Part shown: one piece after another, positions 1 through 33,286 of the stretch
How positions within the stretch are numbered: the first letter of the stretch is position 1
Layout: each line of letters starts with the position of its first letter
From: Polyangia bacterium
Lineage (GTDB): Bacteria; Myxococcota_A; Polyangia; Fen-1088
DNA length: 33,286 nucleotides
Assembly (NCBI GenBank): GCA_035546895.1
Contig: DASZVW010000179.1
Span: forward strand, 1 to 33,286
Reading direction: 5' to 3'
Translations under genes and position numbers: made by a program
Notes under the pieces: generated by a model
The model's input: only the letters and a program-made list of their open reading frames with translations
What the model was told of the DNA's origin: nothing
The model's database searches: none

Positions 1-560
1 CGCTGGAGAGCGGTCAGGCGGTGGTGGCCCGCGCCAATGCCCATGTCACCTATCCGGCGCGGGTGCAGCTGGTGGCGGCGATGAATCCCTGCCGCTGCGG
101 CCATCTCGGCGATGCCGCGCTCGCCTGCGCGCGAGTCCCGCGCTGCGCCGCCGATTACCAGGCGCGGGTGTCCGGGCCGCTGCTCGACCGGATCGACCTC
201 CACGTCGAGGTCCCCGCGCTCCCCTACCAGCAGCTCGCCGAGGCGGCGCCGGGCGAGCCGACGGCGGCGGTGCGCGCGCGGGTCGGCGCGGCGCGGGAGC
301 GGCAGCGCGCCCGGGGGGCCGCCTGGAACGCCCGCCTCGCCGCGGCGGCGCTGGCGCGGGTGGCGCCGATCGACGCCGCCGGGCACGCGCTGCTCGAACG
401 GGCGGCCGCCCGCCTCGGCCTCTCGGCGCGGGCCATCACCCGGATCCGGCGCGTGGCCCGCACCGTTGCCGACCTCGAGGGGAGCGACGCCGTCCGGGCC
501 GTCCACCTCGCCGAAACCCTCCAGTACCGCATCCTCGACCAACCCACACCCGTGACCTGA
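1..560 (+). CDS. comM: Mg-chelatase-like ATPase ComM/YifB, C-terminal part (5' end lies outside the window)
   Basis: The frame is open from the window edge to TGA at 558-560. The translation ([30 protein letters not shown] ... [19 protein letters not shown] ... HLAETLQYR) matches the conserved C-terminal region of YifB/ComM proteins. Confidence 0.85.
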
Positions 561-577
561 CCGAAAAGGAGAGAGCC

Positions 578-1165
578 ATGTCCAGCATCAAAGAGAAGAT
601 GAAAGCAGTGGCCGGCGCGATCGCCGCCATCGAGAAGCAGTTCGGCAAGGGGGCCATCATGCCGCTCGACGGCGGCGAGATCACCGAGGTGGACGTAATC
701 CCCACCGGCTCCGTCGGCCTCGACGTGGCGCTGGGCGTGGGCGGCCTGCCGCGCGGCCGGGTGATCGAGATCTACGGCCCGGAGTCGTCCGGGAAGACCA
801 CGCTGACGTTGCAGGCGATCGCCCAGGCCCAGCGCGCCGGCGGCGTCTGCGCCTTCATCGACGCCGAGCACGCGCTCGACGTCGGCTACGCGCGCAAGCT
901 CGGCGTCCGCATCGAGGAGCTCCTGGTCTCGCAGCCCGATCACGGCGAGCAGGCGCTGGAGATCGCCGACAAGCTGGTGGCCACCGGCGCCGTCGACCTG
1001 ATCGTCATCGACTCGGTCGCCGCGCTGGTCCCCAAGGCGGAGATCGAGGGGGAGATGGGCGACGCCCACATGGGGCTGCAGGCCCGGCTCATGAGCCAGG
1101 CGCTCCGCAAGCTGACCGCCGCCACCGCCAAGAACAACACCGCGGTCATCTTCATCAACCAGCTG
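578..1165 (+). pseudogene. recA: recA, 5' portion only (codons 1 to ~196), interrupted by the mobile element
   Basis: ATG at 578 follows the RBS AAGGAGAG. The translation is canonical RecA: [11 protein letters not shown], Walker [20 protein letters not shown], Walker [34 protein letters not shown]. Similarity stops after Q195/L196. The read-through tail (1166-1312) is R/P/A-rich and antisense to the recombinase gene. Confidence 0.9.
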
Positions 1166-2741
1166 TGTACAGCTGAGCAACGCCGTGCTTGGCCCGCGAA
1201 GCCAGCAAAAGTCGGGCTTCGACGCGCGCAGGCCCGATTTTCACGGCGTTTTCGTCCTTGGCCAAGATGGCCCGGACGATATCACGGCGATCCTCGGCTG
1301 TCGCAAATCTGAGCTTTTCGCGGAGGTCTTCGACGGCACTCCGGAGCGCCTTAGAGCCCTGCTCTCGGGAGGGACGCTTCTCCGAGGCAGCCTTCGCGAT
1401 GTCGAGCGCCGCGGCCCCTGCAGCGCGATCCTTGGAGAGCCGAACGAGCTCCTTGTCCAAAACGGATTCGGTGATCAGGCCCCGACCGAAGCGCTCGAGA
1501 AGAATCTCTTCCGCGCGCACGAGCTGCTTGAGCCGGGACTCAAGCCGGGGCACGGCCTTCGGATCAGGACCGGCGTCCACCTCCTTCTCACGCTCGGCGA
1601 CCGCGCGTTCGAGATGATCCTCTCTGATGACTGCGGTGAGGACTGCCTCCCAGAGCTTCGCGTCTACAGCATCCGAGCGAAACATCGGCAAGTCGCAAGC
1701 ATGCTCGGAGGGCTTCGGCCGCCGGCGTCGCGAGCAGACATAGTAAAAGTTGCGGCGGGTACCGGCACCGGTCTGCCAAGAGCCAGTCGACGCGCATCCG
1801 ATAGGCGCGCCGCAGGCCCCGCAAGTGGAGATGCCCTGCAGCAGGTACTGATGGGGGTTGCGGAGCTGACCCCTGCGCCCAGCACGAAGGAGCGCTGAGT
1901 CTGCGCGGGCGTAGAGACGGTCATCAATGATTCGGGGTACGGGTACCACCAGCGCTCGAGCTTTGTTTGCGACCCAGCGACCGAGATAGGTACGGGCCCG
2001 GACGATCTGGTGGACCCGTTCACGGATCCAGACGCCGGGCGCCCGCCGACCAGACTTGCTCGGTCGCGCGCGGGGGACGGCGCGCGCCTGGAGATCGCGC
2101 GCGATGCTCTCGCAAGTCTCGCCATCTGCTACTCGGGTGAAGATTTCAACGACGATGGGACCCAGCTCGGGGTCGACGCTCCAGGTGGAGGTTTCTCGGT
2201 TGTAGAGGTAGCCGAACGGCGTTGGGCCGGCCGGCTTCTTGCCCTTCCGGATGGCTTCGTCCTTCCCGCGAAGGATCCGTTCGCGGTGCTTTCGGTTGGC
2301 CTCCGCTGCGAAGAAGGTTCCGAGGCTCGACATCAGGTCGCCGACCGACGACCGCAGGTCCAAGATTTGCCCCGTCGACGACACAGCCAACTGGACACCG
2401 GCGCGCTGGAACGCACCCAGAACCTCGCCACGCTCCTGGAGGTCTTCCGATCGCGTGAGGCGGTCGAGATCGACAACGGTTACGACGTCGAAGGCGCCTT
2501 GAGATGCATCGTGGATAAGGCGAGTAAAGGCCGTGCGCTTGGCGAGAAAGCCTTCCTTAGCGGTGCGACCATCATCGACGTAGGTCTCGGCTGGCTTGAC
2601 GAGCTTCCAGCCGCGCGCGCTGACGAAGGTGGGTAGCGTCGCGAGCTGCGACGCGATCGTATGCCGGTCCCGCTGTGCTACCGATGAAACGCGCGCGTAG
2701 ATGACGGCGCGGAGGCCAGGCCCGGGAGCGTCAACCGCCAT
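1155..2741 (-). CDS. Large serine recombinase (integrase)
   Basis: ATG at 2741 gives [32 protein letters not shown], the resolvase catalytic-Ser motif. This is followed by a recombinase domain, a zinc-ribbon region ([10 protein letters not shown] ... YYVCSRRRR ... HAC) and a coiled-coil C-terminus. The stop TGA is at 1155-1157. In-frame upstream alternatives are ATG 2795 and GTG 2963. Confidence 0.9.
1160..1175. other. Candidate attL crossover core: CAGCTGT-GT-ACAGCTG
   Basis: A perfect 7-bp inverted repeat (1160-1166 and 1169-1175) flanks a non-palindromic GT (1167-1168). It sits exactly where RecA similarity ends and inside the last codons of the serine recombinase gene. A 2-bp central dinucleotide between inverted half-sites is the known architecture of serine recombinase sites. 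Confidence 0.5.
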
Positions 2742-3110
2742 GGCGGCTGGCGATCCGCTTGAGAATGCGCGTGAGCTCTGCAACCGCGTACTCATCGTCC
2801 GTCCTAGCGAAAGAGAGCTGGAGTCTAAGGGCAGATGCTCGCGATGCGCTACCCGTTCCTGGCACAGCCAGCGAGGAAATGACGGCGGAAGTACCCGAGA
2901 GATTCGCGGGGCCGGAGGCGGACACCATGTGTCTGACCACCCTCGGTGGGAGCCGGCGATCACGCCGTCGAGCAGCCGAGGCAGGGAGCCGTGAAGCGGG
3001 CCGCCTCACGGCCCGTCACCTATTGTCGCCGCGAGCGCCCGAGCGGGGGCCCGACGCCGGGGATAGTTCGACGTGGAAAACCGCCAGGTGGTAACCGCTC
3101 CAAACACAGT

Positions 3111-3154
3111 GGAGTTATCGAGATCGGGCCCGAAAAAGGGACCTGAATTCGAAC
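3111..3154 (+). repeat. Conserved 44-nt intergenic motif, copy A
   Basis: GGAGTTATCGAGATCGGGCCCGAAAAAGGGACCTGAATTCGAAC. It matches copy B at 34/44 positions without gaps, and its first 13 nt are identical to copy D. It lies upstream of the recombinase gene on the minus strand and 77 nt upstream of the plus-strand ORF at 3231. Confidence 0.7.
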
Positions 3155-3230
3155 GGGAATCTGGCGCCCGTGAGCTGCGGCGGTCCTTGCCGCGGCGCGG
3201 CAGACCAGGCCGGGTGGTACGGTAACTCAG

Positions 3231-3506
3231 ATGGGGGAGAATCGATGTCGGCGATGCAATACCGTCGTGGACTCGCCAGGGTGGCTCTGTTGGCTGTGCG
3301 ATGGGCCGCTGTGCCACGACTGCGGAGAGCGCCACGGCCACTGTGACCACCAAGGTCCGCCACTCGATGATTTGGACCGTCTGTGGGCGACGGCCGACGA
3401 GGTGAAGCGGGCGGAGCTCCTAGCCGCAACGCGAGAGCTCGCCGCGAAGTACGAGGGCCGAACCCCGATGATCCTGCGCCGTCCAATATCAGGTGAGCCC
3501 AACTAG
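3231..3506 (+). CDS. Small Cys/His-rich (zinc-finger-like) hypothetical protein
   Basis: ATG at 3231. The N-terminus CRRCNTVVDSPGWLCWLCDGPLCHDCGERHGHCDH has paired CxxC motifs. The stop lies 2 nt before the next ATG (3509). Confidence 0.5.
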   Translation: MGENRCRRCNTVVDSPGWLCWLCDGPLCHDCGERHGHCDHQGPPLDDLDRLWATADEVKRAELLAATRELAAKYEGRTPMILRRPISGEPN

Positions 3507-3508
3507 GA

Positions 3509-3739
3509 ATGCGCCACGGCGAGGAACCTCCACGGTTCAAGACCGCCCTTCGCCTCACAGCGTTTGGAGCGCAGGGCGCCTTTACCTTCGCCATGGCTCT
3601 GACGGTGGCAGACGTTGCGAGCCAGCTCGCGCCACCTCACCGACACGGGCTCTGGTTCGCGCTGGCAGGAGGAACTGCGGCCCTGGGGTTCTGGCGGATG
3701 TGGGGATGGATCTGGAAGCGGGTTGGCATCCCTTGGTAG
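3509..3739 (+). CDS. Small hypothetical membrane protein (two predicted TM segments)
   Basis: ATG at 3509 is tightly coupled to the upstream ORF. There are two hydrophobic stretches (AFGAQGAFTFAMALTVADV and LWFALAGGTAALGFW). No family was recognised. Confidence 0.4.
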   Translation: MRHGEEPPRFKTALRLTAFGAQGAFTFAMALTVADVASQLAPPHRHGLWFALAGGTAALGFWRMWGWIWKRVGIPW

Positions 3740-3784
3740 CGGCCATCCCCTCGAGCACGGCGAACTCCAGGCCGAAGGTTCTGT

Positions 3785-4129
3785 CTAGTGGCGCCGTGTA
3801 ACTAGAGCCTGCACCACGCCGACGAGGGCAACGAGTACCGCAGTCGCGACCTTCCCCCAGTCAATTCGGCTCCAGAGCGACGCCGGGCGCTTTCGGCGTC
3901 GGTGGGTACCCGGCGGTACCACGAGCGGAACGACCGCGTGGCCTCTCAATCGCTCGAGGATTCGCATCTGCATCCTCGAAATTTGCCGGAGACCCACGCC
4001 CCAAAGAAGAGGCGGATCCAGGATGACTTTGGGGGGGGCTATTCTCGAAGCGAGAAGAGCGGGGTCTATTCTCGCGACAGCCTCAGCTATGGCGCCGTTG
4101 CTGCACTTGCCGACGGAACGCGTAGCCAT
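3785..4129 (-). CDS. Possible small tail-anchored membrane protein (start uncertain; ATG 3973 or 3967 more likely)
   Basis: The ORF ends in a basic stretch plus a hydrophobic helix (RRRKRPASLWSRIDWGKVATAVLVALVGVVQALV). The N-terminal part overlaps the 3' end of the 4087-4965 ORF, and a G8 tract sits at 4031-4038. Confidence 0.25.
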   Translation of the reverse strand: MATRSVGKCSNGAIAEAVARIDPALLASRIAPPKVILDPPLLWGVGLRQISRMQMRILERLRGHAVVPLVVPPGTHRRRKRPASLWSRIDWGKVATAVLVALVGVVQALVTRRH

Positions 4130-4965
4130 ATGAACCGATCCCGAGCGCCTTCTCTGCGGAGCGAGGCGGGTATTTCGGAGAATTCTCGAGCTGTGATGAA
4201 TTGGTTCTGCTCCGATGACTCTCTCCCCCTCCGGTGCACGTCCTCAAGCTGCAGCTCGGTGTAGGGTGGGCCATCGCCAATCCAAAACATGTCGATCACC
4301 TTCGACGCACACTTCATCGCCTCCAGTTTCTTGAGGCCGTGCCTTCGCAGTAGCTCGGTCGCGAAGTAGAGAAAGGCGCCACGTCCGGGCCGCTGCCGAC
4401 TCGCGTATTTCGGATAGTAGGCCCGCGGTAAAAGCATTCGCTGCGGCTTCTGCTGCCCGGGGCCCCACACGGTCCCGCAACTCGTGCACTGACGTGAACC
4501 GCTCTCGAACGGCGGCACTGAAAATCCCTTCGCCGTCGCGGCCTCCATGATCACCTTGTTCTGTCTATCAGCCTCCGGCGCCGGCTCCAGTAGCTCGTGA
4601 TCGCACGTCCTATCGACTGCGTCCCGGAGCCGGTGCAGTCGGGTTGTGAACTGCAACAGCTCGTCCCTAAGCTCGCTCCACGGCCAGAAGGTATGCTCCG
4701 TCGGTTCATTCGCGCCCAGAAACTCGCTGATTTCCTGCAAGTCGAAGATGGCTTTTCGCAGATATTCGTTCAGCGCTTCGGGCACGGGGGTCCAGAGCGT
4801 GGCACTGTCGGCGAGCTCCTCATATGCGCCCTCGTCGAGCCCCGGCAAAGCGTCACGAATCCTGCTCTCGACCTCACATACCTCGATGGCCTCGAACTCC
4901 GGGCGTTTCGGTCGGAAGTATATGGCGGTGGCACCGTCAGCTCTCGTGAACGTACGGTCGTCCAT
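4087..4965 (-). CDS. Hypothetical protein (orphan cargo gene)
   Basis: 292-codon ORF with a balanced, protein-like composition (many D/E/K/F/Y/W), unlike the R/P/A-rich shadow ORFs nearby. It lies in a visibly lower-GC stretch. No family was recognised. Confidence 0.6.
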   Translation of the reverse strand: MDDRTFTRADGATAIYFRPKRPEFEAIEVCEVESRIRDALPGLDEGAYEELADSATLWTPVPEALNEYLRKAIFDLQEISEFLGANEPTEHTFWPWSELRDELLQFTTRLHRLRDAVDRTCDHELLEPAPEADRQNKVIMEAATAKGFSVPPFESGSRQCTSCGTVWGPGQQKPQRMLLPRAYYPKYASRQRPGRGAFLYFATELLRRHGLKKLEAMKCASKVIDMFWIGDGPPYTELQLEDVHRRGRESSEQNQFITAREFSEIPASLRREGARDRFIWLRVPSASAATAP

Positions 4966-5179
4966 GTAGCGCGATCGTACACCGGTCGAGGAACTCCATG
5001 GTGCCCCGGTCGACCCTGGCGAAGGGACATCAAGCTCCCGTTGGCAGTTGACCGGCCTGGGCGACCACCCGATGTTACCCCGCGACTAGACCTCTCGCCG
5101 CGGCCCACGTCGGGCGTAGCAGCGATCGATACCTCCATCCGCGTGCAATCGACTACGATAGGACATCGCGGAGAGCACG

Positions 5180-7711
5180 ATGTCGGGGCGTGACGACTTC
5201 ACAAAACCTGTGGCGCGGAAATTGGCAACCCGCGCCGGCAACCGCTGCTCGAATCCAGATTGCCGTCGAGACACGAGTGGGCCCGCGTCGACAGTAGACG
5301 GGACCATGAATGTAGGCGTAGCTGCGCACATAACCGCCGCGGCCGAGGGTGGTCCGCGCTTCGATCCTGAGCTGAGCCCCACTGACCGCTCGTCTATCTC
5401 GAACGGCATTTGGCTCTGTCGGTGGTGCGGCACGCTGATCGACAGCGACGAGTCGCGATTCACCAAAGCAGTACTGTTGGCGTGGAGAACTTCAGCGGAG
5501 GCGCTCGCGCGCTCCCGCCTCGATACTCCCGCCCGCCCGGAAGGTCCTGACGAGCCACTTCTGCGCTTGCCCGATTCTGATCCCTCGGTGTCCTGGCTCA
5601 CCTTTTCTTCCCGCGCGACCACGTTCGTGGGGCGAGACGACGAGCGGGCTCGGTTGGCGACCTTCTTGAGAGAAGATCGGAAGGTCTCGTGGTGGCTCAT
5701 GACCGGACCTGCCGGTGCGGGCAAAAGTCGGCTCGCGCTGGAGGTCTGCCGTCAAACACAGCCGGAGTGGGCTGCTGGTTTCCTAAGCCGGACCGACGCG
5801 TTTCGGCGTTGGTCCCATTTTCGTCCCGCCCGACCCACGTTGATCGTAGTGGACTACGTCGCAAGCCGAGTCGCCGAGGCAAGTGGTGTGGTTCAAGAAC
5901 TGGTACGCGCAGCTCCGCACCTTCCCCACCCTGTGCGTGTTCTGCTTCTTGAGCGCGAGCAGGGATCATGGTGGCCGAGATTCCTTCGAGAGGATAGCCA
6001 GAGCGAGTGCGCGGAGCTCCTTGAAGCAGAACACGACGAACCGCTGCGTCTCGGGCCCCTCGCGTCGACGGCACTCCGATCGATAGCGGAGGATGTGGCG
6101 CGATTGGAAAGTAGGTCCTGGTCAGAGACATCCGGACAAGCATTCGATTCGCGGATGCGAATCGTGGACCCGCTCGGGCGCCCGCTGTTTGGAATGATCG
6201 CGGCTGCGTACCCCGGGAACGACATGGTCCACGGCATCGCCGATTCGGACGTTCTGAGACTTGTCTTGAAAAAGGAAGCGGCCCGACGAGTACAGATATT
6301 GCCGGACCAGGAACAGCGACAGAGGATCGAACAGCTGATGACCCTCGCCACAATGGTCGGCGGCCTTCTCCCTAGATCTGACGGCTTTGCGTTTCTTTCG
6401 GCGACAGACGTTGGACCGCTGCTTCCCGTGCCGGACCTCATCGAGCCGCGTGTGTACCGCGACGCGGTTGCCGCGACAAATGCGGACCCAGCTCTTGCCG
6501 GGTTGCAACCGGATATCTTGGGAGAGCGCTTCGTCCTCGATCGCTTAACCGCTGGAGACGGCTCTCACTTCGCCGCGCGGAAGCTCTTGGTCGTAGGCTG
6601 GAAGATTCAGCCGGACGACGTTTGTGACTTCGTGGTGCGAACAGCGTCCGATTTCCCGGGCGATCCAGGCCTTGAAGTGCTCTGCGCGTTGCCGACGGAC
6701 TCGCCGCTAGCGCGAAGTCGATGGGGACGCCTGGTGGCTGATCTCATACGCGTGGCCAATCGGAGCACTGACCCGATGACGGGCCGCCTGCTCTCAGCAC
6801 TGCGCGAGCTCGTTCGGAAACATTCAGATGAGGAACACGTTGCGCGAGCGCTCGCGTTGGCCGAGCTGTACCTTGGCAACATATTCCTCTTCGCCGAGGA
6901 GAACTACTCCGAGGCTCAGTCGCGGTTCGAAGCGGCGATCGCTCTCGCTCGTGGCGCTTCTGACATCGTCGCGGCGGCAGTCAATAACCGTGGGATCGTC
7001 TACCACCTCATCGAGAACGAGGATAAGGCGTTTGCCGACTGGAGTGACGTGATTTCGGCTTCGATGATTTCCGATGAAGCGCGCGCGTGTGCGCTGAACA
7101 ACCGCGCAGACGTGTTTGGACGCCGTGGCCTTCATGAGCAATCGATCGCCGATCGTGCCGCGGTGCTTGCTCTGCGTGAGACATCTGCCGATCGCCGCTA
7201 TATCGCCCTGATTAGGCGTAGCAGGTCATACGTTCAGCTCGGTCGAAGCGGCGATGCTCTTGACGACCTGGGAATGATCCTCCGCACCGACGATATTTCG
7301 CCCCAGCAGAAAGCCGAAGCTCATGTTCTTCGGGGGGCGCTGCTAAGGGACCTTGGACACCTTGACGATGCCAGACAGGATTTGGACTCTGTGCTCGCCG
7401 AGGAGGATTTGTTCTATGGAACGTATCCTGAAGCGCTCGTTGAACTCGGCGAACTTGCGCGGCTCACCGGTGATGTTGAACGGGCGCGCGAGTACCTTGA
7501 TGCTGCTTCTGCTTCGGTTGACGCGAGAGGCGATACACTCGCTGAAGCGCTGATAGTAAGGGCGCGCCTTCTGACGGACGAGGGCGACGCTGCGGCTGCC
7601 GAAAGCATATGGCAGCGCGTACGTACCGATCCAGCTGCGACGCCTCGACAGGCATTGATCGCGTCGAATCGGGATGTACCGGCGCGGCTCAGCCACCCGA
7701 TAGGTGTCTAG
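5180..7711 (+). CDS. HNH-like nuclease / STAND P-loop NTPase / TPR three-domain protein (Avs-like antiviral STAND candidate)
   Basis: ATG at 5180 follows GGAGAG. The N-terminus has an HNH-type motif (CSNPDC ... VAAHITAAAEGGPRFD ... SNGIWLCRWCGTLIDSD). Walker A is LMTGPAGAGKSRLALEV (nt ~5702-5728) and Walker B-like is TLIVVDYV. The C-terminal ~300 aa show TPR-like repeats (AELYLGNIFL..YSEAQSRFEAAIAL, NNRGIVY, NNRADVF and others). Confidence 0.85.
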   Translation: MSGRDDFTKPVARKLATRAGNRCSNPDCRRDTSGPASTVDGTMNVGVAAHITAAAEGGPRFDPELSPTDRSSISNGIWLCRWCGTLIDSDESRFTKAVLLAWRTSAEALARSRLDTPARPEGPDEPLLRLPDSDPSVSWLTFSSRATTFVGRDDERARLATFLREDRKVSWWLMTGPAGAGKSRLALEVCRQTQPEWAAGFLSRTDAFRRWSHFRPARPTLIVVDYVASRVAEASGVVQELVRAAPHLPHPVRVLLLEREQGSWWPRFLREDSQSECAELLEAEHDEPLRLGPLASTALRSIAEDVARLESRSWSETSGQAFDSRMRIVDPLGRPLFGMIAAAYPGNDMVHGIADSDVLRLVLKKEAARRVQILPDQEQRQRIEQLMTLATMVGGLLPRSDGFAFLSATDVGPLLPVPDLIEPRVYRDAVAATNADPALAGLQPDILGERFVLDRLTAGDGSHFAARKLLVVGWKIQPDDVCDFVVRTASDFPGDPGLEVLCALPTDSPLARSRWGRLVADLIRVANRSTDPMTGRLLSALRELVRKHSDEEHVARALALAELYLGNIFLFAEENYSEAQSRFEAAIALARGASDIVAAAVNNRGIVYHLIENEDKAFADWSDVISASMISDEARACALNNRADVFGRRGLHEQSIADRAAVLALRETSADRRYIALIRRSRSYVQLGRSGDALDDLGMILRTDDISPQQKAEAHVLRGALLRDLGHLDDARQDLDSVLAEEDLFYGTYPEALVELGELARLTGDVERAREYLDAASASVDARGDTLAEALIVRARLLTDEGDAAAAESIWQRVRTDPAATPRQALIASNRDVPARLSHPIGV

Positions 7712-7712
7712 A

Positions 7713-8750
7713 TCACCCCCTCCCTCGACCATCACACTCACTCACTCGCTTCCCCCAGACCTGCCGTCCCGTGACGGGATGGAAGTTGATCCGCGCGCGA
7801 TCTCCCCGAAGAGCGATAGACCTGGCGTCGTAGGCCTCAGCGGCGGCGCGTTCCTTCGGAAAGATCCCGAGCGCTGTGTTCCGCCCGTTGTGCGCAATCT
7901 GTGCGCGCCAGCCGCCTTGCCGTGAGTCCCACGAGACCCCGATGTAGCGGCTCGACTTGGCCAGCTTTCCCTCCTTCCTCGCTTCGCTCACGATGGCAGC
8001 CGCGTCTGCCGGCGCGGCCCGCTCTCGCGGAAAGTTCAGCACCGGCGCATCACCAAGGTAGTAGCGGGCTGCGCGGTCGTACGCTCGAGCGGCATCCTTC
8101 TCGGTCGCCCAGGTGCCGAGGTGCATGCGGCGTCGGCCTGGGACCCCTATCTGTGCCGTCCAGGGTCGCCAAGAGTCTCGTGCGACGAGGAAGACCCCCC
8201 GGTACCTGCTGGTGAGCGTATCGGAGGCGCGTGAGTCCCTCGCGGCCGTCCGTAGGTCTGCGGGTGAGGCGGGCGCTAGCCGCCGGCGCGGAAAGTTCAG
8301 ATGAGTTCGGTCAGCTCGCAGGAAGACCGCCGCCCGATCGTGCGCCTCTGCCGCCTCCTTTTCACTCCTCCAATGTCCGAGGTGGATTCGGTCATCGCCA
8401 GCGTGGATCTGTGCCCGCCACCACGGGGAGGCAGCGTCAACACCTCGAAAACGGCTTGTCGCTGAGAGCTTCGATAGCTGCCTAGCCTCGTTCTGCAGGG
8501 CGCTCGCGTCCGCGGGTACCAAGCGCCTTCGGGGGAAGTTCCGCGGGGCGTCCGGCCCTCGATAATGTAGGGCAGCGCGGTCGTACGCCTGCGCGGCCTC
8601 AAGCTCCGTGCTCCAGGCACCGAGGGATGCACGCCCAGAACCGGCGAGTCTGATCTGAGCGGTCCAGCTCCGGGCTCGATTCTTAAGGCGATGAACGCCT
8701 AGGAACCTGCTCGCTTTCGGAGCTTCTGACCGGGGCGCACCCGGCGTCAC
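7713..8750 (-). CDS. Protein composed of four tandem AP2/ERF-type DNA-binding domains
   Basis: Four repeats start at residues S14, S99, S181 and S267. Each fits S-R-[FY]-x-G-V ... W-x-A-Q-I ... L-G-x-[WF] ... E-x-A-A-x-A-[YH]-D-x-A ... N-F-P, the bacterial AP2 signature. The stop at 7713-7715 lies 1 nt from the stop of the convergent STAND gene. Confidence 0.85.
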   Translation of the reverse strand: MTPGAPRSEAPKASRFLGVHRLKNRARSWTAQIRLAGSGRASLGAWSTELEAAQAYDRAALHYRGPDAPRNFPRRRLVPADASALQNEARQLSKLSATSRFRGVDAASPWWRAQIHAGDDRIHLGHWRSEKEAAEAHDRAAVFLRADRTHLNFPRRRLAPASPADLRTAARDSRASDTLTSRYRGVFLVARDSWRPWTAQIGVPGRRRMHLGTWATEKDAARAYDRAARYYLGDAPVLNFPRERAAPADAAAIVSEARKEGKLAKSSRYIGVSWDSRQGGWRAQIAHNGRNTALGIFPKERAAAEAYDARSIALRGDRARINFHPVTGRQVWGKRVSECDGRGRG

Positions 8751-8826
8751 CGTTCGATGCCTCGATCCATCGACCGCTTCTAATCCCCGCGGCCAGAGAA
8801 GAGATCAGCCTTCACGTTGGAGTTCC

Positions 8827-9375
8827 CTAGGAGTCCTTCGCGGCCGAGAGAAATGCCGCCAGATCCTTCACCGCCTTCATCGCTTCGTTCCATCTCTCCG
8901 TTCGCCCGCCCGACTGCCACCGCGTAGCGACATTCTCAGCGACCTTCTTCACGCTAGAGATCGTGTCAATCCCGGCTTCCATCTTTAGGTCGTGGGTGAT
9001 TACGCTGATAATTCTATCCTCAGCGTCGTTCAAGTAGAACCCAGCCATCCAATAGGAGGAGCGTCGCTCTTGTTCGTAGTTGACGCGGTTGTGTTGAATC
9101 AGTTCGTCGAGTATTCGCTCTCCGTGTTGGACTTGGATCTTGCCGTCGCGATCGGTCTCCGCCGCGATTTCCGCGCTCTGTTGGATCAGCGGAATCGCTC
9201 GCCACAGAGCAAAGCCTGCCCCAACAAGGCGATTCCAGGCGTACCCCCGGGAGCGAAGATTCTTGGACCATGTGTTTTCTGCGCGCTCGCTGAGAGCACG
9301 CAAGTCTACAAGCACGTTTGAAATCTCCGCTCGTTGAACGATGACTCTTCGATCGCTTTCGGGACTGTAGGCCAT
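8827..9375 (-). CDS. Hypothetical protein (orphan, noticeably lower GC)
   Basis: 182-codon ORF with ATG at 9375 and a balanced, helical-looking composition. No family was recognised. Confidence 0.65.
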   Translation of the reverse strand: MAYSPESDRRVIVQRAEISNVLVDLRALSERAENTWSKNLRSRGYAWNRLVGAGFALWRAIPLIQQSAEIAAETDRDGKIQVQHGERILDELIQHNRVNYEQERRSSYWMAGFYLNDAEDRIISVITHDLKMEAGIDTISSVKKVAENVATRWQSGGRTERWNEAMKAVKDLAAFLSAAKDS

Positions 9376-9437
9376 CGGAGGAGTCTAGCGACTCTCGCCA
9401 CTCTCGGCATCCCGTATTAGCCCGTATCGAAAGCGGT

Positions 9438-9465
9438 TTGACCAGCGGAGAGCCTACGGTAGGGT
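9438..9465 (+). promoter_or_regulatory. Candidate sigma70-type promoter (TTGACC-16 nt-TAGGGT), 9 nt before ATG 9475
   Basis: TTGACC at 9438-9443 and TAGGGT at 9460-9465. No SD-like sequence lies between the -10 and the ATG, so the mRNA could be leaderless or short-leader. Confidence 0.3.
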
Positions 9466-9474
9466 GCGGACTTC

Positions 9475-9855
9475 ATGAGTACTGTCGAGACCCTGGTTGA
9501 AGAGTTCACGAGCCGCCTCGGAGCTCTCTTGGAGAGCCAGACCCTTGAGCGCGCCCGGCTTGCGGTTGCTAGCGCTTTCGGTGGTGGGCGACTCGGACGT
9601 CCTCCGAAGCTATCGGGAGCCGCTTTCGGCGGGACATCCAGAAAGAGACCCCCGAGACAACTGTGTCCCGTTCCGGGCTGTAAGAACCCGGCCGCGCCGA
9701 TCTTTGGGATGGTGTGCGCCGAGCACAAGGACGTCGCGAAGGCGAAGATCAAGAAGTACCGAGAGGCCCGCCGCGCCGCGAAGCTAGGACCAAGCAAATC
9801 GAAGTCGGCACGGGCCGGGGCGAAGAAGAAGAACCGTTCGATCCCACGCAGCTAA
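9475..9855 (+). CDS. Small basic protein with a CCCH knuckle and a Lys/Arg-rich tail (possible DNA-binding protein)
   Basis: ATG at 9475. The motif is QLCPVPGCKNPAAPIFGMVCAEHK, followed by KAKIKKYREARRAAKLGPSKSKSARAGAKKKNRS. Confidence 0.6.
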   Translation: MSTVETLVEEFTSRLGALLESQTLERARLAVASAFGGGRLGRPPKLSGAAFGGTSRKRPPRQLCPVPGCKNPAAPIFGMVCAEHKDVAKAKIKKYREARRAAKLGPSKSKSARAGAKKKNRSIPRS

Positions 9856-9870
9856 CCTACCTCGTACCTC

Positions 9871-11925
9871 TCACGATGGTCTTCCGGCGTTGCGGCGCCG
9901 TCGCCGATGCCTGGTGTGCTGCTGGTCGGCGTCCTGAGTGAAGGAACAGGTCGGGTAGTTCGAGCAGGCCCAGAAGGCACCGCTCTTCCCGGGGCGCTTT
10001 CGGAGCGAGCCGCTACAGCCTGGCGAGCGGCAGGGTCGAATCTCGACGGCAGGGAGATTCAGCGGCCCCGCGCTCTTGGCCCGGGCGACGAGCTCGCCGA
10101 GCTGCTTTCGGACGGCGTGAAGGAATCCGTCGAGCGGAGCCTGGCCGTCCTGGACCTTTCGAAGTGTCGACTCCCAGAGCGCGGTCATGTCCGGCTGCGT
10201 GGCGACGGACGGAAGAGATCGGATGAGCGCCCGCGCCGTCGGTGTCGAGTAAATCTGGCGCTTGTTCTCTTCGACGTACTTGCGATCGAACAGGCGCTGG
10301 ATGATCGCTGCTTGTGTCGCTGGTGTTCCTATCCCGTCGGTCTCGCGGAGAAGAGCCTTGATCCGAGGGTCCGAAACGTACCGAGCGATTCCGGTCATCG
10401 CCTGGACGAGGCTAGCGGCCGTGAATCTACGCGGTGGCTTCGTCTTCTTGGCAACGATGCGCGTCTGGGCGACGCGCAGGACCTGCCCACGTTGGAGGGG
10501 CGGAATGGGAGAGTGGGGGTCGACATCGTTCTCTGCGGCTGGAGCGTCGGGATCATTTCCGCCGCCCTGCTCATCATCCGTGAGAGCCTCATAAAGGCGG
10601 CGCCACCCCGGAGCAATCGGCTGACGGCCGGTGGCGATGAGGCGTTCTCCAGCGACGATGAGTTCTGCCTCGAGCTGGTGGTACTCGAAGGGTGGACAAA
10701 ATTGCGCGAGGTAGCGTCGAGCGATGAGGTCGTAGACAGCGAGCTCGTCTTTCGACAGCCCTCCCGACTTCTCGGGTCGCGGAGTCGGAATGATCGCGTG
10801 GTGAGCCGTGACTTTCGCGTCGCTCCACGCCTTCGAACGAATCGAAACGTCCGCCGCGGCGGCCGCGGCAGCGATCTGAGGGTCGACGACGGCGATCGCC
10901 CGGACGACATCGGTCGCCTGGGCGAGGTGGCCTTCCGGCAAATGGGAGCAATCCGAGCGGGGGTAAGTGACGAGACGGTGCGTTTCGTAAAGCGCCTGGC
11001 AGACGTCGAGGACGGTCTTGGGATTGAGCCCCAGCTTGCGACCTGCGTCGATCTGGAGGTCCGACAGCGAGTACGGCAGCGGGGCGGCCTCGGACTTCTT
11101 CTCGCGGGTCGCCTTCACCACCGTAGCCGGTTGGCCCGCGATCTTGCGGTCGATGGCGCCGGCAACGGCGCTGCTCACGAGCCGCCTCTCATCGTCGAGG
11201 GCCGAGTCGGCCGCCGGGCCCGGCCGCCAGCTGGCAGCGAAGGGATGGGCGGCGCCGGCGACGTCGGCGACGATCGAGAAGTAAGGCTTCGCGACGAAGT
11301 TCTCGATTTCGAGGTCGCGCCGGACGATCAGACCGAGGAGGGGCGTCTGCACGCGGCCGACGGAGAGGACGCCGTCCTGATAGCCGGCTTGTCGGCCGAG
11401 GACGGTGTAGAGCCTGGTCATGTTGATGCCGTACATCCAGTCGGCGCGCTGGCGGCCGAGCGCGGCGTCGTAGAGGGAGCGGAAGTTGGAGTTGGGCTGG
11501 AGGGCGCCGAGGGCCTTGCGTACCGCACTCGGATTGAGGTCGCTGATGAGGATGCGCTCCACCCGCCCGCGAAAGCCGAGGTATTGGAGGACCTCGTCGA
11601 CGAGCAGTTGGCCCTCGCGGTCCGGGTCGCCGGCGTTGACCACGACGTCGACGCGAGGGAGGAGGGCCTTGATGGTCTTGAGCAAGTCGGGCGTCTTGAC
11701 GGCGAGCTTCCATTCGGTCGGCGTGATCGGAAGGTGCTCGAGCTGCCAGCTCTTGAAAGCAGGGTCGTAGGCGTCTGCCTCCGCGAGCTCGAGGATGTGG
11801 CCTGCGCACCAAGCGACCAGGTCGGCTCCGCATTCGATGTAGTTGTCGCGACGCTGTGGCTGCGGAAGGACGTCAGCGATCGCGCGGGCGAGGGACGGCT
11901 TCTCGGCGACGAAGAGACGGCGCAT
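9871..11925 (-). CDS. topB: DNA topoisomerase III
   Basis: ATG at 11925 follows GGAG. It has a Toprim N-terminus (MRRLFVAEKPSLARAIA ... NAGDPDREGQLLVDEV), an active-site Tyr region (HRLVTYPRSDC) and a C-terminal zinc ribbon (CRSPGCSGSL ... FWACSNYPTCSF). Confidence 0.95.
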   Translation of the reverse strand: MRRLFVAEKPSLARAIADVLPQPQRRDNYIECGADLVAWCAGHILELAEADAYDPAFKSWQLEHLPITPTEWKLAVKTPDLLKTIKALLPRVDVVVNAGDPDREGQLLVDEVLQYLGFRGRVERILISDLNPSAVRKALGALQPNSNFRSLYDAALGRQRADWMYGINMTRLYTVLGRQAGYQDGVLSVGRVQTPLLGLIVRRDLEIENFVAKPYFSIVADVAGAAHPFAASWRPGPAADSALDDERRLVSSAVAGAIDRKIAGQPATVVKATREKKSEAAPLPYSLSDLQIDAGRKLGLNPKTVLDVCQALYETHRLVTYPRSDCSHLPEGHLAQATDVVRAIAVVDPQIAAAAAAADVSIRSKAWSDAKVTAHHAIIPTPRPEKSGGLSKDELAVYDLIARRYLAQFCPPFEYHQLEAELIVAGERLIATGRQPIAPGWRRLYEALTDDEQGGGNDPDAPAAENDVDPHSPIPPLQRGQVLRVAQTRIVAKKTKPPRRFTAASLVQAMTGIARYVSDPRIKALLRETDGIGTPATQAAIIQRLFDRKYVEENKRQIYSTPTARALIRSLPSVATQPDMTALWESTLRKVQDGQAPLDGFLHAVRKQLGELVARAKSAGPLNLPAVEIRPCRSPGCSGSLRKRPGKSGAFWACSNYPTCSFTQDADQQHTRHRRRRRNAGRPS

Positions 11926-12027
11926 TGGTCAGGACTCCAGTGGTTGGTCAATCAGGTTGTCGAAGAGTTCGAATGCGCGTTCGATGACGGACGGTGGGAG
12001 GCCTTGGGTTGTTGGAACCGCGCCGGA

Positions 12028-12777
12028 TCAGTTGAGGCGGATGGCGCCCTCGGCCAGGGCCCGGCGACTGAAGGTCGGATGCGACGCGACTGGGAAGGAG
12101 GTACCGTCGAACACCCGGACGCTCTCGGAGTGGACGCGCGACAACAGACGGACTTGGCCGTCGCTCCAGTTCTCCAGGTGGTGATAGAGAAGTCCCCTGA
12201 CCTCGGCGGTGGCGCCTACGCAGAGGGCCGGCTCGAGCGCGTCGCCCCAGAAGACGACGTCATGGGTTGCCGGGAAAGGAGAGCGGGTCGAAACGGTGAC
12301 CCGGGGGAGGCCGTCGTCGTTCTCGATCGCGATGACCTTCCCGACCAGGTGGATCTGGTTTTGGGCATAGGTTTCGAGCTTGGGAGGAGGGCAGTCGTGC
12401 GGCCGCTCGAGCTCGGGAAGCGCCAGGACGCGCGCGAATATCTGGCGCGCCGTGGGCGCGGGGTGGATCACTGTCGCGCTGCGAACGGAAATCTTGGCGA
12501 TGCGCTGGTAGAGGTCTCGTCGCGCGCGACTGTTCACCAGGAGGGGACCGTCGACGCGCACGGCGGCGCCGTCGCGAATGGTCTTCGCGAGCTGCGATGC
12601 CGTCTCGCCGACAGCGATGCAGCGCTGTCTATCAGCGATGTCACGGCCGGGATTGAACTCGGCGGTGGTGTTCAAGTAGAACTTGAGCACAGGCCGACCG
12701 ACTCGGTTGAGTTCGAGTTCGAGTATCTCGTCGACGATTCCGGCGATGGTGGCGCAGTTGGCGTGTACGGGCTTCAT
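12028..12777 (-). CDS. Hypothetical protein with two SSB-like OB-fold halves
   Basis: ATG at 12777 follows GAGGAG. Both halves follow the SSB-type pattern (NCATIAGIVDE...VLKFYLNT...CIAVGETASQLAKTIRDGAAVRVDGPLLVNS and QIHLVGKVIAIEND...VVFWGDALEPALCVGATAEVRGLLYHH). There is no acidic C-terminal tip. Confidence 0.6.
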   Translation of the reverse strand: MKPVHANCATIAGIVDEILELELNRVGRPVLKFYLNTTAEFNPGRDIADRQRCIAVGETASQLAKTIRDGAAVRVDGPLLVNSRARRDLYQRIAKISVRSATVIHPAPTARQIFARVLALPELERPHDCPPPKLETYAQNQIHLVGKVIAIENDDGLPRVTVSTRSPFPATHDVVFWGDALEPALCVGATAEVRGLLYHHLENWSDGQVRLLSRVHSESVRVFDGTSFPVASHPTFSRRALAEGAIRLN

Positions 12778-12861
12778 GACTTGATGCTCCTCGGATGGGT
12801 GTGAAGGGTGGGAATGGGCAAGAAGAGAGCCGGGCGCGGTCAGCCCGCGCCCGGCGGTGTG

Positions 12862-13626
12862 TCACATGCCGCGTTCGACGCTCTTGCCGCGCTGGCGGCC
12901 GCGCGCGCGAGCTGGCGGGGGCGGCGTGGCCGGCTCGCGCTCGGGTGCCTTGGCCTGCTCCGACGCCTGCTGCCGCTCCTGGGTGCGCTCGAGGACCTGG
13001 AACTGCCGGCAGTCGATGCCGGACAGGCGGCGCTCGACGCCCTCGGGGCCTGGGATGCTCTTGTGGCGGACGGAGCCGTTCACGGAGATCGTGTCGCCGG
13101 CGCTGATCTCCTTGAGCGCGAGCTCGCCGGTCTTGCCCCACATGGTGACGTTGTGCCAGTCGTCGCGCTCCTTGCCGTTCTGGACGGTCGTCGTCGCGAC
13201 GCTGACGGCAGTGAGGGTCGCGCCGCTCTGGAGGGTCTTCTGCTCGACGCTCCGAACGACACCGATGAGCTGGGCCTCGTTCATCGAGGTGAAGTTCTCG
13301 ATGGCGGGGGCAGCCGAGTCGATGTGCAGCTCCAGGACGCGGTGTTTGGCCCCGTCCTTCTCGTAGCTGTTGACCCGGAGCGATCCGGTGAGGCTGACGC
13401 CCTTGCCCTTGTCGAAGTCGGCGGCGACCTTCTCGGCCATATCGCCCCAGGCGACTGCGCGAGTCCATTGGGTGTCCTCGCGGATGTTTCCGCCCCGGTC
13501 GGTGTAGCGCTCCGAGGTGGCAATGTTGAGACGGGCGAATTTCACGCCCTCACTGGTCTCGCCGAGCTCCGGTTTCTGGCCGAGGCGGCCGACGAGGGTT
13601 GCGGTGCTGATGTGTTCACGGTTCAT
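12862..13626 (-). CDS. ssb: Single-stranded DNA-binding protein with two tandem OB folds
   Basis: ATG at 13626 follows AAGGAGA. OB1 is ATLVGRLGQKPELGET..GVKFARLNIATSERY...TQWTRAVAWGDMAEKVAADFDKGKGVSLTGSLRVNSYEKDG. OB2 is QLIGVVRSVEQK...DDWHNVTMWGKTGELALKEISAGDTISVNGSVRHK. The tail is basic and Pro-rich rather than the usual acidic tip. Confidence 0.85.
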   Translation of the reverse strand: MNREHISTATLVGRLGQKPELGETSEGVKFARLNIATSERYTDRGGNIREDTQWTRAVAWGDMAEKVAADFDKGKGVSLTGSLRVNSYEKDGAKHRVLELHIDSAAPAIENFTSMNEAQLIGVVRSVEQKTLQSGATLTAVSVATTTVQNGKERDDWHNVTMWGKTGELALKEISAGDTISVNGSVRHKSIPGPEGVERRLSGIDCRQFQVLERTQERQQASEQAKAPEREPATPPPPARARGRQRGKSVERGM

Positions 13627-13684
13627 GGTGGTCTCCTTGCTGGTGGTGGGGAACAGGTGCGTGGCAAAAGCGGGGGCGCTACGG

Positions 13685-14107
13685 TCAGCGGCGGGCGAGC
13701 AGAGGCGCGATGTCGACGCCGAGGCAGAGGAGCGCGTCGTTGACGTCCTCGTGCGAGTAACCGTCGTCGATCAGAGCGACGAGCTCCGGCGCGAGCCGCA
13801 TGACGAGGCCCCAGGTGTTCAGGACCGGGGTGACGCCGCGGTAGCGGGCGAGTGCCCTCAGCTTCTTGGAGATCTTTTCCGCGTCCGCGATGGAGTAAGC
13901 CGGCTGGGCGCGGGCCTCGGCCAGAGTGACGGTAGTACCGAGCGACCCCTCGTCGATCGCTCGGCCGAGAATCCGCGCCAACAGCGCCCCCGCGAGCCGG
14001 ACGGAGTCGATGCAGTCCGACAGGTGGTGAACTTCAGGAAGGCGCTCCGAGAGCTTGCCGACATGCTCGTCGAGCTCCTTTGAAAACACGGAGTCGGCGG
14101 ACTTCAT
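13685..14107 (-). CDS. Hypothetical protein, translationally coupled to trbI
   Basis: ATG at 14107 overlaps the trbI stop as ATGA, and AAGGAGG lies upstream. No family was recognised. Confidence 0.6.
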   Translation of the reverse strand: MKSADSVFSKELDEHVGKLSERLPEVHHLSDCIDSVRLAGALLARILGRAIDEGSLGTTVTLAEARAQPAYSIADAEKISKKLRALARYRGVTPVLNTWGLVMRLAPELVALIDDGYSHEDVNDALLCLGVDIAPLLARR

Positions 14108-15549
14108 CGGGGACCTCCTTGGTTGGTGTAGGGCGGGAAGACGATGTCCTTGGTGACGATGACGTTGACGCTGTAGCCAGCGCGGACGGTGATGGTTGGT
14201 TGAATGGCGAGGTTCTTCTGCGTGATCTGCTGGCCCGCCGTGTTGACCGCGCCGCCGGCGTTGGCGGCCCAGCCCTGGGCGATCGTGGGCTGGTACCCGC
14301 TTGGGTTGCCGGCCGCGCGCTCAGCGGTGGCAGAGAGCAAGGTGCCGAGCGCGACGCCGGTGATGATTCGCCACCAGTGGTGGTTGACCTCGTCGGCGAT
14401 GCCGGAGGCCCCAGCGAGGTCGGCTCCTGGCATGCACTCGAGGGAGATCGAGATGCCATCCGGCCTGATGACGCGGTTCCAGCAGAGAAGAACGCGCTCC
14501 TGGCCGTAGGAGACCGCCGAGTCGTACGTGGCCAGGAGCTTCGACCCCTGCGGGATGATCAGGTAGTTGCCGGAGACCGTGTCGTACACGTTCTCTCGGA
14601 CCTGGCCGATGATGGTGCCTGGCAGATCGCTGTTGATGGGCGTGAGAAGCGTCGTCGGGATGATGGTGCCGGCCTTCACCTCGAAGGGGCTCCTGGGCAT
14701 GATGACGGGCTGGTTGAGATAGGTCGCGGTGTTGACGCCGTCGCGCGCGAGGAAGTCCGACTTGTGCTGCTGCATGTTCGGATCACCAGTGCCAGCGCCT
14801 CCGAGCGGGAGCTGTTGCGGCGAGTCCGCTTTCGCGGTGCCGGGAGCGCCGGTGCCGGCGAGGAGAGCCGCGGCGGCGTTGGCGGCCGCGCCGCCTAGGG
14901 TGTCGGTGCCAGAGCCCTCGATGTCGACGAGAATCGACGAGCCGACGGCCTTCTGCCGCTCGTCGCGGATCGTCTCGCGCAAAGAGGAGTGGCCGAATGA
15001 ACCGGCGCCGCGGCGCTCGGCTGTCGGTGCTTGATCGTCTGGAAGATCGGCACCGTGCAGGGGCTTGCCGAGCTTCGGGGGCTGGGGGTGGAGATCGGCG
15101 TTGTTGCCGGGAGCGTTCTCGACGGCCTCGGGGATGGGGACGCCCTTGGTCTGGCTGTCGGTGTCGGGCGCGGTGGCGGCGTGGGCTTGTTGAGAGCGGG
15201 GCGAGAAGGCAACCGCGGCCGCGAGTAGGACGGCGGCCGTGAGAGCCCCGCCGATGAGCAGAATTGGACCGCGGCGGAGGCTGCGGGCCTGGGGCTTCTC
15301 GAGCTGCAGGCCGGGGTGATCAGGTGGAAGCCGGGTAGCGTAAGTCATCTGGGTAGGCGGTTCCCCGTCCGCGCGCAGCTCGTCGCCGGCGTCGCCCGCG
15401 CCTCGAGCGCCCGTGTTCTCAGCGATGAGGTCGGGGTGCGCCTCGTGGCCCGGCGCCTGCGGAAGCGGGCGGAGGGGAACCGGCACGTCGCGGCTGCCGG
15501 TGTGCTCCAAGTCCGGCGGGAACATCGTGCGTGTTGTCGTGTCGTCCAT
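14104..15549 (-). CDS. trbI: Conjugal transfer protein TrbI (VirB10 family)
   Basis: ATG at 15549 follows GAGGAG. It has a Pro-rich N-terminus, one TM segment, and the conserved core GTIIPTTLLTPINSDLPGTIIGQVRENVYDTVSGNYLIIPQGSKLLATYDS...GQERVLLCWNRVIRPDG...DEVNHHW. Confidence 0.9.
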   Translation of the reverse strand: MDDTTTRTMFPPDLEHTGSRDVPVPLRPLPQAPGHEAHPDLIAENTGARGAGDAGDELRADGEPPTQMTYATRLPPDHPGLQLEKPQARSLRRGPILLIGGALTAAVLLAAAVAFSPRSQQAHAATAPDTDSQTKGVPIPEAVENAPGNNADLHPQPPKLGKPLHGADLPDDQAPTAERRGAGSFGHSSLRETIRDERQKAVGSSILVDIEGSGTDTLGGAAANAAAALLAGTGAPGTAKADSPQQLPLGGAGTGDPNMQQHKSDFLARDGVNTATYLNQPVIMPRSPFEVKAGTIIPTTLLTPINSDLPGTIIGQVRENVYDTVSGNYLIIPQGSKLLATYDSAVSYGQERVLLCWNRVIRPDGISISLECMPGADLAGASGIADEVNHHWWRIITGVALGTLLSATAERAAGNPSGYQPTIAQGWAANAGGAVNTAGQQITQKNLAIQPTITVRAGYSVNVIVTKDIVFPPYTNQGGPR

Positions 15550-15562
15550 GGTGGGCTCCTCG

Positions 15563-16549
15563 TTAACGGGTGCGGATGATCCGGACGATTTCTTGGTTCT
15601 GCTGGCCGATGCGCAGCTCCGCCGATTCGAAGAGGCGATCGACGATGTAGGTGTCGTTCTTCACGCGGTAGTTCACGAGCTGCGTATCGCCGGTGCTCGA
15701 GAGGACGAACAGCGCGGGCGCCTCGCGATCGAGCATCGCTTCGGGGAAGCGGATGTACGTCTTGTGCCCGTCGTCGAACACCTGCGCGGGCACCCATTGC
15801 GGGCGGCCGTTCATCACGGCGACGCCGTAGTTGAAATTGAGTCGGTCGACGGTGACGGCGGTCGGCGTGGCCGCGGCGCTGAGGGCCGCCTGCTGCTCAA
15901 GGCCTGCCTCCAGCTGAGCGGCGTCGTCCTGCGGGTAACGCCAGGCGACGGCGGCCATGTACGTGTCGTCGTACGAGTGCAGCTCGAGGATGTACGACCG
16001 GCGATCGGTGTTGAGCGCCAGGGTGGTTTCGAGATCGGGCCGCGTGGGCTTGATGTAGATGTGCGGCTGCTCGCTGCCGCCCGACGAGGACGCGCTCTTG
16101 GCGAGAATCCAGCGGACGTTGTCTCCGATGGCGGGCTTGCCCACGAGGTGCTCGCCGGGCTGCAGCTGGACGTCAGTGAGGTGCTCGGGGGCGGTGTAGA
16201 TTTGAAACAGCGTTCCCGGCGCGTAGTCGTAGGTCATGATAGCGTTGATGTACTCCTCGGCCTTGGGCCCCTCGGTGGCCTTCCGGTTGGCCTCGCGGAT
16301 GACGTCGGAGGGCCGGCGGCTGTGCGCCGCCGGCGTCGTGTGTCGGACCGCGACGGCCATCGGCACCGCGCTGTGCTTCAACTGGCCTGGCATGGGCATC
16401 ACCTTCGGAATCTCGACGACGACAGGCTTCGGCGGCGGGTCCTTCACCGGTTCGGCGCGCACGTAGTTCGGCGGCGGCTGTCGGCCGGCGCACGACAGCG
16501 CTGGCAGGAGGAAGAGGAGGGCGAGCGCTTGATGGGTCAGTCGGTTCAT
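15563..16549 (-). CDS. trbG: Conjugal transfer protein TrbG (VirB9 family), with signal peptide
   Basis: I trimmed the listed 544-aa ORF to ATG 16549, which overlaps the trbF stop as ATGA. The N-terminus is MNRLTHQALALLFLLPALSCAG. The core is YDYAPGTLFQIYTAPEHLTDVQLQPGE...GDNVRWIL...IYIKPTRPDLETTLALNTDRRSYILELHS. Confidence 0.9.
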   Translation of the reverse strand: MNRLTHQALALLFLLPALSCAGRQPPPNYVRAEPVKDPPPKPVVVEIPKVMPMPGQLKHSAVPMAVAVRHTTPAAHSRRPSDVIREANRKATEGPKAEEYINAIMTYDYAPGTLFQIYTAPEHLTDVQLQPGEHLVGKPAIGDNVRWILAKSASSSGGSEQPHIYIKPTRPDLETTLALNTDRRSYILELHSYDDTYMAAVAWRYPQDDAAQLEAGLEQQAALSAAATPTAVTVDRLNFNYGVAVMNGRPQWVPAQVFDDGHKTYIRFPEAMLDREAPALFVLSSTGDTQLVNYRVKNDTYIVDRLFESAELRIGQQNQEIVRIIRTR

Positions 16550-17268
16550 GGCGTTGTCCTTTCGGCGGCGATGGGTGTCGAGAGGCGGGCCCAATGGAGC
16601 TCGTCGATGTAGAGACCGAGCGGGTTGAGCGCGAGCTGATCGGCGTTCTCGGGGACGCGAAGGAGGACGTGAAACGTCCCGCGCCAGGCGGCGGTGCCTG
16701 TCGGGTTGCCGTGGTCGTCCCAGGTGGTCTCGGTCCAGTCGACCTGCCAGGTCTCCTGGGTGATCTGGACGATGACGGACACCTGCAGGCTGACGCGGAC
16801 TTGCGCCTGCAGCTGGTCGAACGGGTTGTGGTCGTGGACGTAGGCGTTGAGCTGGTTCGCGCCGTTCGACGTGACGAGCTTGTAGGCGTCGATCCAGTTG
16901 CGCTTGAGGACCGCGGGGTCGGAGGAGATCTCGCGGGTGTCGAAGATGAAGCGACGCAGGTGGTAGTGGAGCGACGCGGTCGAAGGCTTGAAGTCGCGCA
17001 GCGCGGCCTTGTCGAGCGGGCCGAGATAGGTGGGCTGTCCGAGCTTGTCGACCTCGACGATGTGGGGGATCGCCTTGGGCTGGGCGGCGAGGTAGAGGAG
17101 GCCGCAGCAGGCGAAGAACAGGAGGCCGATGAGAGCGAAGGTCGCGAGGCGCCAGTTGGCGGCCTGAACGGTGGCGGCTCCCATGCGGAGGTCCCACTCT
17201 TGGCGGGCCTTGAGGTAGGGGGTCTCAGCGGGTTCGGCGGGGCGCCAGGAGGGGCGAGAGTTTTTCAT
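16546..17268 (-). CDS. trbF: Conjugal transfer protein TrbF (VirB8-like)
   Basis: ATG at 17268 (the listed ORF starts one codon earlier at a GTG). It has a single TM segment (WRLATFALIGLLFFACCGLLYL) and the conserved end ALNPLGLYIDELHW. Confidence 0.9.
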   Translation of the reverse strand: MKNSRPSWRPAEPAETPYLKARQEWDLRMGAATVQAANWRLATFALIGLLFFACCGLLYLAAQPKAIPHIVEVDKLGQPTYLGPLDKAALRDFKPSTASLHYHLRRFIFDTREISSDPAVLKRNWIDAYKLVTSNGANQLNAYVHDHNPFDQLQAQVRVSLQVSVIVQITQETWQVDWTETTWDDHGNPTGTAAWRGTFHVLLRVPENADQLALNPLGLYIDELHWARLSTPIAAERTTP

Positions 17269-17274
17269 CACGCC

Positions 17275-17318
17275 CGAGTTGTCGAAAGGAGCCCCGAAAA
17301 AGGGACCTAAAATCGGAC
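17275..17318 (+). repeat. Conserved 44-nt intergenic motif, copy B
   Basis: CGAGTTGTCGAAAGGAGCCCCGAAAAAGGGACCTAAAATCGGAC. It fills nearly the whole gap between the trbL stop (17319) and the trbF start (17268), with 6 nt between the motif and the ATG. Confidence 0.7.
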
Positions 17319-18449
17319 TTAGACGTGCGATTTATTCGCGCTGGCTCCGCCGGCCTTGGCTGCGCCGCCGCTCGACGCGCCGTTCCGGCCGCCGGAAGCG
17401 GCGTCGGGACGGGTGTTGCTGGCCACGGTGGCGCTGTCCCGGCCGCCCGCTCCCGTACCGCCGGAGCCTCCGCCTCCTCGGCCGCCCAAGTGGAGGGCGG
17501 AGGCGAGATGCTGGAAGGCGCCGGCAGCGCCGCCGCCCCGGCTACCACCGCCCGCCGCGCCGGAGGCGGCGGCAGTAGCGGCCTGAGCCCCCAACGAGGT
17601 GCCGCCCGAAAGGACGGCAGCACCGGTGGAGACCGCGCTGGTGACGTGCTGGCCGACGGCGTTGGCGCTGAGCGACGGGGATGCGGCGAGGAGGTCGGCG
17701 GCGAAGCCTGGTGCGCGCCAGACGAGGATCGCCAAGAGGATGCAAACGAGGCACATCGCGAGCGATTCGTTCAGGAGGACCTCGTTCCCTGTGGAGCTGA
17801 AGTGGAGCTGGCCCAACACGGGCTGGATCAGTGCCACCGTGAACGAGAGGACCATGAGCTTGACGCTGACGGCGACGGCGGCGCCGATTGCCTTCTCAGC
17901 GAGAAATCGCGTGTGCTGCGAGATGCCGAAGGGGATGAGGCAGCTCGCGAGGGTGACGACCAGGTAGTACTCGATGACGGCGATGCAAACCTGGCACGCG
18001 ATCAGGAAGAAGGACGCGACGAGAATCACGTAGCAGATAGCGTCGAGAATGAGGTCGCCGAGGTGGGTGATGCCGGCGTCCTGCATCGACTGGACGAGGG
18101 GCTGGGTGACGTCGAGGGCCATGCCAGCGATCTTGGAAGGGTCGAGGATGAGCCCGACGTTGCCGCCGGCACCGCCGGCGCTGAGAGCGATCTGGACCAG
18201 CGAGTCGGAGAAGAACTTCACCAGGGCGGGGAAGTGGGCGGCGAACCAACACCAGAAGCTCAATTGCATGAACTTCTTGAAAGGCTCGGAGACGGAGCCG
18301 CCGTCGAGGGCCATCCAGAGGCAGAAGGTCACGATCTCGATGATGGCGAGACCGCTGAGGAGGCCTCCTGCAGCTCCGACGCGGGCTTGGGCGCCAGAGA
18401 GCGCGTTGATGAAGGTGGTGAGGGTGCCGGTGAGGACGTTGAAGGTCAT
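17319..18449 (-). CDS. trbL: Conjugal transfer protein TrbL (VirB6 family)
   Basis: ATG at 18449. It is a polytopic membrane protein (LSGLAIIEIVTFCLWMAL, FWCWFAAHFPAL, ICYVILVASFFLIACQVCIAVIEYYLV and others) with the Gly/Ala-rich C-terminal tail typical of TrbL. Its position between trbJ and trbF fits. Confidence 0.85.
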   Translation of the reverse strand: MTFNVLTGTLTTFINALSGAQARVGAAGGLLSGLAIIEIVTFCLWMALDGGSVSEPFKKFMQLSFWCWFAAHFPALVKFFSDSLVQIALSAGGAGGNVGLILDPSKIAGMALDVTQPLVQSMQDAGITHLGDLILDAICYVILVASFFLIACQVCIAVIEYYLVVTLASCLIPFGISQHTRFLAEKAIGAAVAVSVKLMVLSFTVALIQPVLGQLHFSSTGNEVLLNESLAMCLVCILLAILVWRAPGFAADLLAASPSLSANAVGQHVTSAVSTGAAVLSGGTSLGAQAATAAASGAAGGGSRGGGAAGAFQHLASALHLGGRGGGGSGGTGAGGRDSATVASNTRPDAASGGRNGASSGGAAKAGGASANKSHV

Positions 18450-18455
18450 CGCACC

Positions 18456-18499
18456 CTGGTTGTCGAGAGCAGGGGCGAAAAAGTGTCCTAGAAAGCGCC
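18456..18499 (+). repeat. Conserved 44-nt intergenic motif, copy C (more diverged)
   Basis: CTGGTTGTCGAGAGCAGGGGCGAAAAAGTGTCCTAGAAAGCGCC. It aligns to copies A and B without gaps. It lies 6 nt from the trbL ATG, the same spacing as copy B has to trbF, and similarity continues to the start codon (minus strand: TCGACAACCAGGGTGCGATG versus TCGACAACTCGGGCGTGATG). Confidence 0.6.
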
Positions 18500-18629
18500 G
18501 CTTGGGCGACTACTGTGGCGCCTAACGGGTCAGCGCGGCAGCCAGAAGCGAGATCACATCGGGCCCTGCGGGCTCTGCCGGGAGCACTATTGGACGCCCA
18601 CGGTGAGATGCTGCTCGTGATCCACCCAC

Positions 18630-18658
18630 TTGACGGACCCTACGCTGCGCGTTCCTAT
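18630..18658 (+). promoter_or_regulatory. Candidate promoter (TTGACG-17 nt-TCCTAT), 7 nt before ATG 18666
   Basis: TTGACG at 18630-18635 and TCCTAT at 18653-18658. No SD-like sequence precedes the ATG, so the transcript may be leaderless. Confidence 0.3.
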
Positions 18659-18665
18659 CGTCACA

Positions 18666-20066
18666 ATGCGCAACTGCTTCGGGGGGGCGACACGCATTTC
18701 GCTGGCCGCGGCGGGTGTCGCGATCTTCTCGACGGGAAGCGCCTGTTCGAGTCACTCGCAAGGATCGCAGCTACCAACGGGAGCGGCAGGGAGTTCCGCC
18801 AACTTTGATGCCGCCGTCGAGCAAGTGTCCGCGCCACCTTCGGTGATAGTTGACGGCGGCAGTGTGCTTCTGCCCCCGAGCGGGGTCGACGATCTGCCAG
18901 TCGCCTTTTCTGTGGGAGGAATTGATTTCTTCGATCCTTTCCACTCGCTGCCGAGTGCCCCGTCGGTGCAGGTGTCAGCAACAATCGCCGGGGTGATCGG
19001 TACTTGGGATATCGAGCCCTCGGGGCCTCTGACCGCTCCTGTCTATCTCCGCGCCCAACTCACTGCGCCGCTCTCGCCGGGGCAGGTCCTCTTCGTGTGG
19101 CGGCAAGAATCTGGCGTTTGGAGCATCGAATCGGAAGCCGTCGTCGGCTCTGACGGCCAGCACCTTCTCTTTAGCCTCGACCATTTCTCGCTCCACGCTA
19201 TTTACGGCCCGGAACCACCGAACATGTGTCCATTCGGTGTCGGCGCTTTACCGGCGGGCGGCTGCGCTACCGAATTTGATAACTGCGTCGGTTCGGCGCT
19301 CGACACCTTCCTCAACACCGACTGCGCGAACGAGCCCAAAGCCGGAGATATCGCCGTCTGTCAAATAAACGCATGGCTGCTGCTGTATCATTTGTGTCAC
19401 TCATCCTGCCCAAGGCTTTCTCTCTGCAGTGCCAATCTCGTATGCACTGCATCGGGTTGCGCGTGCCCCGCGGGCATCACGTGCTCTAGTGGCCAGGTGG
19501 TCGACCCGAACGCTTGCATGTGCGAGTGCCCGACCAACGTGACTTGCCCAGCGGGCCAGGTCCTGGATCCCACGACCTGCATTTGTGAATGCCCCTCAGG
19601 AACCATAGCCTGCGGCGAGTCATGCGCCACGTCATGCAACAGTGCCCCGGATGCGGGCGCGTCGTGTGACCCTCCCTGCCCGGGCGTTGTCAACGGTCCG
19701 TGGTCCGACTGTCGCTGGAGTCTCGGATGTGGTGGCCCCTATCAAACCCGCAGCGTTCAAACGAGCACCTGCGTAAACGGGACCTGCCAACTCGAGGCTC
19801 AGCCGAATGAGACCCAATCTTGCGATACCCCTGTTGACACCAACCCCGGCGTCTTGCACCGCGTGGACGCAGCAAGCGGCACGTGCGATCGCGAATACTA
19901 CTGGTGTGAACTGAATCCGCCCGCACCGACTGGGAGTGATTGCAGCTACGTAGGATGCAACGGACATCTTTGTCAGCAAAACTCCTGTGCACCGTGCCCT
20001 GGCGGTGACTGCTCCCAGTGTCTGGTGTGTAGCAGTTCGATCGGTACGACCGCAGAGTGTCCCTAA
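18666..20066 (+). CDS. Secreted or lipoprotein-like Cys-rich protein (repeated CP..CxCEC modules plus a thrombospondin-type-1-like motif)
   Basis: I prefer ATG 18666 to the listed TTG at 18630. The signal peptide is MRNCFGGATRISLAAAGVAIFSTGSAC. The C-terminal half has about 50 Cys, including the duplicated module CPAGITCSSGQVVDPNACMCEC / CPAGQVLDPTTCICEC and GPWSDCRWSLGCGGPYQTRSVQTSTC (WSxC..CGxGxxxR..C pattern). It is oriented against the flanking trb genes. Confidence 0.75.
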   Translation: MRNCFGGATRISLAAAGVAIFSTGSACSSHSQGSQLPTGAAGSSANFDAAVEQVSAPPSVIVDGGSVLLPPSGVDDLPVAFSVGGIDFFDPFHSLPSAPSVQVSATIAGVIGTWDIEPSGPLTAPVYLRAQLTAPLSPGQVLFVWRQESGVWSIESEAVVGSDGQHLLFSLDHFSLHAIYGPEPPNMCPFGVGALPAGGCATEFDNCVGSALDTFLNTDCANEPKAGDIAVCQINAWLLLYHLCHSSCPRLSLCSANLVCTASGCACPAGITCSSGQVVDPNACMCECPTNVTCPAGQVLDPTTCICECPSGTIACGESCATSCNSAPDAGASCDPPCPGVVNGPWSDCRWSLGCGGPYQTRSVQTSTCVNGTCQLEAQPNETQSCDTPVDTNPGVLHRVDAASGTCDREYYWCELNPPAPTGSDCSYVGCNGHLCQQNSCAPCPGGDCSQCLVCSSSIGTTAECP

Positions 20067-20349
20067 AGCACCCTGGGCGCGCGCCGGCACTTTGTGGGGG
20101 GGCCGCAACCGTGACAACGACAGTCCGTCGAGGTCCGTCAGGGGCACGTCTTCAGGGATGCGACAGCTCGGGAGATGGCGCTCGGGTTCCCGCTTTAAAG
20201 AGGCGCCGCGGCGGAGGCCTCGAACGGCGGGGTCTGTCGAGACGGCATAGCCTGGCGCCGCCATGCTGGCGACCAGCGGCCCTAAACTAAGGCGCCGTCG
20301 GAATGCCATGCGCAAGCTCGCACCACAACCCGCGTAAAGTTTGTGGGGG

Positions 20350-21102
20350 CTAGGGGAGCCTCGTCAGCGTCGGAGCGGGCGGTCCACGGTAAGTGTAATT
20401 CTGGAGCCGGCGTCGGTTTCGCTCGCGGGACATCTCCTGGTCGCCGGTGGACGCGGCGATGTAGTCGGTCACCACGCGGCCCAAGGTGGAGAGGTTCTGG
20501 ACGAGATTGGCGAGCTCCGTGTGGATGAGAGCGAGCTGCTGGTTGACGATCTGCAGCTGCTGAATCTCGCCGGTCGATGCGCTGTTCGCTGTGAGGAGCG
20601 CCTTCTGAATGGCGGCGTTGTTGGCGTCGAGCGTCGAGATGACAGTCTGAGCGCGCACGGCAGCGAGCGACGAAGCGGTGATCTCGGCGTGCCAGTTGTC
20701 GTAGCTGGAGTTGAAGCTGGCGTAGGGAGCTGACTGCCAGGCCTTCTGATTCGCGGGAAAGAGACGGTTGAAGTTGGTGCTGACGACGTTCGCGGTGTAG
20801 CCGATGGAGTTGATGTCGCCTTGGAGCGTGGCGAAGGTCATCTGGACTTGGTTGATGGCGCTGATGAGTCCCGAGATCGAGGTCGGGTCGATGGTCTTGA
20901 GGTTTTGGATTTGGTACTGGAGCTGCGTCTTCATCACCTGCAACTGGTTCGCGGTGTTGATGACCAGCTGGGCGGTCTGGAGCGCGGTCTTGATGTTCTG
21001 TAGGAGATTGCTGTGGTCGACGACGGCGAGCTGGGCGCGAGCCGGGCGGCCCGTCGCAGCGAAGGCGGCCAGGAATGCGGTCAGGACGAAGGTTCTGCGC
21101 AT
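20350..21102 (-). CDS. trbJ: Conjugal transfer protein TrbJ (VirB5-like)
   Basis: ATG at 21102 follows GAGGAGG. The signal peptide is MRRTFVLTAFLAAFAATGRPARA, followed by VVDHSNLLQNIKTALQTAQLV and Q/N-rich coiled coil typical of TrbJ. It lies immediately downstream of trbE. Confidence 0.85.
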   Translation of the reverse strand: MRRTFVLTAFLAAFAATGRPARAQLAVVDHSNLLQNIKTALQTAQLVINTANQLQVMKTQLQYQIQNLKTIDPTSISGLISAINQVQMTFATLQGDINSIGYTANVVSTNFNRLFPANQKAWQSAPYASFNSSYDNWHAEITASSLAAVRAQTVISTLDANNAAIQKALLTANSASTGEIQQLQIVNQQLALIHTELANLVQNLSTLGRVVTDYIAASTGDQEMSRERNRRRLQNYTYRGPPAPTLTRLP

Positions 21103-21113
21103 GGGGTACCTCC

Positions 21114-23576
21114 TCAGGATCGGAACGGGGCGGTTCGACGGGCGGCGCCAGCGGCGGCCACCGCGGCCGCCTCGAGGCCGCGGCTCCGAAGGATTGCTTC
21201 CGCTCGGCGGTCGGGCGGCGTCGCGGCGACAATCTCGTCGAGAATGCGATGATCGGCAGGCGTCGACATACCCGCGAAGGCCAGGGCCGTCGGCCCGAGA
21301 TCGAGCGTGAAAAGGCGGCGGCCGTGAACGGAGCGGTAGTAGTAGTCCCGCTTCTTCTGGGCTTGGGCGATGATCGAGATTTCGGTCTCGCTGAGACCGA
21401 AGCCGGCGTAGGCAGAGGCAATCTTGGGCGTGAGCGCCTCTTCGTTCGGGAGGTAGATCTTCGTGGGGCAGGCGCTCAGGATCGTGGGAAGGATGGGGGA
21501 GTCGGCCGCGTCCGCGACCTCCTGGGTCGCGAAGGTCACGTAGACGTTCTTCTTGCGCAAGGTCTTGAGCCAGGCCTGCAGGCGGCTGGCGAAGCTCGGG
21601 TGCTTCAGGAAGAGCCAGGCCTCGTCGAGGATCATGAGCGTTGGGTTGCCGTCGAAGGACTGCTCGACCTGGTGAAAGAGGTAATCCAGTGCGGGGACGA
21701 TCACCTCCTCGCCCAGAGCCATGAGGTGGCCCATCTCGACGTGGACCCAGGGCGAGAGACGGAGATGATCCTGGCGGGAGTCGAAGATCTGGCCGAAACG
21801 GCCGCCGGCGGGGTCGACGGTGTAGGGCTTGATGACTGCGCCGAGCTCGGGGCCGAGCAGACCTGCAAAGACCGAGAGCGTCCGGTGTGGTCCCGGCATG
21901 GTTGCTAGATGGGCGACGACCTCGGAGACGCGGGCCTTGCGGGCGGGTGTCAGCTCGTAGTTCTGGGCTGCGATCAGGTTGAGGACGAACTGTGTCGCCC
22001 AGTGGCGCTCCGCCCGCTCGTCGATCCGAGCTAACGGCTGAAAGGCGAACTCAGAGGCGTCGTTGCCGGGCTCGTAGTAAGCGCCACCGACGGCAATGGT
22101 GGCCGCCCGGGCCGAGCGATCCTTGTCGAAGATGATGACGCGGGCACCGGGATAGCGCTGGAACTGCAGGGCGAGCAGGGCGAGGAGCGTGCTCTTGCCG
22201 GCGCCGGTGGGGCCGATGATGAGGGTGTGGCCGACGTCCTGGACGGCCAAGTTGAGACGGAACGGAGTATCGCCGCTGGTGCTGCAGGTGATGTGAGAGG
22301 TACCAACGCCGGAGACGTCGCGAAGGTGTTTGCTCTCGGGGGCGCCGGCCCAGACTGCGGAGACAGGCATCAGGTGGGCGAGATTCACGGTGTGGAGGAT
22401 CGGGCGCCGGACGTTGGCGTAGACGTTGCCCGGGTGCGAGCCAAGCCAGGCGTCGCGGGAGTTGAGCGACTCGTCCTTGACGGCAAAGCCGCGGCCTTGG
22501 ATCACCTGCTTGATGGTCTGGACCTTCCGGCGGGCATTCTCGAGATCGGTGTCCCAGACGGTGACGGTGGCGGTGAAGTACCCGAAGGCCACCTGGTCGT
22601 CGCCGAGGAGGTTGAGCGCTGCGTCAGCGTCGGCCGACTTGGCGATCGCGGCGCCGTCGACGAAGGCGGACTCTTGCTTCATCGCCTGTTCCTTGAGGAG
22701 CTGGAGAAAGCCCTTCTGCTTCTGGAACCAGCCCTTCCGGTATTTCTGCAGCTCGCTCTCGGCGTCCTGCTTGTCCAAGAAGATGAAGCGGGTGACCCAG
22801 CGGTATTCGAGCGGCAGTTGATTGAGGTCGTCCAGAATCCCGGGGTAGGCGGACGGCGGGAAGGAGGCGACGGTGCACGTCGGGATGTAATGGCTGCCCA
22901 ACATGGGAACGTCGCCGGGCGTGAAGGCCATGTCCGAGAGGATGCCGTCGAGGTACATAGGCACAGAGGGCCGACGCACAATGTGGCGATTCATCGAGAC
23001 GGTGGAGTGCAGATACGTGAGGGTCTCGTCGTCGTCGAGCGGACGGACCTCGGGGAAGACGCCGGCCATGATGTCAGCCAGCTCGGCGACCTGTTTTCGG
23101 AACTGAGCGATGACGTCGAGGATCTCTTCGTTCGGTTTGGCCGTCTCCGGGTCCTCGAAGAAGAGGGCTTCGGCGCGGCGCGCGCGCGCAGACGGGGGGT
23201 TCCAGACGAAGGTCAGGTAGTAGGACGATTCGTAGCGCGCGCCGGCCTGCTGGAACGCTGCTCGCCGCTCGACGTCGACGATCCAGGAGGCGACGTTTGG
23301 CCACGTGGAGCTGGGGTAGTCATTCGCCGCCCGCCTCTGGGCCTCGACGAAGAGGGTCCAGCCCGATCCGAAACGACGAAGGGCGTTGTTGAGACGAGCA
23401 ATGCCTGACACGAGCTCCGAGGGGCTCGAGCTGGCGAGATCAGGTCCCCGAAAGGCGAGGGTCTGCTGGAGAAAGCCGTCCTTCTGGAGGATGACGCCAC
23501 CGTCGATGATGGCCGCCCAAGGAAGAAGGTCGGGGAGCCGGTGTGTCGGTTGGCGATACTGGCGGAGAGAGAACAT
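21114..23576 (-). CDS. trbE: Conjugal transfer ATPase TrbE (VirB4 family)
   Basis: ATG at 23576 follows GAGGAG. 820 aa with Walker A IIGPTGAGKSTLLALL and Walker B LMILDEAWLFL. Its size and position after trbD fit VirB4/TrbE. Confidence 0.95.
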   Translation of the reverse strand: MFSLRQYRQPTHRLPDLLPWAAIIDGGVILQKDGFLQQTLAFRGPDLASSSPSELVSGIARLNNALRRFGSGWTLFVEAQRRAANDYPSSTWPNVASWIVDVERRAAFQQAGARYESSYYLTFVWNPPSARARRAEALFFEDPETAKPNEEILDVIAQFRKQVAELADIMAGVFPEVRPLDDDETLTYLHSTVSMNRHIVRRPSVPMYLDGILSDMAFTPGDVPMLGSHYIPTCTVASFPPSAYPGILDDLNQLPLEYRWVTRFIFLDKQDAESELQKYRKGWFQKQKGFLQLLKEQAMKQESAFVDGAAIAKSADADAALNLLGDDQVAFGYFTATVTVWDTDLENARRKVQTIKQVIQGRGFAVKDESLNSRDAWLGSHPGNVYANVRRPILHTVNLAHLMPVSAVWAGAPESKHLRDVSGVGTSHITCSTSGDTPFRLNLAVQDVGHTLIIGPTGAGKSTLLALLALQFQRYPGARVIIFDKDRSARAATIAVGGAYYEPGNDASEFAFQPLARIDERAERHWATQFVLNLIAAQNYELTPARKARVSEVVAHLATMPGPHRTLSVFAGLLGPELGAVIKPYTVDPAGGRFGQIFDSRQDHLRLSPWVHVEMGHLMALGEEVIVPALDYLFHQVEQSFDGNPTLMILDEAWLFLKHPSFASRLQAWLKTLRKKNVYVTFATQEVADAADSPILPTILSACPTKIYLPNEEALTPKIASAYAGFGLSETEISIIAQAQKKRDYYYRSVHGRRLFTLDLGPTALAFAGMSTPADHRILDEIVAATPPDRRAEAILRSRGLEAAAVAAAGAARRTAPFRS

Positions 23577-23586
23577 GAGGTTCTCC

Positions 23587-23847
23587 TCAGGGTTCGAGGT
23601 GGTGTTGGGCGCGCAGCGCGCGTTGGAAGACTTCGAAGAAGTGCGGTTCGCGCTTCGTGAGGTGGACGAACAGGAAGTGAAGGGCGATCTGGATAGGAAG
23701 GAACCAGAGCTGGTAGAGGCCGAGGATGACGACCATCCCCGGCGTCCACAGCAGGATGGCGAAGGTTCGAGGGAGGCCAGCGACGAGAAGCGGGGCGGTC
23801 AAAGAGCGGTGGATCGGTACCTCGAAGCCTTCGGGTAGCGGCGCCAT
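23587..23847 (-). CDS. trbD: Conjugal transfer protein TrbD (VirB3-like)
   Basis: 86 aa. The motif IHRSLTAPLLVAGLPRTFAILLWT is followed by a second TM segment. It lies between trbC and trbE. Confidence 0.85.
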   Translation of the reverse strand: MAPLPEGFEVPIHRSLTAPLLVAGLPRTFAILLWTPGMVVILGLYQLWFLPIQIALHFLFVHLTKREPHFFEVFQRALRAQHHLEP

Positions 23848-23856
23848 CGTTGGGCT

Positions 23857-24198
23857 CTAGAGAGCGAGCCCGCCGGAGAACCCCAGGAACGGGAGCGCGA
23901 ACTGTCCGACGGTGAAGCAGATCGAGAGGGCGAAGATGATGGTGATGAACTTCTTCATCGCGTGGCCGCTCTCGGCGATCACCATTCCCAGCGCGGTAAT
24001 CACGATGCCGGCGATGCCGATGCCCTTGGCCACGGGACCGGTCAGCGAGGTCACGAGCTGGGAGATCGGCCCTTCCCAGGGCATGCCCGCGCTCGCCGCG
24101 AAGGCGTTGGCGCCGATGCAGAAGAGGATCGCGGCGACGGCCGCAGCGACGGGGAAATGGAGGTTGCGAATCAGGTGGTGGGCGGTCTTGGTCTTCAT
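23857..24198 (-). CDS. trbC: Pilin-like TrbC (VirB2 family)
   Basis: ATG at 24198 follows GGAG. 113 aa with a long signal-like N-terminus and two hydrophobic helices (GIGIAGIVITALGMVIAESG, IIFALSICFTVGQFALPFLGF), as expected for VirB2/TrbC pilins. Confidence 0.85.
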   Translation of the reverse strand: MKTKTAHHLIRNLHFPVAAAVAAILFCIGANAFAASAGMPWEGPISQLVTSLTGPVAKGIGIAGIVITALGMVIAESGHAMKKFITIIFALSICFTVGQFALPFLGFSGGLAL

Positions 24199-24293
24199 GG
24201 TGTTGGCTCCAGTGCGAGGTGTGGTGAAGCGGTTAAGCGAAGCGAAGGGCCGGTGAGGGGTGTAGGGAGTCGCGTCGGGTCGACGGTCGCGGT

Positions 24294-24704
24294 TCAGAGA
24301 GGGAGGTCGTCGTCGGCCGGCGGATCGGCGTGAGGCGGGACGACGTCGTTGGCGATCGGGGTTTCGCCAGCGCGCGCGCGGATTCCGAAGTCGATCCAGT
24401 CGGTCCCACGGACCTCGACGGAGGTCCGGGTGGCGCCGTCTTTCTCGTAGGTGCTGACCCGAAGCGCGCCTTCGACGCGCACGAGAGAGCCCTTGCGGAC
24501 GTGATCGACGATCTGATTGGCCGCGGGCCCGAAGAACACGATGCGGTGCCAGTCGGTGTGCTCGCGGGGCTGATCGTCCTTGCCGCGCCAGCGGGTGGTC
24601 GTGGCGAGGTTGAAGCGGGCGATCGGGGTCCCGGAAGCGGTGGTGCTGGCCTCCGGGTCTCGCCCGACGAAGCCGATGAGGTCGATGTGATTGTGTGTTT
24701 TCAT
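24294..24704 (-). CDS. ssb: Single-stranded DNA-binding protein (single OB fold, acidic tip)
   Basis: ATG at 24704 follows AAAGGA. The sequence is IDLIGFVGRDPE...ARFNLATT...TDWHRIVFFGPAANQIVDHVRKGSLVRVEGALRVSTYEKDG, with C-terminus PPADDDLPL (compare the canonical DDDIPF tip). Confidence 0.9.
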   Translation of the reverse strand: MKTHNHIDLIGFVGRDPEASTTASGTPIARFNLATTTRWRGKDDQPREHTDWHRIVFFGPAANQIVDHVRKGSLVRVEGALRVSTYEKDGATRTSVEVRGTDWIDFGIRARAGETPIANDVVPPHADPPADDDLPL

Positions 24705-24725
24705 GGCGGCTGGGTCCTTTCAGCC

Positions 24726-24769
24726 GGAGTTATCGAGACGAGGCCTAAAAATCGGACCTACTTTTTTCG
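24726..24769 (+). repeat. Conserved 44-nt intergenic motif, copy D
   Basis: GGAGTTATCGAGACGAGGCCTAAAAATCGGACCTACTTTTTTCG. The first 13 nt are identical to copy A, and 27 of the first 34 positions match A without gaps. It lies 21 nt upstream (minus strand) of the ssb ATG at 24704, at the head of the ssb-trbCDEJ block. Confidence 0.65.
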
Positions 24770-24858
24770 TGCCCCGGTGTCCGGCCGGCGGAAGGCGGTA
24801 GGGAAGAGGGTCGGGCGGGGCGTGACGGGGTGGGTCACGCAGCGTCGGTGGGCGGTCG

Positions 24859-25143
24859 GTGCCGCGGGCTGGGGTTGTAGATTTCGTAGAATTTCGCCGT
24901 GGGCGTGCCATCAGTCGCGACGATCCGAAGACGGCTGGGGCGGAGCGGTTGCGGTTGGCGCTGGTGAGCGATCTCCTGGTGCTTAAGTTGGCCGCTGCTG
25001 AGGATGGAATGCGCCCGCCAGCGGCCCGGCGGAGGGACCTGGTGGACGTCATCGAGCTCGCGGAGGAGTGCCGCCCTGTCGCGCGAGAAGTGCCGCTGCT
25101 GGCGGGGCGGGTGGAGCTGCTGACGTCGGAGCTGTTGACGTAG
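24859..25143 (+). pseudogene. Possible 3' remnant of a small nucleotidyltransferase-fold (MNT/AbiEii-like) gene
   Basis: The ORF starts at a GTG. The segment VVDFVEF...ERLRLALVSDLLVLKLAAAEDG...RRRDLVDVIELAEE resembles the C-terminal helix pattern (vDfl ... edLi.lKl.A.R.kD..Dv..L) of minimal nucleotidyltransferases. The catalytic N-terminal GS...D.D part is absent. Confidence 0.25.
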
Positions 25144-25453
25144 GAGGTCTGGTCGGCCGGGTGCGGGTCCGGAGGGTGAAGCGGCGGAGCGTGGCGGCCA
25201 GACCAGCCGGCCGCCACGCCGCCGGCACCGTCACTCGGGCTGGGGGGCCTGGTCGTCGTCCCGGGGGTCGAAGGCCCGGAGCTGGCTGGATGGTGGTGGT
25301 GGCGGGGTTTGCCGGGAGATAGTCGAAGCGGAGGTTCCAGCTTCCATCGTCGTTTTCGAAGGCCACGCCGATCGTGGTCCAGTGGTTCTTGTCGTTCCGA
25401 TCCTTGCGGACCGCCACCAACTTCTTCATCGCCTTGCCGTTCGAGGTCGTCAT
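25049..25453 (-). CDS. Small hypothetical protein; only the first ~55 codons look genuine and the 3' part appears out of frame
   Basis: ATG at 25453 gives MTTSNGKAMKKLVAVRKDRNDKNHWTTIGVAFENDDGSWNLRFDYLPANPATTTIQ, which looks like real protein. After nt ~25286 the frame turns R/P/T-rich and junk-like. The +1 frame instead reads QLRAFDPRDDDQAPQPE and stops at 25231-25233. Confidence 0.45.
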   Translation of the reverse strand: MTTSNGKAMKKLVAVRKDRNDKNHWTTIGVAFENDDGSWNLRFDYLPANPATTTIQPAPGLRPPGRRPGPPARVTVPAAWRPAGLAATLRRFTLRTRTRPTRPPTSTAPTSAAPPAPPAAALLARQGGTPPRAR

Positions 25454-25539
25454 GTTCGTTCTCCGTCTTTCGGTTGTGGTCCTGTCCGGACCGTTCACCG
25501 AAGAGCGGGGCAGCCGAGCTCCGGGAGATGGCGCGGCCG

Positions 25540-25578
25540 CTTTCTCGGAGGGGCTCCCCGCAAGGGAAACCGAGAAAG
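25540..25578. other. Perfect 9-bp inverted repeat (CTTTCTCGG ... CCGAGAAAG) with a 21-nt spacer
   Basis: The arms are at 25540-25548 and 25570-25578. They sit in the apparently non-coding stretch ~90-125 nt upstream of the small gene that starts at 25453. Confidence 0.4.
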
Positions 25579-25750
25579 CAGAGGACGGCCACCGGTAGGG
25601 GTGCTCCCGGCGCGAGCTCTGGGCTAAGCCCGCGGGGACGGTCCGACCGGGGCGGGGACGGGCTGGCGGCTGACTGGAGAAGGGTGATGGAGCCTTTCCG
25701 AAGTGCCCCCGATCTTGACCGACACGATCCCCTATTCGAAGAATCGAGCC

Positions 25751-26020
25751 CTTCGGAGAAGGTCTTGAGTTGCCGACGAACGGCGTGGTCATATCGGCAC
25801 CAGTGGTTCCCGCTCCTCCGGCAGCACCAGCGGTACCGGAGGCGCCAGACGTTCCAGCAGCTCCAGTGCTTCCCGCCGCTCCACTAGGGACGCCGGCGGC
25901 GCCGCCGCTGCCCGGGTGGCCGCCGCCACTCGCGCCAGCGCTACCCGTTCTGTTGGGAGACACGCTGCCGCAACCGAGAAGCATGAACGAAAGAAGTAAC
26001 GCGCCGGGTGTCAGCCGCAT
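25751..26020 (-). CDS. Possible lipoprotein (signal peptide, lipobox, Gly/Ala/Ser/Thr-rich linker); 3' boundary unknown, possibly a remnant
   Basis: ATG at 26020 gives MRLTPGALLLSFMLLGCGS, with lipobox LLGC, then a low-complexity G/A/S/T tract. Beyond that the frame runs on with no stop and a junk-like composition into the next gene. Confidence 0.3.
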
Positions 26021-26074
26021 GTTGGTGCGACTGTAACATCCGCACCACGCCGAATGGACCCGTGGGCGCGGCGA

Positions 26075-26473
26075 TCAGCTGATCCCGCTCGGAGGCGCAT
26101 AGGGCCTTTCGTCGAAGACCCAACGCCGTCCGCTCGGCGTGTAGATGCCACGTCCCATTTCAAGAACGATCTGGCGGTGGGCCGCAGCAGCAGCCCGCTG
26201 AGTGGCGTGACCGAAATAATCGACCTGGCGCCAGCGCGGCCACTCTTCCCCGGTTGGTTCGGAGACCCATGTCTCCCAGATCAGCGGGTCGGGGCCCCAG
26301 GGGACGCGGCCGCGTAAGTCGAGCCCGAGGAAGTAGGTCTGGACACGGAAGCGCCCGACGAAGTCTTCGTGTCTGCCGACGCCGGCTGCGCTTACCCGGG
26401 CATAGAAGCTATCCCATTTCAGGGCGTCGTGGCACGCCACCGGACAGCCGAATCGGTCGAACGTGTAGAGCAC
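26075..26473 (-). CDS. Hypothetical protein
   Basis: 132-codon ORF starting at GTG 26473. It is Trp/Phe/Tyr-rich and protein-like (LYTFDRFGCPVACHDALKWDSFYARV...PLIWETWVSEPTGEEWPRWRQVDYFGH). No family was recognised. Confidence 0.5.
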   Translation of the reverse strand: MLYTFDRFGCPVACHDALKWDSFYARVSAAGVGRHEDFVGRFRVQTYFLGLDLRGRVPWGPDPLIWETWVSEPTGEEWPRWRQVDYFGHATQRAAAAAHRQIVLEMGRGIYTPSGRRWVFDERPYAPPSGIS

Positions 26474-26545
26474 GTGAACACAGTAGCACCTGCGTAAGAG
26501 TCTCGGGGACTTGGCGGGCGGGACACAGGGGGGTTACTGTTCGGA

Positions 26546-27577
26546 GTGCCTTTGACTCCCTGGCCAATCGTTGCTCTCCTGGCGGTCTCCGCACCCGATG
26601 ACCTTGGGCCCGACGTTCGCGAGCAGTGCGCCGGCCAAATCGAATCGGTGAACGCTGCAAAGGCTCGCACAGATCTCCTCGAGGAAGAGCGCGCCGCGCT
26701 CGTCGACCAAACCAGCCGCCAACTCGATAATTGCGTGCAGGTGGCGCGTCTGAGAAACCAAAGCGAGGCCTATCGGGCCTCGCACCGAAAATGCCCCTGC
26801 ACGGAGGGCGACGTGACGTGGACCGACGAGGACGCAGCGGTCTGTGGCGTCGATATCCAGATCTACTACCAGACACGCCACCTGTACGATTCCAGGAGAA
26901 TCCCAGAAACCGATCCGAATCGTCAGAAGGGCATGGCCGATTACCTCGGCCGCCTCCGCTCCTGCGTGCTGGCCGCGCACGCCCGATCGGCGCAAAAACA
27001 AGCGTTGGCAGACCTCGACTCGCGCGGCCGCCAGGCGATTGCGGACGGCAAAGTGAGCCCCTGCTACAGGCGAGAGATGGGTGATCGGTGGGCTGGCCTC
27101 TTCGTCGTGAACGGCCCCGAGGCACCCCGGTTCCTCACCCCGGCGGAAAAATATTATTGGAAATCGACGATTCCCCGAGCAGTTGAAGAGTGCCGTGCCG
27201 CTAACCTCGCCGACCAGTTTCGGAACGATCCCGATGTCGTGCAGGTAGTCGCCTCCGGCAACCTGTGTGACGCCCGCAGCAAACGAGCGGATGCCGAGCG
27301 CGAGATTTCGAGCGAAAAGCGCTATTCGAAGCGCGCCGGCGTCGTGAACCTGAGCAAGCTCGAATCCCTCAAGGACGACCTCAAAGAACAGGACGGGCGT
27401 ATTTCCAGGGCCACAGCCAAGCTCAACGGCGTCAACCGGAAGCCACTGCAGTGCTCCGACGCGCGGTTGAAGACGATGCAGGCGTGCTACTCCGCGAATG
27501 GCGACGGGGAGCTCCCCGTCGCATGCAGCGCCGACGCGGTGCAGGCGGAGGTGACTTTGTTCGGCGAGGACGACTAG
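26546..27577 (+). CDS. Hypothetical, probably secreted, coiled-coil protein with conserved-looking Cys pairs
   Basis: Third codon positions are strongly G/C in this frame and the composition is diverse (K/E/D/Y/Q). The minus-strand ORF of similar length is G/A/V/L/R-rich, as expected for a shadow ORF. The start is uncertain: GTG 26546 or TTG 26552. Confidence 0.7.
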   Translation: MPLTPWPIVALLAVSAPDDLGPDVREQCAGQIESVNAAKARTDLLEEERAALVDQTSRQLDNCVQVARLRNQSEAYRASHRKCPCTEGDVTWTDEDAAVCGVDIQIYYQTRHLYDSRRIPETDPNRQKGMADYLGRLRSCVLAAHARSAQKQALADLDSRGRQAIADGKVSPCYRREMGDRWAGLFVVNGPEAPRFLTPAEKYYWKSTIPRAVEECRAANLADQFRNDPDVVQVVASGNLCDARSKRADAEREISSEKRYSKRAGVVNLSKLESLKDDLKEQDGRISRATAKLNGVNRKPLQCSDARLKTMQACYSANGDGELPVACSADAVQAEVTLFGEDD

Positions 27578-27578
27578 G

Positions 27579-28070
27579 GTGTTCGTCAAAGGTGATGAGG
27601 GCGCAGTTCCGGTTCGGAGTCTCTATTCCACGCGGGCTTTCCTGATCCACGTGTGTCTTCCCATCGCCTGTGGCGCCGCGATCTACATAGGTTGGCGGTC
27701 TCCTCATCTCGTGATTCAGGTTGTGCTCCGAGGGCTTGGTCTGGGCAATGCCGTTGCCGCCGCGCGCGCTCACGCACGGGGTGTTCGAGTGCCCCCATTT
27801 GTGAAATTCAGCGTTCCGGATGCCCTTTGGTGCTATGCGCTGGTCGCTCACTTGGGACGCTTGTGGAGAGGGACGCCCTCAGCCCTGGTCTGGGCGGCGG
27901 TCGCGGTGCTCGCCGCCTTCGCGAGCGAGCTTGGGCAGCTCGTTGGCATAGTCCCGGGTACGTTCGACGGTGAAGACTTGGCTGCCGTGGCTTTCGCGTG
28001 TGCCCTTGCTCTGCTGTTTCTGTTTCCCCCTTGGAGGATGCCCAGATGGATCGTACGCGCAGTTTCTTGA
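27579..28070 (+). CDS. Hypothetical integral membrane protein (about 4 TM segments, VanZ-like appearance)
   Basis: GTG at 27579 lies 1 nt after the upstream stop. Hydrophobic segments are AFLIHVCLPIACGAAIYIGW, ALWCYALVAHLG, ALVWAAVAVLAAFASELGQLVGIV and DLAAVAFACALALLFLF. Confidence 0.55.
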   Translation: MFVKGDEGAVPVRSLYSTRAFLIHVCLPIACGAAIYIGWRSPHLVIQVVLRGLGLGNAVAAARAHARGVRVPPFVKFSVPDALWCYALVAHLGRLWRGTPSALVWAAVAVLAAFASELGQLVGIVPGTFDGEDLAAVAFACALALLFLFPPWRMPRWIVRAVS

Positions 28071-28675
28071 CCGTTCTGTCAATCGGAGTGTTCGCGTTCC
28101 TCGCGGCCGCGACAGGAGAGAATTCCAGCGGGAGCGGTTCGTCATCCGCTCCGAAGGCTACGTCTCACGAGACCAGTGCCCCTGCGGCTGCGCCCGTGCC
28201 CATGCCACCGCAGGAGCAAGCATTCTGCGAGGCGGTGCAACAAGGGAGCCACTCCTATGAAGCGATGGAGGGCGAAGGGGCGAATCCAATGAAGCTATCG
28301 AAGCTGAAGACGGCGCGGGGTGCCGCCTTGAAGGAGGCAGTGCCGACAAGAGCGGCGAAGGATTGGGTCGGAACGATCTCGGGTATCGAAACGAATAGCG
28401 ATGGGCTCGGTGTCCTCTCGGTGAAGCTCCCGTGCGGCGCAGAGGTAAAAACCTGGAACAACGGCCTATCCGATACGGGTGACGGGACATTGATTCCGCA
28501 AACGTCAGCGCTGTACGAAACGCTGTCGGAGCTGAAGGAAGGCGCCTCCGTTCAGTTTTCGGGGAAATTCTTTCCGGACAGGGCCAACGGCTTCAAGGAG
28601 TCGAGCCTGACCGAGGCCGGTGGAATGAAGGAGCCTGAGTTCATCATGAAGTTCTCGGCAGCTACCAGACGGTGA
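28046..28675 (+). CDS. Hypothetical secreted protein
   Basis: I trimmed the ORF to ATG 28046, which follows GGAGGA at 28033-28038. The signal-like N-terminus is MDRTRSFLTVLSIGVFAFLAAATG, followed by a Ser/Ala/Pro linker and a globular-looking C-terminus. It overlaps the end of the upstream gene by 25 nt. Confidence 0.7.
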   Translation: MDRTRSFLTVLSIGVFAFLAAATGENSSGSGSSSAPKATSHETSAPAAAPVPMPPQEQAFCEAVQQGSHSYEAMEGEGANPMKLSKLKTARGAALKEAVPTRAAKDWVGTISGIETNSDGLGVLSVKLPCGAEVKTWNNGLSDTGDGTLIPQTSALYETLSELKEGASVQFSGKFFPDRANGFKESSLTEAGGMKEPEFIMKFSAATRR

Positions 28676-28765
28676 GCCCTTGTGAGGAGTTGATGCTTGC
28701 GAAGGAAGAAGGCTGGGCACCTTCCCATCGAGTGGGATGGCGAGCCCCTCGACCAGAGACCCCGC

Positions 28766-28954
28766 CTAGGCGCTGAGGATGAACTTGATGGTCACCAGGC
28801 CGGCTCCGGCGAGACGGGTCCAAGGGGCGTAGCCCGCCTGGCGCATGCTCGCCTTGAGGGCTGCCTCGTCAGCCGCTGGAACAGTCTCGACTCGGATGAC
28901 GGGTCTGGTGTCGACGGGGGTGGCGTACTGGCGTTGGGATCTTCTTCTGGGCAT
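28766..28954 (-). CDS. Small hypothetical protein (62 aa)
   Basis: ATG at 28954. Third codon positions are strongly G/C and the composition is plausible (VIRVETVPAADEAALKASMRQAGYAPWTRLAGAGLVTIKFIL). No family was recognised. Confidence 0.4.
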   Translation of the reverse strand: MPRRRSQRQYATPVDTRPVIRVETVPAADEAALKASMRQAGYAPWTRLAGAGLVTIKFILSA

Positions 28955-29322
28955 GAAGAGAAGATTGTGAGGCTCGATGAAGACGTCGCCGCCGGCCGCG
29001 CCGGCGGCAGGGGCCGCTCGCGGTCGCTGCCCACCCGGAGGTGGAGCTAGTCGGCTAGTGAAGTGGGGTCATCTAGAGAAGGTTGCTGCTCGCGCGCGAC
29101 AAATCGGCGGGAATGGAGCGAATGGGCCGGACCGTGCGAATCGTAAACTACTGTAATTATTCAGGGAAATGTCCGATAACGCGTGTCCTGTCAACTGACG
29201 TTCACCCCGAAGTAGTTCTCGCGCGGTGGGGGTCGCGCCTCGAAGTAGCAGGCGCGCCAGGGGCGGGCCGCTCGCGGCCGCGGCGGGGTCGGTAGCTCGG
29301 CCAAGCGCCATCGCACGCAACG

Positions 29323-29715
29323 ATGGCAATGGGACTCAGTCCTATTGACATTGGTCGCGCCCGGGGTCATCCTTGGGCAGTGAAGGCCAAGACTCCGCAC
29401 TGGCCGCTCGAGCGGCTCAAAGCGCTGATCTCGGCCGGGGAGATTCACATCCACGAAAGCGTCTACAAGAACTTCAGCACCCGTGGCGAAGCGCGGCGGT
29501 CGGTGATCGAGGTCTGCATGTCGATCACGACGCGCGAGTTCGCGGAGACGTTGGACATGACCTGGGACAAGGCCGACGTGTACGGCGTCCAGTTCCTCGG
29601 GGGTGGGTGGTATTTGAAGGTCGCCATCGACGAGGTGCCCCCCGAGGCGATGTGCATCTCATTCCATCCCTTGAAGTACCCCTTGAGGACCAACCGCGGC
29701 GAGGTGAAACCATGA
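29323..29715 (+). CDS. mqsR: MqsR-family toxin (mRNA interferase); the true start may be GTG 29380
   Basis: KTPHWPLERLKALISAGEIHI...REFAETL...DVYGVQFLGGGWYLKVAIDE...MCISFHP aligns along its whole length with E. coli MqsR (KRTPHTRLSQVKKLVNAGQVRT...SDFYKSM...DVYRPRLVTGQVYLKITVIHD..LIVSFKEK). The stop overlaps the next ATG as ATGA. Confidence 0.8.
   Translation: MAMGLSPIDIGRARGHPWAVKAKTPHWPLERLKALISAGEIHIHESVYKNFSTRGEARRSVIEVCMSITTREFAETLDMTWDKADVYGVQFLGGGWYLKVAIDEVPPEAMCISFHPLKYPLRTNRGEVKP
29345..29373 (+). promoter_or_regulatory. Candidate promoter (TTGACA-17 nt-CATCCT), 6 nt before the in-frame GTG at 29380
   Basis: A perfect -35 hexamer lies at 29345-29350 and a weak -10 at 29368-29373. 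The GTG at 29380 would give MKAKTPHWPL, which aligns with the E. coli MqsR N-terminus MEKRTPHTRL. Confidence 0.3.
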
Positions 29716-30164
29716 CCAGCGAGAAGTTGCGAAAGTGCTTCGAGTGCGGCGCGCGCGCGGTCCGACCGGTAGCCAAGCCGGGGCGGATGACCAAGTACCG
29801 GTCGATGGAACTGGAGATTCCCGCGACGGTGGAAATTCCAACGTGCACGGAGTGCAACACGCAGTGGTCCGACAGCAAGACGGACGCGGCGCTGGATGAA
29901 GCGCTGGAAGGGCTCTACCAGAAGCGTTTGAAAGAGCGCTTGAACACTTATCTCGACACAATCCTCCGAGAGGGCATCACTCAGGCCGTGCTCGAGCGAT
30001 CACTTGGTGTATCGGTGGGCTACATCTCGAAGCTGAAACGGGAGGAGCGAAACCCCGGGAGCGAGCTCGTGGTGGCGCTCGGGTTGCTGGCGACGAACCC
30101 AGGAGAGATGATCGAGAAGGCGGCGGACGTGTTCGCCGCAAAGAAGGAGCGCCGACATGGATAG
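29712..30164 (+). CDS. mqsA: MqsA-family antitoxin (N-terminal zinc-binding domain plus XRE-type HTH)
   Basis: ATG at 29712. It has CFECG...CTEC zinc ligands, then an HTH (ITQAVLERSLGVSVGYISKLKREERNPGSELVVALGLLATNP). The toxin-first gene order is characteristic of mqsRA. Confidence 0.85.
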   Translation: MTSEKLRKCFECGARAVRPVAKPGRMTKYRSMELEIPATVEIPTCTECNTQWSDSKTDAALDEALEGLYQKRLKERLNTYLDTILREGITQAVLERSLGVSVGYISKLKREERNPGSELVVALGLLATNPGEMIEKAADVFAAKKERRHG

Positions 30165-31257
30165 CGGTGGACCATCAGGACCGACGGGACCCGTCGAGCG
30201 GGAGCAGACGCCGGTTGTCGTGAGTCTGTATCCCACGACGGCGCCGCCGTTCTGGGCGCCGGCCGACCGGGCGAGAGGTGGGTTCACGCTTGCGGATGTC
30301 CAAGAGTGGGCCGAGCAGCGAGCTGCAGCCGCTCGCGCGCGGCCAGGTGCCCAACCGGGGCGCGGTGACAGTGGCGGTGGAGCTGACGGGCCCGGGGATG
30401 CCAAGGACGGCCGCCAGCCTGTCCATTATCGGGTGGAGCTCAGCGACGAACTTCATCTTGGCGAAGAGCTGGCCGTCTCGGTCCGAAGCCCAGCAGGTCC
30501 GCCGACGAGCGGCACGCCGCCGGAACTCCCGCCCCCGCCACCCTTCCCCTCTCCTCCCCCTGACCGGGGGCCTCGCCGGGGCGCAGCTCTGTCGAGAAAC
30601 AAAGGGCTGATCTGGGATGAGGCCCCCGATGCCTTGGCGAGAGGCATTGCGGGATTTCTCCGTGCGGGGTTCACCACGGGCGAGATGCCGGTGCAGCAAA
30701 GCAACGGCCTGTGGTTCGCCTGGCTCGATGCGCCGGCCGGGATCGATGCACGCAATCTGCAGTGGCTTCTTGCGCCCTGGCAAACCGACACCCGTGGAGC
30801 GGGCGGTGGCCAGGTAACGGGTGGAAGGGCTACGAGCAGCTCGTCGGGGGAAGACCTAGTCATCGACCCGATCCGAGCCGACGGCTCATTGGGAGGGGAA
30901 TTTGGGCCGATCGTCGAAGACGAGGCACCTCCCCCTTCTCCGGTCGCGGTCGCCGGGGTCGAGGGCATCACGGCGACGGGGGCCGTGGGACCGTCGGTCA
31001 CGGTGCCGCTTTCCGGCGTGACCGCCGCGGCCGAGGTGGGGGTGCTGAGGCCGTTGCCGCTTCCGATGGCGCCCGGCTTGTCGCACATGGCTTGTGCCGG
31101 TTGCGAGACACCGATGCTGCCGGCAGATGCAGTCTGTCGCCATTGCGTAGATTTACTGATCGCCGAGACGTTGATGCGCGTGCGGGAGCAGTTCACTGCC
31201 GAGGCATTTGCCGAGGTCGCGAAGATGCTGAGTGGCTCCCTCGGCAAGGCGAACTAG
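30157..31257 (+). CDS. Hypothetical Pro-rich protein with a C-terminal CxxC...CxxC motif, translationally coupled to mqsA
   Basis: ATG at 30157 overlaps the mqsA stop (ATGGATAG). The codon usage looks coding. The motif CAGCETPMLPADAVCRHC lies near the C-terminus. No family was recognised. Confidence 0.6.
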   Translation: MDSGGPSGPTGPVEREQTPVVVSLYPTTAPPFWAPADRARGGFTLADVQEWAEQRAAAARARPGAQPGRGDSGGGADGPGDAKDGRQPVHYRVELSDELHLGEELAVSVRSPAGPPTSGTPPELPPPPPFPSPPPDRGPRRGAALSRNKGLIWDEAPDALARGIAGFLRAGFTTGEMPVQQSNGLWFAWLDAPAGIDARNLQWLLAPWQTDTRGAGGGQVTGGRATSSSSGEDLVIDPIRADGSLGGEFGPIVEDEAPPPSPVAVAGVEGITATGAVGPSVTVPLSGVTAAAEVGVLRPLPLPMAPGLSHMACAGCETPMLPADAVCRHCVDLLIAETLMRVREQFTAEAFAEVAKMLSGSLGKAN

Positions 31258-31264
31258 GAGCCCG

Positions 31265-31292
31265 CCGGCGGCGAAGGCGACGCGGCCGCCGG
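31265..31292 (+). terminator. GC-rich hairpin 8 nt after the stop codon (no U-tract)
   Basis: CCGGCGGC at 31265-31272 pairs with GCCGCCGG at 31285-31292 across a 12-nt loop. No T-run follows, so function as an intrinsic terminator is uncertain. Confidence 0.25.
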
Positions 31293-31416
31293 TGATCAGC
31301 GCTCTCCTCGGCACGTCGGATGTGTCGCCAGACTATCCTGCGGGGCGATGTGGAGAGCCTGTGCGTCTGGACGGGCGCATGCCTGTGGCGGTAGATCCCT
31401 CCTCCGGGGGCAAGCG

Positions 31417-32322
31417 ATGGCGTCTTATGCTCGCGAAGCGATTGTCCGGCTTCTCCAGGAAATGCAGGGTGAAGTACTCCGGGTGACCCGCCGCCCGCCC
31501 ACGCGCCGGTCTCAGTACGGTTCTCAGCACACTGCGGAGGTAAAAAGCCTCGCCCGCGTCCAAGCAGCCATCGTTTTCGCAAAGCTGCTGGCCGCGCGCG
31601 CGGGCGATGCCCTGCTCATCGGGCACGCAGAATTCCTCGGCCTGCAGATCGAGGAGGCAGAGGCACAGCTCTACGCCCTGCCCGACGCGGCCCCAGGAAT
31701 TGCGATCGCCGCAGCGGCGACCGAGGAGCCGTCGCCGAAGGGGCGGAATGTCATGTACTCATCGGACGACTTCACGGCCGTTCTGATAGGCCTTGGGCGG
31801 TACCGCAAAAGCTATCGGTACCCAAAGGCTGTTCCGGGTCTGGGACCTGATTGGATCGTCGACGCCGCTGCCTTCGTGAAGCGCCTCGCCAGCGCGGTCC
31901 CAGACGTGGAGCTCGTCGGACAGGCAGAGATGATCGTCATCGACGATGAGCGCAGTCGGCGCGAAGAACAACTCGAGGCTGAACGCGCGGAGGAGGAGGA
32001 GCAGCGCGAGTATGAGGAGCGCGAGGCGGCCAAGTGGGACACGTACGAGCACGTGACGGAAAACCAAATCGGTTTGCGATTGAGCCCACAGGCGGACCGG
32101 GGCGACGTCAAAGACCTTCTCGAGATGGCCGGACTACTGGTCAAGGACGGCCGCCGCCTGGTACTTACCGAAGCAGGAATGGTCCACGCGAATCCCAGGA
32201 CCGCGAAGCTGGGCGATACGCCGAAGTTTCCAGGGTGGTCGAAGTCCGTGTTGCCGATCCTGCAGGCGACTTTAGAGAAGTCTCTCGCGGAGCAACACCA
32301 GCGTCCTCTCGGGGCGAGGTAG
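31417..32322 (+). CDS. Hypothetical protein with an acidic coiled-coil segment
   Basis: I trimmed the ORF to ATG 31417 (MASYAREAIVRLLQEMQGE). It contains EEQLEAERAEEEEQREYEEREAAKWD. No family was recognised. Confidence 0.6.
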   Translation: MASYAREAIVRLLQEMQGEVLRVTRRPPTRRSQYGSQHTAEVKSLARVQAAIVFAKLLAARAGDALLIGHAEFLGLQIEEAEAQLYALPDAAPGIAIAAAATEEPSPKGRNVMYSSDDFTAVLIGLGRYRKSYRYPKAVPGLGPDWIVDAAAFVKRLASAVPDVELVGQAEMIVIDDERSRREEQLEAERAEEEEQREYEEREAAKWDTYEHVTENQIGLRLSPQADRGDVKDLLEMAGLLVKDGRRLVLTEAGMVHANPRTAKLGDTPKFPGWSKSVLPILQATLEKSLAEQHQRPLGAR

Positions 32323-32396
32323 GAGCGCCGAATACCAACTCTCGTACCGCCGCGTCGCAAGCCTCAGCCTCTTCCCTAACTCCATCCCGGACGAGC

Positions 32397-33286
32397 CTAC
32401 TGTGCGAACGGATCCACCCAGCGAGTGTCCGTCGGACGTGGCGTCGCCCCCGCCTTAGAGGACAAGTCCGCGAGGCCCTGGAGGGCCTGTGGATACCCTG
32501 GTTGTTCAGCGAGCGCCTCCTGGAAACGAGCTCGCGCCGTTGCTGCATCTCCTTGCGTCTCGGCGACCCGCCCCAGCAGTACCTTCGCCGAGGCCCGGAT
32601 GCGAGGTGCCGCGCTGCTGGCCAAGGCCTGGTTGGCACTCGAACTCGCATCGTCGAGGCGTCCCAACCTAAGGAGGGCGTACCCACGATTGGTCATCGCT
32701 CCTGTCATCTTCGAATCGAGGGCTATCGCCCGATCGAATAGCGCGAGGGACTCCTCGAGCTTCCCTTCCTGGAGAAGCTGCCCCCCGCGTCGATTGAGTT
32801 GGGAGGCGTTCTCGAGGTCGATGCCAGCGGTCGGATCGGCGGCTGCCGCTGGAACCTGCACAGTGGATGCCTCTTCGAGTGGGCCTGCCGGATCAACACC
32901 CTGAGGCGGGTCCGCTACGGGCTTGCCGGCCCACAGAGTTGCGTTCCCTTTCGTGCCGACCTTCGCCTCCGAGGGCCCAGTCGCCGAGACGGCCGCTGGC
33001 GGAGGGCATGGCCCGAAGAAGCTGGTTTGAACCGGGTCAGCGCCGCGGACGGCAGACGACTCAGCCTGCCATCGCATCAAGACGTCCTGACATTCGACCC
33101 CGTCGAATCCACCGTCGTGTAGGTATTGCAGAACCTGACAGCGGGCAGCGAAGAAGCCCTTGCTGTCCTGGACCTGAACCCAAGGTGGAAGGCCCGCGAC
33201 GCCCTTTGTGAAAGCTCCCGGTCGCAGCCCGCTCAGCAGCCGAATCACCTGCTCAGATCCGCCGCAGCTTGTGTTGTGGTCGAGGA
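32397..33286 (-). CDS. TPR-repeat protein; the frame stays open to the window edge, so the N-terminus may lie outside
   Basis: The C-terminal half shows TPR-like repeats (LNRRGGQLLQEGKLEESLALFDRAIALD, MTNRGYALLRLGRLDDASSSANQALA, ARARFQEALAEQPGYPQALQGLADL). The listed start at 33248 is a GTG, and no stop lies upstream in frame. Confidence 0.65.
   Translation of the reverse strand, partial: LDHNTSCGGSEQVIRLLSGLRPGAFTKGVAGLPPWVQVQDSKGFFAARCQVLQYLHDGGFDGVECQDVLMRWQAESSAVRGADPVQTSFFGPCPPPAAVSATGPSEAKVGTKGNATLWAGKPVADPPQGVDPAGPLEEASTVQVPAAAADPTAGIDLENASQLNRRGGQLLQEGKLEESLALFDRAIALDSKMTGAMTNRGYALLRLGRLDDASSSANQALASSAAPRIRASAKVLLGRVAETQGDAATARARFQEALAEQPGYPQALQGLADLSSKAGATPRPTDTRWVDPFAQ

Follow-up and report, generated by a model that had tools for sequence, protein, structure and literature searches.

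RecA is the central recombinase of the bacterial cell and the co-protease of the SOS response, and to our knowledge its gene is almost never tolerated as an insertion target. The stretch of DNA analysed here, 33,286 nucleotides from a Polyangia bacterium (the window), carries near its left end a recA gene that breaks off partway. This raises the questions of what interrupts the gene, whether the interruption is specific to this site, and what it would mean for RecA. The analysis revealed that recA is split at an exact breakpoint, that the insert carries a large serine recombinase (LSR) and type IV secretion system (T4SS) genes, that relatives hold the empty site and that the same target recurs across the LSR clade. 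The explanation that we consider very probable is that the LSR of a T4SS-bearing, putatively conjugative integrative element inserted this element within the recA ORF of a myxobacterium of Polyangia type. The features around the recA breakpoint are as follows.

21–560, plus strand: 3' end of a comM/yifB-type Mg-chelatase-like ATPase gene in the host flank, directly 5' of recA (Pfam Mg_chelatase and Mg_chelatase_C)
578–1165, plus strand: recA 5' half, codons 1–196, ending in ...AVIFINQL, in native position (tblastn, Pfam, nucleotide alignment)
1155–1175, no strand: attachment junction, attL-type (alignment of attL with intact recA; candidate attP contigs L007 and L014)
1166–1312, plus strand: tail of the truncated recA ORF (578–1312), 48 unrelated codons antisense to the LSR 3' end
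1155–2741, minus strand: large serine recombinase, 528 aa (Pfam Resolvase, Recombinase and Zn_ribbon_recom)

The 5' half of recA was readily recognised. Residues 1–196 of Escherichia coli RecA matched positions 578–1165 of the plus strand with 67% identity (tblastn, E = 8e-81), the Pfam RecA profile (PF00154) aligned over positions 1–188 of 262 (E = 2e-95), and Walker A and Walker B were both present. No further significant match to E. coli RecA was obtained by tblastn in any frame of the whole 33,286 nt. The G+C content was 0.744 in the first 1000 nt and 0.60–0.69 thereafter, falling from ∼74% to ∼65% across the junction. Beyond the breakpoint the ORF continues into the antisense tail, and tails of this kind (LCTPEQRR..., LRTAEQRR...) end many truncated RecA proteins from metagenomes.

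The gene on the other side of the breakpoint encodes an LSR with the expected domain order (Resolvase PF00239, 5e-20; Recombinase PF07508, 4e-11; Zn_ribbon_recom PF13408, 2e-8). The resolvase-type catalytic domain with its nucleophilic serine is N-terminal, its motif AVIYARVSS is conserved across 28 aligned homologues, and the recombinase and zinc-ribbon domains follow C-terminally, with the cysteines invariant in the alignment. These homologues (P0001–P0028) share 56–96% identity with the window's LSR, the best match being 96%. SprA, TP901-1 and other solved serine integrases gave weak matches (E = 1e-7 to 1e-8), plasmid-borne LSRs in PLSDB reached at most 28% identity, and scans of viral contigs returned two distant relatives, neither of which adjoins recA. 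The LSR gene starts with the ATG at 2741 and stops with the TGA at 1157–1155, 8 nt within recA-derived sequence, so that the stop codon is contributed by the antisense of the last recA codons. The search results thus agree with what an earlier note had read from this DNA: a RecA N-terminus from 578, similarity that ends near 1165 (in both protein and DNA comparisons, the latter by blastn against the related locus L060), no C-terminal half in any frame of the remaining 32 kb, and an LSR gene ending on the opposite strand at the breakpoint; the coordinate at which the note's feature ends, 2741, is that of the LSR start codon. Its central claim, that a serine-recombinase element splits recA at about codon 196, also stands, given the LSR domains, the breakpoint at 1165 and the empty site in L060.

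That empty site defined the junction. L060 is an uninterrupted comM–recA locus of a relative, in which the ORF that is broken in the window is intact; blastn aligned window positions 47–1165 to it with 86% identity, and the alignment ended exactly at 1165. The comM–recA order is also found in L059 and L142. From intact L060 and L059, and from alignment of the attL junctions with intact recA, attB was read as ATCTTC ATC AAC CAG CTG CGC CAG AAG ATC, a pseudo-palindromic sequence that codes for F-I-N-Q-L-R-Q-K-I at the start of the RecA L2 DNA-binding loop. An inverted repeat, CAGCTGT-GT-ACAGCTG (1160–1175), straddles the joint. Three contigs (L007, L014 and L018) are candidates for attP; in L007 and L014, sister LSRs are followed by ∼30 nt resembling the recA arm, while recA itself is absent; it is this mimicry and the sister-LSR relationship that make them candidates. 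The longest stretch common to attB and candidate attP is TCAACCAGCTG (1155–1165), at most 11 bp.

The remainder of the window was annotated to identify what kind of element the LSR belongs to, with the following features.

5180–7711, plus strand: protein with HNH-like nuclease, STAND NTPase and TPR regions, defence-like cargo (Pfam AAA_16, nSTAND_NTPase5, TPR)
9871–11925, minus strand: topoisomerase III-like, element backbone (Pfam Topoisom_bac 7e-104, Toprim, Zn_ribbon_Top1)
12028–12777 and 24294–24719, minus strand: two SSB-like genes in addition to the next (Pfam SSB)
12862–13626, minus strand: SSB (Pfam SSB)
14104–15549, minus strand: VirB10/TrbI (Pfam TrbI 8e-59)
15563–16540, minus strand: VirB9/CagX, start approximate (Pfam CagX 5e-63, in the C-terminal 225 residues of ORF 15563–17197)
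16546–17271, minus strand: VirB8 (Pfam VirB8 2e-42)
17319–18449, minus strand: VirB6/TrbL (Pfam TrbL 3e-30)
21114–23576, minus strand: VirB4/TrbE ATPase (Pfam CagE_TrbE_VirB 1e-12, P-loop_TraG)
23577–33286, no strand: further element DNA, G+C 0.61–0.68, mostly unannotatable ORFs, running off the window (composition; Pfam, NCBIfam)
29373–30164: HTH/MqsA-like protein, one annotated ORF of that last region

Homologues of VirB4, VirB6, VirB8, VirB9 and VirB10, all mating-pair-formation T4SS genes, lie between 14.1 and 23.6 kb. The start of VirB9 is approximate because the mechanical ORF continues to 17197; its homologue in the related locus L005 has 319 aa. The T4SS, topoisomerase III and SSB backbone (Pfam SSB E-values of 6e-37, 2e-5 and 8e-26 for the three SSB genes) is common to the window and its relatives L001 and L005, where the topoisomerase III-like gene adjoins the LSR. 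The cargo protein matched PADLOC PDC-M68A (2e-23), with endonuclease effector models matching residues 6–115, and Pfam, NCBIfam and PADLOC found next to nothing in the rightmost third of the window. With no RecA C-terminal half and element DNA up to the window end, the insert exceeds 32 kb as had been claimed. The description of the element as conjugative is borne out by the VirB homologues. Pfam and NCBIfam searches of the 32 kb in the window identified neither a relaxase nor a coupling protein, and the element continues past the window; its conjugative ability is therefore incomplete on present evidence.

Following the analysis of the window, the same junction was found in other DNA. LSR relatives with 45–96% identity adjoin recA at the window's codon in no fewer than nine independent metagenome contigs that share the window orientation, and in three further metagenome contigs in the opposite orientation. 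In L008/9, L010/11, L013, L016, L021, L025, L027 and L045, which stem from separate samples and encode LSRs 45–77% identical to that of the window, the LSR 3' end lies against antisense recA residues 1–196/197. A RecA match that reached residue 223 in L008/L009 was a spurious BLAST extension. Comparison of L010 with the window showed RecA N-terminal halves that are 98.5% identical and LSRs of only 72% identity, which indicates independent insertions. The closest LSR (P0001, 96% identical) and a truncated RecA that is 98% identical (P0121) each lie on a contig of 6.6 kb. A break at FINQ(L) was seen in 39 of the 112 informative nearest RecA N-half clusters, all from Polyangia, a count that overstates prevalence because every distinct fusion tail forms a new cluster. 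As a control, a scan of genome contigs for recA 3' halves listed mostly unrelated taxa without an LSR; among the matches listed, recA was intact in 77 of 80 loci from other taxa and the remaining three end at contig ends. Diverged LSRs at an identical recA codon, together with the empty site in close relatives, support an insertion that is site-specific and recurrent.

These observations suggest how the insertion may have occurred. Strand exchange would have taken place inside TCAACCAGCTG, most likely at the AGCT of CAG|CTG. The LSR gene forms the element end beside the recA 5' half and converges on recA, whose arm provides its stop codon. The recA product is cut to 196 native residues that keep Walker A, Walker B and L1. 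With L2 and the C-terminal part missing, this copy of recA is expected to have no activity for as long as the element stays integrated. Serine integrases perform a conservative strand exchange in which no bases are gained or lost, and excision would therefore rebuild recA exactly, the repaired gene reading ...TTCATCAACCAGCTGCGCCAGAAG... at the former junction. All myxobacteria sequenced so far, apart from Anaeromyxobacter, are reported to have two recA genes (PMC7029660). Given that the host is of Polyangia type, the suggestion of the earlier note that the element ties up the host's homologous recombination and SOS capacity is probably overstated.

A second recA gene would also bear on the strongest rival explanation, in which the element or its excision is dead, recA has been permanently lost at this locus, and a paralogue covers for a tolerated scar. 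The two recA genes of myxobacteria other than Anaeromyxobacter (PMC7029660) would permit such fixed pseudogenisation, and decayed relatives were seen: in L004 a truncated recA adjoins a second LSR that is fragmented, with an IS21 close by, and in L142 the recA N-half is followed by non-LSR cargo. In the window itself, Pfam and NCBIfam recognised no recombination directionality factor, just as they recognised no relaxase or coupling protein. However, the LSR reading frame is complete and retains its three domains, and none of the T4SS ORFs is interrupted. Occupied (P0121–P0123) and empty (P0126) sites coexist among RecA N-halves that are at least 96% identical, and near-identical hosts carry different LSR variants at the site, as in L010 and the window, which implies ongoing turnover. 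We therefore regard a dead insertion as unlikely.

The opposite-orientation relatives present a different arrangement, in which an intact recA is followed by displaced recA 3' halves. In L059, L061 and the contigs of P0260 and P0279 these stand in tandem downstream of the intact gene, each preceded by an element arm and repeating ∼480 bp of recA coding sequence. Of the two junctions expected to flank the element, the window includes the one beside the LSR. The second junction, with recA codons 197 onward and the far end of the element, was not found for the window element or its same-orientation relatives; the 3'-half proteins P0343, P0260, P0279, P0330 and P0270 led only to opposite-orientation junctions or to arrays behind an intact recA. 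ICESt1, ICESt3 and CIMEs are reportedly built by site-specific accretion at one att site, the 3' end of fda. The tandem arrays of the opposite-orientation relatives resemble such accretion, and differ from ICESt1/ICESt3, which use tyrosine integrases, in that their arms derive from LSR 3' ends and their repeat is recA coding sequence. This comparison concerns these relatives and not the window element. A wider reading can be put forward, tentatively and with its parts taken together: a single LSR clade may be specialised on the recA L2-loop pseudo-palindrome in soil Polyangia and use it both ways. The window orientation would be a reversible off-switch, making the recombination and SOS functions of that recA copy depend on whether the element is present. 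The opposite orientation would deliver a replacement recA 3' half, its first ∼15–50 nt synonymously recoded as an att half-site, and serial integrations would leave tandem 3'-half arrays and AT-rich 'att scars' within an otherwise intact recA.

Islands that target recA already have a precedent in the recA mobile element (RME) of Vibrio (PMC4405046). RME of Vibrio cholerae S24 and the V. parahaemolyticus islands are ∼33 kb long, use a tyrosine ('phage') integrase, insert at a specific site inside recA (bp 494, codon ∼165), excise as a circle with restoration of recA, and carry a complete functional recA of their own together with umuDC, without a T4SS (PMC4405046, PMC4334540). By analogy, the window element might supply a complete recA or a replacement half, so that function is kept. 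In RME, the island's own recA and the integrase occupy opposite ends (PMC4405046), the IMG/VR loci L170, L171 and L175 show RME-like Vibrio structures with an N-fragment (residues 1–167) followed by a full recA, and the intact recA and displaced 3' halves of the opposite-orientation relatives point in the same direction. In the window, however, the native 5' half runs straight into antisense LSR sequence, which puts this copy beyond repair by any replacement half, and no RecA-like ORF was found in the window's 32 kb or in 10 kb of element interior per related locus. Replacement is accordingly quite improbable here. The window element resembles RME in targeting a specific recA site and splitting the host gene. 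It differs in its LSR, its insertion at codon 196, its T4SS and its host phylum, and also in the lack of any RecA match past nt 1165 in the window, the far end lying outside. RME has a tyrosine integrase and terminal 9-bp inverted repeats whereas the window element has an LSR, and this difference in integrase class rules out membership of the RME family.

An assembly chimera, in which a recA-bearing contig was joined to an unrelated mobile element at a repeat such as the short palindrome at the joint, is a known product of metagenome assembly but is effectively refuted, since the identical codon-level junction recurs in more than 10 contigs that differ in sample and assembler (JGI, ENA, NCBI WGS) and whose LSRs and recA genes have diverged, and antisense-LSR tails occur on dozens of independently called truncated RecA proteins, as expected of a real integration. 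An intein, intron or IS was ruled out by an insert of more than 32 kb with LSR and T4SS genes, and a duplicated recA 5' remnant by the native comM–recA position and by the fact that only 3' halves were ever found duplicated.

Integration by the element's own LSR, the preferred reading, has parallels among known LSR systems. Like skin in sigK (SpoIVCA), SPbeta in spsM (SprA), the Listeria A118-type prophage in comK and the Anabaena fdxN element (XisF), the window element has its LSR at the element end and an intra-ORF insertion at a short conserved core, and its conservative excision would be expected to rebuild the split gene. Those comparators are prophages or defective prophages that excise in connection with development or infection, whereas the window element has a VirB-type T4SS and targets recA. 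In the Firmicutes elements Tn5397 (TndX), Tn4451 (TnpX) and SCCmec (Ccr), a serine recombinase is the integrase of a transferable element. The window element shares this type of integrase and differs in T4SS type, host and target; we know of no element of these types that targets recA.

The recA site provides a well-defined natural attB, a 30-bp coding sequence that is highly conserved and occurs in most bacteria, with a diverse panel of cognate LSRs, and is therefore of practical interest for integrase engineering. Where recA is used as a single-copy marker, it will be fragmented in these MAGs. For the organisms themselves, an element family that occupies recA in a considerable fraction of a soil lineage poses the question of how recombination and the DNA-damage response are managed, to which a second recA is the likely answer. 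The element may gain from silencing RecA through protection from homologous deletion, by preventing competing prophages and ICEs from being induced through RecA, or by limiting recombination in large, repeat-rich genomes, and its excision from recA may act as a genetic switch.

A tblastn search with E. coli RecA showed that residues 1–196 match positions 578–1165 of the plus strand (67% identity, E = 8e-81), and no second RecA-like stretch was found in any frame of the 33,286 nt. The truncated gene covers positions 1–188 of the 262 in the Pfam RecA profile. The split near codon 196 and the lack of a RecA C-terminal half in the rest of the window, as claimed in the earlier note, were therefore both borne out. 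Past the breakpoint, the recA reading frame continues for 48 unrelated codons, to 1312, which correspond to the complementary strand of a minus-strand large serine recombinase (LSR) gene at its 3' end. The G+C content is 0.744 in the first kilobase of the window and 0.60–0.69 everywhere later. Walker A, Walker B and L1 are retained in the truncated product, and because L2 and everything after it are absent, this copy of recA should be inactive.

Features of the element within the window
1155–2741, minus strand: LSR, 528 aa, from ATG at 2741 to TGA at 1157–1155
5180–7711: HNH-like nuclease, STAND NTPase and TPR protein, 843 aa, probable defence cargo
7713–8750: AP2-domain protein, directly after the 843-aa cargo gene
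9871–11925: topoisomerase III
12028–12777: SSB-like protein
12862–13626: SSB
14104–15549: VirB10
~15563–16540: VirB9
16546–17271: VirB8
17319–18449: VirB6
21114–23576: VirB4
24294–24719: third SSB

The minus-strand gene at the junction encodes the Resolvase, Recombinase and Zn_ribbon_recom domains (Pfam) and the catalytic motif IYARVSS. Its stop codon lies within recA-derived sequence (GCT GGT TGA TGA AGA, the antisense of TCT TCA TCA ACC AGC), which confirms that a serine recombinase gene ends on the opposite strand at the breakpoint. The protein is at most 28% identical to the plasmid LSRs in PLSDB and shows weak similarity to solved integrases. The T4SS–SSB–TopoIII–LSR order is conserved beside the LSR homologues of two retrieved contigs, L001 and L005. 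The proposal of a conjugative element holds as far as the presence of VirB4, B6, B8, B9 and B10 is concerned, but neither a relaxase nor a coupling protein was recognised within the window. For this reason, and because the element extends past the right end, we describe it as an integrative, putatively conjugative element with a T4SS. This one element carries three SSB-family genes (12028–13626 and 24294–24719) together with topoisomerase III. The N-terminal HNH-like nuclease domain of the 843-aa protein matches PADLOC PDC-M68A (2e-23); this protein, encoded next to the LSR, is Avs-like, and it likely represents defence cargo.

The empty target site (attB) was observed in one of the nearest RecA homologues, P0303, whose 203 kb ENA contig (locus L060) holds comM followed by an uninterrupted recA. 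Window positions 47–1165 align to this locus at 86% nucleotide identity, with the match breaking off exactly at 1165. The attB reads GTC ATC TTC ATC AAC CAG CTG CGC CAG AAG ATC GGC and is pseudo-palindromic (ATCTTC...CAGCTG...GAAGAT), and at the window junction ATC TTC ATC AAC CAG CTG is joined to TGT ACA GCT GAG CAA C. By alignment to E. coli RecA, attB codes for the end of the strand that precedes loop L2 in the RecA structure.

Candidate attP sites, i.e. the site of the element itself, were identified in loci L007, L014 and L018, where the ~30 nt behind the LSR agree with the recA antisense arm at ~18/30 positions (hand count), in the pattern GGTTGA-N17-TTGT, and no recA ORF was found beyond this arm. 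In the neighbour-joining tree, the LSRs of L007 and L014 are sisters of the integrated LSRs of L016 and L013. When the element is integrated, the LSR TGA (window 1155–1157) comes from the recA arm, and the candidate attP arms keep this stop in the same place; the C-terminus of the LSR is therefore identical in both states. Comparison of the candidate attP with attB and with the LSR-side junction (attL) restricts the predicted strand exchange to TCAACCAGCTG, and the exchange point is probably within AGCT.

The LSR/T4SS insertion in recA is real, site-specific and recurrent, and this recA codon is the target of an entire clade of LSRs. JGI metagenome contigs, scanned with a profile built from 28 LSR homologues, yielded 52 loci. 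Antisense RecA residues 1–196/197 are abutted by the LSR 3' end, as in the window, in L008/L009, L010/L011, L013, L016, L021, L025, L027 and L045, and probably also in L019 and L029, whose flanks are short. All of these LSR ORFs end in ...GGT TGA TGA AG..., the recA-derived stop, and the LSRs are 45–77% identical to that of the window. The RecA N-terminal half of L010 is 98.5% identical to the window's and its LSR 72% identical, so different elements have entered this site in almost identical hosts. The opposite orientation, with same-strand RecA residues 193 to the end following the LSR at the same codon, was found in L005/L006, L015 and L023 (L005 11569–12045 and L023 2077–2505; LSRs 66% and 48% identical). 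Here the LSR ORFs run ~25 codons into recA in a different frame (L005, L015, L023), and these LSRs arise twice within the window-type clades of the neighbour-joining tree. Some relatives, such as the LSR of L001 and the first LSR of L004, lie outside recA.

Locus L004 holds two LSR genes 8 kb apart (10001–11674 and 20070–21674). The distal gene is in fragments and borders on a truncated recA (P0150). The proximal gene is intact, lies beside an IS21 and is followed by CAGCTGGTT, with no recA behind it. The locus has the look of a composite that is nested or decayed.

In NCBI, the closest RecA proteins have titles of the kind 'MAG: recombinase RecA [Polyangia bacterium]'. Among the 120 best cluster representatives, the N-terminal half reads on normally in 70, diverges directly past FINQ(L) in 39, diverges past GNPE, a second hot spot ~12 codons downstream, in 3 and is uninformative in 8; these counts do not estimate prevalence, since every distinct fusion tail starts a new 90% cluster. 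The diverging tails are mostly antisense LSR C-termini (LCTPEQRR..., MPTWASGQ...), and the scoring does show that the split-recA state is common. Among the matches listed for a control set of assorted genomes, 77 of 80 recA loci were intact and the other three ran into a contig end; an LSR was near none of the 80. The GNPE breakpoint occurs in proteins P0211, P0213 and P0240. For both P0213 and the LSR P0068 the longest contig measures 33,367 nt; GNPE is possibly the target of a 45%-identical LSR clade, the co-location being read solely from this equal length.

Arrays were also observed in which one or two surplus 3' halves of recA lie behind an intact recA that occupies its native place next to comM, namely in L059 (a 2.5 Mb contig; 3007–4043 and 9944–10435), in L061 (1044–2091, 6973–7479 and 14411–14881) and in the gene maps of contigs carrying P0260 and P0279. 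The extra halves sit 2–7 kb downstream or apart; in L059 and L061 an arm of at most ~40 nt from an LSR 3' end stands before each of them, and no LSR gene accompanies it. The two 3' halves of L059 are 95.5% identical, and their differences, nearly all of them synonymous, fall within the first ~250 nt; over the final ~250 nt and the 45 nt past the stop, just 2 nt differ. After element arms in L059, L143 and L144, the first 15–50 nt past the joint show synonymous A/T recoding (AAT CAA TTG AGG CAA AAG ATT). In the intact recA of L062 (Polyangia MAG SMAG_U6031), 12 of 346 codons end in A/T, and five such codons stand in a row directly past the insertion point (195–199, CTT CGA CAA AAA ATT, ~9902–9916), a run that might be an att 'scar' or reflect selection acting on attB. 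Taken together, the arrays, mosaic copies, recoded arms and AT-rich run of L062 suggest the hypothesis that opposite-orientation elements bring along a 3' half that replaces the recA one, and that they accrete in tandem.

Locus L142 does not fit this hypothesis simply. Its recA N-terminal half (10001–10723) breaks between FIKQ and NRTRDNG and is followed by radical-SAM, GtrA, MIP and OprB-type genes; the G+C content falls from 0.70 to 0.64, and neither an LSR nor a recA 3' half was found within 10 kb. It is either another junction type or a decayed element. P0139 is a full-length RecA whose N-terminal half is 92% identical to the window's and whose C-terminal half belongs to a clearly distinct type (REKIGVMFG...KQAEFDIMFAEGIS...); it is a chimera joined at this breakpoint, either natural or produced by the assembly.

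In a full-text literature search, neither LSR elements nor ICEs turned up as insertions in recA, and none turned up in Myxococcota. The closest case is the recA mobile element (RME) of Vibrio cholerae: 32.8 kb long and inserted at bp 494 of recA, this island encodes a tyrosine integrase and brings a functional recA of its own, and its excision restores the host gene (PMC4405046); a related recA island is described in V. parahaemolyticus (PMC4334540). In contrast, the element of the window uses an LSR, and nothing RecA-like lies beyond nt 1165 within the window. The published RME architecture, RecA residues 1–167 and then a complete recA ~130 nt on, was seen in L170, L171 and L175 (IMG/VR). In L185 (8285–10297; a 174 kb IMG/VR contig), ~1 kb interrupts a recA-like gene at residue ~203; this may be an intron, intein or homing element on a large viral contig.

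From established serine integrase chemistry, integration would proceed by attP × attB exchange with a 2-bp stagger, and excision, requiring a directionality factor, would restore recA base-perfectly. The earlier note expected host recombination and SOS capacity to hinge on the element; the consequences are probably less dramatic, given that Sheng et al. reported two recA genes in all sequenced myxobacteria except Anaeromyxobacter, with functions divided between them in M. xanthus (PMC7029660). The wide tolerance of a split recA would be explained by such a paralogue.

Follow-up and report, generated by a model that had tools for sequence, protein, structure and literature searches.

The window analysed here, a stretch of 33,286 nucleotides, carries trb conjugation genes in several blocks and, ahead of the blocks, a short sequence that recurs in a single orientation. 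The question raised is whether this sequence is a control signal and, if so, whether it acts in DNA or in RNA. The element that carries it is an ICE inserted in recA of a soil myxobacterium of the class Polyangia (Myxococcota). The original prediction placed copies A to D at 3111-3154, 17275-17318, 18456-18499 and 24726-24769, aligned without gaps, and re-inspection confirmed these positions and the alignment; the 16-nt core common to A and B and the 13-mer common to A and D are also present in the sequence. The family has exactly four members in the window, all on the minus strand, and a repeat search gave identities to copy A of 79%, 60% and 65% for the other three. The pattern GGWCNNNNTTTNNNNNNNNNTNTCGAYAAC, with at most one mismatch, has four matches in the window versus 0.01 expected from 100 dinucleotide shuffles. 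Scored with a position weight matrix derived from 29 sites, the four copies reach 35-43.5 bits (34.9 for the lowest) and the next-best match in the window 10 bits, which is shuffle level; most of the scored sites had served to train the matrix, the independent ones being those of L027, L029 and clade 5. The motif has two boxes, AGGWCNC with a T-tract and, after a fixed gap, YCGAYAAC, and the total signal measures 30-44 nt. The copies and the units that follow them are:

Copy A, 3111..3154, minus strand: -35-like AGGTCCC at 3138-3144, then a T-tract; 39.0 bits
Copy A -10-like box, 3114-3121, minus strand: TCGATAAC; predicted +1 is the G at 3107
Unit of copy A, 1155..3107, minus strand: 33-codon ORF, orf92 and large serine recombinase
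33-codon ORF, 3006-3107, minus strand: GTG start; GTGA overlap into orf92
orf92, 2731-3009, minus strand: 11-nt overlap into the recombinase
Large serine recombinase, 1155-2741, minus strand: 528 aa; Pfam Resolvase, Recombinase and Zn_ribbon_recom
Copy B, 17275..17318, minus strand: -35-like AGGTCCC at 17302-17308; 43.5 bits
Copy B -10-like box, 17278-17285, minus strand: TCGACAAC; predicted +1 is the G at 17271, first base of GTGATG
Unit of copy B, 9871..17271, minus strand: trbF to topB
trbF, 16546-17268, minus strand: Pfam VirB8
trbG, 15563-16549, minus strand: Pfam CagX
trbI, 14104-15549, minus strand: Pfam TrbI
orf140, 13685-14107, minus strand: in the unit of copy B
SSB-family gene, 12862-13626, minus strand: Pfam SSB
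SSB-family gene, 12028-12777, minus strand: Pfam SSB
topB, 9871-11925, minus strand: Pfam Topoisom_bac
Copy C, 18456..18499, minus strand: -35-like AGGACAC at 18483-18489; 40.8 bits
Copy C -10-like box, 18459-18466, minus strand: TCGACAAC; predicted +1 is the G at 18452, 3 nt before the trbL ATG
Unit of copy C, 17319..18452, minus strand: trbL at 17319-18449; Pfam TrbL
Copy D, 24726..24769, minus strand: -35-like AGGTCCG at 24753-24759, A-tract GAAAAAAGT before the box; 34.9 bits
Copy D -10-like box, 24729-24736, minus strand: TCGATAAC; predicted +1 near 24722
Unit of copy D, 20350..24722, minus strand: ssb, trbC, trbD, trbE and trbJ
ssb, 24294-24704, minus strand: Pfam/NCBIfam SSB
trbC, 23857-24198, minus strand: Pfam/NCBIfam TrbC
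trbD, 23587-23847, minus strand: Pfam/NCBIfam VirB3
trbE, 21114-23576, minus strand: Pfam/NCBIfam CagE_TrbE_VirB
trbJ, 20350-21102, minus strand: Pfam/NCBIfam TrbJ

Copy D heads ssb-trbCDEJ, and the distance from copies B and C to the ATG of trbF (17268) and trbL (18449), respectively, is 6 nt, all as first proposed. The trbL stop codon (17319-17321) is immediately followed by copy B; copy C occupies the gap between two divergent genes, trbL (minus strand) and a Cys-rich cargo gene (plus strand, 18630-20066). Copy A does lie upstream of the recombinase, as had been claimed, but what it heads directly is the 33-codon ORF/orf92/recombinase module and not the recombinase gene itself. This small-ORF/orf92/recombinase layout is kept in L029 and L027, and homologs of the recombinase are 528-547 aa long. 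The partial box reported upstream of topB exists, as TTCGACAACC at 11955-11964, but it contains the right half only. The octamer TCGAYAAC occurs twice in the window outside the four copies, against a chance expectation, estimated from base composition, of about one per window, and no box is present upstream of topB in L027, L004, L005 or L032. Given this frequency and its absence from the four relatives, the topB box is probably a chance occurrence rather than a copy of the motif.

Comparison with related ICEs bears out a shared signal. In metagenomic trb relatives the motif is kept at the four equivalent places, before ssb/trbC, trbL, trbF and the serine recombinase module. At a threshold of 16 bits, 298 kb of non-redundant sequence (the window and related loci) contain 28 matches and shuffled sequence none. 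All 28 belong to one of these four kinds of position and run in the sense of the downstream gene, with no copy found elsewhere in the 298 kb; in IMG/VR, one match is intragenic. The counterpart of copy A precedes the recombinase module and scores 35.1 bits in L029 and 27.6 bits in L027/L028. Copy B has counterparts before trbF in L011, L014, L015, L004, L005, L021, L024 and L006, copy C before trbL in L001, L011, L014, L015, L004, L005, L006 and L016, and copy D before ssb/trbC in L001, L011, L015, L004, L005, L006 and L010. Each position keeps its own motif subtype across elements, and box variants change in step between clades, shifting together at all sites of a clade: the right box is TCGAYAAC in the window clade, CCGAGAAC in L004, L005, L021 and L024, CCGAGAAG in L006, L016 and L010, and CCGACAAG in L019 and L023. 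In the L032/L030 element (clade 5), GGCAAC-N16-CGAYAC precedes ssb, trbF and the recombinase module, a regulon layout as in the window though the motif sequence differs; this variant is also present in L020 and L025. When the two boxes are aligned the distance between them is constant and the spacer sequence variable. Columns G-36, C-13, G-12, A-11, A-9 and A-8 are invariant, and C-33, T-29 and T-28 nearly so.

The distance from the right box to the start codon is also constrained. At the internal sites (trbL and trbF) it is 6-10 nt in 20 of 20 cases and 9 nt in 17, and a Shine-Dalgarno sequence is lacking in 18 of the 20. In L006 and L016, AAGGAGG before trbL overlaps the end of the right box, so that read-through translation is also possible there. 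The cluster-first sites (ssb/trbC) have gaps of 19-28 nt with AAGG or GAGG in all eight cases. None of the sites measured has a gap shorter than 6 nt, and the seventh base after the box is, by our own count, G in 23 of 31 sites and the A of the ATG at both sites with a 6-nt gap. These distances fit a fixed start point, and we infer that transcription begins at the motif. The window trbL has its ATG 9 nt from the box, at predicted +4, with no Shine-Dalgarno sequence, and copy D is followed by a predicted leader of ~18 nt with AAAGGA and then the ssb ATG at 24704. The trbL and trbF mRNAs would, on this prediction, be leaderless or near-leaderless with AUG at +4, and the ssb mRNA would have a short leader with a Shine-Dalgarno sequence. 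Leaderless mRNAs are common in Actinobacteria, Deinococcus and archaea; as in these, the start codons of trbL and trbF in nearly all relatives are 0-3 nt from the predicted +1 and lack a Shine-Dalgarno sequence, the difference being that the predicted 5′ ends here are at promoters inside a myxobacterial conjugation gene cluster.

We consider it probable that the motif is a two-box promoter for a dedicated alternative sigma factor of the sigma-70 family, most like sigma-28, that drives four units of the ICE. Conservation, specificity, fixed start-codon distance and the in-step change of box variants support the shared promoter/operator module originally proposed to head the units for transfer, DNA processing and integration, and most likely one dedicated promoter sequence switches on the transfer genes and the integration/excision gene together. 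A promoter is needed where the motif sits, copy C being beside the inverted cargo gene and the ssb/trbC sites of L004 and L006 being in divergent gaps.

Proximity to the ATG could instead mean that the motif acts in the mRNA, either recruiting ribosomes to trbL and trbF or directing the processing of a long trb transcript. The fixed 9-nt distance in genes that lack a Shine-Dalgarno sequence and the constant sense orientation would suit such a role, and the left part of the L029 site can form a perfect hairpin (GGUCCC-UUUUUC-GGGACC). Against this, RNAalifold predicts no base pairs for 31 sites, only 61% of cells are paired for this hairpin, whose covariation does not exceed that of shuffles, and Rfam has no hits in the window. 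The behaviour is thus that of a DNA promoter and not that of a structured 5′-UTR; the original prediction had named a 5′-UTR module as an alternative. Ribosome binding does not need the motif at the ssb/trbC sites or at any clade-5 site, since there it precedes the start codon by 14-29 nt and is followed by an ordinary Shine-Dalgarno sequence. For copy C and the first sites of L004 and L006, a sense transcript from upstream is not to be expected. We regard a role in RNA as very unlikely. That the copies are a dispersed repeat with no regulatory role, REP- or MITE-like, or serine-recombinase sites that delimit cassettes, is scarcely credible. There are indeed four direct copies in one orientation, the mobile element that contains them has a gene for a site-specific recombinase, and a cargo hot spot adjoins copy C. 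They have, however, no terminal inverted repeats or stable hairpin, and the spread over the 298 kb expected of a generic REP-type repeat was not seen, the motif being confined to the four gene-start positions. Position-specific subtypes indicate orthologous conservation and not recent spread, L004, a relative with a tyrosine integrase, keeps the motif, and trbL would be lost if B and C recombined.

An alternative that we judge unlikely is that the motif is mainly an operator, a class II activator box or a repressor box for a protein encoded by the element, overlapping a weak promoter for the housekeeping sigma of the host. It would then resemble the SetCD boxes of SXT/R391 or TraR tra boxes. 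The tra boxes of Ti plasmids and the KorA/KorB operators of IncP-1 plasmids are comparable repeated motifs. In the SetCD regulon of SXT/R391 ICEs, one box precedes both the transfer genes and the excision/integration genes (PMC4344509). This layout, a short motif repeated at several transfer-operon and excision/integration promoters for a single factor, is found here at the window sites and at the orthologous sites and is a point in favour of an operator (PMC4344509), as are the lack of a sigma gene within the window and a second copy of the left box ~12 nt upstream at the trbF and trbL sites (GGTCCGATTTT then GGTCCCTTTTT), a pair suggestive of tandem binding sites spaced by one helical turn. 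The SetCD, TraR and KorA/KorB sites differ in being activator or repressor sites next to ordinary sigma-70 promoters and in having known binding proteins, whereas the motif itself has the -35/-10 geometry of sigma-70-family promoters, lacks TTGACA/TATAAT-like hexamers, and abuts start codons in two of its copies. Furthermore, the two conserved boxes are dissimilar and do not make up a direct or inverted repeat, conservation peaks in the -10-like box, a pattern that would be unusual for an activator site, and no conserved regulator gene was found in the regions that the elements share. The 4xAP2 protein, initially suggested as a binder, is an unlikely one since L027, a close relative that keeps the motif, lacks the protein.

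If the motif is an alternative-sigma promoter, its class can be judged by comparison with known consensus sequences. Sigma-28 promoters conform to TAAAGTTT-N11-GCCGATAA (PMC7286023, PMC4866697), with the elements at (-15)GCCGATAA(-8) and (-36)TCTAAAG(-30) (PMC12784957). Setting the core CGA-N-AA on the -10 element GCCGATAA puts the left box, GGWCNCT, at -36 to -30, the T-tract where sigma-28 has TTT, and +1, usually G, at the seventh base after the right box. In this register the -10 consensus is matched at C-13 in 36 of 36 sites, G-12 in 32, A-11 in 32, A-9 in 33 and A-8 in 36, the misses at -12, -11 and -9 being clade-5 sites registered one base off; the core C-13 G-12 A-11 A-9 A-8 is invariant once these are put in register. 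The consensus T is present at -29, -28 and -27 in 29, 32 and 25 of the 36 sites and at -10 in only 6. The window copies agree with GCCGATAA at 5-6 of 8 positions (CTCGATAA, TTCGACAA, CTCGACAA and CTCGATAA), clades other than the window clade have GCCGA, and relatives carry GCCGAGAA, which is 7/8 of the element. The sigma-28 -35 element (TAAA(GTTT)/TCTAAAG) is absent, with GGTCCCT at -36 to -30; agreement in this region is limited to T-34 (19 of 36 sites) and the TTT at -29 to -27, A-33 occurs in none of the 36, and the TAAA core is missing from the aligned sites. The motif shares with sigma-28 promoters the C-G-A-x-A-A core, the left box at -36 to -30, the TTT and a G at the predicted +1, and differs in having GGTCCC or GGACGG for TAAA, in the unconserved T-10, and in its targets, which are conjugation and recombination genes and not the flagellar, chemotaxis or sporulation genes of FliA, WhiG and SigD; several sigma consensus sequences were compared, and part of the match may reflect selection by the analyst.

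ECF promoters have AAC in the -35 and CGT in the -10 element with a spacer of 16 ± 1, and that of ECF41 is TGTCACA-N16-CGTC (PMC3426412). The motif is likewise bipartite, rich in information and fixed in spacing, several copies have GGTCACT-N16-CGAC, which resembles ECF41, and the clade-5 sequence GGCAAC-N16-CGAYAC carries the AAC signature. The window copies, however, have TCC or ACA for AAC and CGA for CGT, AAC being confined to clade 5, and no ECF sigma/anti-sigma pair adjoins the motif targets. To judge from the sequence, the AA after CGA-N would suit sigma-28 better than ECF, and with ECF-like traits in some relatives the motif overall appears most to resemble the sigma-28 class. No housekeeping sigma-70 site (TTGACA-N16-18-TATAAT-like) was found on either strand between 16500 and 25500. 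A sigma-54 promoter is defined by GG and GC 10 nt apart (TGGCAC-N5-TTGC), with +1 ~12 nt further on; here, as read by eye, the GG is conserved but alignment columns 29-30, where the GC should fall, vary, and this reading is disfavoured as the conserved CGA-N-AA block would have no role in it.

Flagella are not known from the host class, and a host FliA is therefore not expected. No sigma-factor domain is encoded by the 88 non-trb ORFs of the window, from which the element runs off. The L010 element has a gene for a FliA/WhiG-family sigma factor (NCBIfam TIGR02479, E = 2e-29) 5 kb upstream of trbC, together with a second sigma-like gene; homologs of the FliA/WhiG-like sigma are lacking both in the window and in the other loci. 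Under the dedicated-sigma promoter reading, one trans-acting factor would turn on the mating-pore, DNA-processing and excision/integration genes jointly, acting at copy D for ssb-trbCDEJ, copy C for trbL, copy B for trbFGI-ssb-ssb-topB and copy A for the small-ORF/orf92/serine-recombinase module. Coordinated control of this kind is known; the sequence of the motif is new. From the internal copies, trbL and trbF would still be expressed even if cargo is inserted within the trb cluster.

Four copies of the motif lie in the window, all on the minus strand, at 3111-3154 (A, upstream of the recombinase module), 17275-17318 (B, before trbF), 18456-18499 (C, before trbL) and 24726-24769 (D, before ssb/trbC). 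Checking the sequence bore out the original prediction that they align without gaps, that a 16-nt core is common to A and B and a 13-mer to A and D, and that 6 nt separate copies B and C from their ATG codons. A search with GGWCNNNNTTTNNNNNNNNNTNTCGAYAAC, allowing at most one mismatch, returns exactly these four copies, as against 0.01 in shuffled sequences, and a weight matrix scores them at 35-43.5 bits, with the next match in the window at 10 bits, the level of shuffled sequence. The partial box also reported upstream of topB exists, but it is the right half alone, is as frequent as expected by chance and lacks conservation among relatives, and was rejected as a copy of the motif.

About 30 related trb/recombinase loci (designated L001 to L032) were fetched for comparison; the protein-based searches gave 1 locus from genome contigs and 14 from metagenome contigs, and the homologs of TrbL and of the recombinase are nearly all metagenomic. 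The comparison with related elements envisaged in the original prediction found the motif conserved at equivalent gene starts. It is present before ssb/trbC in L001, L011, L015, L004, L005, L006 and L010, before trbL in L001, L011, L014, L015, L004, L005, L006 and L016, before trbF in L011, L014, L015, L004, L005, L021, L024 and L006, and before the recombinase module in L029 and L027/L028; in L019 and L023 it precedes the gene 3′ of trbL. The matrix gives 28 matches of at least 16 bits in the 298 kb of non-redundant sequence, all at these gene-start positions, all in the sense direction, with none in shuffled sequence. This test is partly circular, since most of the sites had been used to train the matrix; L027 and L029 were outside the training set. 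A pattern scan of IMG/VR gave a single match, intragenic and at chance level. In L008/L010, L012, L020, L022, L019 and L023, in which TrbL is at most ~60% identical, trbL directly follows trbJ with no motif between them, as it does in L032 (TrbL 64%), and the motif is absent altogether from the classical relative L012 (traG-RHH-trbB-trbC...) and from the Prosthecochloris plasmid pPAES01. The lack of internal copies in pPAES01 and the more distant relatives indicates that these copies are a derived feature of one sub-family.

Alignment of 31 sites reveals two unlike conserved boxes at a fixed distance, a left box of GG(T/A)C followed by a T-tract and a right box of (C/T)CGA-N-AA(C/G), separated by sequence that varies between clades. 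Each position has its own subtype across elements, exemplified by AGGACACTTTTTCGCCCCT before trbL in the window, L011 and L014, and the maintenance of these position-specific subtypes indicates that the copies are held by selection and do not result from recent copying. Within a clade, all sites share the same change in the right box, which is TCGAYAAC in the window clade, CCGAGAAC in L004, L005, L021 and L024, CCGAGAAG in L006, L016 and L010, and CCGACAAG in L019 and L023. In the L032/L030 contig, ssb, trbF and the recombinase module are instead preceded by another motif, (T)AGGCAAC-N16-CGAYAC, and each of these sites is followed by a leader with a Shine-Dalgarno sequence. The variant, TAGGCAAC-N16-CGAYAC(C), also occurs in L020 and L025 and is located at:
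L032 5041-5068, variant motif
L032 10458-10485, variant motif
L030 9671-9698, variant motif
The L032/L030 contig is the strongest case of the regulon layout being kept under a different motif sequence, which points to a reader acting in trans and co-evolving with the element or the lineage of its host.

The left box occurs twice before trbF and trbL, the additional copy (for example GTCCGATTTT) being ~12 nt further upstream and beginning inside or directly after the preceding gene's stop codon, with counterparts at equivalent places in relatives; before ssb, the equivalent place is occupied by an A-tract resembling an UP-element half-site. The copies in the window are:
17309-17321, minus strand, second left box before trbF
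18490-18503, minus strand, second left box before trbL

The motif had been proposed to be a shared promoter/operator or 5′-UTR module. Positional and comparative data favor the promoter, and a structured RNA was rejected, with RNAalifold predicting no pairs across the 31 sites, Rfam giving no match in the whole window and a GGTCCC/GGGNCC hairpin being paired in 61%, with covariation that does not exceed controls. Copy C, next to an inverted cargo gene, occupies a divergent gap, as do the ssb/trbC sites of L004 and L006, and at none of these would an upstream sense transcript be expected. At 20 internal sites, the distance from the box to the ATG is 6-10 nt, and precisely 9 nt in 17 of these; 18 of the 20 have no Shine-Dalgarno sequence. 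At the eight sites that are first in a cluster this gap is 19-28 nt and contains AAGG or GAGG. The seventh base after the box, counted from the sequences, is a G in 23 of 31 sites, and at two sites with a 6-nt gap, the shortest found, it is the A of the ATG. A transcription start fixed at 7 nt past the box would produce this pattern of gaps. Initiation at that position would generate predicted leaderless or near-leaderless mRNAs where the ATG is close, and a normal leader with a ribosome-binding site where it is distant. A literature search for leaderless transcripts in Myxococcus found nothing relevant.

A scan for canonical promoters detected no sigma-70 consensus hexamers on either strand of 16500-25500, no terminators are present at motif sites, and a sigma-54 promoter was rejected by inspection of the site alignment as the required spacing is not kept. 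Sigma-28 promoters have the consensus TAAAGTTT-N11-GCCGATAA (PMC7286023, PMC4866697), with GCCGATAA at -15 to -8 and TCTAAAG at -36 to -30 (PMC12784957). The core of this -10 element equals the invariant CGA-N-AA of the motif, for which clades other than that of the window have GCCGAGAA, GCCGACAA or GCCGAYAC. When placed in the sigma-28 register, the left box GGTCCCT falls exactly at -36 to -30, the T-tract at -29 to -27, where sigma-28 promoters carry TTT, and the conserved G becomes the predicted +1, which puts the predicted starts of copies A, B, C and D at 3107, 17271, 18452 and about 24722. The sigma-28 -35 core, TAAA, is however absent from the motif and the reader therefore cannot be a standard FliA. 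There is also a likeness to ECF promoters, as some motif copies (GGTCACT-N16-CGAC) resemble the ECF41 promoter, TGTCACA-N16-CGTC (PMC3426412), and elements of the L032/L030 type have GGCAAC.

The motif is real and conserved, is specific to the element in the sequence covered, is best explained as a dedicated alternative-sigma-type promoter and, on the same explanation, would define a transfer-plus-recombination regulon. That a dedicated sigma-family factor reads the motif as a promoter seems to us the probable reading, by a modest measure, and assignment of that factor to the sigma-28 family is tentative, with the -10 core and register in its favor and the missing TAAA against it. The main rival, a regulator-binding operator that overlaps a weak promoter, we consider unlikely. 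Control of all transfer and integration/excision promoters through a single shared motif is of a known type, documented for SetCD boxes (PMC4344509). What is new is the sequence of the motif, its sigma-28-like geometry, the prediction that trbL and trbF are leaderless, and the group of hosts. Somewhat more speculative than the family assignment itself is the possibility that the elements have their own sigma-28-like sigma, drifted in -35 specificity from TAAA, that runs a private regulon (mating pore, SSB/topoisomerase, excision), with promoter copies planted in the trb cluster resulting in leaderless trbL and trbF and a modular, cargo-tolerant cluster.

Candidates for the reader were sought in the window and the related loci. 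L010 has a gene for a FliA/WhiG-family sigma (205 aa) followed by a shorter paralog with region 4 only (738-1771), upstream of RadC and 5 kb upstream of trbC, and tblastn found no homolog of either in the window or the other loci. None of the 88 non-trb ORFs in the window has a Sigma70 domain, and NCBIfam returned nothing for its uncharacterized ORFs. The 4xAP2 protein, originally suggested as a binder, was rejected together with the STAND-TPR protein and orf182, none being common to the close relative L027 or any other locus. The MqsA-like antitoxin, common to L011 only, was also rejected; MqsA recognizes the palindrome ACCT-N-AGGT, which the motif lacks. The element extends beyond the right end of the window, which contains no relaxase, coupling protein or trbB, and the regulator may thus be encoded in the part beyond it.

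Conjugative elements of uncultured soil Myxococcota are, to our knowledge, almost unstudied, and a literature search for such elements in Myxococcota found nothing relevant. A compact motif that marks every transfer unit provides a handle for finding the master regulator, allows membership of the transfer programme to be predicted and offers a template for transfer-activity reporters. If the elements do have their own sigma, a myxobacterial host without flagella would harbor an element-owned sigma switch comparable to those of phages or sporulation; a sigma-28-like reader carried by the element would extend the role of this family beyond flagella and sporulation into horizontal gene transfer, and would show promoter cassettes spreading inside an operon.

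Pfam and NCBIfam identify a P-type trb cluster on the minus strand (ssb, trbC, trbD, trbE, trbJ, trbL, trbF, trbG, trbI), two more SSB-family genes, topB, and cargo encoding a STAND-TPR protein, a 4xAP2 protein, a Cys-rich secreted protein and an MqsR/MqsA-like pair. Features of the setting are:
578-1312, plus strand, host recA, interrupted by the element after codon 196 (...FINQL)
1155-2741, minus strand, large serine recombinase, abutting the recA junction
2731-3107, minus strand, two small ORFs between copy A and the recombinase
5180-8750, cargo pair of STAND NTPase-TPR (plus strand) and repeated-AP2 protein (minus strand)
18630-20066, plus strand, Cys-rich secreted/lipoprotein-like gene, inverted, in the trbJ-trbL gap
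29323-30164, plus strand, MqsR-like toxin and HTH_3 antitoxin-like gene, common to L011 (67-78% identity)
L001 7148-9573, 275-aa gene and amidohydrolase, in the L001 trbJ-trbL gap

The recombinase has 528 aa, with its true start the ATG at 2741. An intact 346-aa RecA allele exists that is 99% identical. Among named RecA proteins, the closest (91-97% identical) come from Polyangia bacterium MAGs, and a TrbL with 75% identity is likewise from a Polyangia MAG, so the host is a myxobacterium of the class Polyangia. Truncated RecA sequences of 241-298 aa are numerous in Polyangia metagenomes, and the interruption is arranged alike in L029 and L030; in L027 (recombinase 87% identical) the element does not adjoin recA. 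From these sequences, recA looks like a recurrently targeted insertion site, at which excision would restore RecA. With the element inside recA, excision also decides whether host RecA works, which ties the regulon to DNA repair. L030 has two serine recombinase genes ~10 kb apart (10001-11674 and about 20097-21674, the second found by tblastn only, without a gene call) beside a recA fragment, with an ECF sigma gene (16732-17295) between them, and may contain tandem elements at the recA site.

The first small ORF, of 33 codons, has a GTG start exactly at the predicted +1 of copy A; its TGA overlaps the GTG of the 92-aa ORF, and a further overlap, of 11 nt, runs from that ORF into the recombinase ATG. 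Lengths and layout are identical in L029 and L027. They may form a translationally coupled chain or encode a directionality factor, the 33-codon ORF being putative and unproven, as open frames are cheap at high GC. The trbJ-trbL gap is a cargo hot spot, and in both the window and L001 the cargo is upstream of the trbL promoter copy. The element has three SSB-family genes (24294-24704, 12862-13626 and 12028-12777), the last a weak match that is absent from L004, L005 and L027. The STAND-TPR/AP2 pair, which is not in common with L027, may be a defence or regulatory module, and direct repeats (D1, 243-261 nt) at 8066-8625, inside the AP2 protein gene, probably encode the repeated AP2 domains.

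What the first reader, a model, noticed from the sequence alone, without database searches (positions are those of the whole stretch)
5180..7711. HNH-STAND NTPase-TPR protein: Avs-like antiviral candidate with a possibly degenerate nuclease motif
The layout (N-terminal nuclease-like effector, central P-loop STAND NTPase, C-terminal TPR sensor array) matches antiviral STAND (Avs/AVAST-type) proteins. The gene sits in a lower-GC cargo patch of a mobile element. In the HNH region, the position after the second Cys pair that is usually His (LCxxCH..ID) is Gly here (LCRWCGTLID). The effector may therefore be inactive, use different chemistry, or need a partner.
Basis: partly seen in the sequence, partly recalled or inferred. 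Interest (0 to 1): 0.7.

Follow-up and report, generated by a model that had tools for sequence, protein, structure and literature searches.

The report
HNH-STAND-TPR defence gene on an ICE
This is a real 843-residue gene for a one-protein, Avs-like immune sensor (Cap5-type HNH nuclease head, STAND ATPase switch, TPR sensor) carried as cargo on a conjugative element; the missing catalytic histidine is real but is shared by its whole clade, so it is an ordinary though untested member of a known kind.

Summary
The ORF 5180..7711 (+, 843 aa) is real. More than 60 full-length homologues share 40-69% identity with it.

**Domain layout (all three parts confirmed)**
- Residues 1-115 are a Cap5/SPARHA-type HNH domain (PADLOC 1e-15; Foldseek TM 0.69 to activated PsCap5).
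- Residues ~146-262 are a P-loop STAND core with GPAGAGKS and an invariant Walker B Asp225. The Pfam nSTAND_NTPase5 hit is below the curated cutoff.
- Residues ~531-830 are TPRs. The whole body matches SAMD9 and a STAND-TPR crystal structure.

**The Gly observation**
- Gly84 sits exactly where PsCap5 has His91, a ligand of the catalytic Mg2+.
- It is not a private defect. The position is Ala, Gly or Ser, and never His, in all homologues examined.
- His50, Asn75, Asp88 and the four zinc cysteines stay (near-)invariant.
- I therefore read it as a variant, probably active, nuclease site rather than a decayed one. This is untested.

**Evidence for defence**
- The same NTPase-TPR body carries SMEK or kinase heads, and remoter NTPase relatives carry Cap4, SIR2 or trypsin-like heads.
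- No neighbouring gene is conserved.
- Homologues recur as ICE or defence-island cargo.

**Placement**
- No Avs model scored among its PADLOC hits.
- Verdict: new member of a known kind, of moderate interest.

The parts
5180..7711 (+). Whole gene: 843-aa HNH-STAND NTPase-TPR protein. It is monocistronic: the upstream gene is divergent and the downstream gene is convergent.
   Evidence: ORF list. Full-length homologues at 40-69% identity. AF2 model with pLDDT 87.9 and pTM 0.76. None of five flanking ORFs (3231..3506, 4087..4965, 7713..8750, 8827..9375, 9475..9855) has a relative in eight related loci, L001-L008.
5180..5524 (+). N-terminal Cap5/SPARHA-type HNH (His-Me finger) domain, residues 1-115. 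Helix 9-18, strand 46-50, strand 76-80, helix 81-89, helix 96-115.
   Evidence: PADLOC: PDC-M68A 2e-23, CBASS endonuclease effector 1e-15, SAVED_HNH 3e-15. PDB by sequence: 9om4 5e-8 (single sequence), 1.6e-16 (profile). Foldseek: 8fmf_A (activated PsCap5) E 9e-6, TM 0.69, rmsd 2.8.
5327..5329 (+). His50, the predicted general base at the end of the first beta strand (aligns with PsCap5 His56).
   Evidence: Invariant in 121 N-domain sequences and in 65/65 full-length HNH-type homologues. Alignment to PsCap5. Role in Cap5 from PMC12141522.
5402..5404 (+). Asn75, the 'N' of the H-N-H motif.
   Evidence: Invariant. Aligns with PsCap5 Asn82.
5417..5449 (+). Helix motif CRWCGTLIDSD (residues 80-90). 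Cys80/Cys83, with Cys23 (5246..5248) and Cys28 (5261..5263), are the predicted zinc ligands. Gly84 (5429..5431) replaces the Mg2+-ligand His91 of PsCap5. Asp88 (5441..5443) aligns with Mg2+-ligand Asp95.
   Evidence: Coordinates. Alignment. Column counts: position 84 is Ala 43 / Gly 13 / Ser 12 and never His, while Cys83 is 64 Cys + 1 His. Among 115 motif-bearing N-domain relatives the pair is CA 92, CG 12, CS 7, CV 1, HG 1, HA 1, DA 1.
5615..5965 (+). P-loop NTPase core, residues ~146-262. Walker A GPAGAGKS (176-183; 5705..5728). Walker B TLIVVDYV (220-227; 5837..5860) with invariant Asp225. Conserved VRVLLLERE (252-260).
   Evidence: Pfam AAA_16 1e-5 and nSTAND_NTPase5 1e-4, both below the curated cutoffs. 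46/50 and 44/50 relatives hit these models. Invariant G179 G181 K182 S183 D225 R253 R259.
5966..6769 (+). Helical arm between the NTPase and the TPRs, residues ~263-530. By analogy with other STANDs it holds the helical/winged-helix modules; the boundaries are not resolved here.
   Evidence: AF2 secondary structure. Full-length Foldseek alignments to SAMD9 (825 columns) and STAND-TPR 6mfv (734 columns).
6770..7669 (+). C-terminal TPR array, residues ~531-830: the predicted sensor.
   Evidence: Pfam TPR_12 7e-11 and TPR_2 2e-8, both above cutoff. Paired helices throughout with pLDDT >90. Foldseek TPR matches.
7055..7324 (+). Exceptionally conserved TPR stretch, residues 626-715, rich in Arg/Asp/Asn. 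It is a candidate ligand-binding or autoinhibition surface.
   Evidence: 26 of 90 positions are >=95% conserved, the same count as in the NTPase core. Many are invariant even in SMEK- and kinase-headed relatives.

Best explanation
A stand-alone, Avs-like STAND immune sensor carried as cargo on an integrative conjugative element.

Proposed mechanism:
1. At rest the protein is an autoinhibited, probably nucleotide-bound, monomer.
2. The C-terminal TPR array binds an invader-derived ligand, most likely a conserved phage or MGE protein.
3. Binding releases the NTPase switch (Walker A Lys182, Walker B Asp225) and allows NTP-dependent oligomerisation.
4. Oligomerisation brings the N-terminal Cap5/SPARHA-type HNH domains together into dimers or tetramers.
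5. The assembled HNH domains cut DNA non-specifically, aborting the infection.

The HNH site is a clade-wide variant. The general base His50, Asn75, the Cys4 zinc site and the metal ligand Asp88 are kept. The second metal ligand (His91 of PsCap5) is replaced by Gly/Ala/Ser. The catalytic metal would then be held by Asp88, water molecules and the scissile phosphate, as in His-Me nucleases that use a single protein ligand.

What is shown: the fold, the motifs, their conservation, the head swapping and the genomic setting.

What is inferred: the ligand, the oligomerisation, the nuclease activity and any protection against phage.
For: Architecture: HNH, P-loop core and TPRs. The AF2 model has pLDDT 87.9, and its best PDB fold matches are SAMD9 (1e-7) and the STAND-TPR protein 6mfv (2e-7).

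Active site under selection: His50, Asn75, Cys23, Cys28 and Cys80 are invariant, and Cys83, Asp88 and Asp90 are >=90% conserved, across 121 N-domains whose mean column identity is only 28%.

Effector logic:
- The same NTPase-TPR body (40-47% identity) carries SMEK_N or Ser/Thr kinase heads. These match pAgo-associated REase and PD-T4-6 defence models.
- NTPase relatives at 30-38% identity carry Cap4 nuclease, SIR2_2, trypsin-like, alpha/beta-hydrolase and DUF4062 heads.

Single-gene system: the neighbours are divergent and convergent, and none of five flanking ORFs tested has a relative in eight related loci.

Setting:
- The gene is ICE cargo in the window.
- L009 lies beside an integrase, a T4SS coupling protein and PIN, Mrr-helicase and RM genes. 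L010 lies between an integrase and TrbI. L011 lies between integrases with ArdC and Mrr.
- L006 lies beside nSTAND3, AAA_15, DruA and DUF87 genes. L003 lies beside a TIR_2 gene and an IS110.

Precedent for activation by assembly: Cap5 and SPARHA HNH domains are switched on by dimer-to-tetramer assembly (PMC12141522; PMC12738770). Avs proteins tetramerise on target binding (PMC13581612). The N-domain model superposes best on the activated PsCap5 tetramer entries, with its best-matching chains scoring TM 0.67-0.70.
Against: - There are no experimental data for any member of the family.
- The Mg2+-ligand His is missing. In AcaSPARHA the double substitution N71A/H80A abolished activity, but whether H80 is the equivalent His was not checked, so activity of the His-less site is an assumption.
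- Pfam nSTAND_NTPase5 (22.5 bits against a cutoff of 34) and AAA_16 (26.4 against 32.6) are below their curated thresholds.
- No Avs model appears among the PADLOC matches.
- Two of the eight contexts examined (counting the window; L004 and L012) look housekeeping. The sample is too small for a statistical defence association.
- None of the 10 other ORFs tested in the window matches a PADLOC model.
- Walker B has a single acidic residue (VVDY), so hydrolysis may be slow or absent.
Confidence: 0.6

Rival explanations
1. Pseudo-nuclease head. The HNH-like domain has lost catalysis throughout the clade and acts as a zinc-stabilised DNA-binding or oligomerisation module. The protein would then work by clamping or occluding DNA, or by recruiting an unlinked host nuclease, once the STAND switch fires.
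For: The residue aligned with the Mg2+-ligand His91 of PsCap5 is Gly/Ala/Ser in every homologue seen. In AcaSPARHA the double substitution N71A/H80A abolished activity, though whether H80 is the equivalent His was not checked. The Glu that bridges HNH dimers in Cap5/SPARHA (PsCap5 Glu53) is Val47 here.
Against: The general base His50, Asn75 and the remaining metal ligand Asp88 are invariant or nearly so in a family with only 28% mean column identity. That is hard to explain without catalysis. No conserved partner gene was found. On the same or a related body the head is exchanged for enzymatic effectors such as SMEK/REase, kinase, Cap4 and SIR2. From general knowledge, other His-Me nucleases (I-PpoI, Serratia nuclease) use a single protein metal ligand.
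Confidence: 0.2
2. Not immunity. The protein is a STAND-type regulator or maintenance factor of the conjugative element itself, for example one that controls excision or transfer, or acts against competing elements or recipient DNA during conjugation.
For: The window and three of the seven homologue contexts examined (L009-L011) place the gene beside integrases and/or T4SS genes. In L010 it occupies a similar slot between an integrase and TrbI. Many bacterial STAND-TPR proteins are transcription regulators (general knowledge; PMC13581612).
Against: The protein has no HTH or other regulator output domain; its head is a nuclease fold. Other homologues lie in chromosomal housekeeping or defence-island contexts with no T4SS nearby. 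Its GC3 of 0.65, against 0.80-0.92 for most of the conjugation and replication genes, marks it as cargo rather than core. The heads swapped onto the same or a related body are typical immune effectors.
Confidence: 0.1
3. Decaying or mis-called gene. The long ORF is a chance open frame in GC-rich DNA, or a pseudogene whose nuclease is broken.
For: The window's own gene call covers only the last 495 residues (P0013). In 65% GC DNA many long spurious ORFs overlap the gene.
Against: The frame is open for 843 codons, and homologues from Acidobacteriota and Deltaproteobacteria MAGs and other metagenome assemblies cover it end to end. The AF2 model is confident over all three domains. Every catalytic and nucleotide-binding motif except position 84 is intact, and position 84 follows the clade consensus.
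Confidence: 0.02

Closest known systems
Avs (antiviral STAND) proteins: Avs1-5 (Gao et al.) and the wider set of >=90 defence-associated STAND sensor families, including Avs7-21 (PMC13581612)
   Same: Single polypeptide with an N-terminal effector, a central STAND P-loop NTPase and a C-terminal TPR-like sensor. The effector is modular and swaps on a conserved body. The genes are carried on mobile elements and in defence islands. Activation is expected to be by ligand-induced oligomerisation.
   Different: No Avs model appears among this protein's PADLOC matches or among the 25 models most often matched by its relatives. By Pfam the NTPase is closest to nSTAND_NTPase5/AAA_16, and only weakly. 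The TPR arm is short (~300 aa, under the 400-aa sensor cutoff used in that survey). Its trigger is unknown. I could not check whether the clade is among the 589 STAND clades of that study, because no supplement is held.
CBASS effector Cap5 (HNH-SAVED), e.g. PsCap5 8FM1/8FMF/9DIF
   Same: Same HNH subfamily. It has the N-terminal dimerisation helix, the AHI general-base His, GPR, N..LC..C zinc knuckle and IDxD helix. Foldseek TM is 0.69 with rmsd 2.8 A over about 115 residues.
   Different: It has no SAVED domain and no CD-NTase neighbour. The catalytic Mg2+ ligand His91 is Gly84, and the bridging Glu53 is Val47. Control comes from a STAND-TPR body rather than a cyclic nucleotide.
SPARHA HNH-APAZ effector of short prokaryotic Argonautes (9OM4; PMC12738770)
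   Same: It is the best solved-structure sequence match for the head (5e-8 single sequence, 1.6e-16 profile). The nuclease is switched on by assembly. The alternative SMEK head found on this STAND body also matches PADLOC 'Aga_REase' models, which I read as pAgo-associated nucleases.
   Different: It has no APAZ domain and no Argonaute partner. SPARHA keeps the HH pair (LCHEHHELVD) and is Mn2+-dependent. Here the pair is CG.
SAMD9/SAMD9L and the STAND-TPR crystal structure 6MFV
   Same: They are the best whole-chain structural matches to the NTPase plus TPR body (E 1e-7 and 2e-7, with 825 and 734 aligned columns).
   Different: TM scores are low (0.28-0.41) and identity is 10-11%. The effectors differ (AlbA_2/SIR2 against HNH). 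This is a resemblance at superfamily level only.
PADLOC candidate PDC-M68A and the small stand-alone His-less HNH proteins (about 180-260 aa; E. coli plasmid WP_021520503.1; phage P2-EC46 Z-region ORF2)
   Same: This is the closest profile for the head (2e-23). They share the His-less motif C/H-[AGS]-x-L-I-D-x-D. The P2-EC46 protein sits next to a Lit-like gene in the P2 Z-region, annotated as lysogenic-conversion genes.
   Different: These proteins lack the STAND-TPR body. Only profile positions 4-113 of 253 are matched. None has a tested function as far as the held literature shows.

Membership tests
HNH / His-Me finger nuclease, Cap5-SPARHA subfamily | beta-beta-alpha-metal fold | tested here: met
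   AF2 N-domain model with pLDDT 87.6: strands 46-50 and 76-80, helix 81-89. Foldseek top hits are PsCap5 8fmf/8fmh/9dih (E ~1e-5, TM 0.67-0.70), followed by ScoMcrA and EcoKMcrA.
HNH / His-Me finger nuclease, Cap5-SPARHA subfamily | General-base His at the end of the first strand, and the structural Asn | tested here: met
   His50 and Asn75 are invariant. They align with PsCap5 His56 and Asn82.
HNH / His-Me finger nuclease, Cap5-SPARHA subfamily | Structural zinc site (Cys/His ligands) | tested here: met
   Cys23, Cys28, Cys80 and Cys83 are conserved. Position 83 is His in a few relatives and in SPARHA and several Cap5 proteins. The Zn2+ ligands are described in PMC12738770. Metal binding itself was not testable.
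HNH / His-Me finger nuclease, Cap5-SPARHA subfamily | Helix His that coordinates the catalytic metal (last H of H-N-H; PsCap5 His91) | tested here: not met
   It is Gly84 here and Ala/Gly/Ser in all homologues, never His. The second ligand Asp95 is kept as Asp88.
HNH / His-Me finger nuclease, Cap5-SPARHA subfamily | Metal-dependent nuclease activity | not testable with these tools
   Needs biochemistry.
STAND NTPase | Walker A GxxxxGK[ST] and Walker B hhhhD | tested here: met
   GPAGAGKS at 176-183 and LIVVD at 221-225. G179, G181, K182, S183 and D225 are invariant in 78 sequences.
STAND NTPase | Match to a curated STAND profile above threshold (Pfam nSTAND_NTPase5 PF25199, AAA_16) | tested here: inconclusive
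   22.5 bits against a cutoff of 34, and 26.4 against 32.6. 44/50 and 46/50 relatives hit at E<=1e-3, best 7e-9. A remoter relative, P0363, reaches 33.9 bits.
STAND NTPase | NTPase followed by a helical arm and a repeat sensor in one chain | tested here: met
   AF2 model. Foldseek matches to SAMD9 9zjr (1e-7) and STAND-TPR 6mfv (2e-7) over 734-825 columns.
Avs (antiviral STAND) sensu Gao et al. | Sequence membership in a named Avs family | tested here: not met
   No Avs model appears among the query's 14 PADLOC v2 matches (E<=1) or among the 25 models most often matched by 50 relatives. Avs6-21 models were not available.
Avs (antiviral STAND) sensu Gao et al. | Defence effector domain at the N-terminus, exchanged among relatives | tested here: met
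   HNH, SMEK_N and Ser/Thr kinase heads occur on the same body. Cap4, SIR2_2, trypsin-like, hydrolase and DUF4062 heads occur on related NTPases.
Avs (antiviral STAND) sensu Gao et al. | Enrichment next to known defence systems | tested here: inconclusive
   Counting the window, 8 contexts were examined. L003, L006, L009 and L011 have defence-type neighbours (TIR_2/DACNV; nSTAND3, AAA_15, DruA; PIN, Mrr-helicase, RM; Mrr/ArdC). The window and L009-L011 lie on integrative or conjugative elements. L004 and L012 look housekeeping. No statistics are possible.
Avs (antiviral STAND) sensu Gao et al. | Protection against phage; activation by a phage protein | not testable with these tools
   Needs plaque assays and a trigger screen.
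CBASS Cap5 | C-terminal SAVED domain and a CD-NTase in the operon | tested here: not met
   PADLOC Cap5 and SAVED_HNH models match only residues 4-116. The body is P-loop plus TPR. No neighbour matches a PADLOC model.
SPARHA | APAZ domain and an adjacent short pAgo | tested here: not met
   9om4 aligns only over residues 15-126. No Argonaute-like gene was found among the neighbours.

The most novel reading that the evidence does not exclude
The His-less Cap5-like HNH head may be a distinct, deliberately incomplete nuclease module. It occurs here, in hundreds of small stand-alone proteins, in an E. coli plasmid protein and in phage P2-EC46 Z-region ORF2. A monomer would lack one catalytic-metal ligand. 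It would become competent only when oligomerisation completes the metal site in trans, or when a different metal or chemistry is used. That would be a built-in safety catch for suicide effectors. In parallel, the invariant Arg/Asp/Asn-rich TPR patch (residues 626-715), shared by HNH-, SMEK- and kinase-headed relatives, would recognise one conserved invader or host-derived ligand not yet assigned to any Avs family.
Probability: 0.15. Interest if true: 0.6.

Novelty: new member of a known kind. Interest (0 to 1): 0.35.

Why it matters
If it is confirmed, four things follow.
- An uncharacterised clade joins the catalogue of bacterial NLR-like sensors. Its NTPase is nSTAND5-like, and about 356 clusters at 50% identity match the full protein at E<=1e-30. 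The family is found mainly in uncultured soil- and sediment-type lineages and is carried on ICEs.
- A large branch of Cap5/SPARHA-type HNH effectors would be shown to work without the canonical metal-binding His. That bears on how HNH effectors are recognised and scored as 'active' in defence-system annotation.
- The strongly conserved TPR patch gives a concrete handle for finding the trigger.
- In practice, automated annotation currently labels these proteins only 'TPR repeat protein' or 'hypothetical'. In this window the gene call misses the nuclease and the P-loop altogether.

Tried and rejected
1. Membership of a named Avs family. No Avs model appears among the query's PADLOC matches or among the 25 models most often matched by 50 relatives, so it is not filed as a named Avs.
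2. Cap5/CBASS or SPARHA membership. Only the head matches; there is no SAVED, CD-NTase, APAZ or pAgo.
3. A conserved partner gene. tblastn of five flanking ORFs against eight related loci found nothing, and the gene lists of seven homologue contexts share no neighbour.
4. P2-EC46 ORF2 as a His-less true Cap5. Rejected, because only its first ~130 residues match the HNH models and its neighbour is Lit-like, not a CD-NTase.
5. Literature for PDC-M68, 8YSQ and P2-EC46. No usable paper was found. The eLife 2020 conflict-systems paper does not mention nSTAND or SMEK in its main text. No supplement is held for the 2026 STAND survey.
6. The genome-contig scan with the single protein returned only two loci, so taxonomic breadth rests mostly on metagenome hits.
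7. The promoter and terminator scan of 4800..8000 gave nothing above shuffle expectation.
Asp90 is not a novelty, since PsCap5 has the equivalent Asp97.
Full report
**1. The observation**

The ORF 5180..7711 on the + strand is open for 843 codons. It starts at an ATG with a GGAG 9-12 nt upstream.

In 65% GC DNA a long ORF alone proves little. However, a search of 5.8 billion proteins returned more than 60 full-length relatives of about 830-850 aa. They cover 95-100% of the query at 40-69% identity. An exhaustive HMMER scan of 1.84 billion cluster representatives found 356 matches at E<=1e-30. The gene is real and its boundaries are right.

The window's own gene call (P0013) covers only the last 495 residues, starting at Met349. 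It therefore misses the nuclease head and the P-loop.

'AHI' is Ala49-His50-Ile51. 'GKS' is the end of GPAGAGKS at residues 176-183.

**2. The N-terminal domain**

PADLOC models for the CBASS Cap5 endonuclease effector (1e-15), SAVED_HNH (3e-15) and the candidate PDC-M68A (2e-23) all match residues ~4-115.

The closest solved sequences are the SPARHA HNH effector 9om4 (5e-8 with the single sequence, 1.6e-16 with a family profile) and four Cap5 structures.

An AlphaFold2 model of residues 1-135, built on 121 sequences, has pLDDT 87.6. It shows helix 9-18, strands 46-50 and 76-80, and helix 81-89, which is a beta-beta-alpha finger. Foldseek places it on PsCap5 in its activated tetramer entries (8fmf_A, E 9e-6, TM 0.69, rmsd 2.8 A over 117 columns). 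ScoMcrA and EcoKMcrA follow.

**3. The 'missing His'**

In PsCap5, His56 is the general base, and the catalytic Mg2+ is held by His91 and Asp95 on helix alpha4 (PMC12141522). In the related SPARHA head, Cys/His residues hold a structural Zn2+ (PMC12738770).

The profile alignment reads PsCap5 ...GEVAH56I...N82LMLLC87PGC90H91DKID95RD97. The query reads ...GVAAH50I...N75GIWLC80RWC83G84TLID88SD90. This gives the following mapping:

| Query residue | PsCap5 residue | Role |
|---|---|---|
| His50 | His56 | general base |
| Asn75 | Asn82 | H-N-H Asn |
| Cys23, Cys28, Cys80, Cys83 | includes Cys87, Cys90 | zinc site |
| Asp88 | Asp95 | Mg2+ ligand |
| Gly84 | His91 | Mg2+ ligand (lost here) |

It is not an individual defect, however. 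In the full-length alignment the column for position 84 reads Ala 43, Gly 13, Ser 12 and never His, while His50, Asn75 and Asp88 are each 65/65 in the HNH-headed homologues.

A separate search with the head alone gave 845 hits. Among 115 motif-bearing sequences in the best 120, the two residues after C-x-x are CA 92, CG 12, CS 7, CV 1, HG 1, HA 1 and DA 1. In that alignment the mean column identity is 28%. F7, R18, C23, C28, T32, G46, H50, R60, R70, N75, L79, C80 and W102 are nevertheless invariant, and C83, D88 and D90 are >=90% conserved.

The His-less motif also occurs elsewhere:
- a 262-aa E. coli plasmid protein (CRSHGALIDSD);
- a protein of more than 1,470 aa on Rhizobium etli p42d, annotated 'HNH endonuclease' (CSDHAHQIDHD);
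- ORF2 of the phage P2-EC46 Z-region (CVNHSVEIDRD), next to a Lit-like gene;
- the Cap5-like PDB entry 8ysq (CKTHGDHID).

A site that keeps its general base, its Asn, its zinc knuckle and one of its two metal ligands under such strong constraint is more likely a working variant than a relic. From general knowledge, several His-Me nucleases (I-PpoI, Serratia nuclease) hold the metal with a single side chain plus water molecules. Activity is inferred, not shown.

**4. The body**

Pfam gives AAA_16 (residues 148-220, 26.4 bits) and nSTAND_NTPase5 (164-261, 22.5 bits), both below their curated cutoffs. TPR_12 and TPR_2 are above cutoff at residues 560-780. Across 50 relatives, 46 hit AAA_16 and 44 hit nSTAND_NTPase5, with a best E-value of 7e-9.

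In a 78-sequence alignment, G179, G181, K182, S183 (Walker A), D225-Y226 (Walker B), R253 and R259 are invariant.

The full-length AF2 model is confident (pLDDT 87.9, pTM 0.76). Its best PDB matches are human SAMD9 (9.7e-8, 825 columns) and the archaeal STAND-TPR protein 6mfv (1.9e-7, 734 columns), followed by TPR proteins. The second refutation test is thus also passed.

A profile search of PDB sequences found no Avs3/4/5/7 chain. No Avs model appears among the query's PADLOC matches or among the 25 models most often matched by its relatives. The protein works like an Avs but cannot be filed in a named Avs family.

One stretch of the TPR arm, residues 626-715, is as conserved as the NTPase core: 26 of 90 positions are >=95% conserved. 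Residues E633, N640, N641, R642, D658, R659, R672, R673 and D696 are invariant even in relatives with other heads. I take this as the likely ligand or autoinhibition surface.

**5. Evidence that it is an immune module**

Head swapping:
- The same NTPase-TPR body, at 40-47% identity over ~84% of the query, carries an SMEK_N head or a Ser/Thr kinase head in place of the HNH. Those heads match PADLOC 'Aga_REase' (which I read as pAgo-associated) and PD-T4-6 models.
- NTPase relatives at 30-38% identity carry Cap4 dsDNA endonuclease, SIR2_2, trypsin-like peptidase, alpha/beta hydrolase or DUF4062 heads.
- This exchange of known defence effectors on one switch is the hallmark used to call STAND clades defence-associated (PMC13581612).

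Single-gene system:
- In the window the upstream gene is divergent and the downstream AP2-repeat gene is convergent.
- None of five flanking ORFs has a relative near homologues in eight related loci.

Genomic contexts:
- Here the gene lies between a large serine recombinase and a topoisomerase III, SSB and T4SS block.
- L009: beside a tyrosine integrase, a T4SS coupling protein, and PIN, Mrr-helicase and Eco29kI RM genes.
- L010: between an integrase and TrbI/CagX/VirB8/TrbL/VirB4.
- L011: between integrases, with ArdC and Mrr.
- L006: beside nSTAND3, AAA_15, DruA and DUF87 genes.
- L003: beside a TIR_2 gene, an IS110 and a DACNV gene.
- L004 and L012 look chromosomal and housekeeping.

The gene's GC3 is 0.65. 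Most of the conjugation and replication genes of the element have GC3 of 0.80-0.92. This supports the 'cargo patch' remark.

**6. Mechanism proposed**

The chain of inference is as follows.
1. TPR binding of an invader-derived ligand releases the nucleotide switch.
2. NTP-dependent oligomerisation clusters the heads.
3. Clustered HNH heads form the composite double active site seen in Cap5 tetramers and proposed for SPARHA filaments.
4. Non-specific DNA cleavage aborts the infection.

The fold, the motifs, the conservation, the modularity and the context are shown. Every dynamic step is an inference from Avs, Cap5 and SPARHA precedents.

Points against:
- There are no experiments on any member.
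- One metal ligand is missing.
- The Cap5 bridging Glu53 is Val47 here.
- Walker B has a single acidic residue.

**7. Rivals**

- (a) A pseudo-nuclease head that only binds DNA or mediates assembly. It is compatible with the lost His but poorly explains the invariant His50, Asn75 and Asp88 and the lack of a partner gene.
- (b) A regulator or maintenance factor of the ICE. It is suggested by the recurrent ICE location, but there is no regulator output domain. Homologues also occur outside ICEs, and the composition says cargo.
- (c) A spurious or decaying ORF. This is refuted.

**8. Novelty and score**

Tripartite STAND sensors with swappable effectors are well known. A 2026 survey counts 589 STAND clades, of which 198 are defence-associated, with at least 90 sensor families. 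An HNH head of the Cap5 type on such a body is unsurprising.

What is new is modest. The family is untested and poorly annotated: sources call it 'TPR repeat protein' or 'hypothetical'. The documentation that a large Cap5-like HNH branch lacks the canonical metal-binding His is also new.

I rate it a new member of a known kind, with interest 0.35. The most novel reading still open is that the incomplete metal site is a safety catch completed only on assembly, coupled to a conserved and as yet unknown trigger. I give that reading about 15%.

Noticed in passing
window 578..2963: The recA ORF (578..1312) matches the Pfam RecA profile only up to position 188 of 262. It then runs into the 3' end of a large serine recombinase gene (1155..2963, minus strand). 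The conjugative element therefore appears to be integrated inside recA.
   Followed up: partly
window 9871..24704: ICE backbone: topoisomerase III (9871..11925), three SSB paralogues (12028..12777, 12862..13626, 24294..24704), TrbI (14104..15549), CagX/VirB9 (15563..17197), TrbL/VirB6 (17319..18449), VirB4/TrbE (21114..23576) and TrbC/VirB2 pilin (23857..24198). All are on the minus strand.
   Followed up: partly
window 6224..7711: The window's own gene call for this locus (P0013, 495 aa) starts at Met349. Automated annotation therefore loses the HNH head and the P-loop and leaves only a 'TPR protein'.
   Followed up: yes
window 7055..7324 (residues 626-715): This TPR stretch is as conserved as the NTPase core (26/90 positions >=95%). 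Its Arg/Asp/Asn residues are invariant even in SMEK- and kinase-headed relatives. That contrasts with the less conserved TPR stretches on either side of it (2 positions >=95% in each).
   Followed up: partly
window 7713..8750 (minus strand): A 345-aa protein with repeated AP2 DNA-binding domains (Pfam AP2 1.8e-17, two scored stretches; the sequence suggests more repeats). It converges on the target gene, and the two stop codons are separated by a single base.
   Followed up: no
L010 8001..18379; L009; L011: Homologues P0043, P0023 and P0065 also lie beside integrases and/or T4SS genes. In L010 the gene occupies a similar slot, between an integrase and TrbI, as a recurrent ICE cargo gene.
   Followed up: partly
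L015 488..1594 (phage P2-EC46 Z-region ORF2); L013 5001..5789 (E. coli plasmid WP_021520503.1); L014 3941.. (R. etli p42d WP_011053289.1): The same His-less Cap5-like HNH head is fused to other, unidentified C-terminal parts. In P2-EC46 it lies next to a Lit-like gene in the Z-region, where both ORFs are annotated as putative lysogenic-conversion proteins.
   Followed up: partly
P0121-P0240; L007, L008: Hundreds of small (about 105-218 aa) proteins consist of little more than this head. Many of the shortest come from very short contigs or carry no contig record, so they may be fragments. Two examined contexts showed no shared partner; one has a TIR gene next door.
   Followed up: partly
window 4087..4965 (-), 8827..9375 (-), 18630..20066 (+), 26546..27577 (+), 30157..32322 (+): Several sizeable ORFs of the element have no Pfam or PADLOC match. 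ORF 8827..9375 has the lowest GC of the ORFs measured (56%).
   Followed up: no
window 32397..33248 (minus strand): A second, unrelated TPR protein (282 aa, TPR_16/TPR_19) lies at the right edge of the window.
   Followed up: no

Follow-up and report, generated by a model that had tools for sequence, protein, structure and literature searches.

A gene on a conjugative element of a Polyangia bacterium (a soil organism with a myxobacterium-like genome; contig DASZVW010000179.1, here C179) encodes a protein of four genuine AP2 folds which fill its length, with no nuclease. The AP2 fold itself is well known; new here is a nuclease-free bacterial protein that consists wholly of four AP2 units and is carried by an integrative and conjugative element (ICE). 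We consider it probable that the product is a stand-alone sequence-specific DNA binder and that its gene is a recurrent backbone-edge gene of VirB-type conjugative elements (T4SS plus MobA/VirD2-DUF3363 relaxase). By analogy its role is most likely that of an element-encoded transcription regulator, either a repressor or an activator.

The protein consists of four AP2 units

The window, i.e., the whole stretch of 33,286 nucleotides of C179 that was analyzed, carries the gene with the following parts:

7713..8750, minus strand: gene of the four-AP2 protein, 345 aa, GTG start at 8750, stop codon at 7713-7715
8529..8711, minus strand: AP2 unit 1, aa 14-74 (family HMM domain; lone Pfam AP2 E 1.3e-3)
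8463..8507, minus strand: linker helix 1, aa 82-96 (AF2 helix, after the conserved NFPxRRLxPA)
8286..8456, minus strand: AP2 unit 2, aa 99-155 (family HMM; lone Pfam E 0.09, the weakest unit)
8220..8264, minus strand: linker helix 2, aa 163-177 (AF2 model)
8025..8210, minus strand: AP2 unit 3, aa 181-242 (family HMM; assembly match 8052-8210; lone Pfam E 1.5e-6)
7956..8003, minus strand: linker helix 3, aa 250-265 (AF2 model)
7776..7952, minus strand: AP2 unit 4, aa 267-325 (family HMM; assembly match 7806-7952; lone Pfam E 9e-8)
7716..7775, minus strand: C-terminal tail, aa 326-345 (family-conserved motif NFHPxTGxxVWGxR)

A preliminary description of this DNA had proposed four AP2 units, about 82-86 aa apart, that fill the 345-aa protein without a catalytic domain, and Pfam, the AF2 model and Foldseek agree on this. 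In the Pfam check which that description had suggested, AP2 (PF00847) was the only family found on the whole protein, in three stretches and with a score of 63.8 bits (E 1.8e-17; cut-off 33.3), the best stretch being aa 267-315 in unit 4. When the units were scanned singly all four were detected, each under the Pfam cut-off (13.5-32.7 bits), and with lone-unit E-values of 1.3e-3 and 0.09 units 1 and 2 are weak on their own. Both align unequivocally to units 3 and 4, however, the pairwise identity among the units being 38-51% (46-47% for unit 2 against units 1 and 3). With starts at aa 14, 99, 181 and 267 the units are spaced 85, 82 and 86 aa apart. Conserved helical linkers of about 25 aa separate them, in which the helix itself takes about 15 aa; at linker 1 the family consensus is NFPxxRLxPADxxTLRxEAR.

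The AF2 model (pLDDT 89.6) contains a three-stranded antiparallel sheet on one alpha-helix four times, with a linker helix after each. In unit 1 the strands comprise residues 19-21, 29-35 and 39-46 and the helix residues 49-64; in unit 2 the strands lie at 104-107, 110-117 and 120-127 and the helix at 130-143. The tail forms a strand (330-335) and a short helix (336-339), and P325, G328, G333 and R335 in this region are nearly invariant in the family. The best PDB matches in Foldseek were WRI1 (7WQ5, E 8e-8), TEM1 (7ET4) and AtERF1 (1GCC), the last with a TM of 0.79 normalized to the target, an rmsd of 1.7 Å and 38% identity. Unit 3 is the part that phmmer aligned to WRI1, ERF096 and AtERF1. 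All four units keep the strand-2 Trp and SR[FY]xGV, whereas other DNA-contact positions vary.

No catalytic domain was found with Pfam or PHROG, and PADLOC gave no match to the protein. An HNH nuclease domain in particular is absent from the polypeptide in Pfam and PHROG, and the PHROG 'HNH endonuclease' families match it solely via their AP2 module. The protein is strongly basic (pI 11.4, 54 Arg) and has a single Cys. A search of the whole assembly found no other AP2 gene.

A large family of tandem-AP2 proteins

Bacterial AP2 domains are described mainly as single appendages of homing endonucleases and integrases, and of late also of the phage CasPR repressors. The four-AP2 protein is not an orphan and by its sequence belongs to a large uncharacterized family, which seems unstudied; most full-text searches of the literature gave no paper. 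The closest full-length homologues show 74% down to 45% identity. A word-indexed search gave 499 matches, and among cluster representatives at 50% identity there were 188 matches at E<=1e-30, 1,791 at 1e-10 and 12,448 at 1e-3. In the 150 best representatives the unit number ranges from 2 to 14 with four as the commonest (63/150), and the unit period peaks at 80-87 aa. Orthologues conserve unit-specific signatures ('rpW...dAArAYDRAA.fY' in unit 3, 'LG.f...NF.P' in unit 4), and between proteins units of the same index are more similar (0.43-0.49) than units of different index (0.385). Some relatives carry treble-clef zinc-finger arrays (DUF4379, x4 and x11) fused to the AP2x4 block; these were the only fusions among 10 long relatives scanned, in which no enzyme or NTPase domain was found.

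The distribution is patchy, with one full-length homologue among 24 same-genus genomes, and a contig scan of other genomes gave only two distant partial relatives (Synechococcus and Thermoflexales MAGs). No match was found in 72,556 plasmid records, and phages gave single-module matches only, which extend over no more than 26% of the query.

The gene recurs on conjugative elements

The neighborhoods of 12 other homologue loci were surveyed. T4SS or relaxase genes are present in 6/12 and likely mobile-element genes in a further 3/12. At the P0015 locus the order is RadC-DUF6908-AP2-TrbC-VirB3-VirB4-TrbL, and in P0025 and the same-genus genome G013 the AP2 gene lies within the T4SS cluster, divergent from virB9. 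The P0037 locus has T4SS, RadC and an ECF sigma factor, the P0024 and P0013 loci a DUF3363 relaxase, Toprim and TraF, and the P0003 locus a large serine recombinase and AbiEii. Mobility genes are absent around two homologues, P0038, which lies among housekeeping genes, and P0029. In L010 and L013 the T4SS genes show 44-62% identity to those of the window (VirB4 58-62%, VirB6 44%) and the AP2 proteins 50-56%, and this similar divergence fits joint descent. The gene is thus a recurrent ICE-linked gene, either backbone or accessory, and the link of the homologues to ICEs, which had been proposed along with the location of the gene on an ICE, was found. The carrier elements lie in high-GC DNA, probably that of Myxococcota.

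Variable cargo beside the homologues includes AbiEii, PIN, SWI2/SNF2-methylase, BREX and giant RHS proteins. In the window, too, the AP2 gene sits in a cargo-like segment of lower GC3 (0.71 for the gene vs 0.80-0.90 in T4SS backbone genes). A second related ICE of the same assembly (C689/C254) has no AP2 copy in its assembled parts, and the protein is therefore not essential to every such element.

Immediate neighborhood of the gene

The gene is flanked by:

5180..7711, plus strand: HNH-STAND-TPR gene, 843 aa, convergent, variable cargo
8751..8826, minus strand: upstream spacer, 76 nt, with GAGG 9 nt ahead of the GTG start
8827..9375, minus strand: 182-aa orphan gene, next upstream of the spacer, possibly co-transcribed with the AP2 gene

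The orphan has no match in Pfam, NCBIfam, PADLOC or PHROG and no homologue in any related locus. For defense membership, PADLOC was empty for both the AP2 protein and its orphan neighbors. A scan of positions 7500-10000 found no sigma-70 promoters and no terminators. The spacer contains three TCGA cores with an 8-bp period (8754-8773), a pattern that occurs once in the window where 0.01 occurrences are expected. As an autoregulatory site it was rejected, as the pattern was picked after the fact and the upstream regions of eight orthologues do not conserve it; the array is a candidate operator only.

Alternative roles of the protein

The window contains four copies of a 44-nt motif, which has been considered as a target of the protein:

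17275..17318, minus strand: 44-nt motif copy
3111-3154, 18456-18499 and 24726-24769: further 44-nt motif copies

Two of the roles weighed here had been put forward in the preliminary description and concern the surroundings of the gene. The AP2 protein could form a two-gene system with the adjacent HNH-STAND-TPR defense protein, for which it would sense DNA or act as a regulator. The stop codons of the two genes do lie 1 nt apart, as had been noted (7713-7715 vs 5180-7711), both genes are within the lower-GC3 segment, and no terminator-like site was found between them, so that the convergent transcripts could interfere. However, the convergent orientation rules out an operon, and in the survey, which started from AP2 homologues, a STAND or NTPase gene occurs in none of the 12 neighborhoods, where the slot is filled by unrelated cargo. 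With no PADLOC model that fits the AP2 protein and no NTPase domain in the 10 long relatives, such a partnership is very improbable. The protein could also be the master regulator of the element, binding the 44-nt motif before operons with one unit per ~11 bp. Here the lengths agree, since four units at about one groove each give ~40 bp. The whole assembly and all related loci were searched with an nhmmer model built from the four copies, and 26 same-genus genomes with the exact two-box pattern. Within the genome the motif is element-specific: eight exact-pattern copies lie only on C179, C831, C1032 and C371, and the reversed control gave none. C831 and C1032 carry backbone genes of the element (ParA/ParB-like, Toprim, TraF, relaxase; tblastn to L024/L012 and translations), the assembly has a single AP2 gene, and the assembled parts of the sister ICE (C689/C254) have neither motif nor AP2 gene. 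Outside the element of the window, however, motif and protein are decoupled, and no co-occurrence was found with either search. The same-genus genomes G018, G001, G021 and G003 (three copies) have the motif without an AP2x4 homologue, and of their motif loci the one annotated (L019, G018) belongs to a small element with relaxase and integrase. Conversely, G013 has a 50% homologue and no motif, and the motif is absent from the related ICEs with homologues (L010, L011, L013, L024, L025), while L012 bears the other box type, GCCGAGAACC, in its place; the ICE2-type box is TTGCCGAGAAGG (regions of C689/C254). No shared repeated non-coding motif in L010, L011 and L013 resembles the 44-nt motif. The motif itself consists of two boxes at fixed spacing (GGWCMC...TTTTT...TCGAYAAC) and lacks a four-fold internal periodicity of ~11 bp. 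Copies B, C and D end 6-21 nt ahead of start codons, and with this layout and position the motif looks like an operon promoter that is shared with small mobilizable elements. A regulator role through this motif is accordingly unlikely. As another reader of the motif, an ECF sigma factor on the element was tried and rejected, for the sigma gene next to the L013 homologue has its best matches within the assembly on C295 and C863 and not on the ICE contigs.

A rather unlikely role, though one with several points in its favor, is that of a host-directed silencer or establishment factor which, bound at specific sites, blocks transcription of recipient genes, e.g., defense loci, soon after transfer. 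CasPRs, repressors that contain AP2, bind a 30-bp site and act as roadblocks, are encoded by mobile elements as well (bioRxiv 10.64898/2026.02.23.707548). The DNA-contact positions differ between orthologues, as expected with fast-changing targets, and the AP2x4-DUF4379 fusions of relatives parallel the CapR-plus-AP2 design. Promoters for single-stranded DNA in leading regions fold as hairpins. In L010 and L013 an element of about 200 nt before DUF6908 or RadC forms a long hairpin when folded as ssDNA (z -7.4/-8.1 and -5.4), L010 having a hairpin-forming repeat of ~170-200 nt upstream of both RadC and DUF6908, and in L010 and the P0010 contig the AP2 gene is co-directional with and downstream of DUF6908. 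Upstream of the copy in the window, however, no comparable hairpin was found, a CapR/zinc module (with one Cys in the protein) and acr-type neighbors are absent, and the relaxase, from which the direction of transfer would be read, is on another contig. An architectural function is improbable, be it as a relaxosome/oriT accessory, an integration or excision partner of the arm-site type, or a nucleoid-associated 'stealth' or partition-type protein. The basic, multivalent nature of the protein is consistent with it, as is the fact that several elements have the gene beside that of the relaxase or beside T4SS genes, and AP2-like folds do act as the arm-binding domains of tyrosine integrases (Pfam Integrase_AP2). 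The homologue-bearing elements use different recombinases, though, with a serine recombinase in the element of the window and in P0003, and the tyrosine integrase that was seen belongs to the motif-bearing small elements without the AP2x4 protein. Furthermore, no iteron-like repeated array was found near the gene, and C831 already supplies ParA and ParB-like genes.

Comparison with known AP2 proteins and proposed role

The best match in both sequence and fold are the plant double-AP2 proteins (AP2/ANT/WRI1; 7WQ5), with a phmmer E of 3.6e-12 and a Foldseek match that extends over all 172 chain residues. WRI1 and the four-AP2 protein both combine tandem AP2 domains with a helical linker that has basic residues. 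In contrast to WRI1 the protein has four units instead of two and a single helix of ~15 aa as linker instead of a V-shaped pair, and it is bacterial, borne by a mobile element and free of activation or disordered regions. The global TM to WRI1 is low (0.35-0.44), so the match does not extend to how the domains are oriented to each other. Among the single-AP2 ERF/DREB proteins (AtERF1 1GCC, ERF096 5WX9, TEM1 7ET4), the units superpose on the AtERF1 domain and share the YRGV-like strand, the Trp and the AAxAYDxAA helix. The equivalents of the AtERF1 contacts R150, R162 and W172 are replaced, differently in each unit, and therefore a preference for the GCC-box cannot be assumed.

The HNH-AP2 homing endonucleases of phages and cyanobacteria have a homologous AP2 module (phrog_99, E 8e-33 via the AP2 part), and unit 4 shows 44-46% identity to HNH genes of RB16 and a Klebsiella phage. 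The phage proteins have a single AP2 module, whereas the protein described here has four and no nuclease. ApiAP2 proteins of Apicomplexa are likewise sequence-specific transcription factors with multiple AP2 domains, but these are scattered in very long proteins without a fixed ~84-aa period, and the fold match is weak (3IGM, E 0.5). The CasPRs, anti-CRISPR repressors of Bacillota phages with CapR and AP2 and sites of ~30 bp (bioRxiv 10.64898/2026.02.23.707548), are similar as nuclease-free, multi-module AP2 readers that are encoded by mobile elements and have helical linkers between the modules. They differ in host phylum and vehicle (an ICE here) and in the presence of CapR and an acr locus, AP2 being the sole module, fourfold, in the protein of the window. 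CasPRs are marked by at least one CapR module that binds zinc with conserved cysteines, by a place in an anti-defense (acr) locus and by binding inside cas genes; with AP2 as its only Pfam family and one cysteine, the protein of the window has no such module, and its gene has the STAND gene and orphans as neighbors.

To our knowledge all characterized stand-alone AP2 proteins are transcription regulators (plant AP2/ERF, ApiAP2, phage CasPR), and from this we infer the role of an element-encoded regulator. WRI1 binds its 14-bp AW-box by placing its two AP2 sheets in neighboring major grooves (PMC9401623). If the bacterial protein bound in the same way, each beta-sheet would enter one major groove and the four units would read four successive grooves, which would give a composite site of about 35-45 bp. 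The site of ~40 bp that had been suggested before is thus a fair extrapolation from the two-AP2 complex. Since the residues at the AtERF1 contact positions differ among units and orthologues, the site is predicted to be asymmetric and element-specific.

More speculatively, and with little confidence, tandem-AP2 arrays in general may be modular bacterial readers of long DNA sites, similar in principle to zinc-finger or TALE arrays, with 2-14 units at a fixed pitch of ~84 aa, unit-specific contacts and, in some cases, fused zinc fingers. Conjugative elements would use them to find one unique address of ~40 bp, thereby switching their own transfer genes or silencing recipient genes after entry, and the double-AP2 arrangement of plants (WRI1/ANT) might have its prokaryotic precursor in the tandem design with helical linkers. 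The carriers of the family are conjugative elements from high-GC soil bacteria that are poorly cultured, and there its gene borders the slot in which the elements keep defense systems and giant toxin-like genes. A binding site, if found, would make the four-AP2 protein the first regulator for this class of ICE, and it would also test whether the rule of one AP2 domain per groove can be chained into a reader of ~40 bp.

The AP2x4 protein consists of four AP2 units

The preliminary description had read the 345-aa AP2x4 protein as four AP2 units, ~82-86 aa apart, that fill the protein without a catalytic domain, encoded by a gene whose stop lies 1 nt from that of the convergent HNH-STAND gene. 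The features concerned are:

7713-8750, minus strand: AP2x4 gene, ORF with GTG start, 345 aa
5180-7711, convergent to the AP2x4 gene: STAND gene, 843 aa, stops one base apart (7711 and 7713)
Residues 14, 99, 181 and 267 of the protein from minus-strand ORF 7713-8750: starts of the AP2 units
Residues 82-96, 163-177 and 250-265: linker helices in the AlphaFold2 model

AP2 is the single Pfam family in the protein (63.8 bits, cut-off 33.3), and when the protein was split in four, AP2 alone was found in each piece (E 1.3e-3, 0.09, 1.5e-6 and 9e-8). The units are 38-51% identical to each other and have the pattern SR[FY]xGV...W.AQI...LG.W.TE..AA.AYDRAA...NFP in common, after which come RRLxPA and a short helix. 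The protein has a pI of 11.4, 54 arginines and one cysteine. An AlphaFold2 model built with 40 homologues as input (mean pLDDT 89.6) contains a module of three strands, a helix and a linker helix four times. Confident Foldseek matches in the PDB were AP2/ERF structures only, namely WRI1 with DNA (7WQ5, E 8e-8, all 172 residues aligned), TEM1 (7ET4) and AtERF1 with the GCC box (1GCC, TM 0.79, rmsd 1.7 A, 38% identity), and a phmmer search of PDB sequences gave an agreeing list. PHROG 'HNH endonuclease' families align through their AP2 module only, and PADLOC gave no match for the AP2x4 protein. Therefore the earlier observation was right in every detail. The STAND gene encodes an HNH-like head (PADLOC effector/SAVED_HNH models), an AAA_16/nSTAND NTPase and TPR repeats.

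The four-unit layout is the norm of a large family

A word-indexed search returned 499 relatives, nearly all metagenomic, the nearest being 74% and then 61-45% identical over the full length. In an exhaustive search of 1.84 billion cluster representatives, 188 matched at E<=1e-30, 1,791 at E<=1e-10 and 12,448 at E<=1e-3, where the last number takes in AP2 proteins in general. When units were counted in the best 150 representatives with an HMM of the AP2 unit, 2-14 were found per protein with a mode of four (63/150), and the unit-to-unit distance peaked sharply at 80-87 residues. The four-unit layout is thus the norm of the family.

Invariant positions across the units are structural (Trp, Gly, the AYDRAA helix and NFP), and the strand positions that correspond to the base contacts of AtERF1 differ from unit to unit and from one orthologue to the next. 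Between proteins, units with the same index resemble each other somewhat more (0.43-0.49) than units with different indices (0.385), and distinct signatures mark units 3 and 4, so the tetrad is inherited as one block rather than re-duplicated. The tail NFHPxTGxxVWGxR after unit 4 is conserved in the family. In some long relatives the block is fused with treble-clef zinc fingers (DUF4379), either 4 or 11 of them; the ten long relatives scanned showed no fusion to an enzyme or NTPase. No relative was found in 72,556 plasmid records, and matches in phage records were limited to one AP2 module of HNH homing endonucleases.

The gene lies in a cargo-like segment of a conjugative element

The window is the complete contig C179 of a MAG that is 79.6% complete. 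Its left part contains:

578-1312: recA, cut by the element
1155-2963, convergent to recA: large serine recombinase of the element

Of the 262 profile positions, recA reaches only 188, and the recombinase gene converges on it there. C179 also encodes topoisomerase III, three SSB genes and the T4SS proteins VirB4, VirB6, VirB8, VirB9 and VirB10. The rest of the backbone of this element (ICE1) is on contigs C831 and C1032, where Toprim, TraF and a MobA/VirD2-DUF3363-type relaxase were assigned by tblastn to the related loci L024 and L012, and ParA and ParB-like genes from translations. The AP2x4 gene, the STAND gene and several orphans share a stretch at 3-10 kb with lower GC3 (0.65-0.72) than the transfer genes (0.80-0.90).

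Three further observations were made in the window. The ORF at 9475-9855 (plus strand) encodes a 126-aa basic protein with a CPVPGC...CAEH cysteine motif, four paralogues on other contigs of the assembly (C735, C686, C291 and C1032, 52-64% identity) and, in the related ICE L013, a homologue of 57% identity; a family search gave no match, and these elements may have a second candidate DNA-binding regulator in it. The most structured 200-nt stretch of the window folded as ssDNA is at 12400-12800 (GC-corrected z ~ -3.7), inside the 5' part of a weak SSB-like ORF (12028-12777). Directly upstream of the AP2x4 GTG start, at 8754-8773, are three TCGA cores with an exact 8-bp period, a post hoc pattern with a single match in the window (0.01 expected) that is not conserved upstream of orthologues.

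Homologues are linked to mobility genes and not to STAND genes

Twelve homologue loci besides the window were surveyed. The homologue has T4SS genes beside it in P0015, P0025, P0037 and the same-genus genome G013, and in two of these four, including G013, the gene is within the T4SS cluster, divergent from virB9. A DUF3363 relaxase adjoins P0024 and P0013, in one together with Toprim and TraF. Probable mobility genes are present for P0014 (VirB11-type ATPase), P0010 (DUF6908) and P0003 (large serine recombinase and AbiEii). The P0030 homologue is a fragment of three units next to IS genes, and no mobility gene was seen in the P0029 and P0038 neighbourhoods. Of the linkage proposed earlier, the part concerning ICEs held (T4SS or relaxase genes in 6/12, probable mobility genes in three more), and the part concerning STAND genes found no support (0/12). 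In the related loci L010 and L013 the T4SS proteins are 44-62% and the AP2 protein 50-56% identical to those of the window, which fits a shared descent of gene and element. Of 24 other same-genus genomes only one encodes a full-length homologue, a patchy distribution as is expected for mobile DNA. All homologue contigs have 63-68% GC.

The neighbours found instead are AbiEii, a PIN gene together with a SWI2/SNF2-methylase pair, BREX a few kb off, or a giant RHS/SpvB-type protein. Since the cargo varies and is never a STAND gene, the AP2x4 gene sits at the border of a cargo slot, which in the window's element happens to be filled by the STAND gene. Giant RHS/YD-repeat proteins of 3,500-4,200 aa, with SpvB/TcdB_toxin_midN or Kelch/VWA domains, are encoded 0.5-3.5 kb from the homologue in 4/12 neighbourhoods (L012 1-7958, L024 1-6493, L025 1-9178 and the contig of P0014), which suggests a common cargo hotspot beside the AP2x4 gene.

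Occurrence of the 44-nt motif is decoupled from the AP2x4 protein

All four copies (A-D) of the 44-nt motif were confirmed in the window. The strict two-box pattern GGWCM-N2-TTTT-N12-CGAYAAC occurs eight times in the assembly, always on C179, C831, C1032 or C371, and the reversed control gave no match. The start codons of virB8, virB6 and ssb follow 6-21 nt after the ends of copies B, C and D, copy A is ~150 nt upstream of the recombinase start and the C1032 copy is upstream of the relaxase operon. A second, related ICE of the assembly, ICE2 (C689 ~4200-10430, C254 ~3950-7300; VirB4 77%, VirB6 76% and VirB9 70% identical to those of the window), has a different conserved box at these positions, TTGCCGAGAAGG, at a distance of 6-8 nt from the ATG codons of virB6, virB8 and ssb. 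The parts of ICE2 that are assembled showed no AP2 gene. The arrangement has the look of an operon promoter whose leader is very short.

Near-identical motifs are present at six loci of four same-genus genomes (L018, L021 and L022 in G003, L019 in G018, L020 in G001 and L023 in G021), followed after ~70 nt by the ICE2-type box GCCGAGAAGG in all but L023. In L019 (9780-14520), the only annotated locus, the motif heads a ~4.5-kb integrative mobilisable element with a 185-aa ORF, a MobA/VirD2-DUF3363 relaxase and a tyrosine integrase, whose promoters may be matched to both helper ICE types. None of these four genomes has an AP2x4 homologue. Conversely, G013, L010, L011, L013, L024 and L025 have the protein without the motif, and L012 has it with the ICE2-type box.

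A conserved stretch common to L012 (9806) and L025 (9950) precedes two AP2x4 orthologues and contains TCGACAAC, an octamer identical to the motif's downstream box; the stretch could belong to the coding region of an upstream gene or be a related promoter.

The AP2x4 protein as a putative regulator

In the WRI1-DNA crystal a helical linker connects two AP2 sheets, which occupy adjacent major grooves of a 14-bp bipartite site, and linker arginines contact the backbone (PMC9401623). The AP2x4 protein has this arrangement of sheet and helical linker four times, with the RRL motif conserved in each linker. By analogy the units would, most simply, bind successive grooves over ~35-45 bp, and because the units are not alike at their contact positions, an asymmetric, non-repetitive site would be expected.

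To our knowledge every characterised stand-alone AP2 protein, including the phage CasPRs (CapR and AP2 anti-CRISPR repressors), is a transcription regulator. For this reason we prefer to see the AP2x4 protein as an element-encoded sequence-specific regulator, which on this analogy is rather probable. CasPRs occupy a 30-bp site within cas genes and from there block RNA polymerase (bioRxiv 10.64898/2026.02.23.707548).

A host-directed role like that of the CasPRs appears unlikely, although related elements lend it some support. In these the gene is co-directional after DUF6908 in L010 and on the contig of P0010, and a ~200-nt sequence that forms a long ssDNA hairpin, like the leading-region promoters of conjugative plasmids, precedes DUF6908 or RadC in L010 (z -7.4/-8.1) and L013 (-5.4). 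No such hairpin was found upstream of the window's AP2x4 gene. That the protein acts on the 44-nt motif as master regulator, as had been proposed, is quite unlikely. A positive correlation is confined to this one assembly, where ICE1 has both and the incompletely assembled ICE2 neither, whereas across same-genus genomes and related loci the two occur apart, and the comparison does not support the link. Small mobilisable elements might copy regulatory sites of their helper, and therefore the motif-only genomes are no strict refutation. An architectural role is highly improbable, and the suggested partnership with the STAND protein, a gene that none of the twelve homologues has as a neighbour, extremely so.

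The repeated hairpin element of ~170-200 nt, upstream of DUF6908 and RadC, resembles the Frpo-type ssDNA promoters found in leading regions of plasmids; in the stretch folded, the L010 RadC copy does not stand out (z -1.4).

L010 3700-3910 and 1664-1830: hairpin element
L013 8330-8540, minus strand: hairpin element

A full-text literature search with incomplete coverage turned up no account of tandem-AP2 proteins in bacteria and none of an ICE with an AP2 protein, the CasPR preprint alone being relevant. The AP2 fold and its DNA-binding role are already known; the novelty is that an architecture of four units and no nuclease is widespread as a mobile-element family, and where it lies on these elements.
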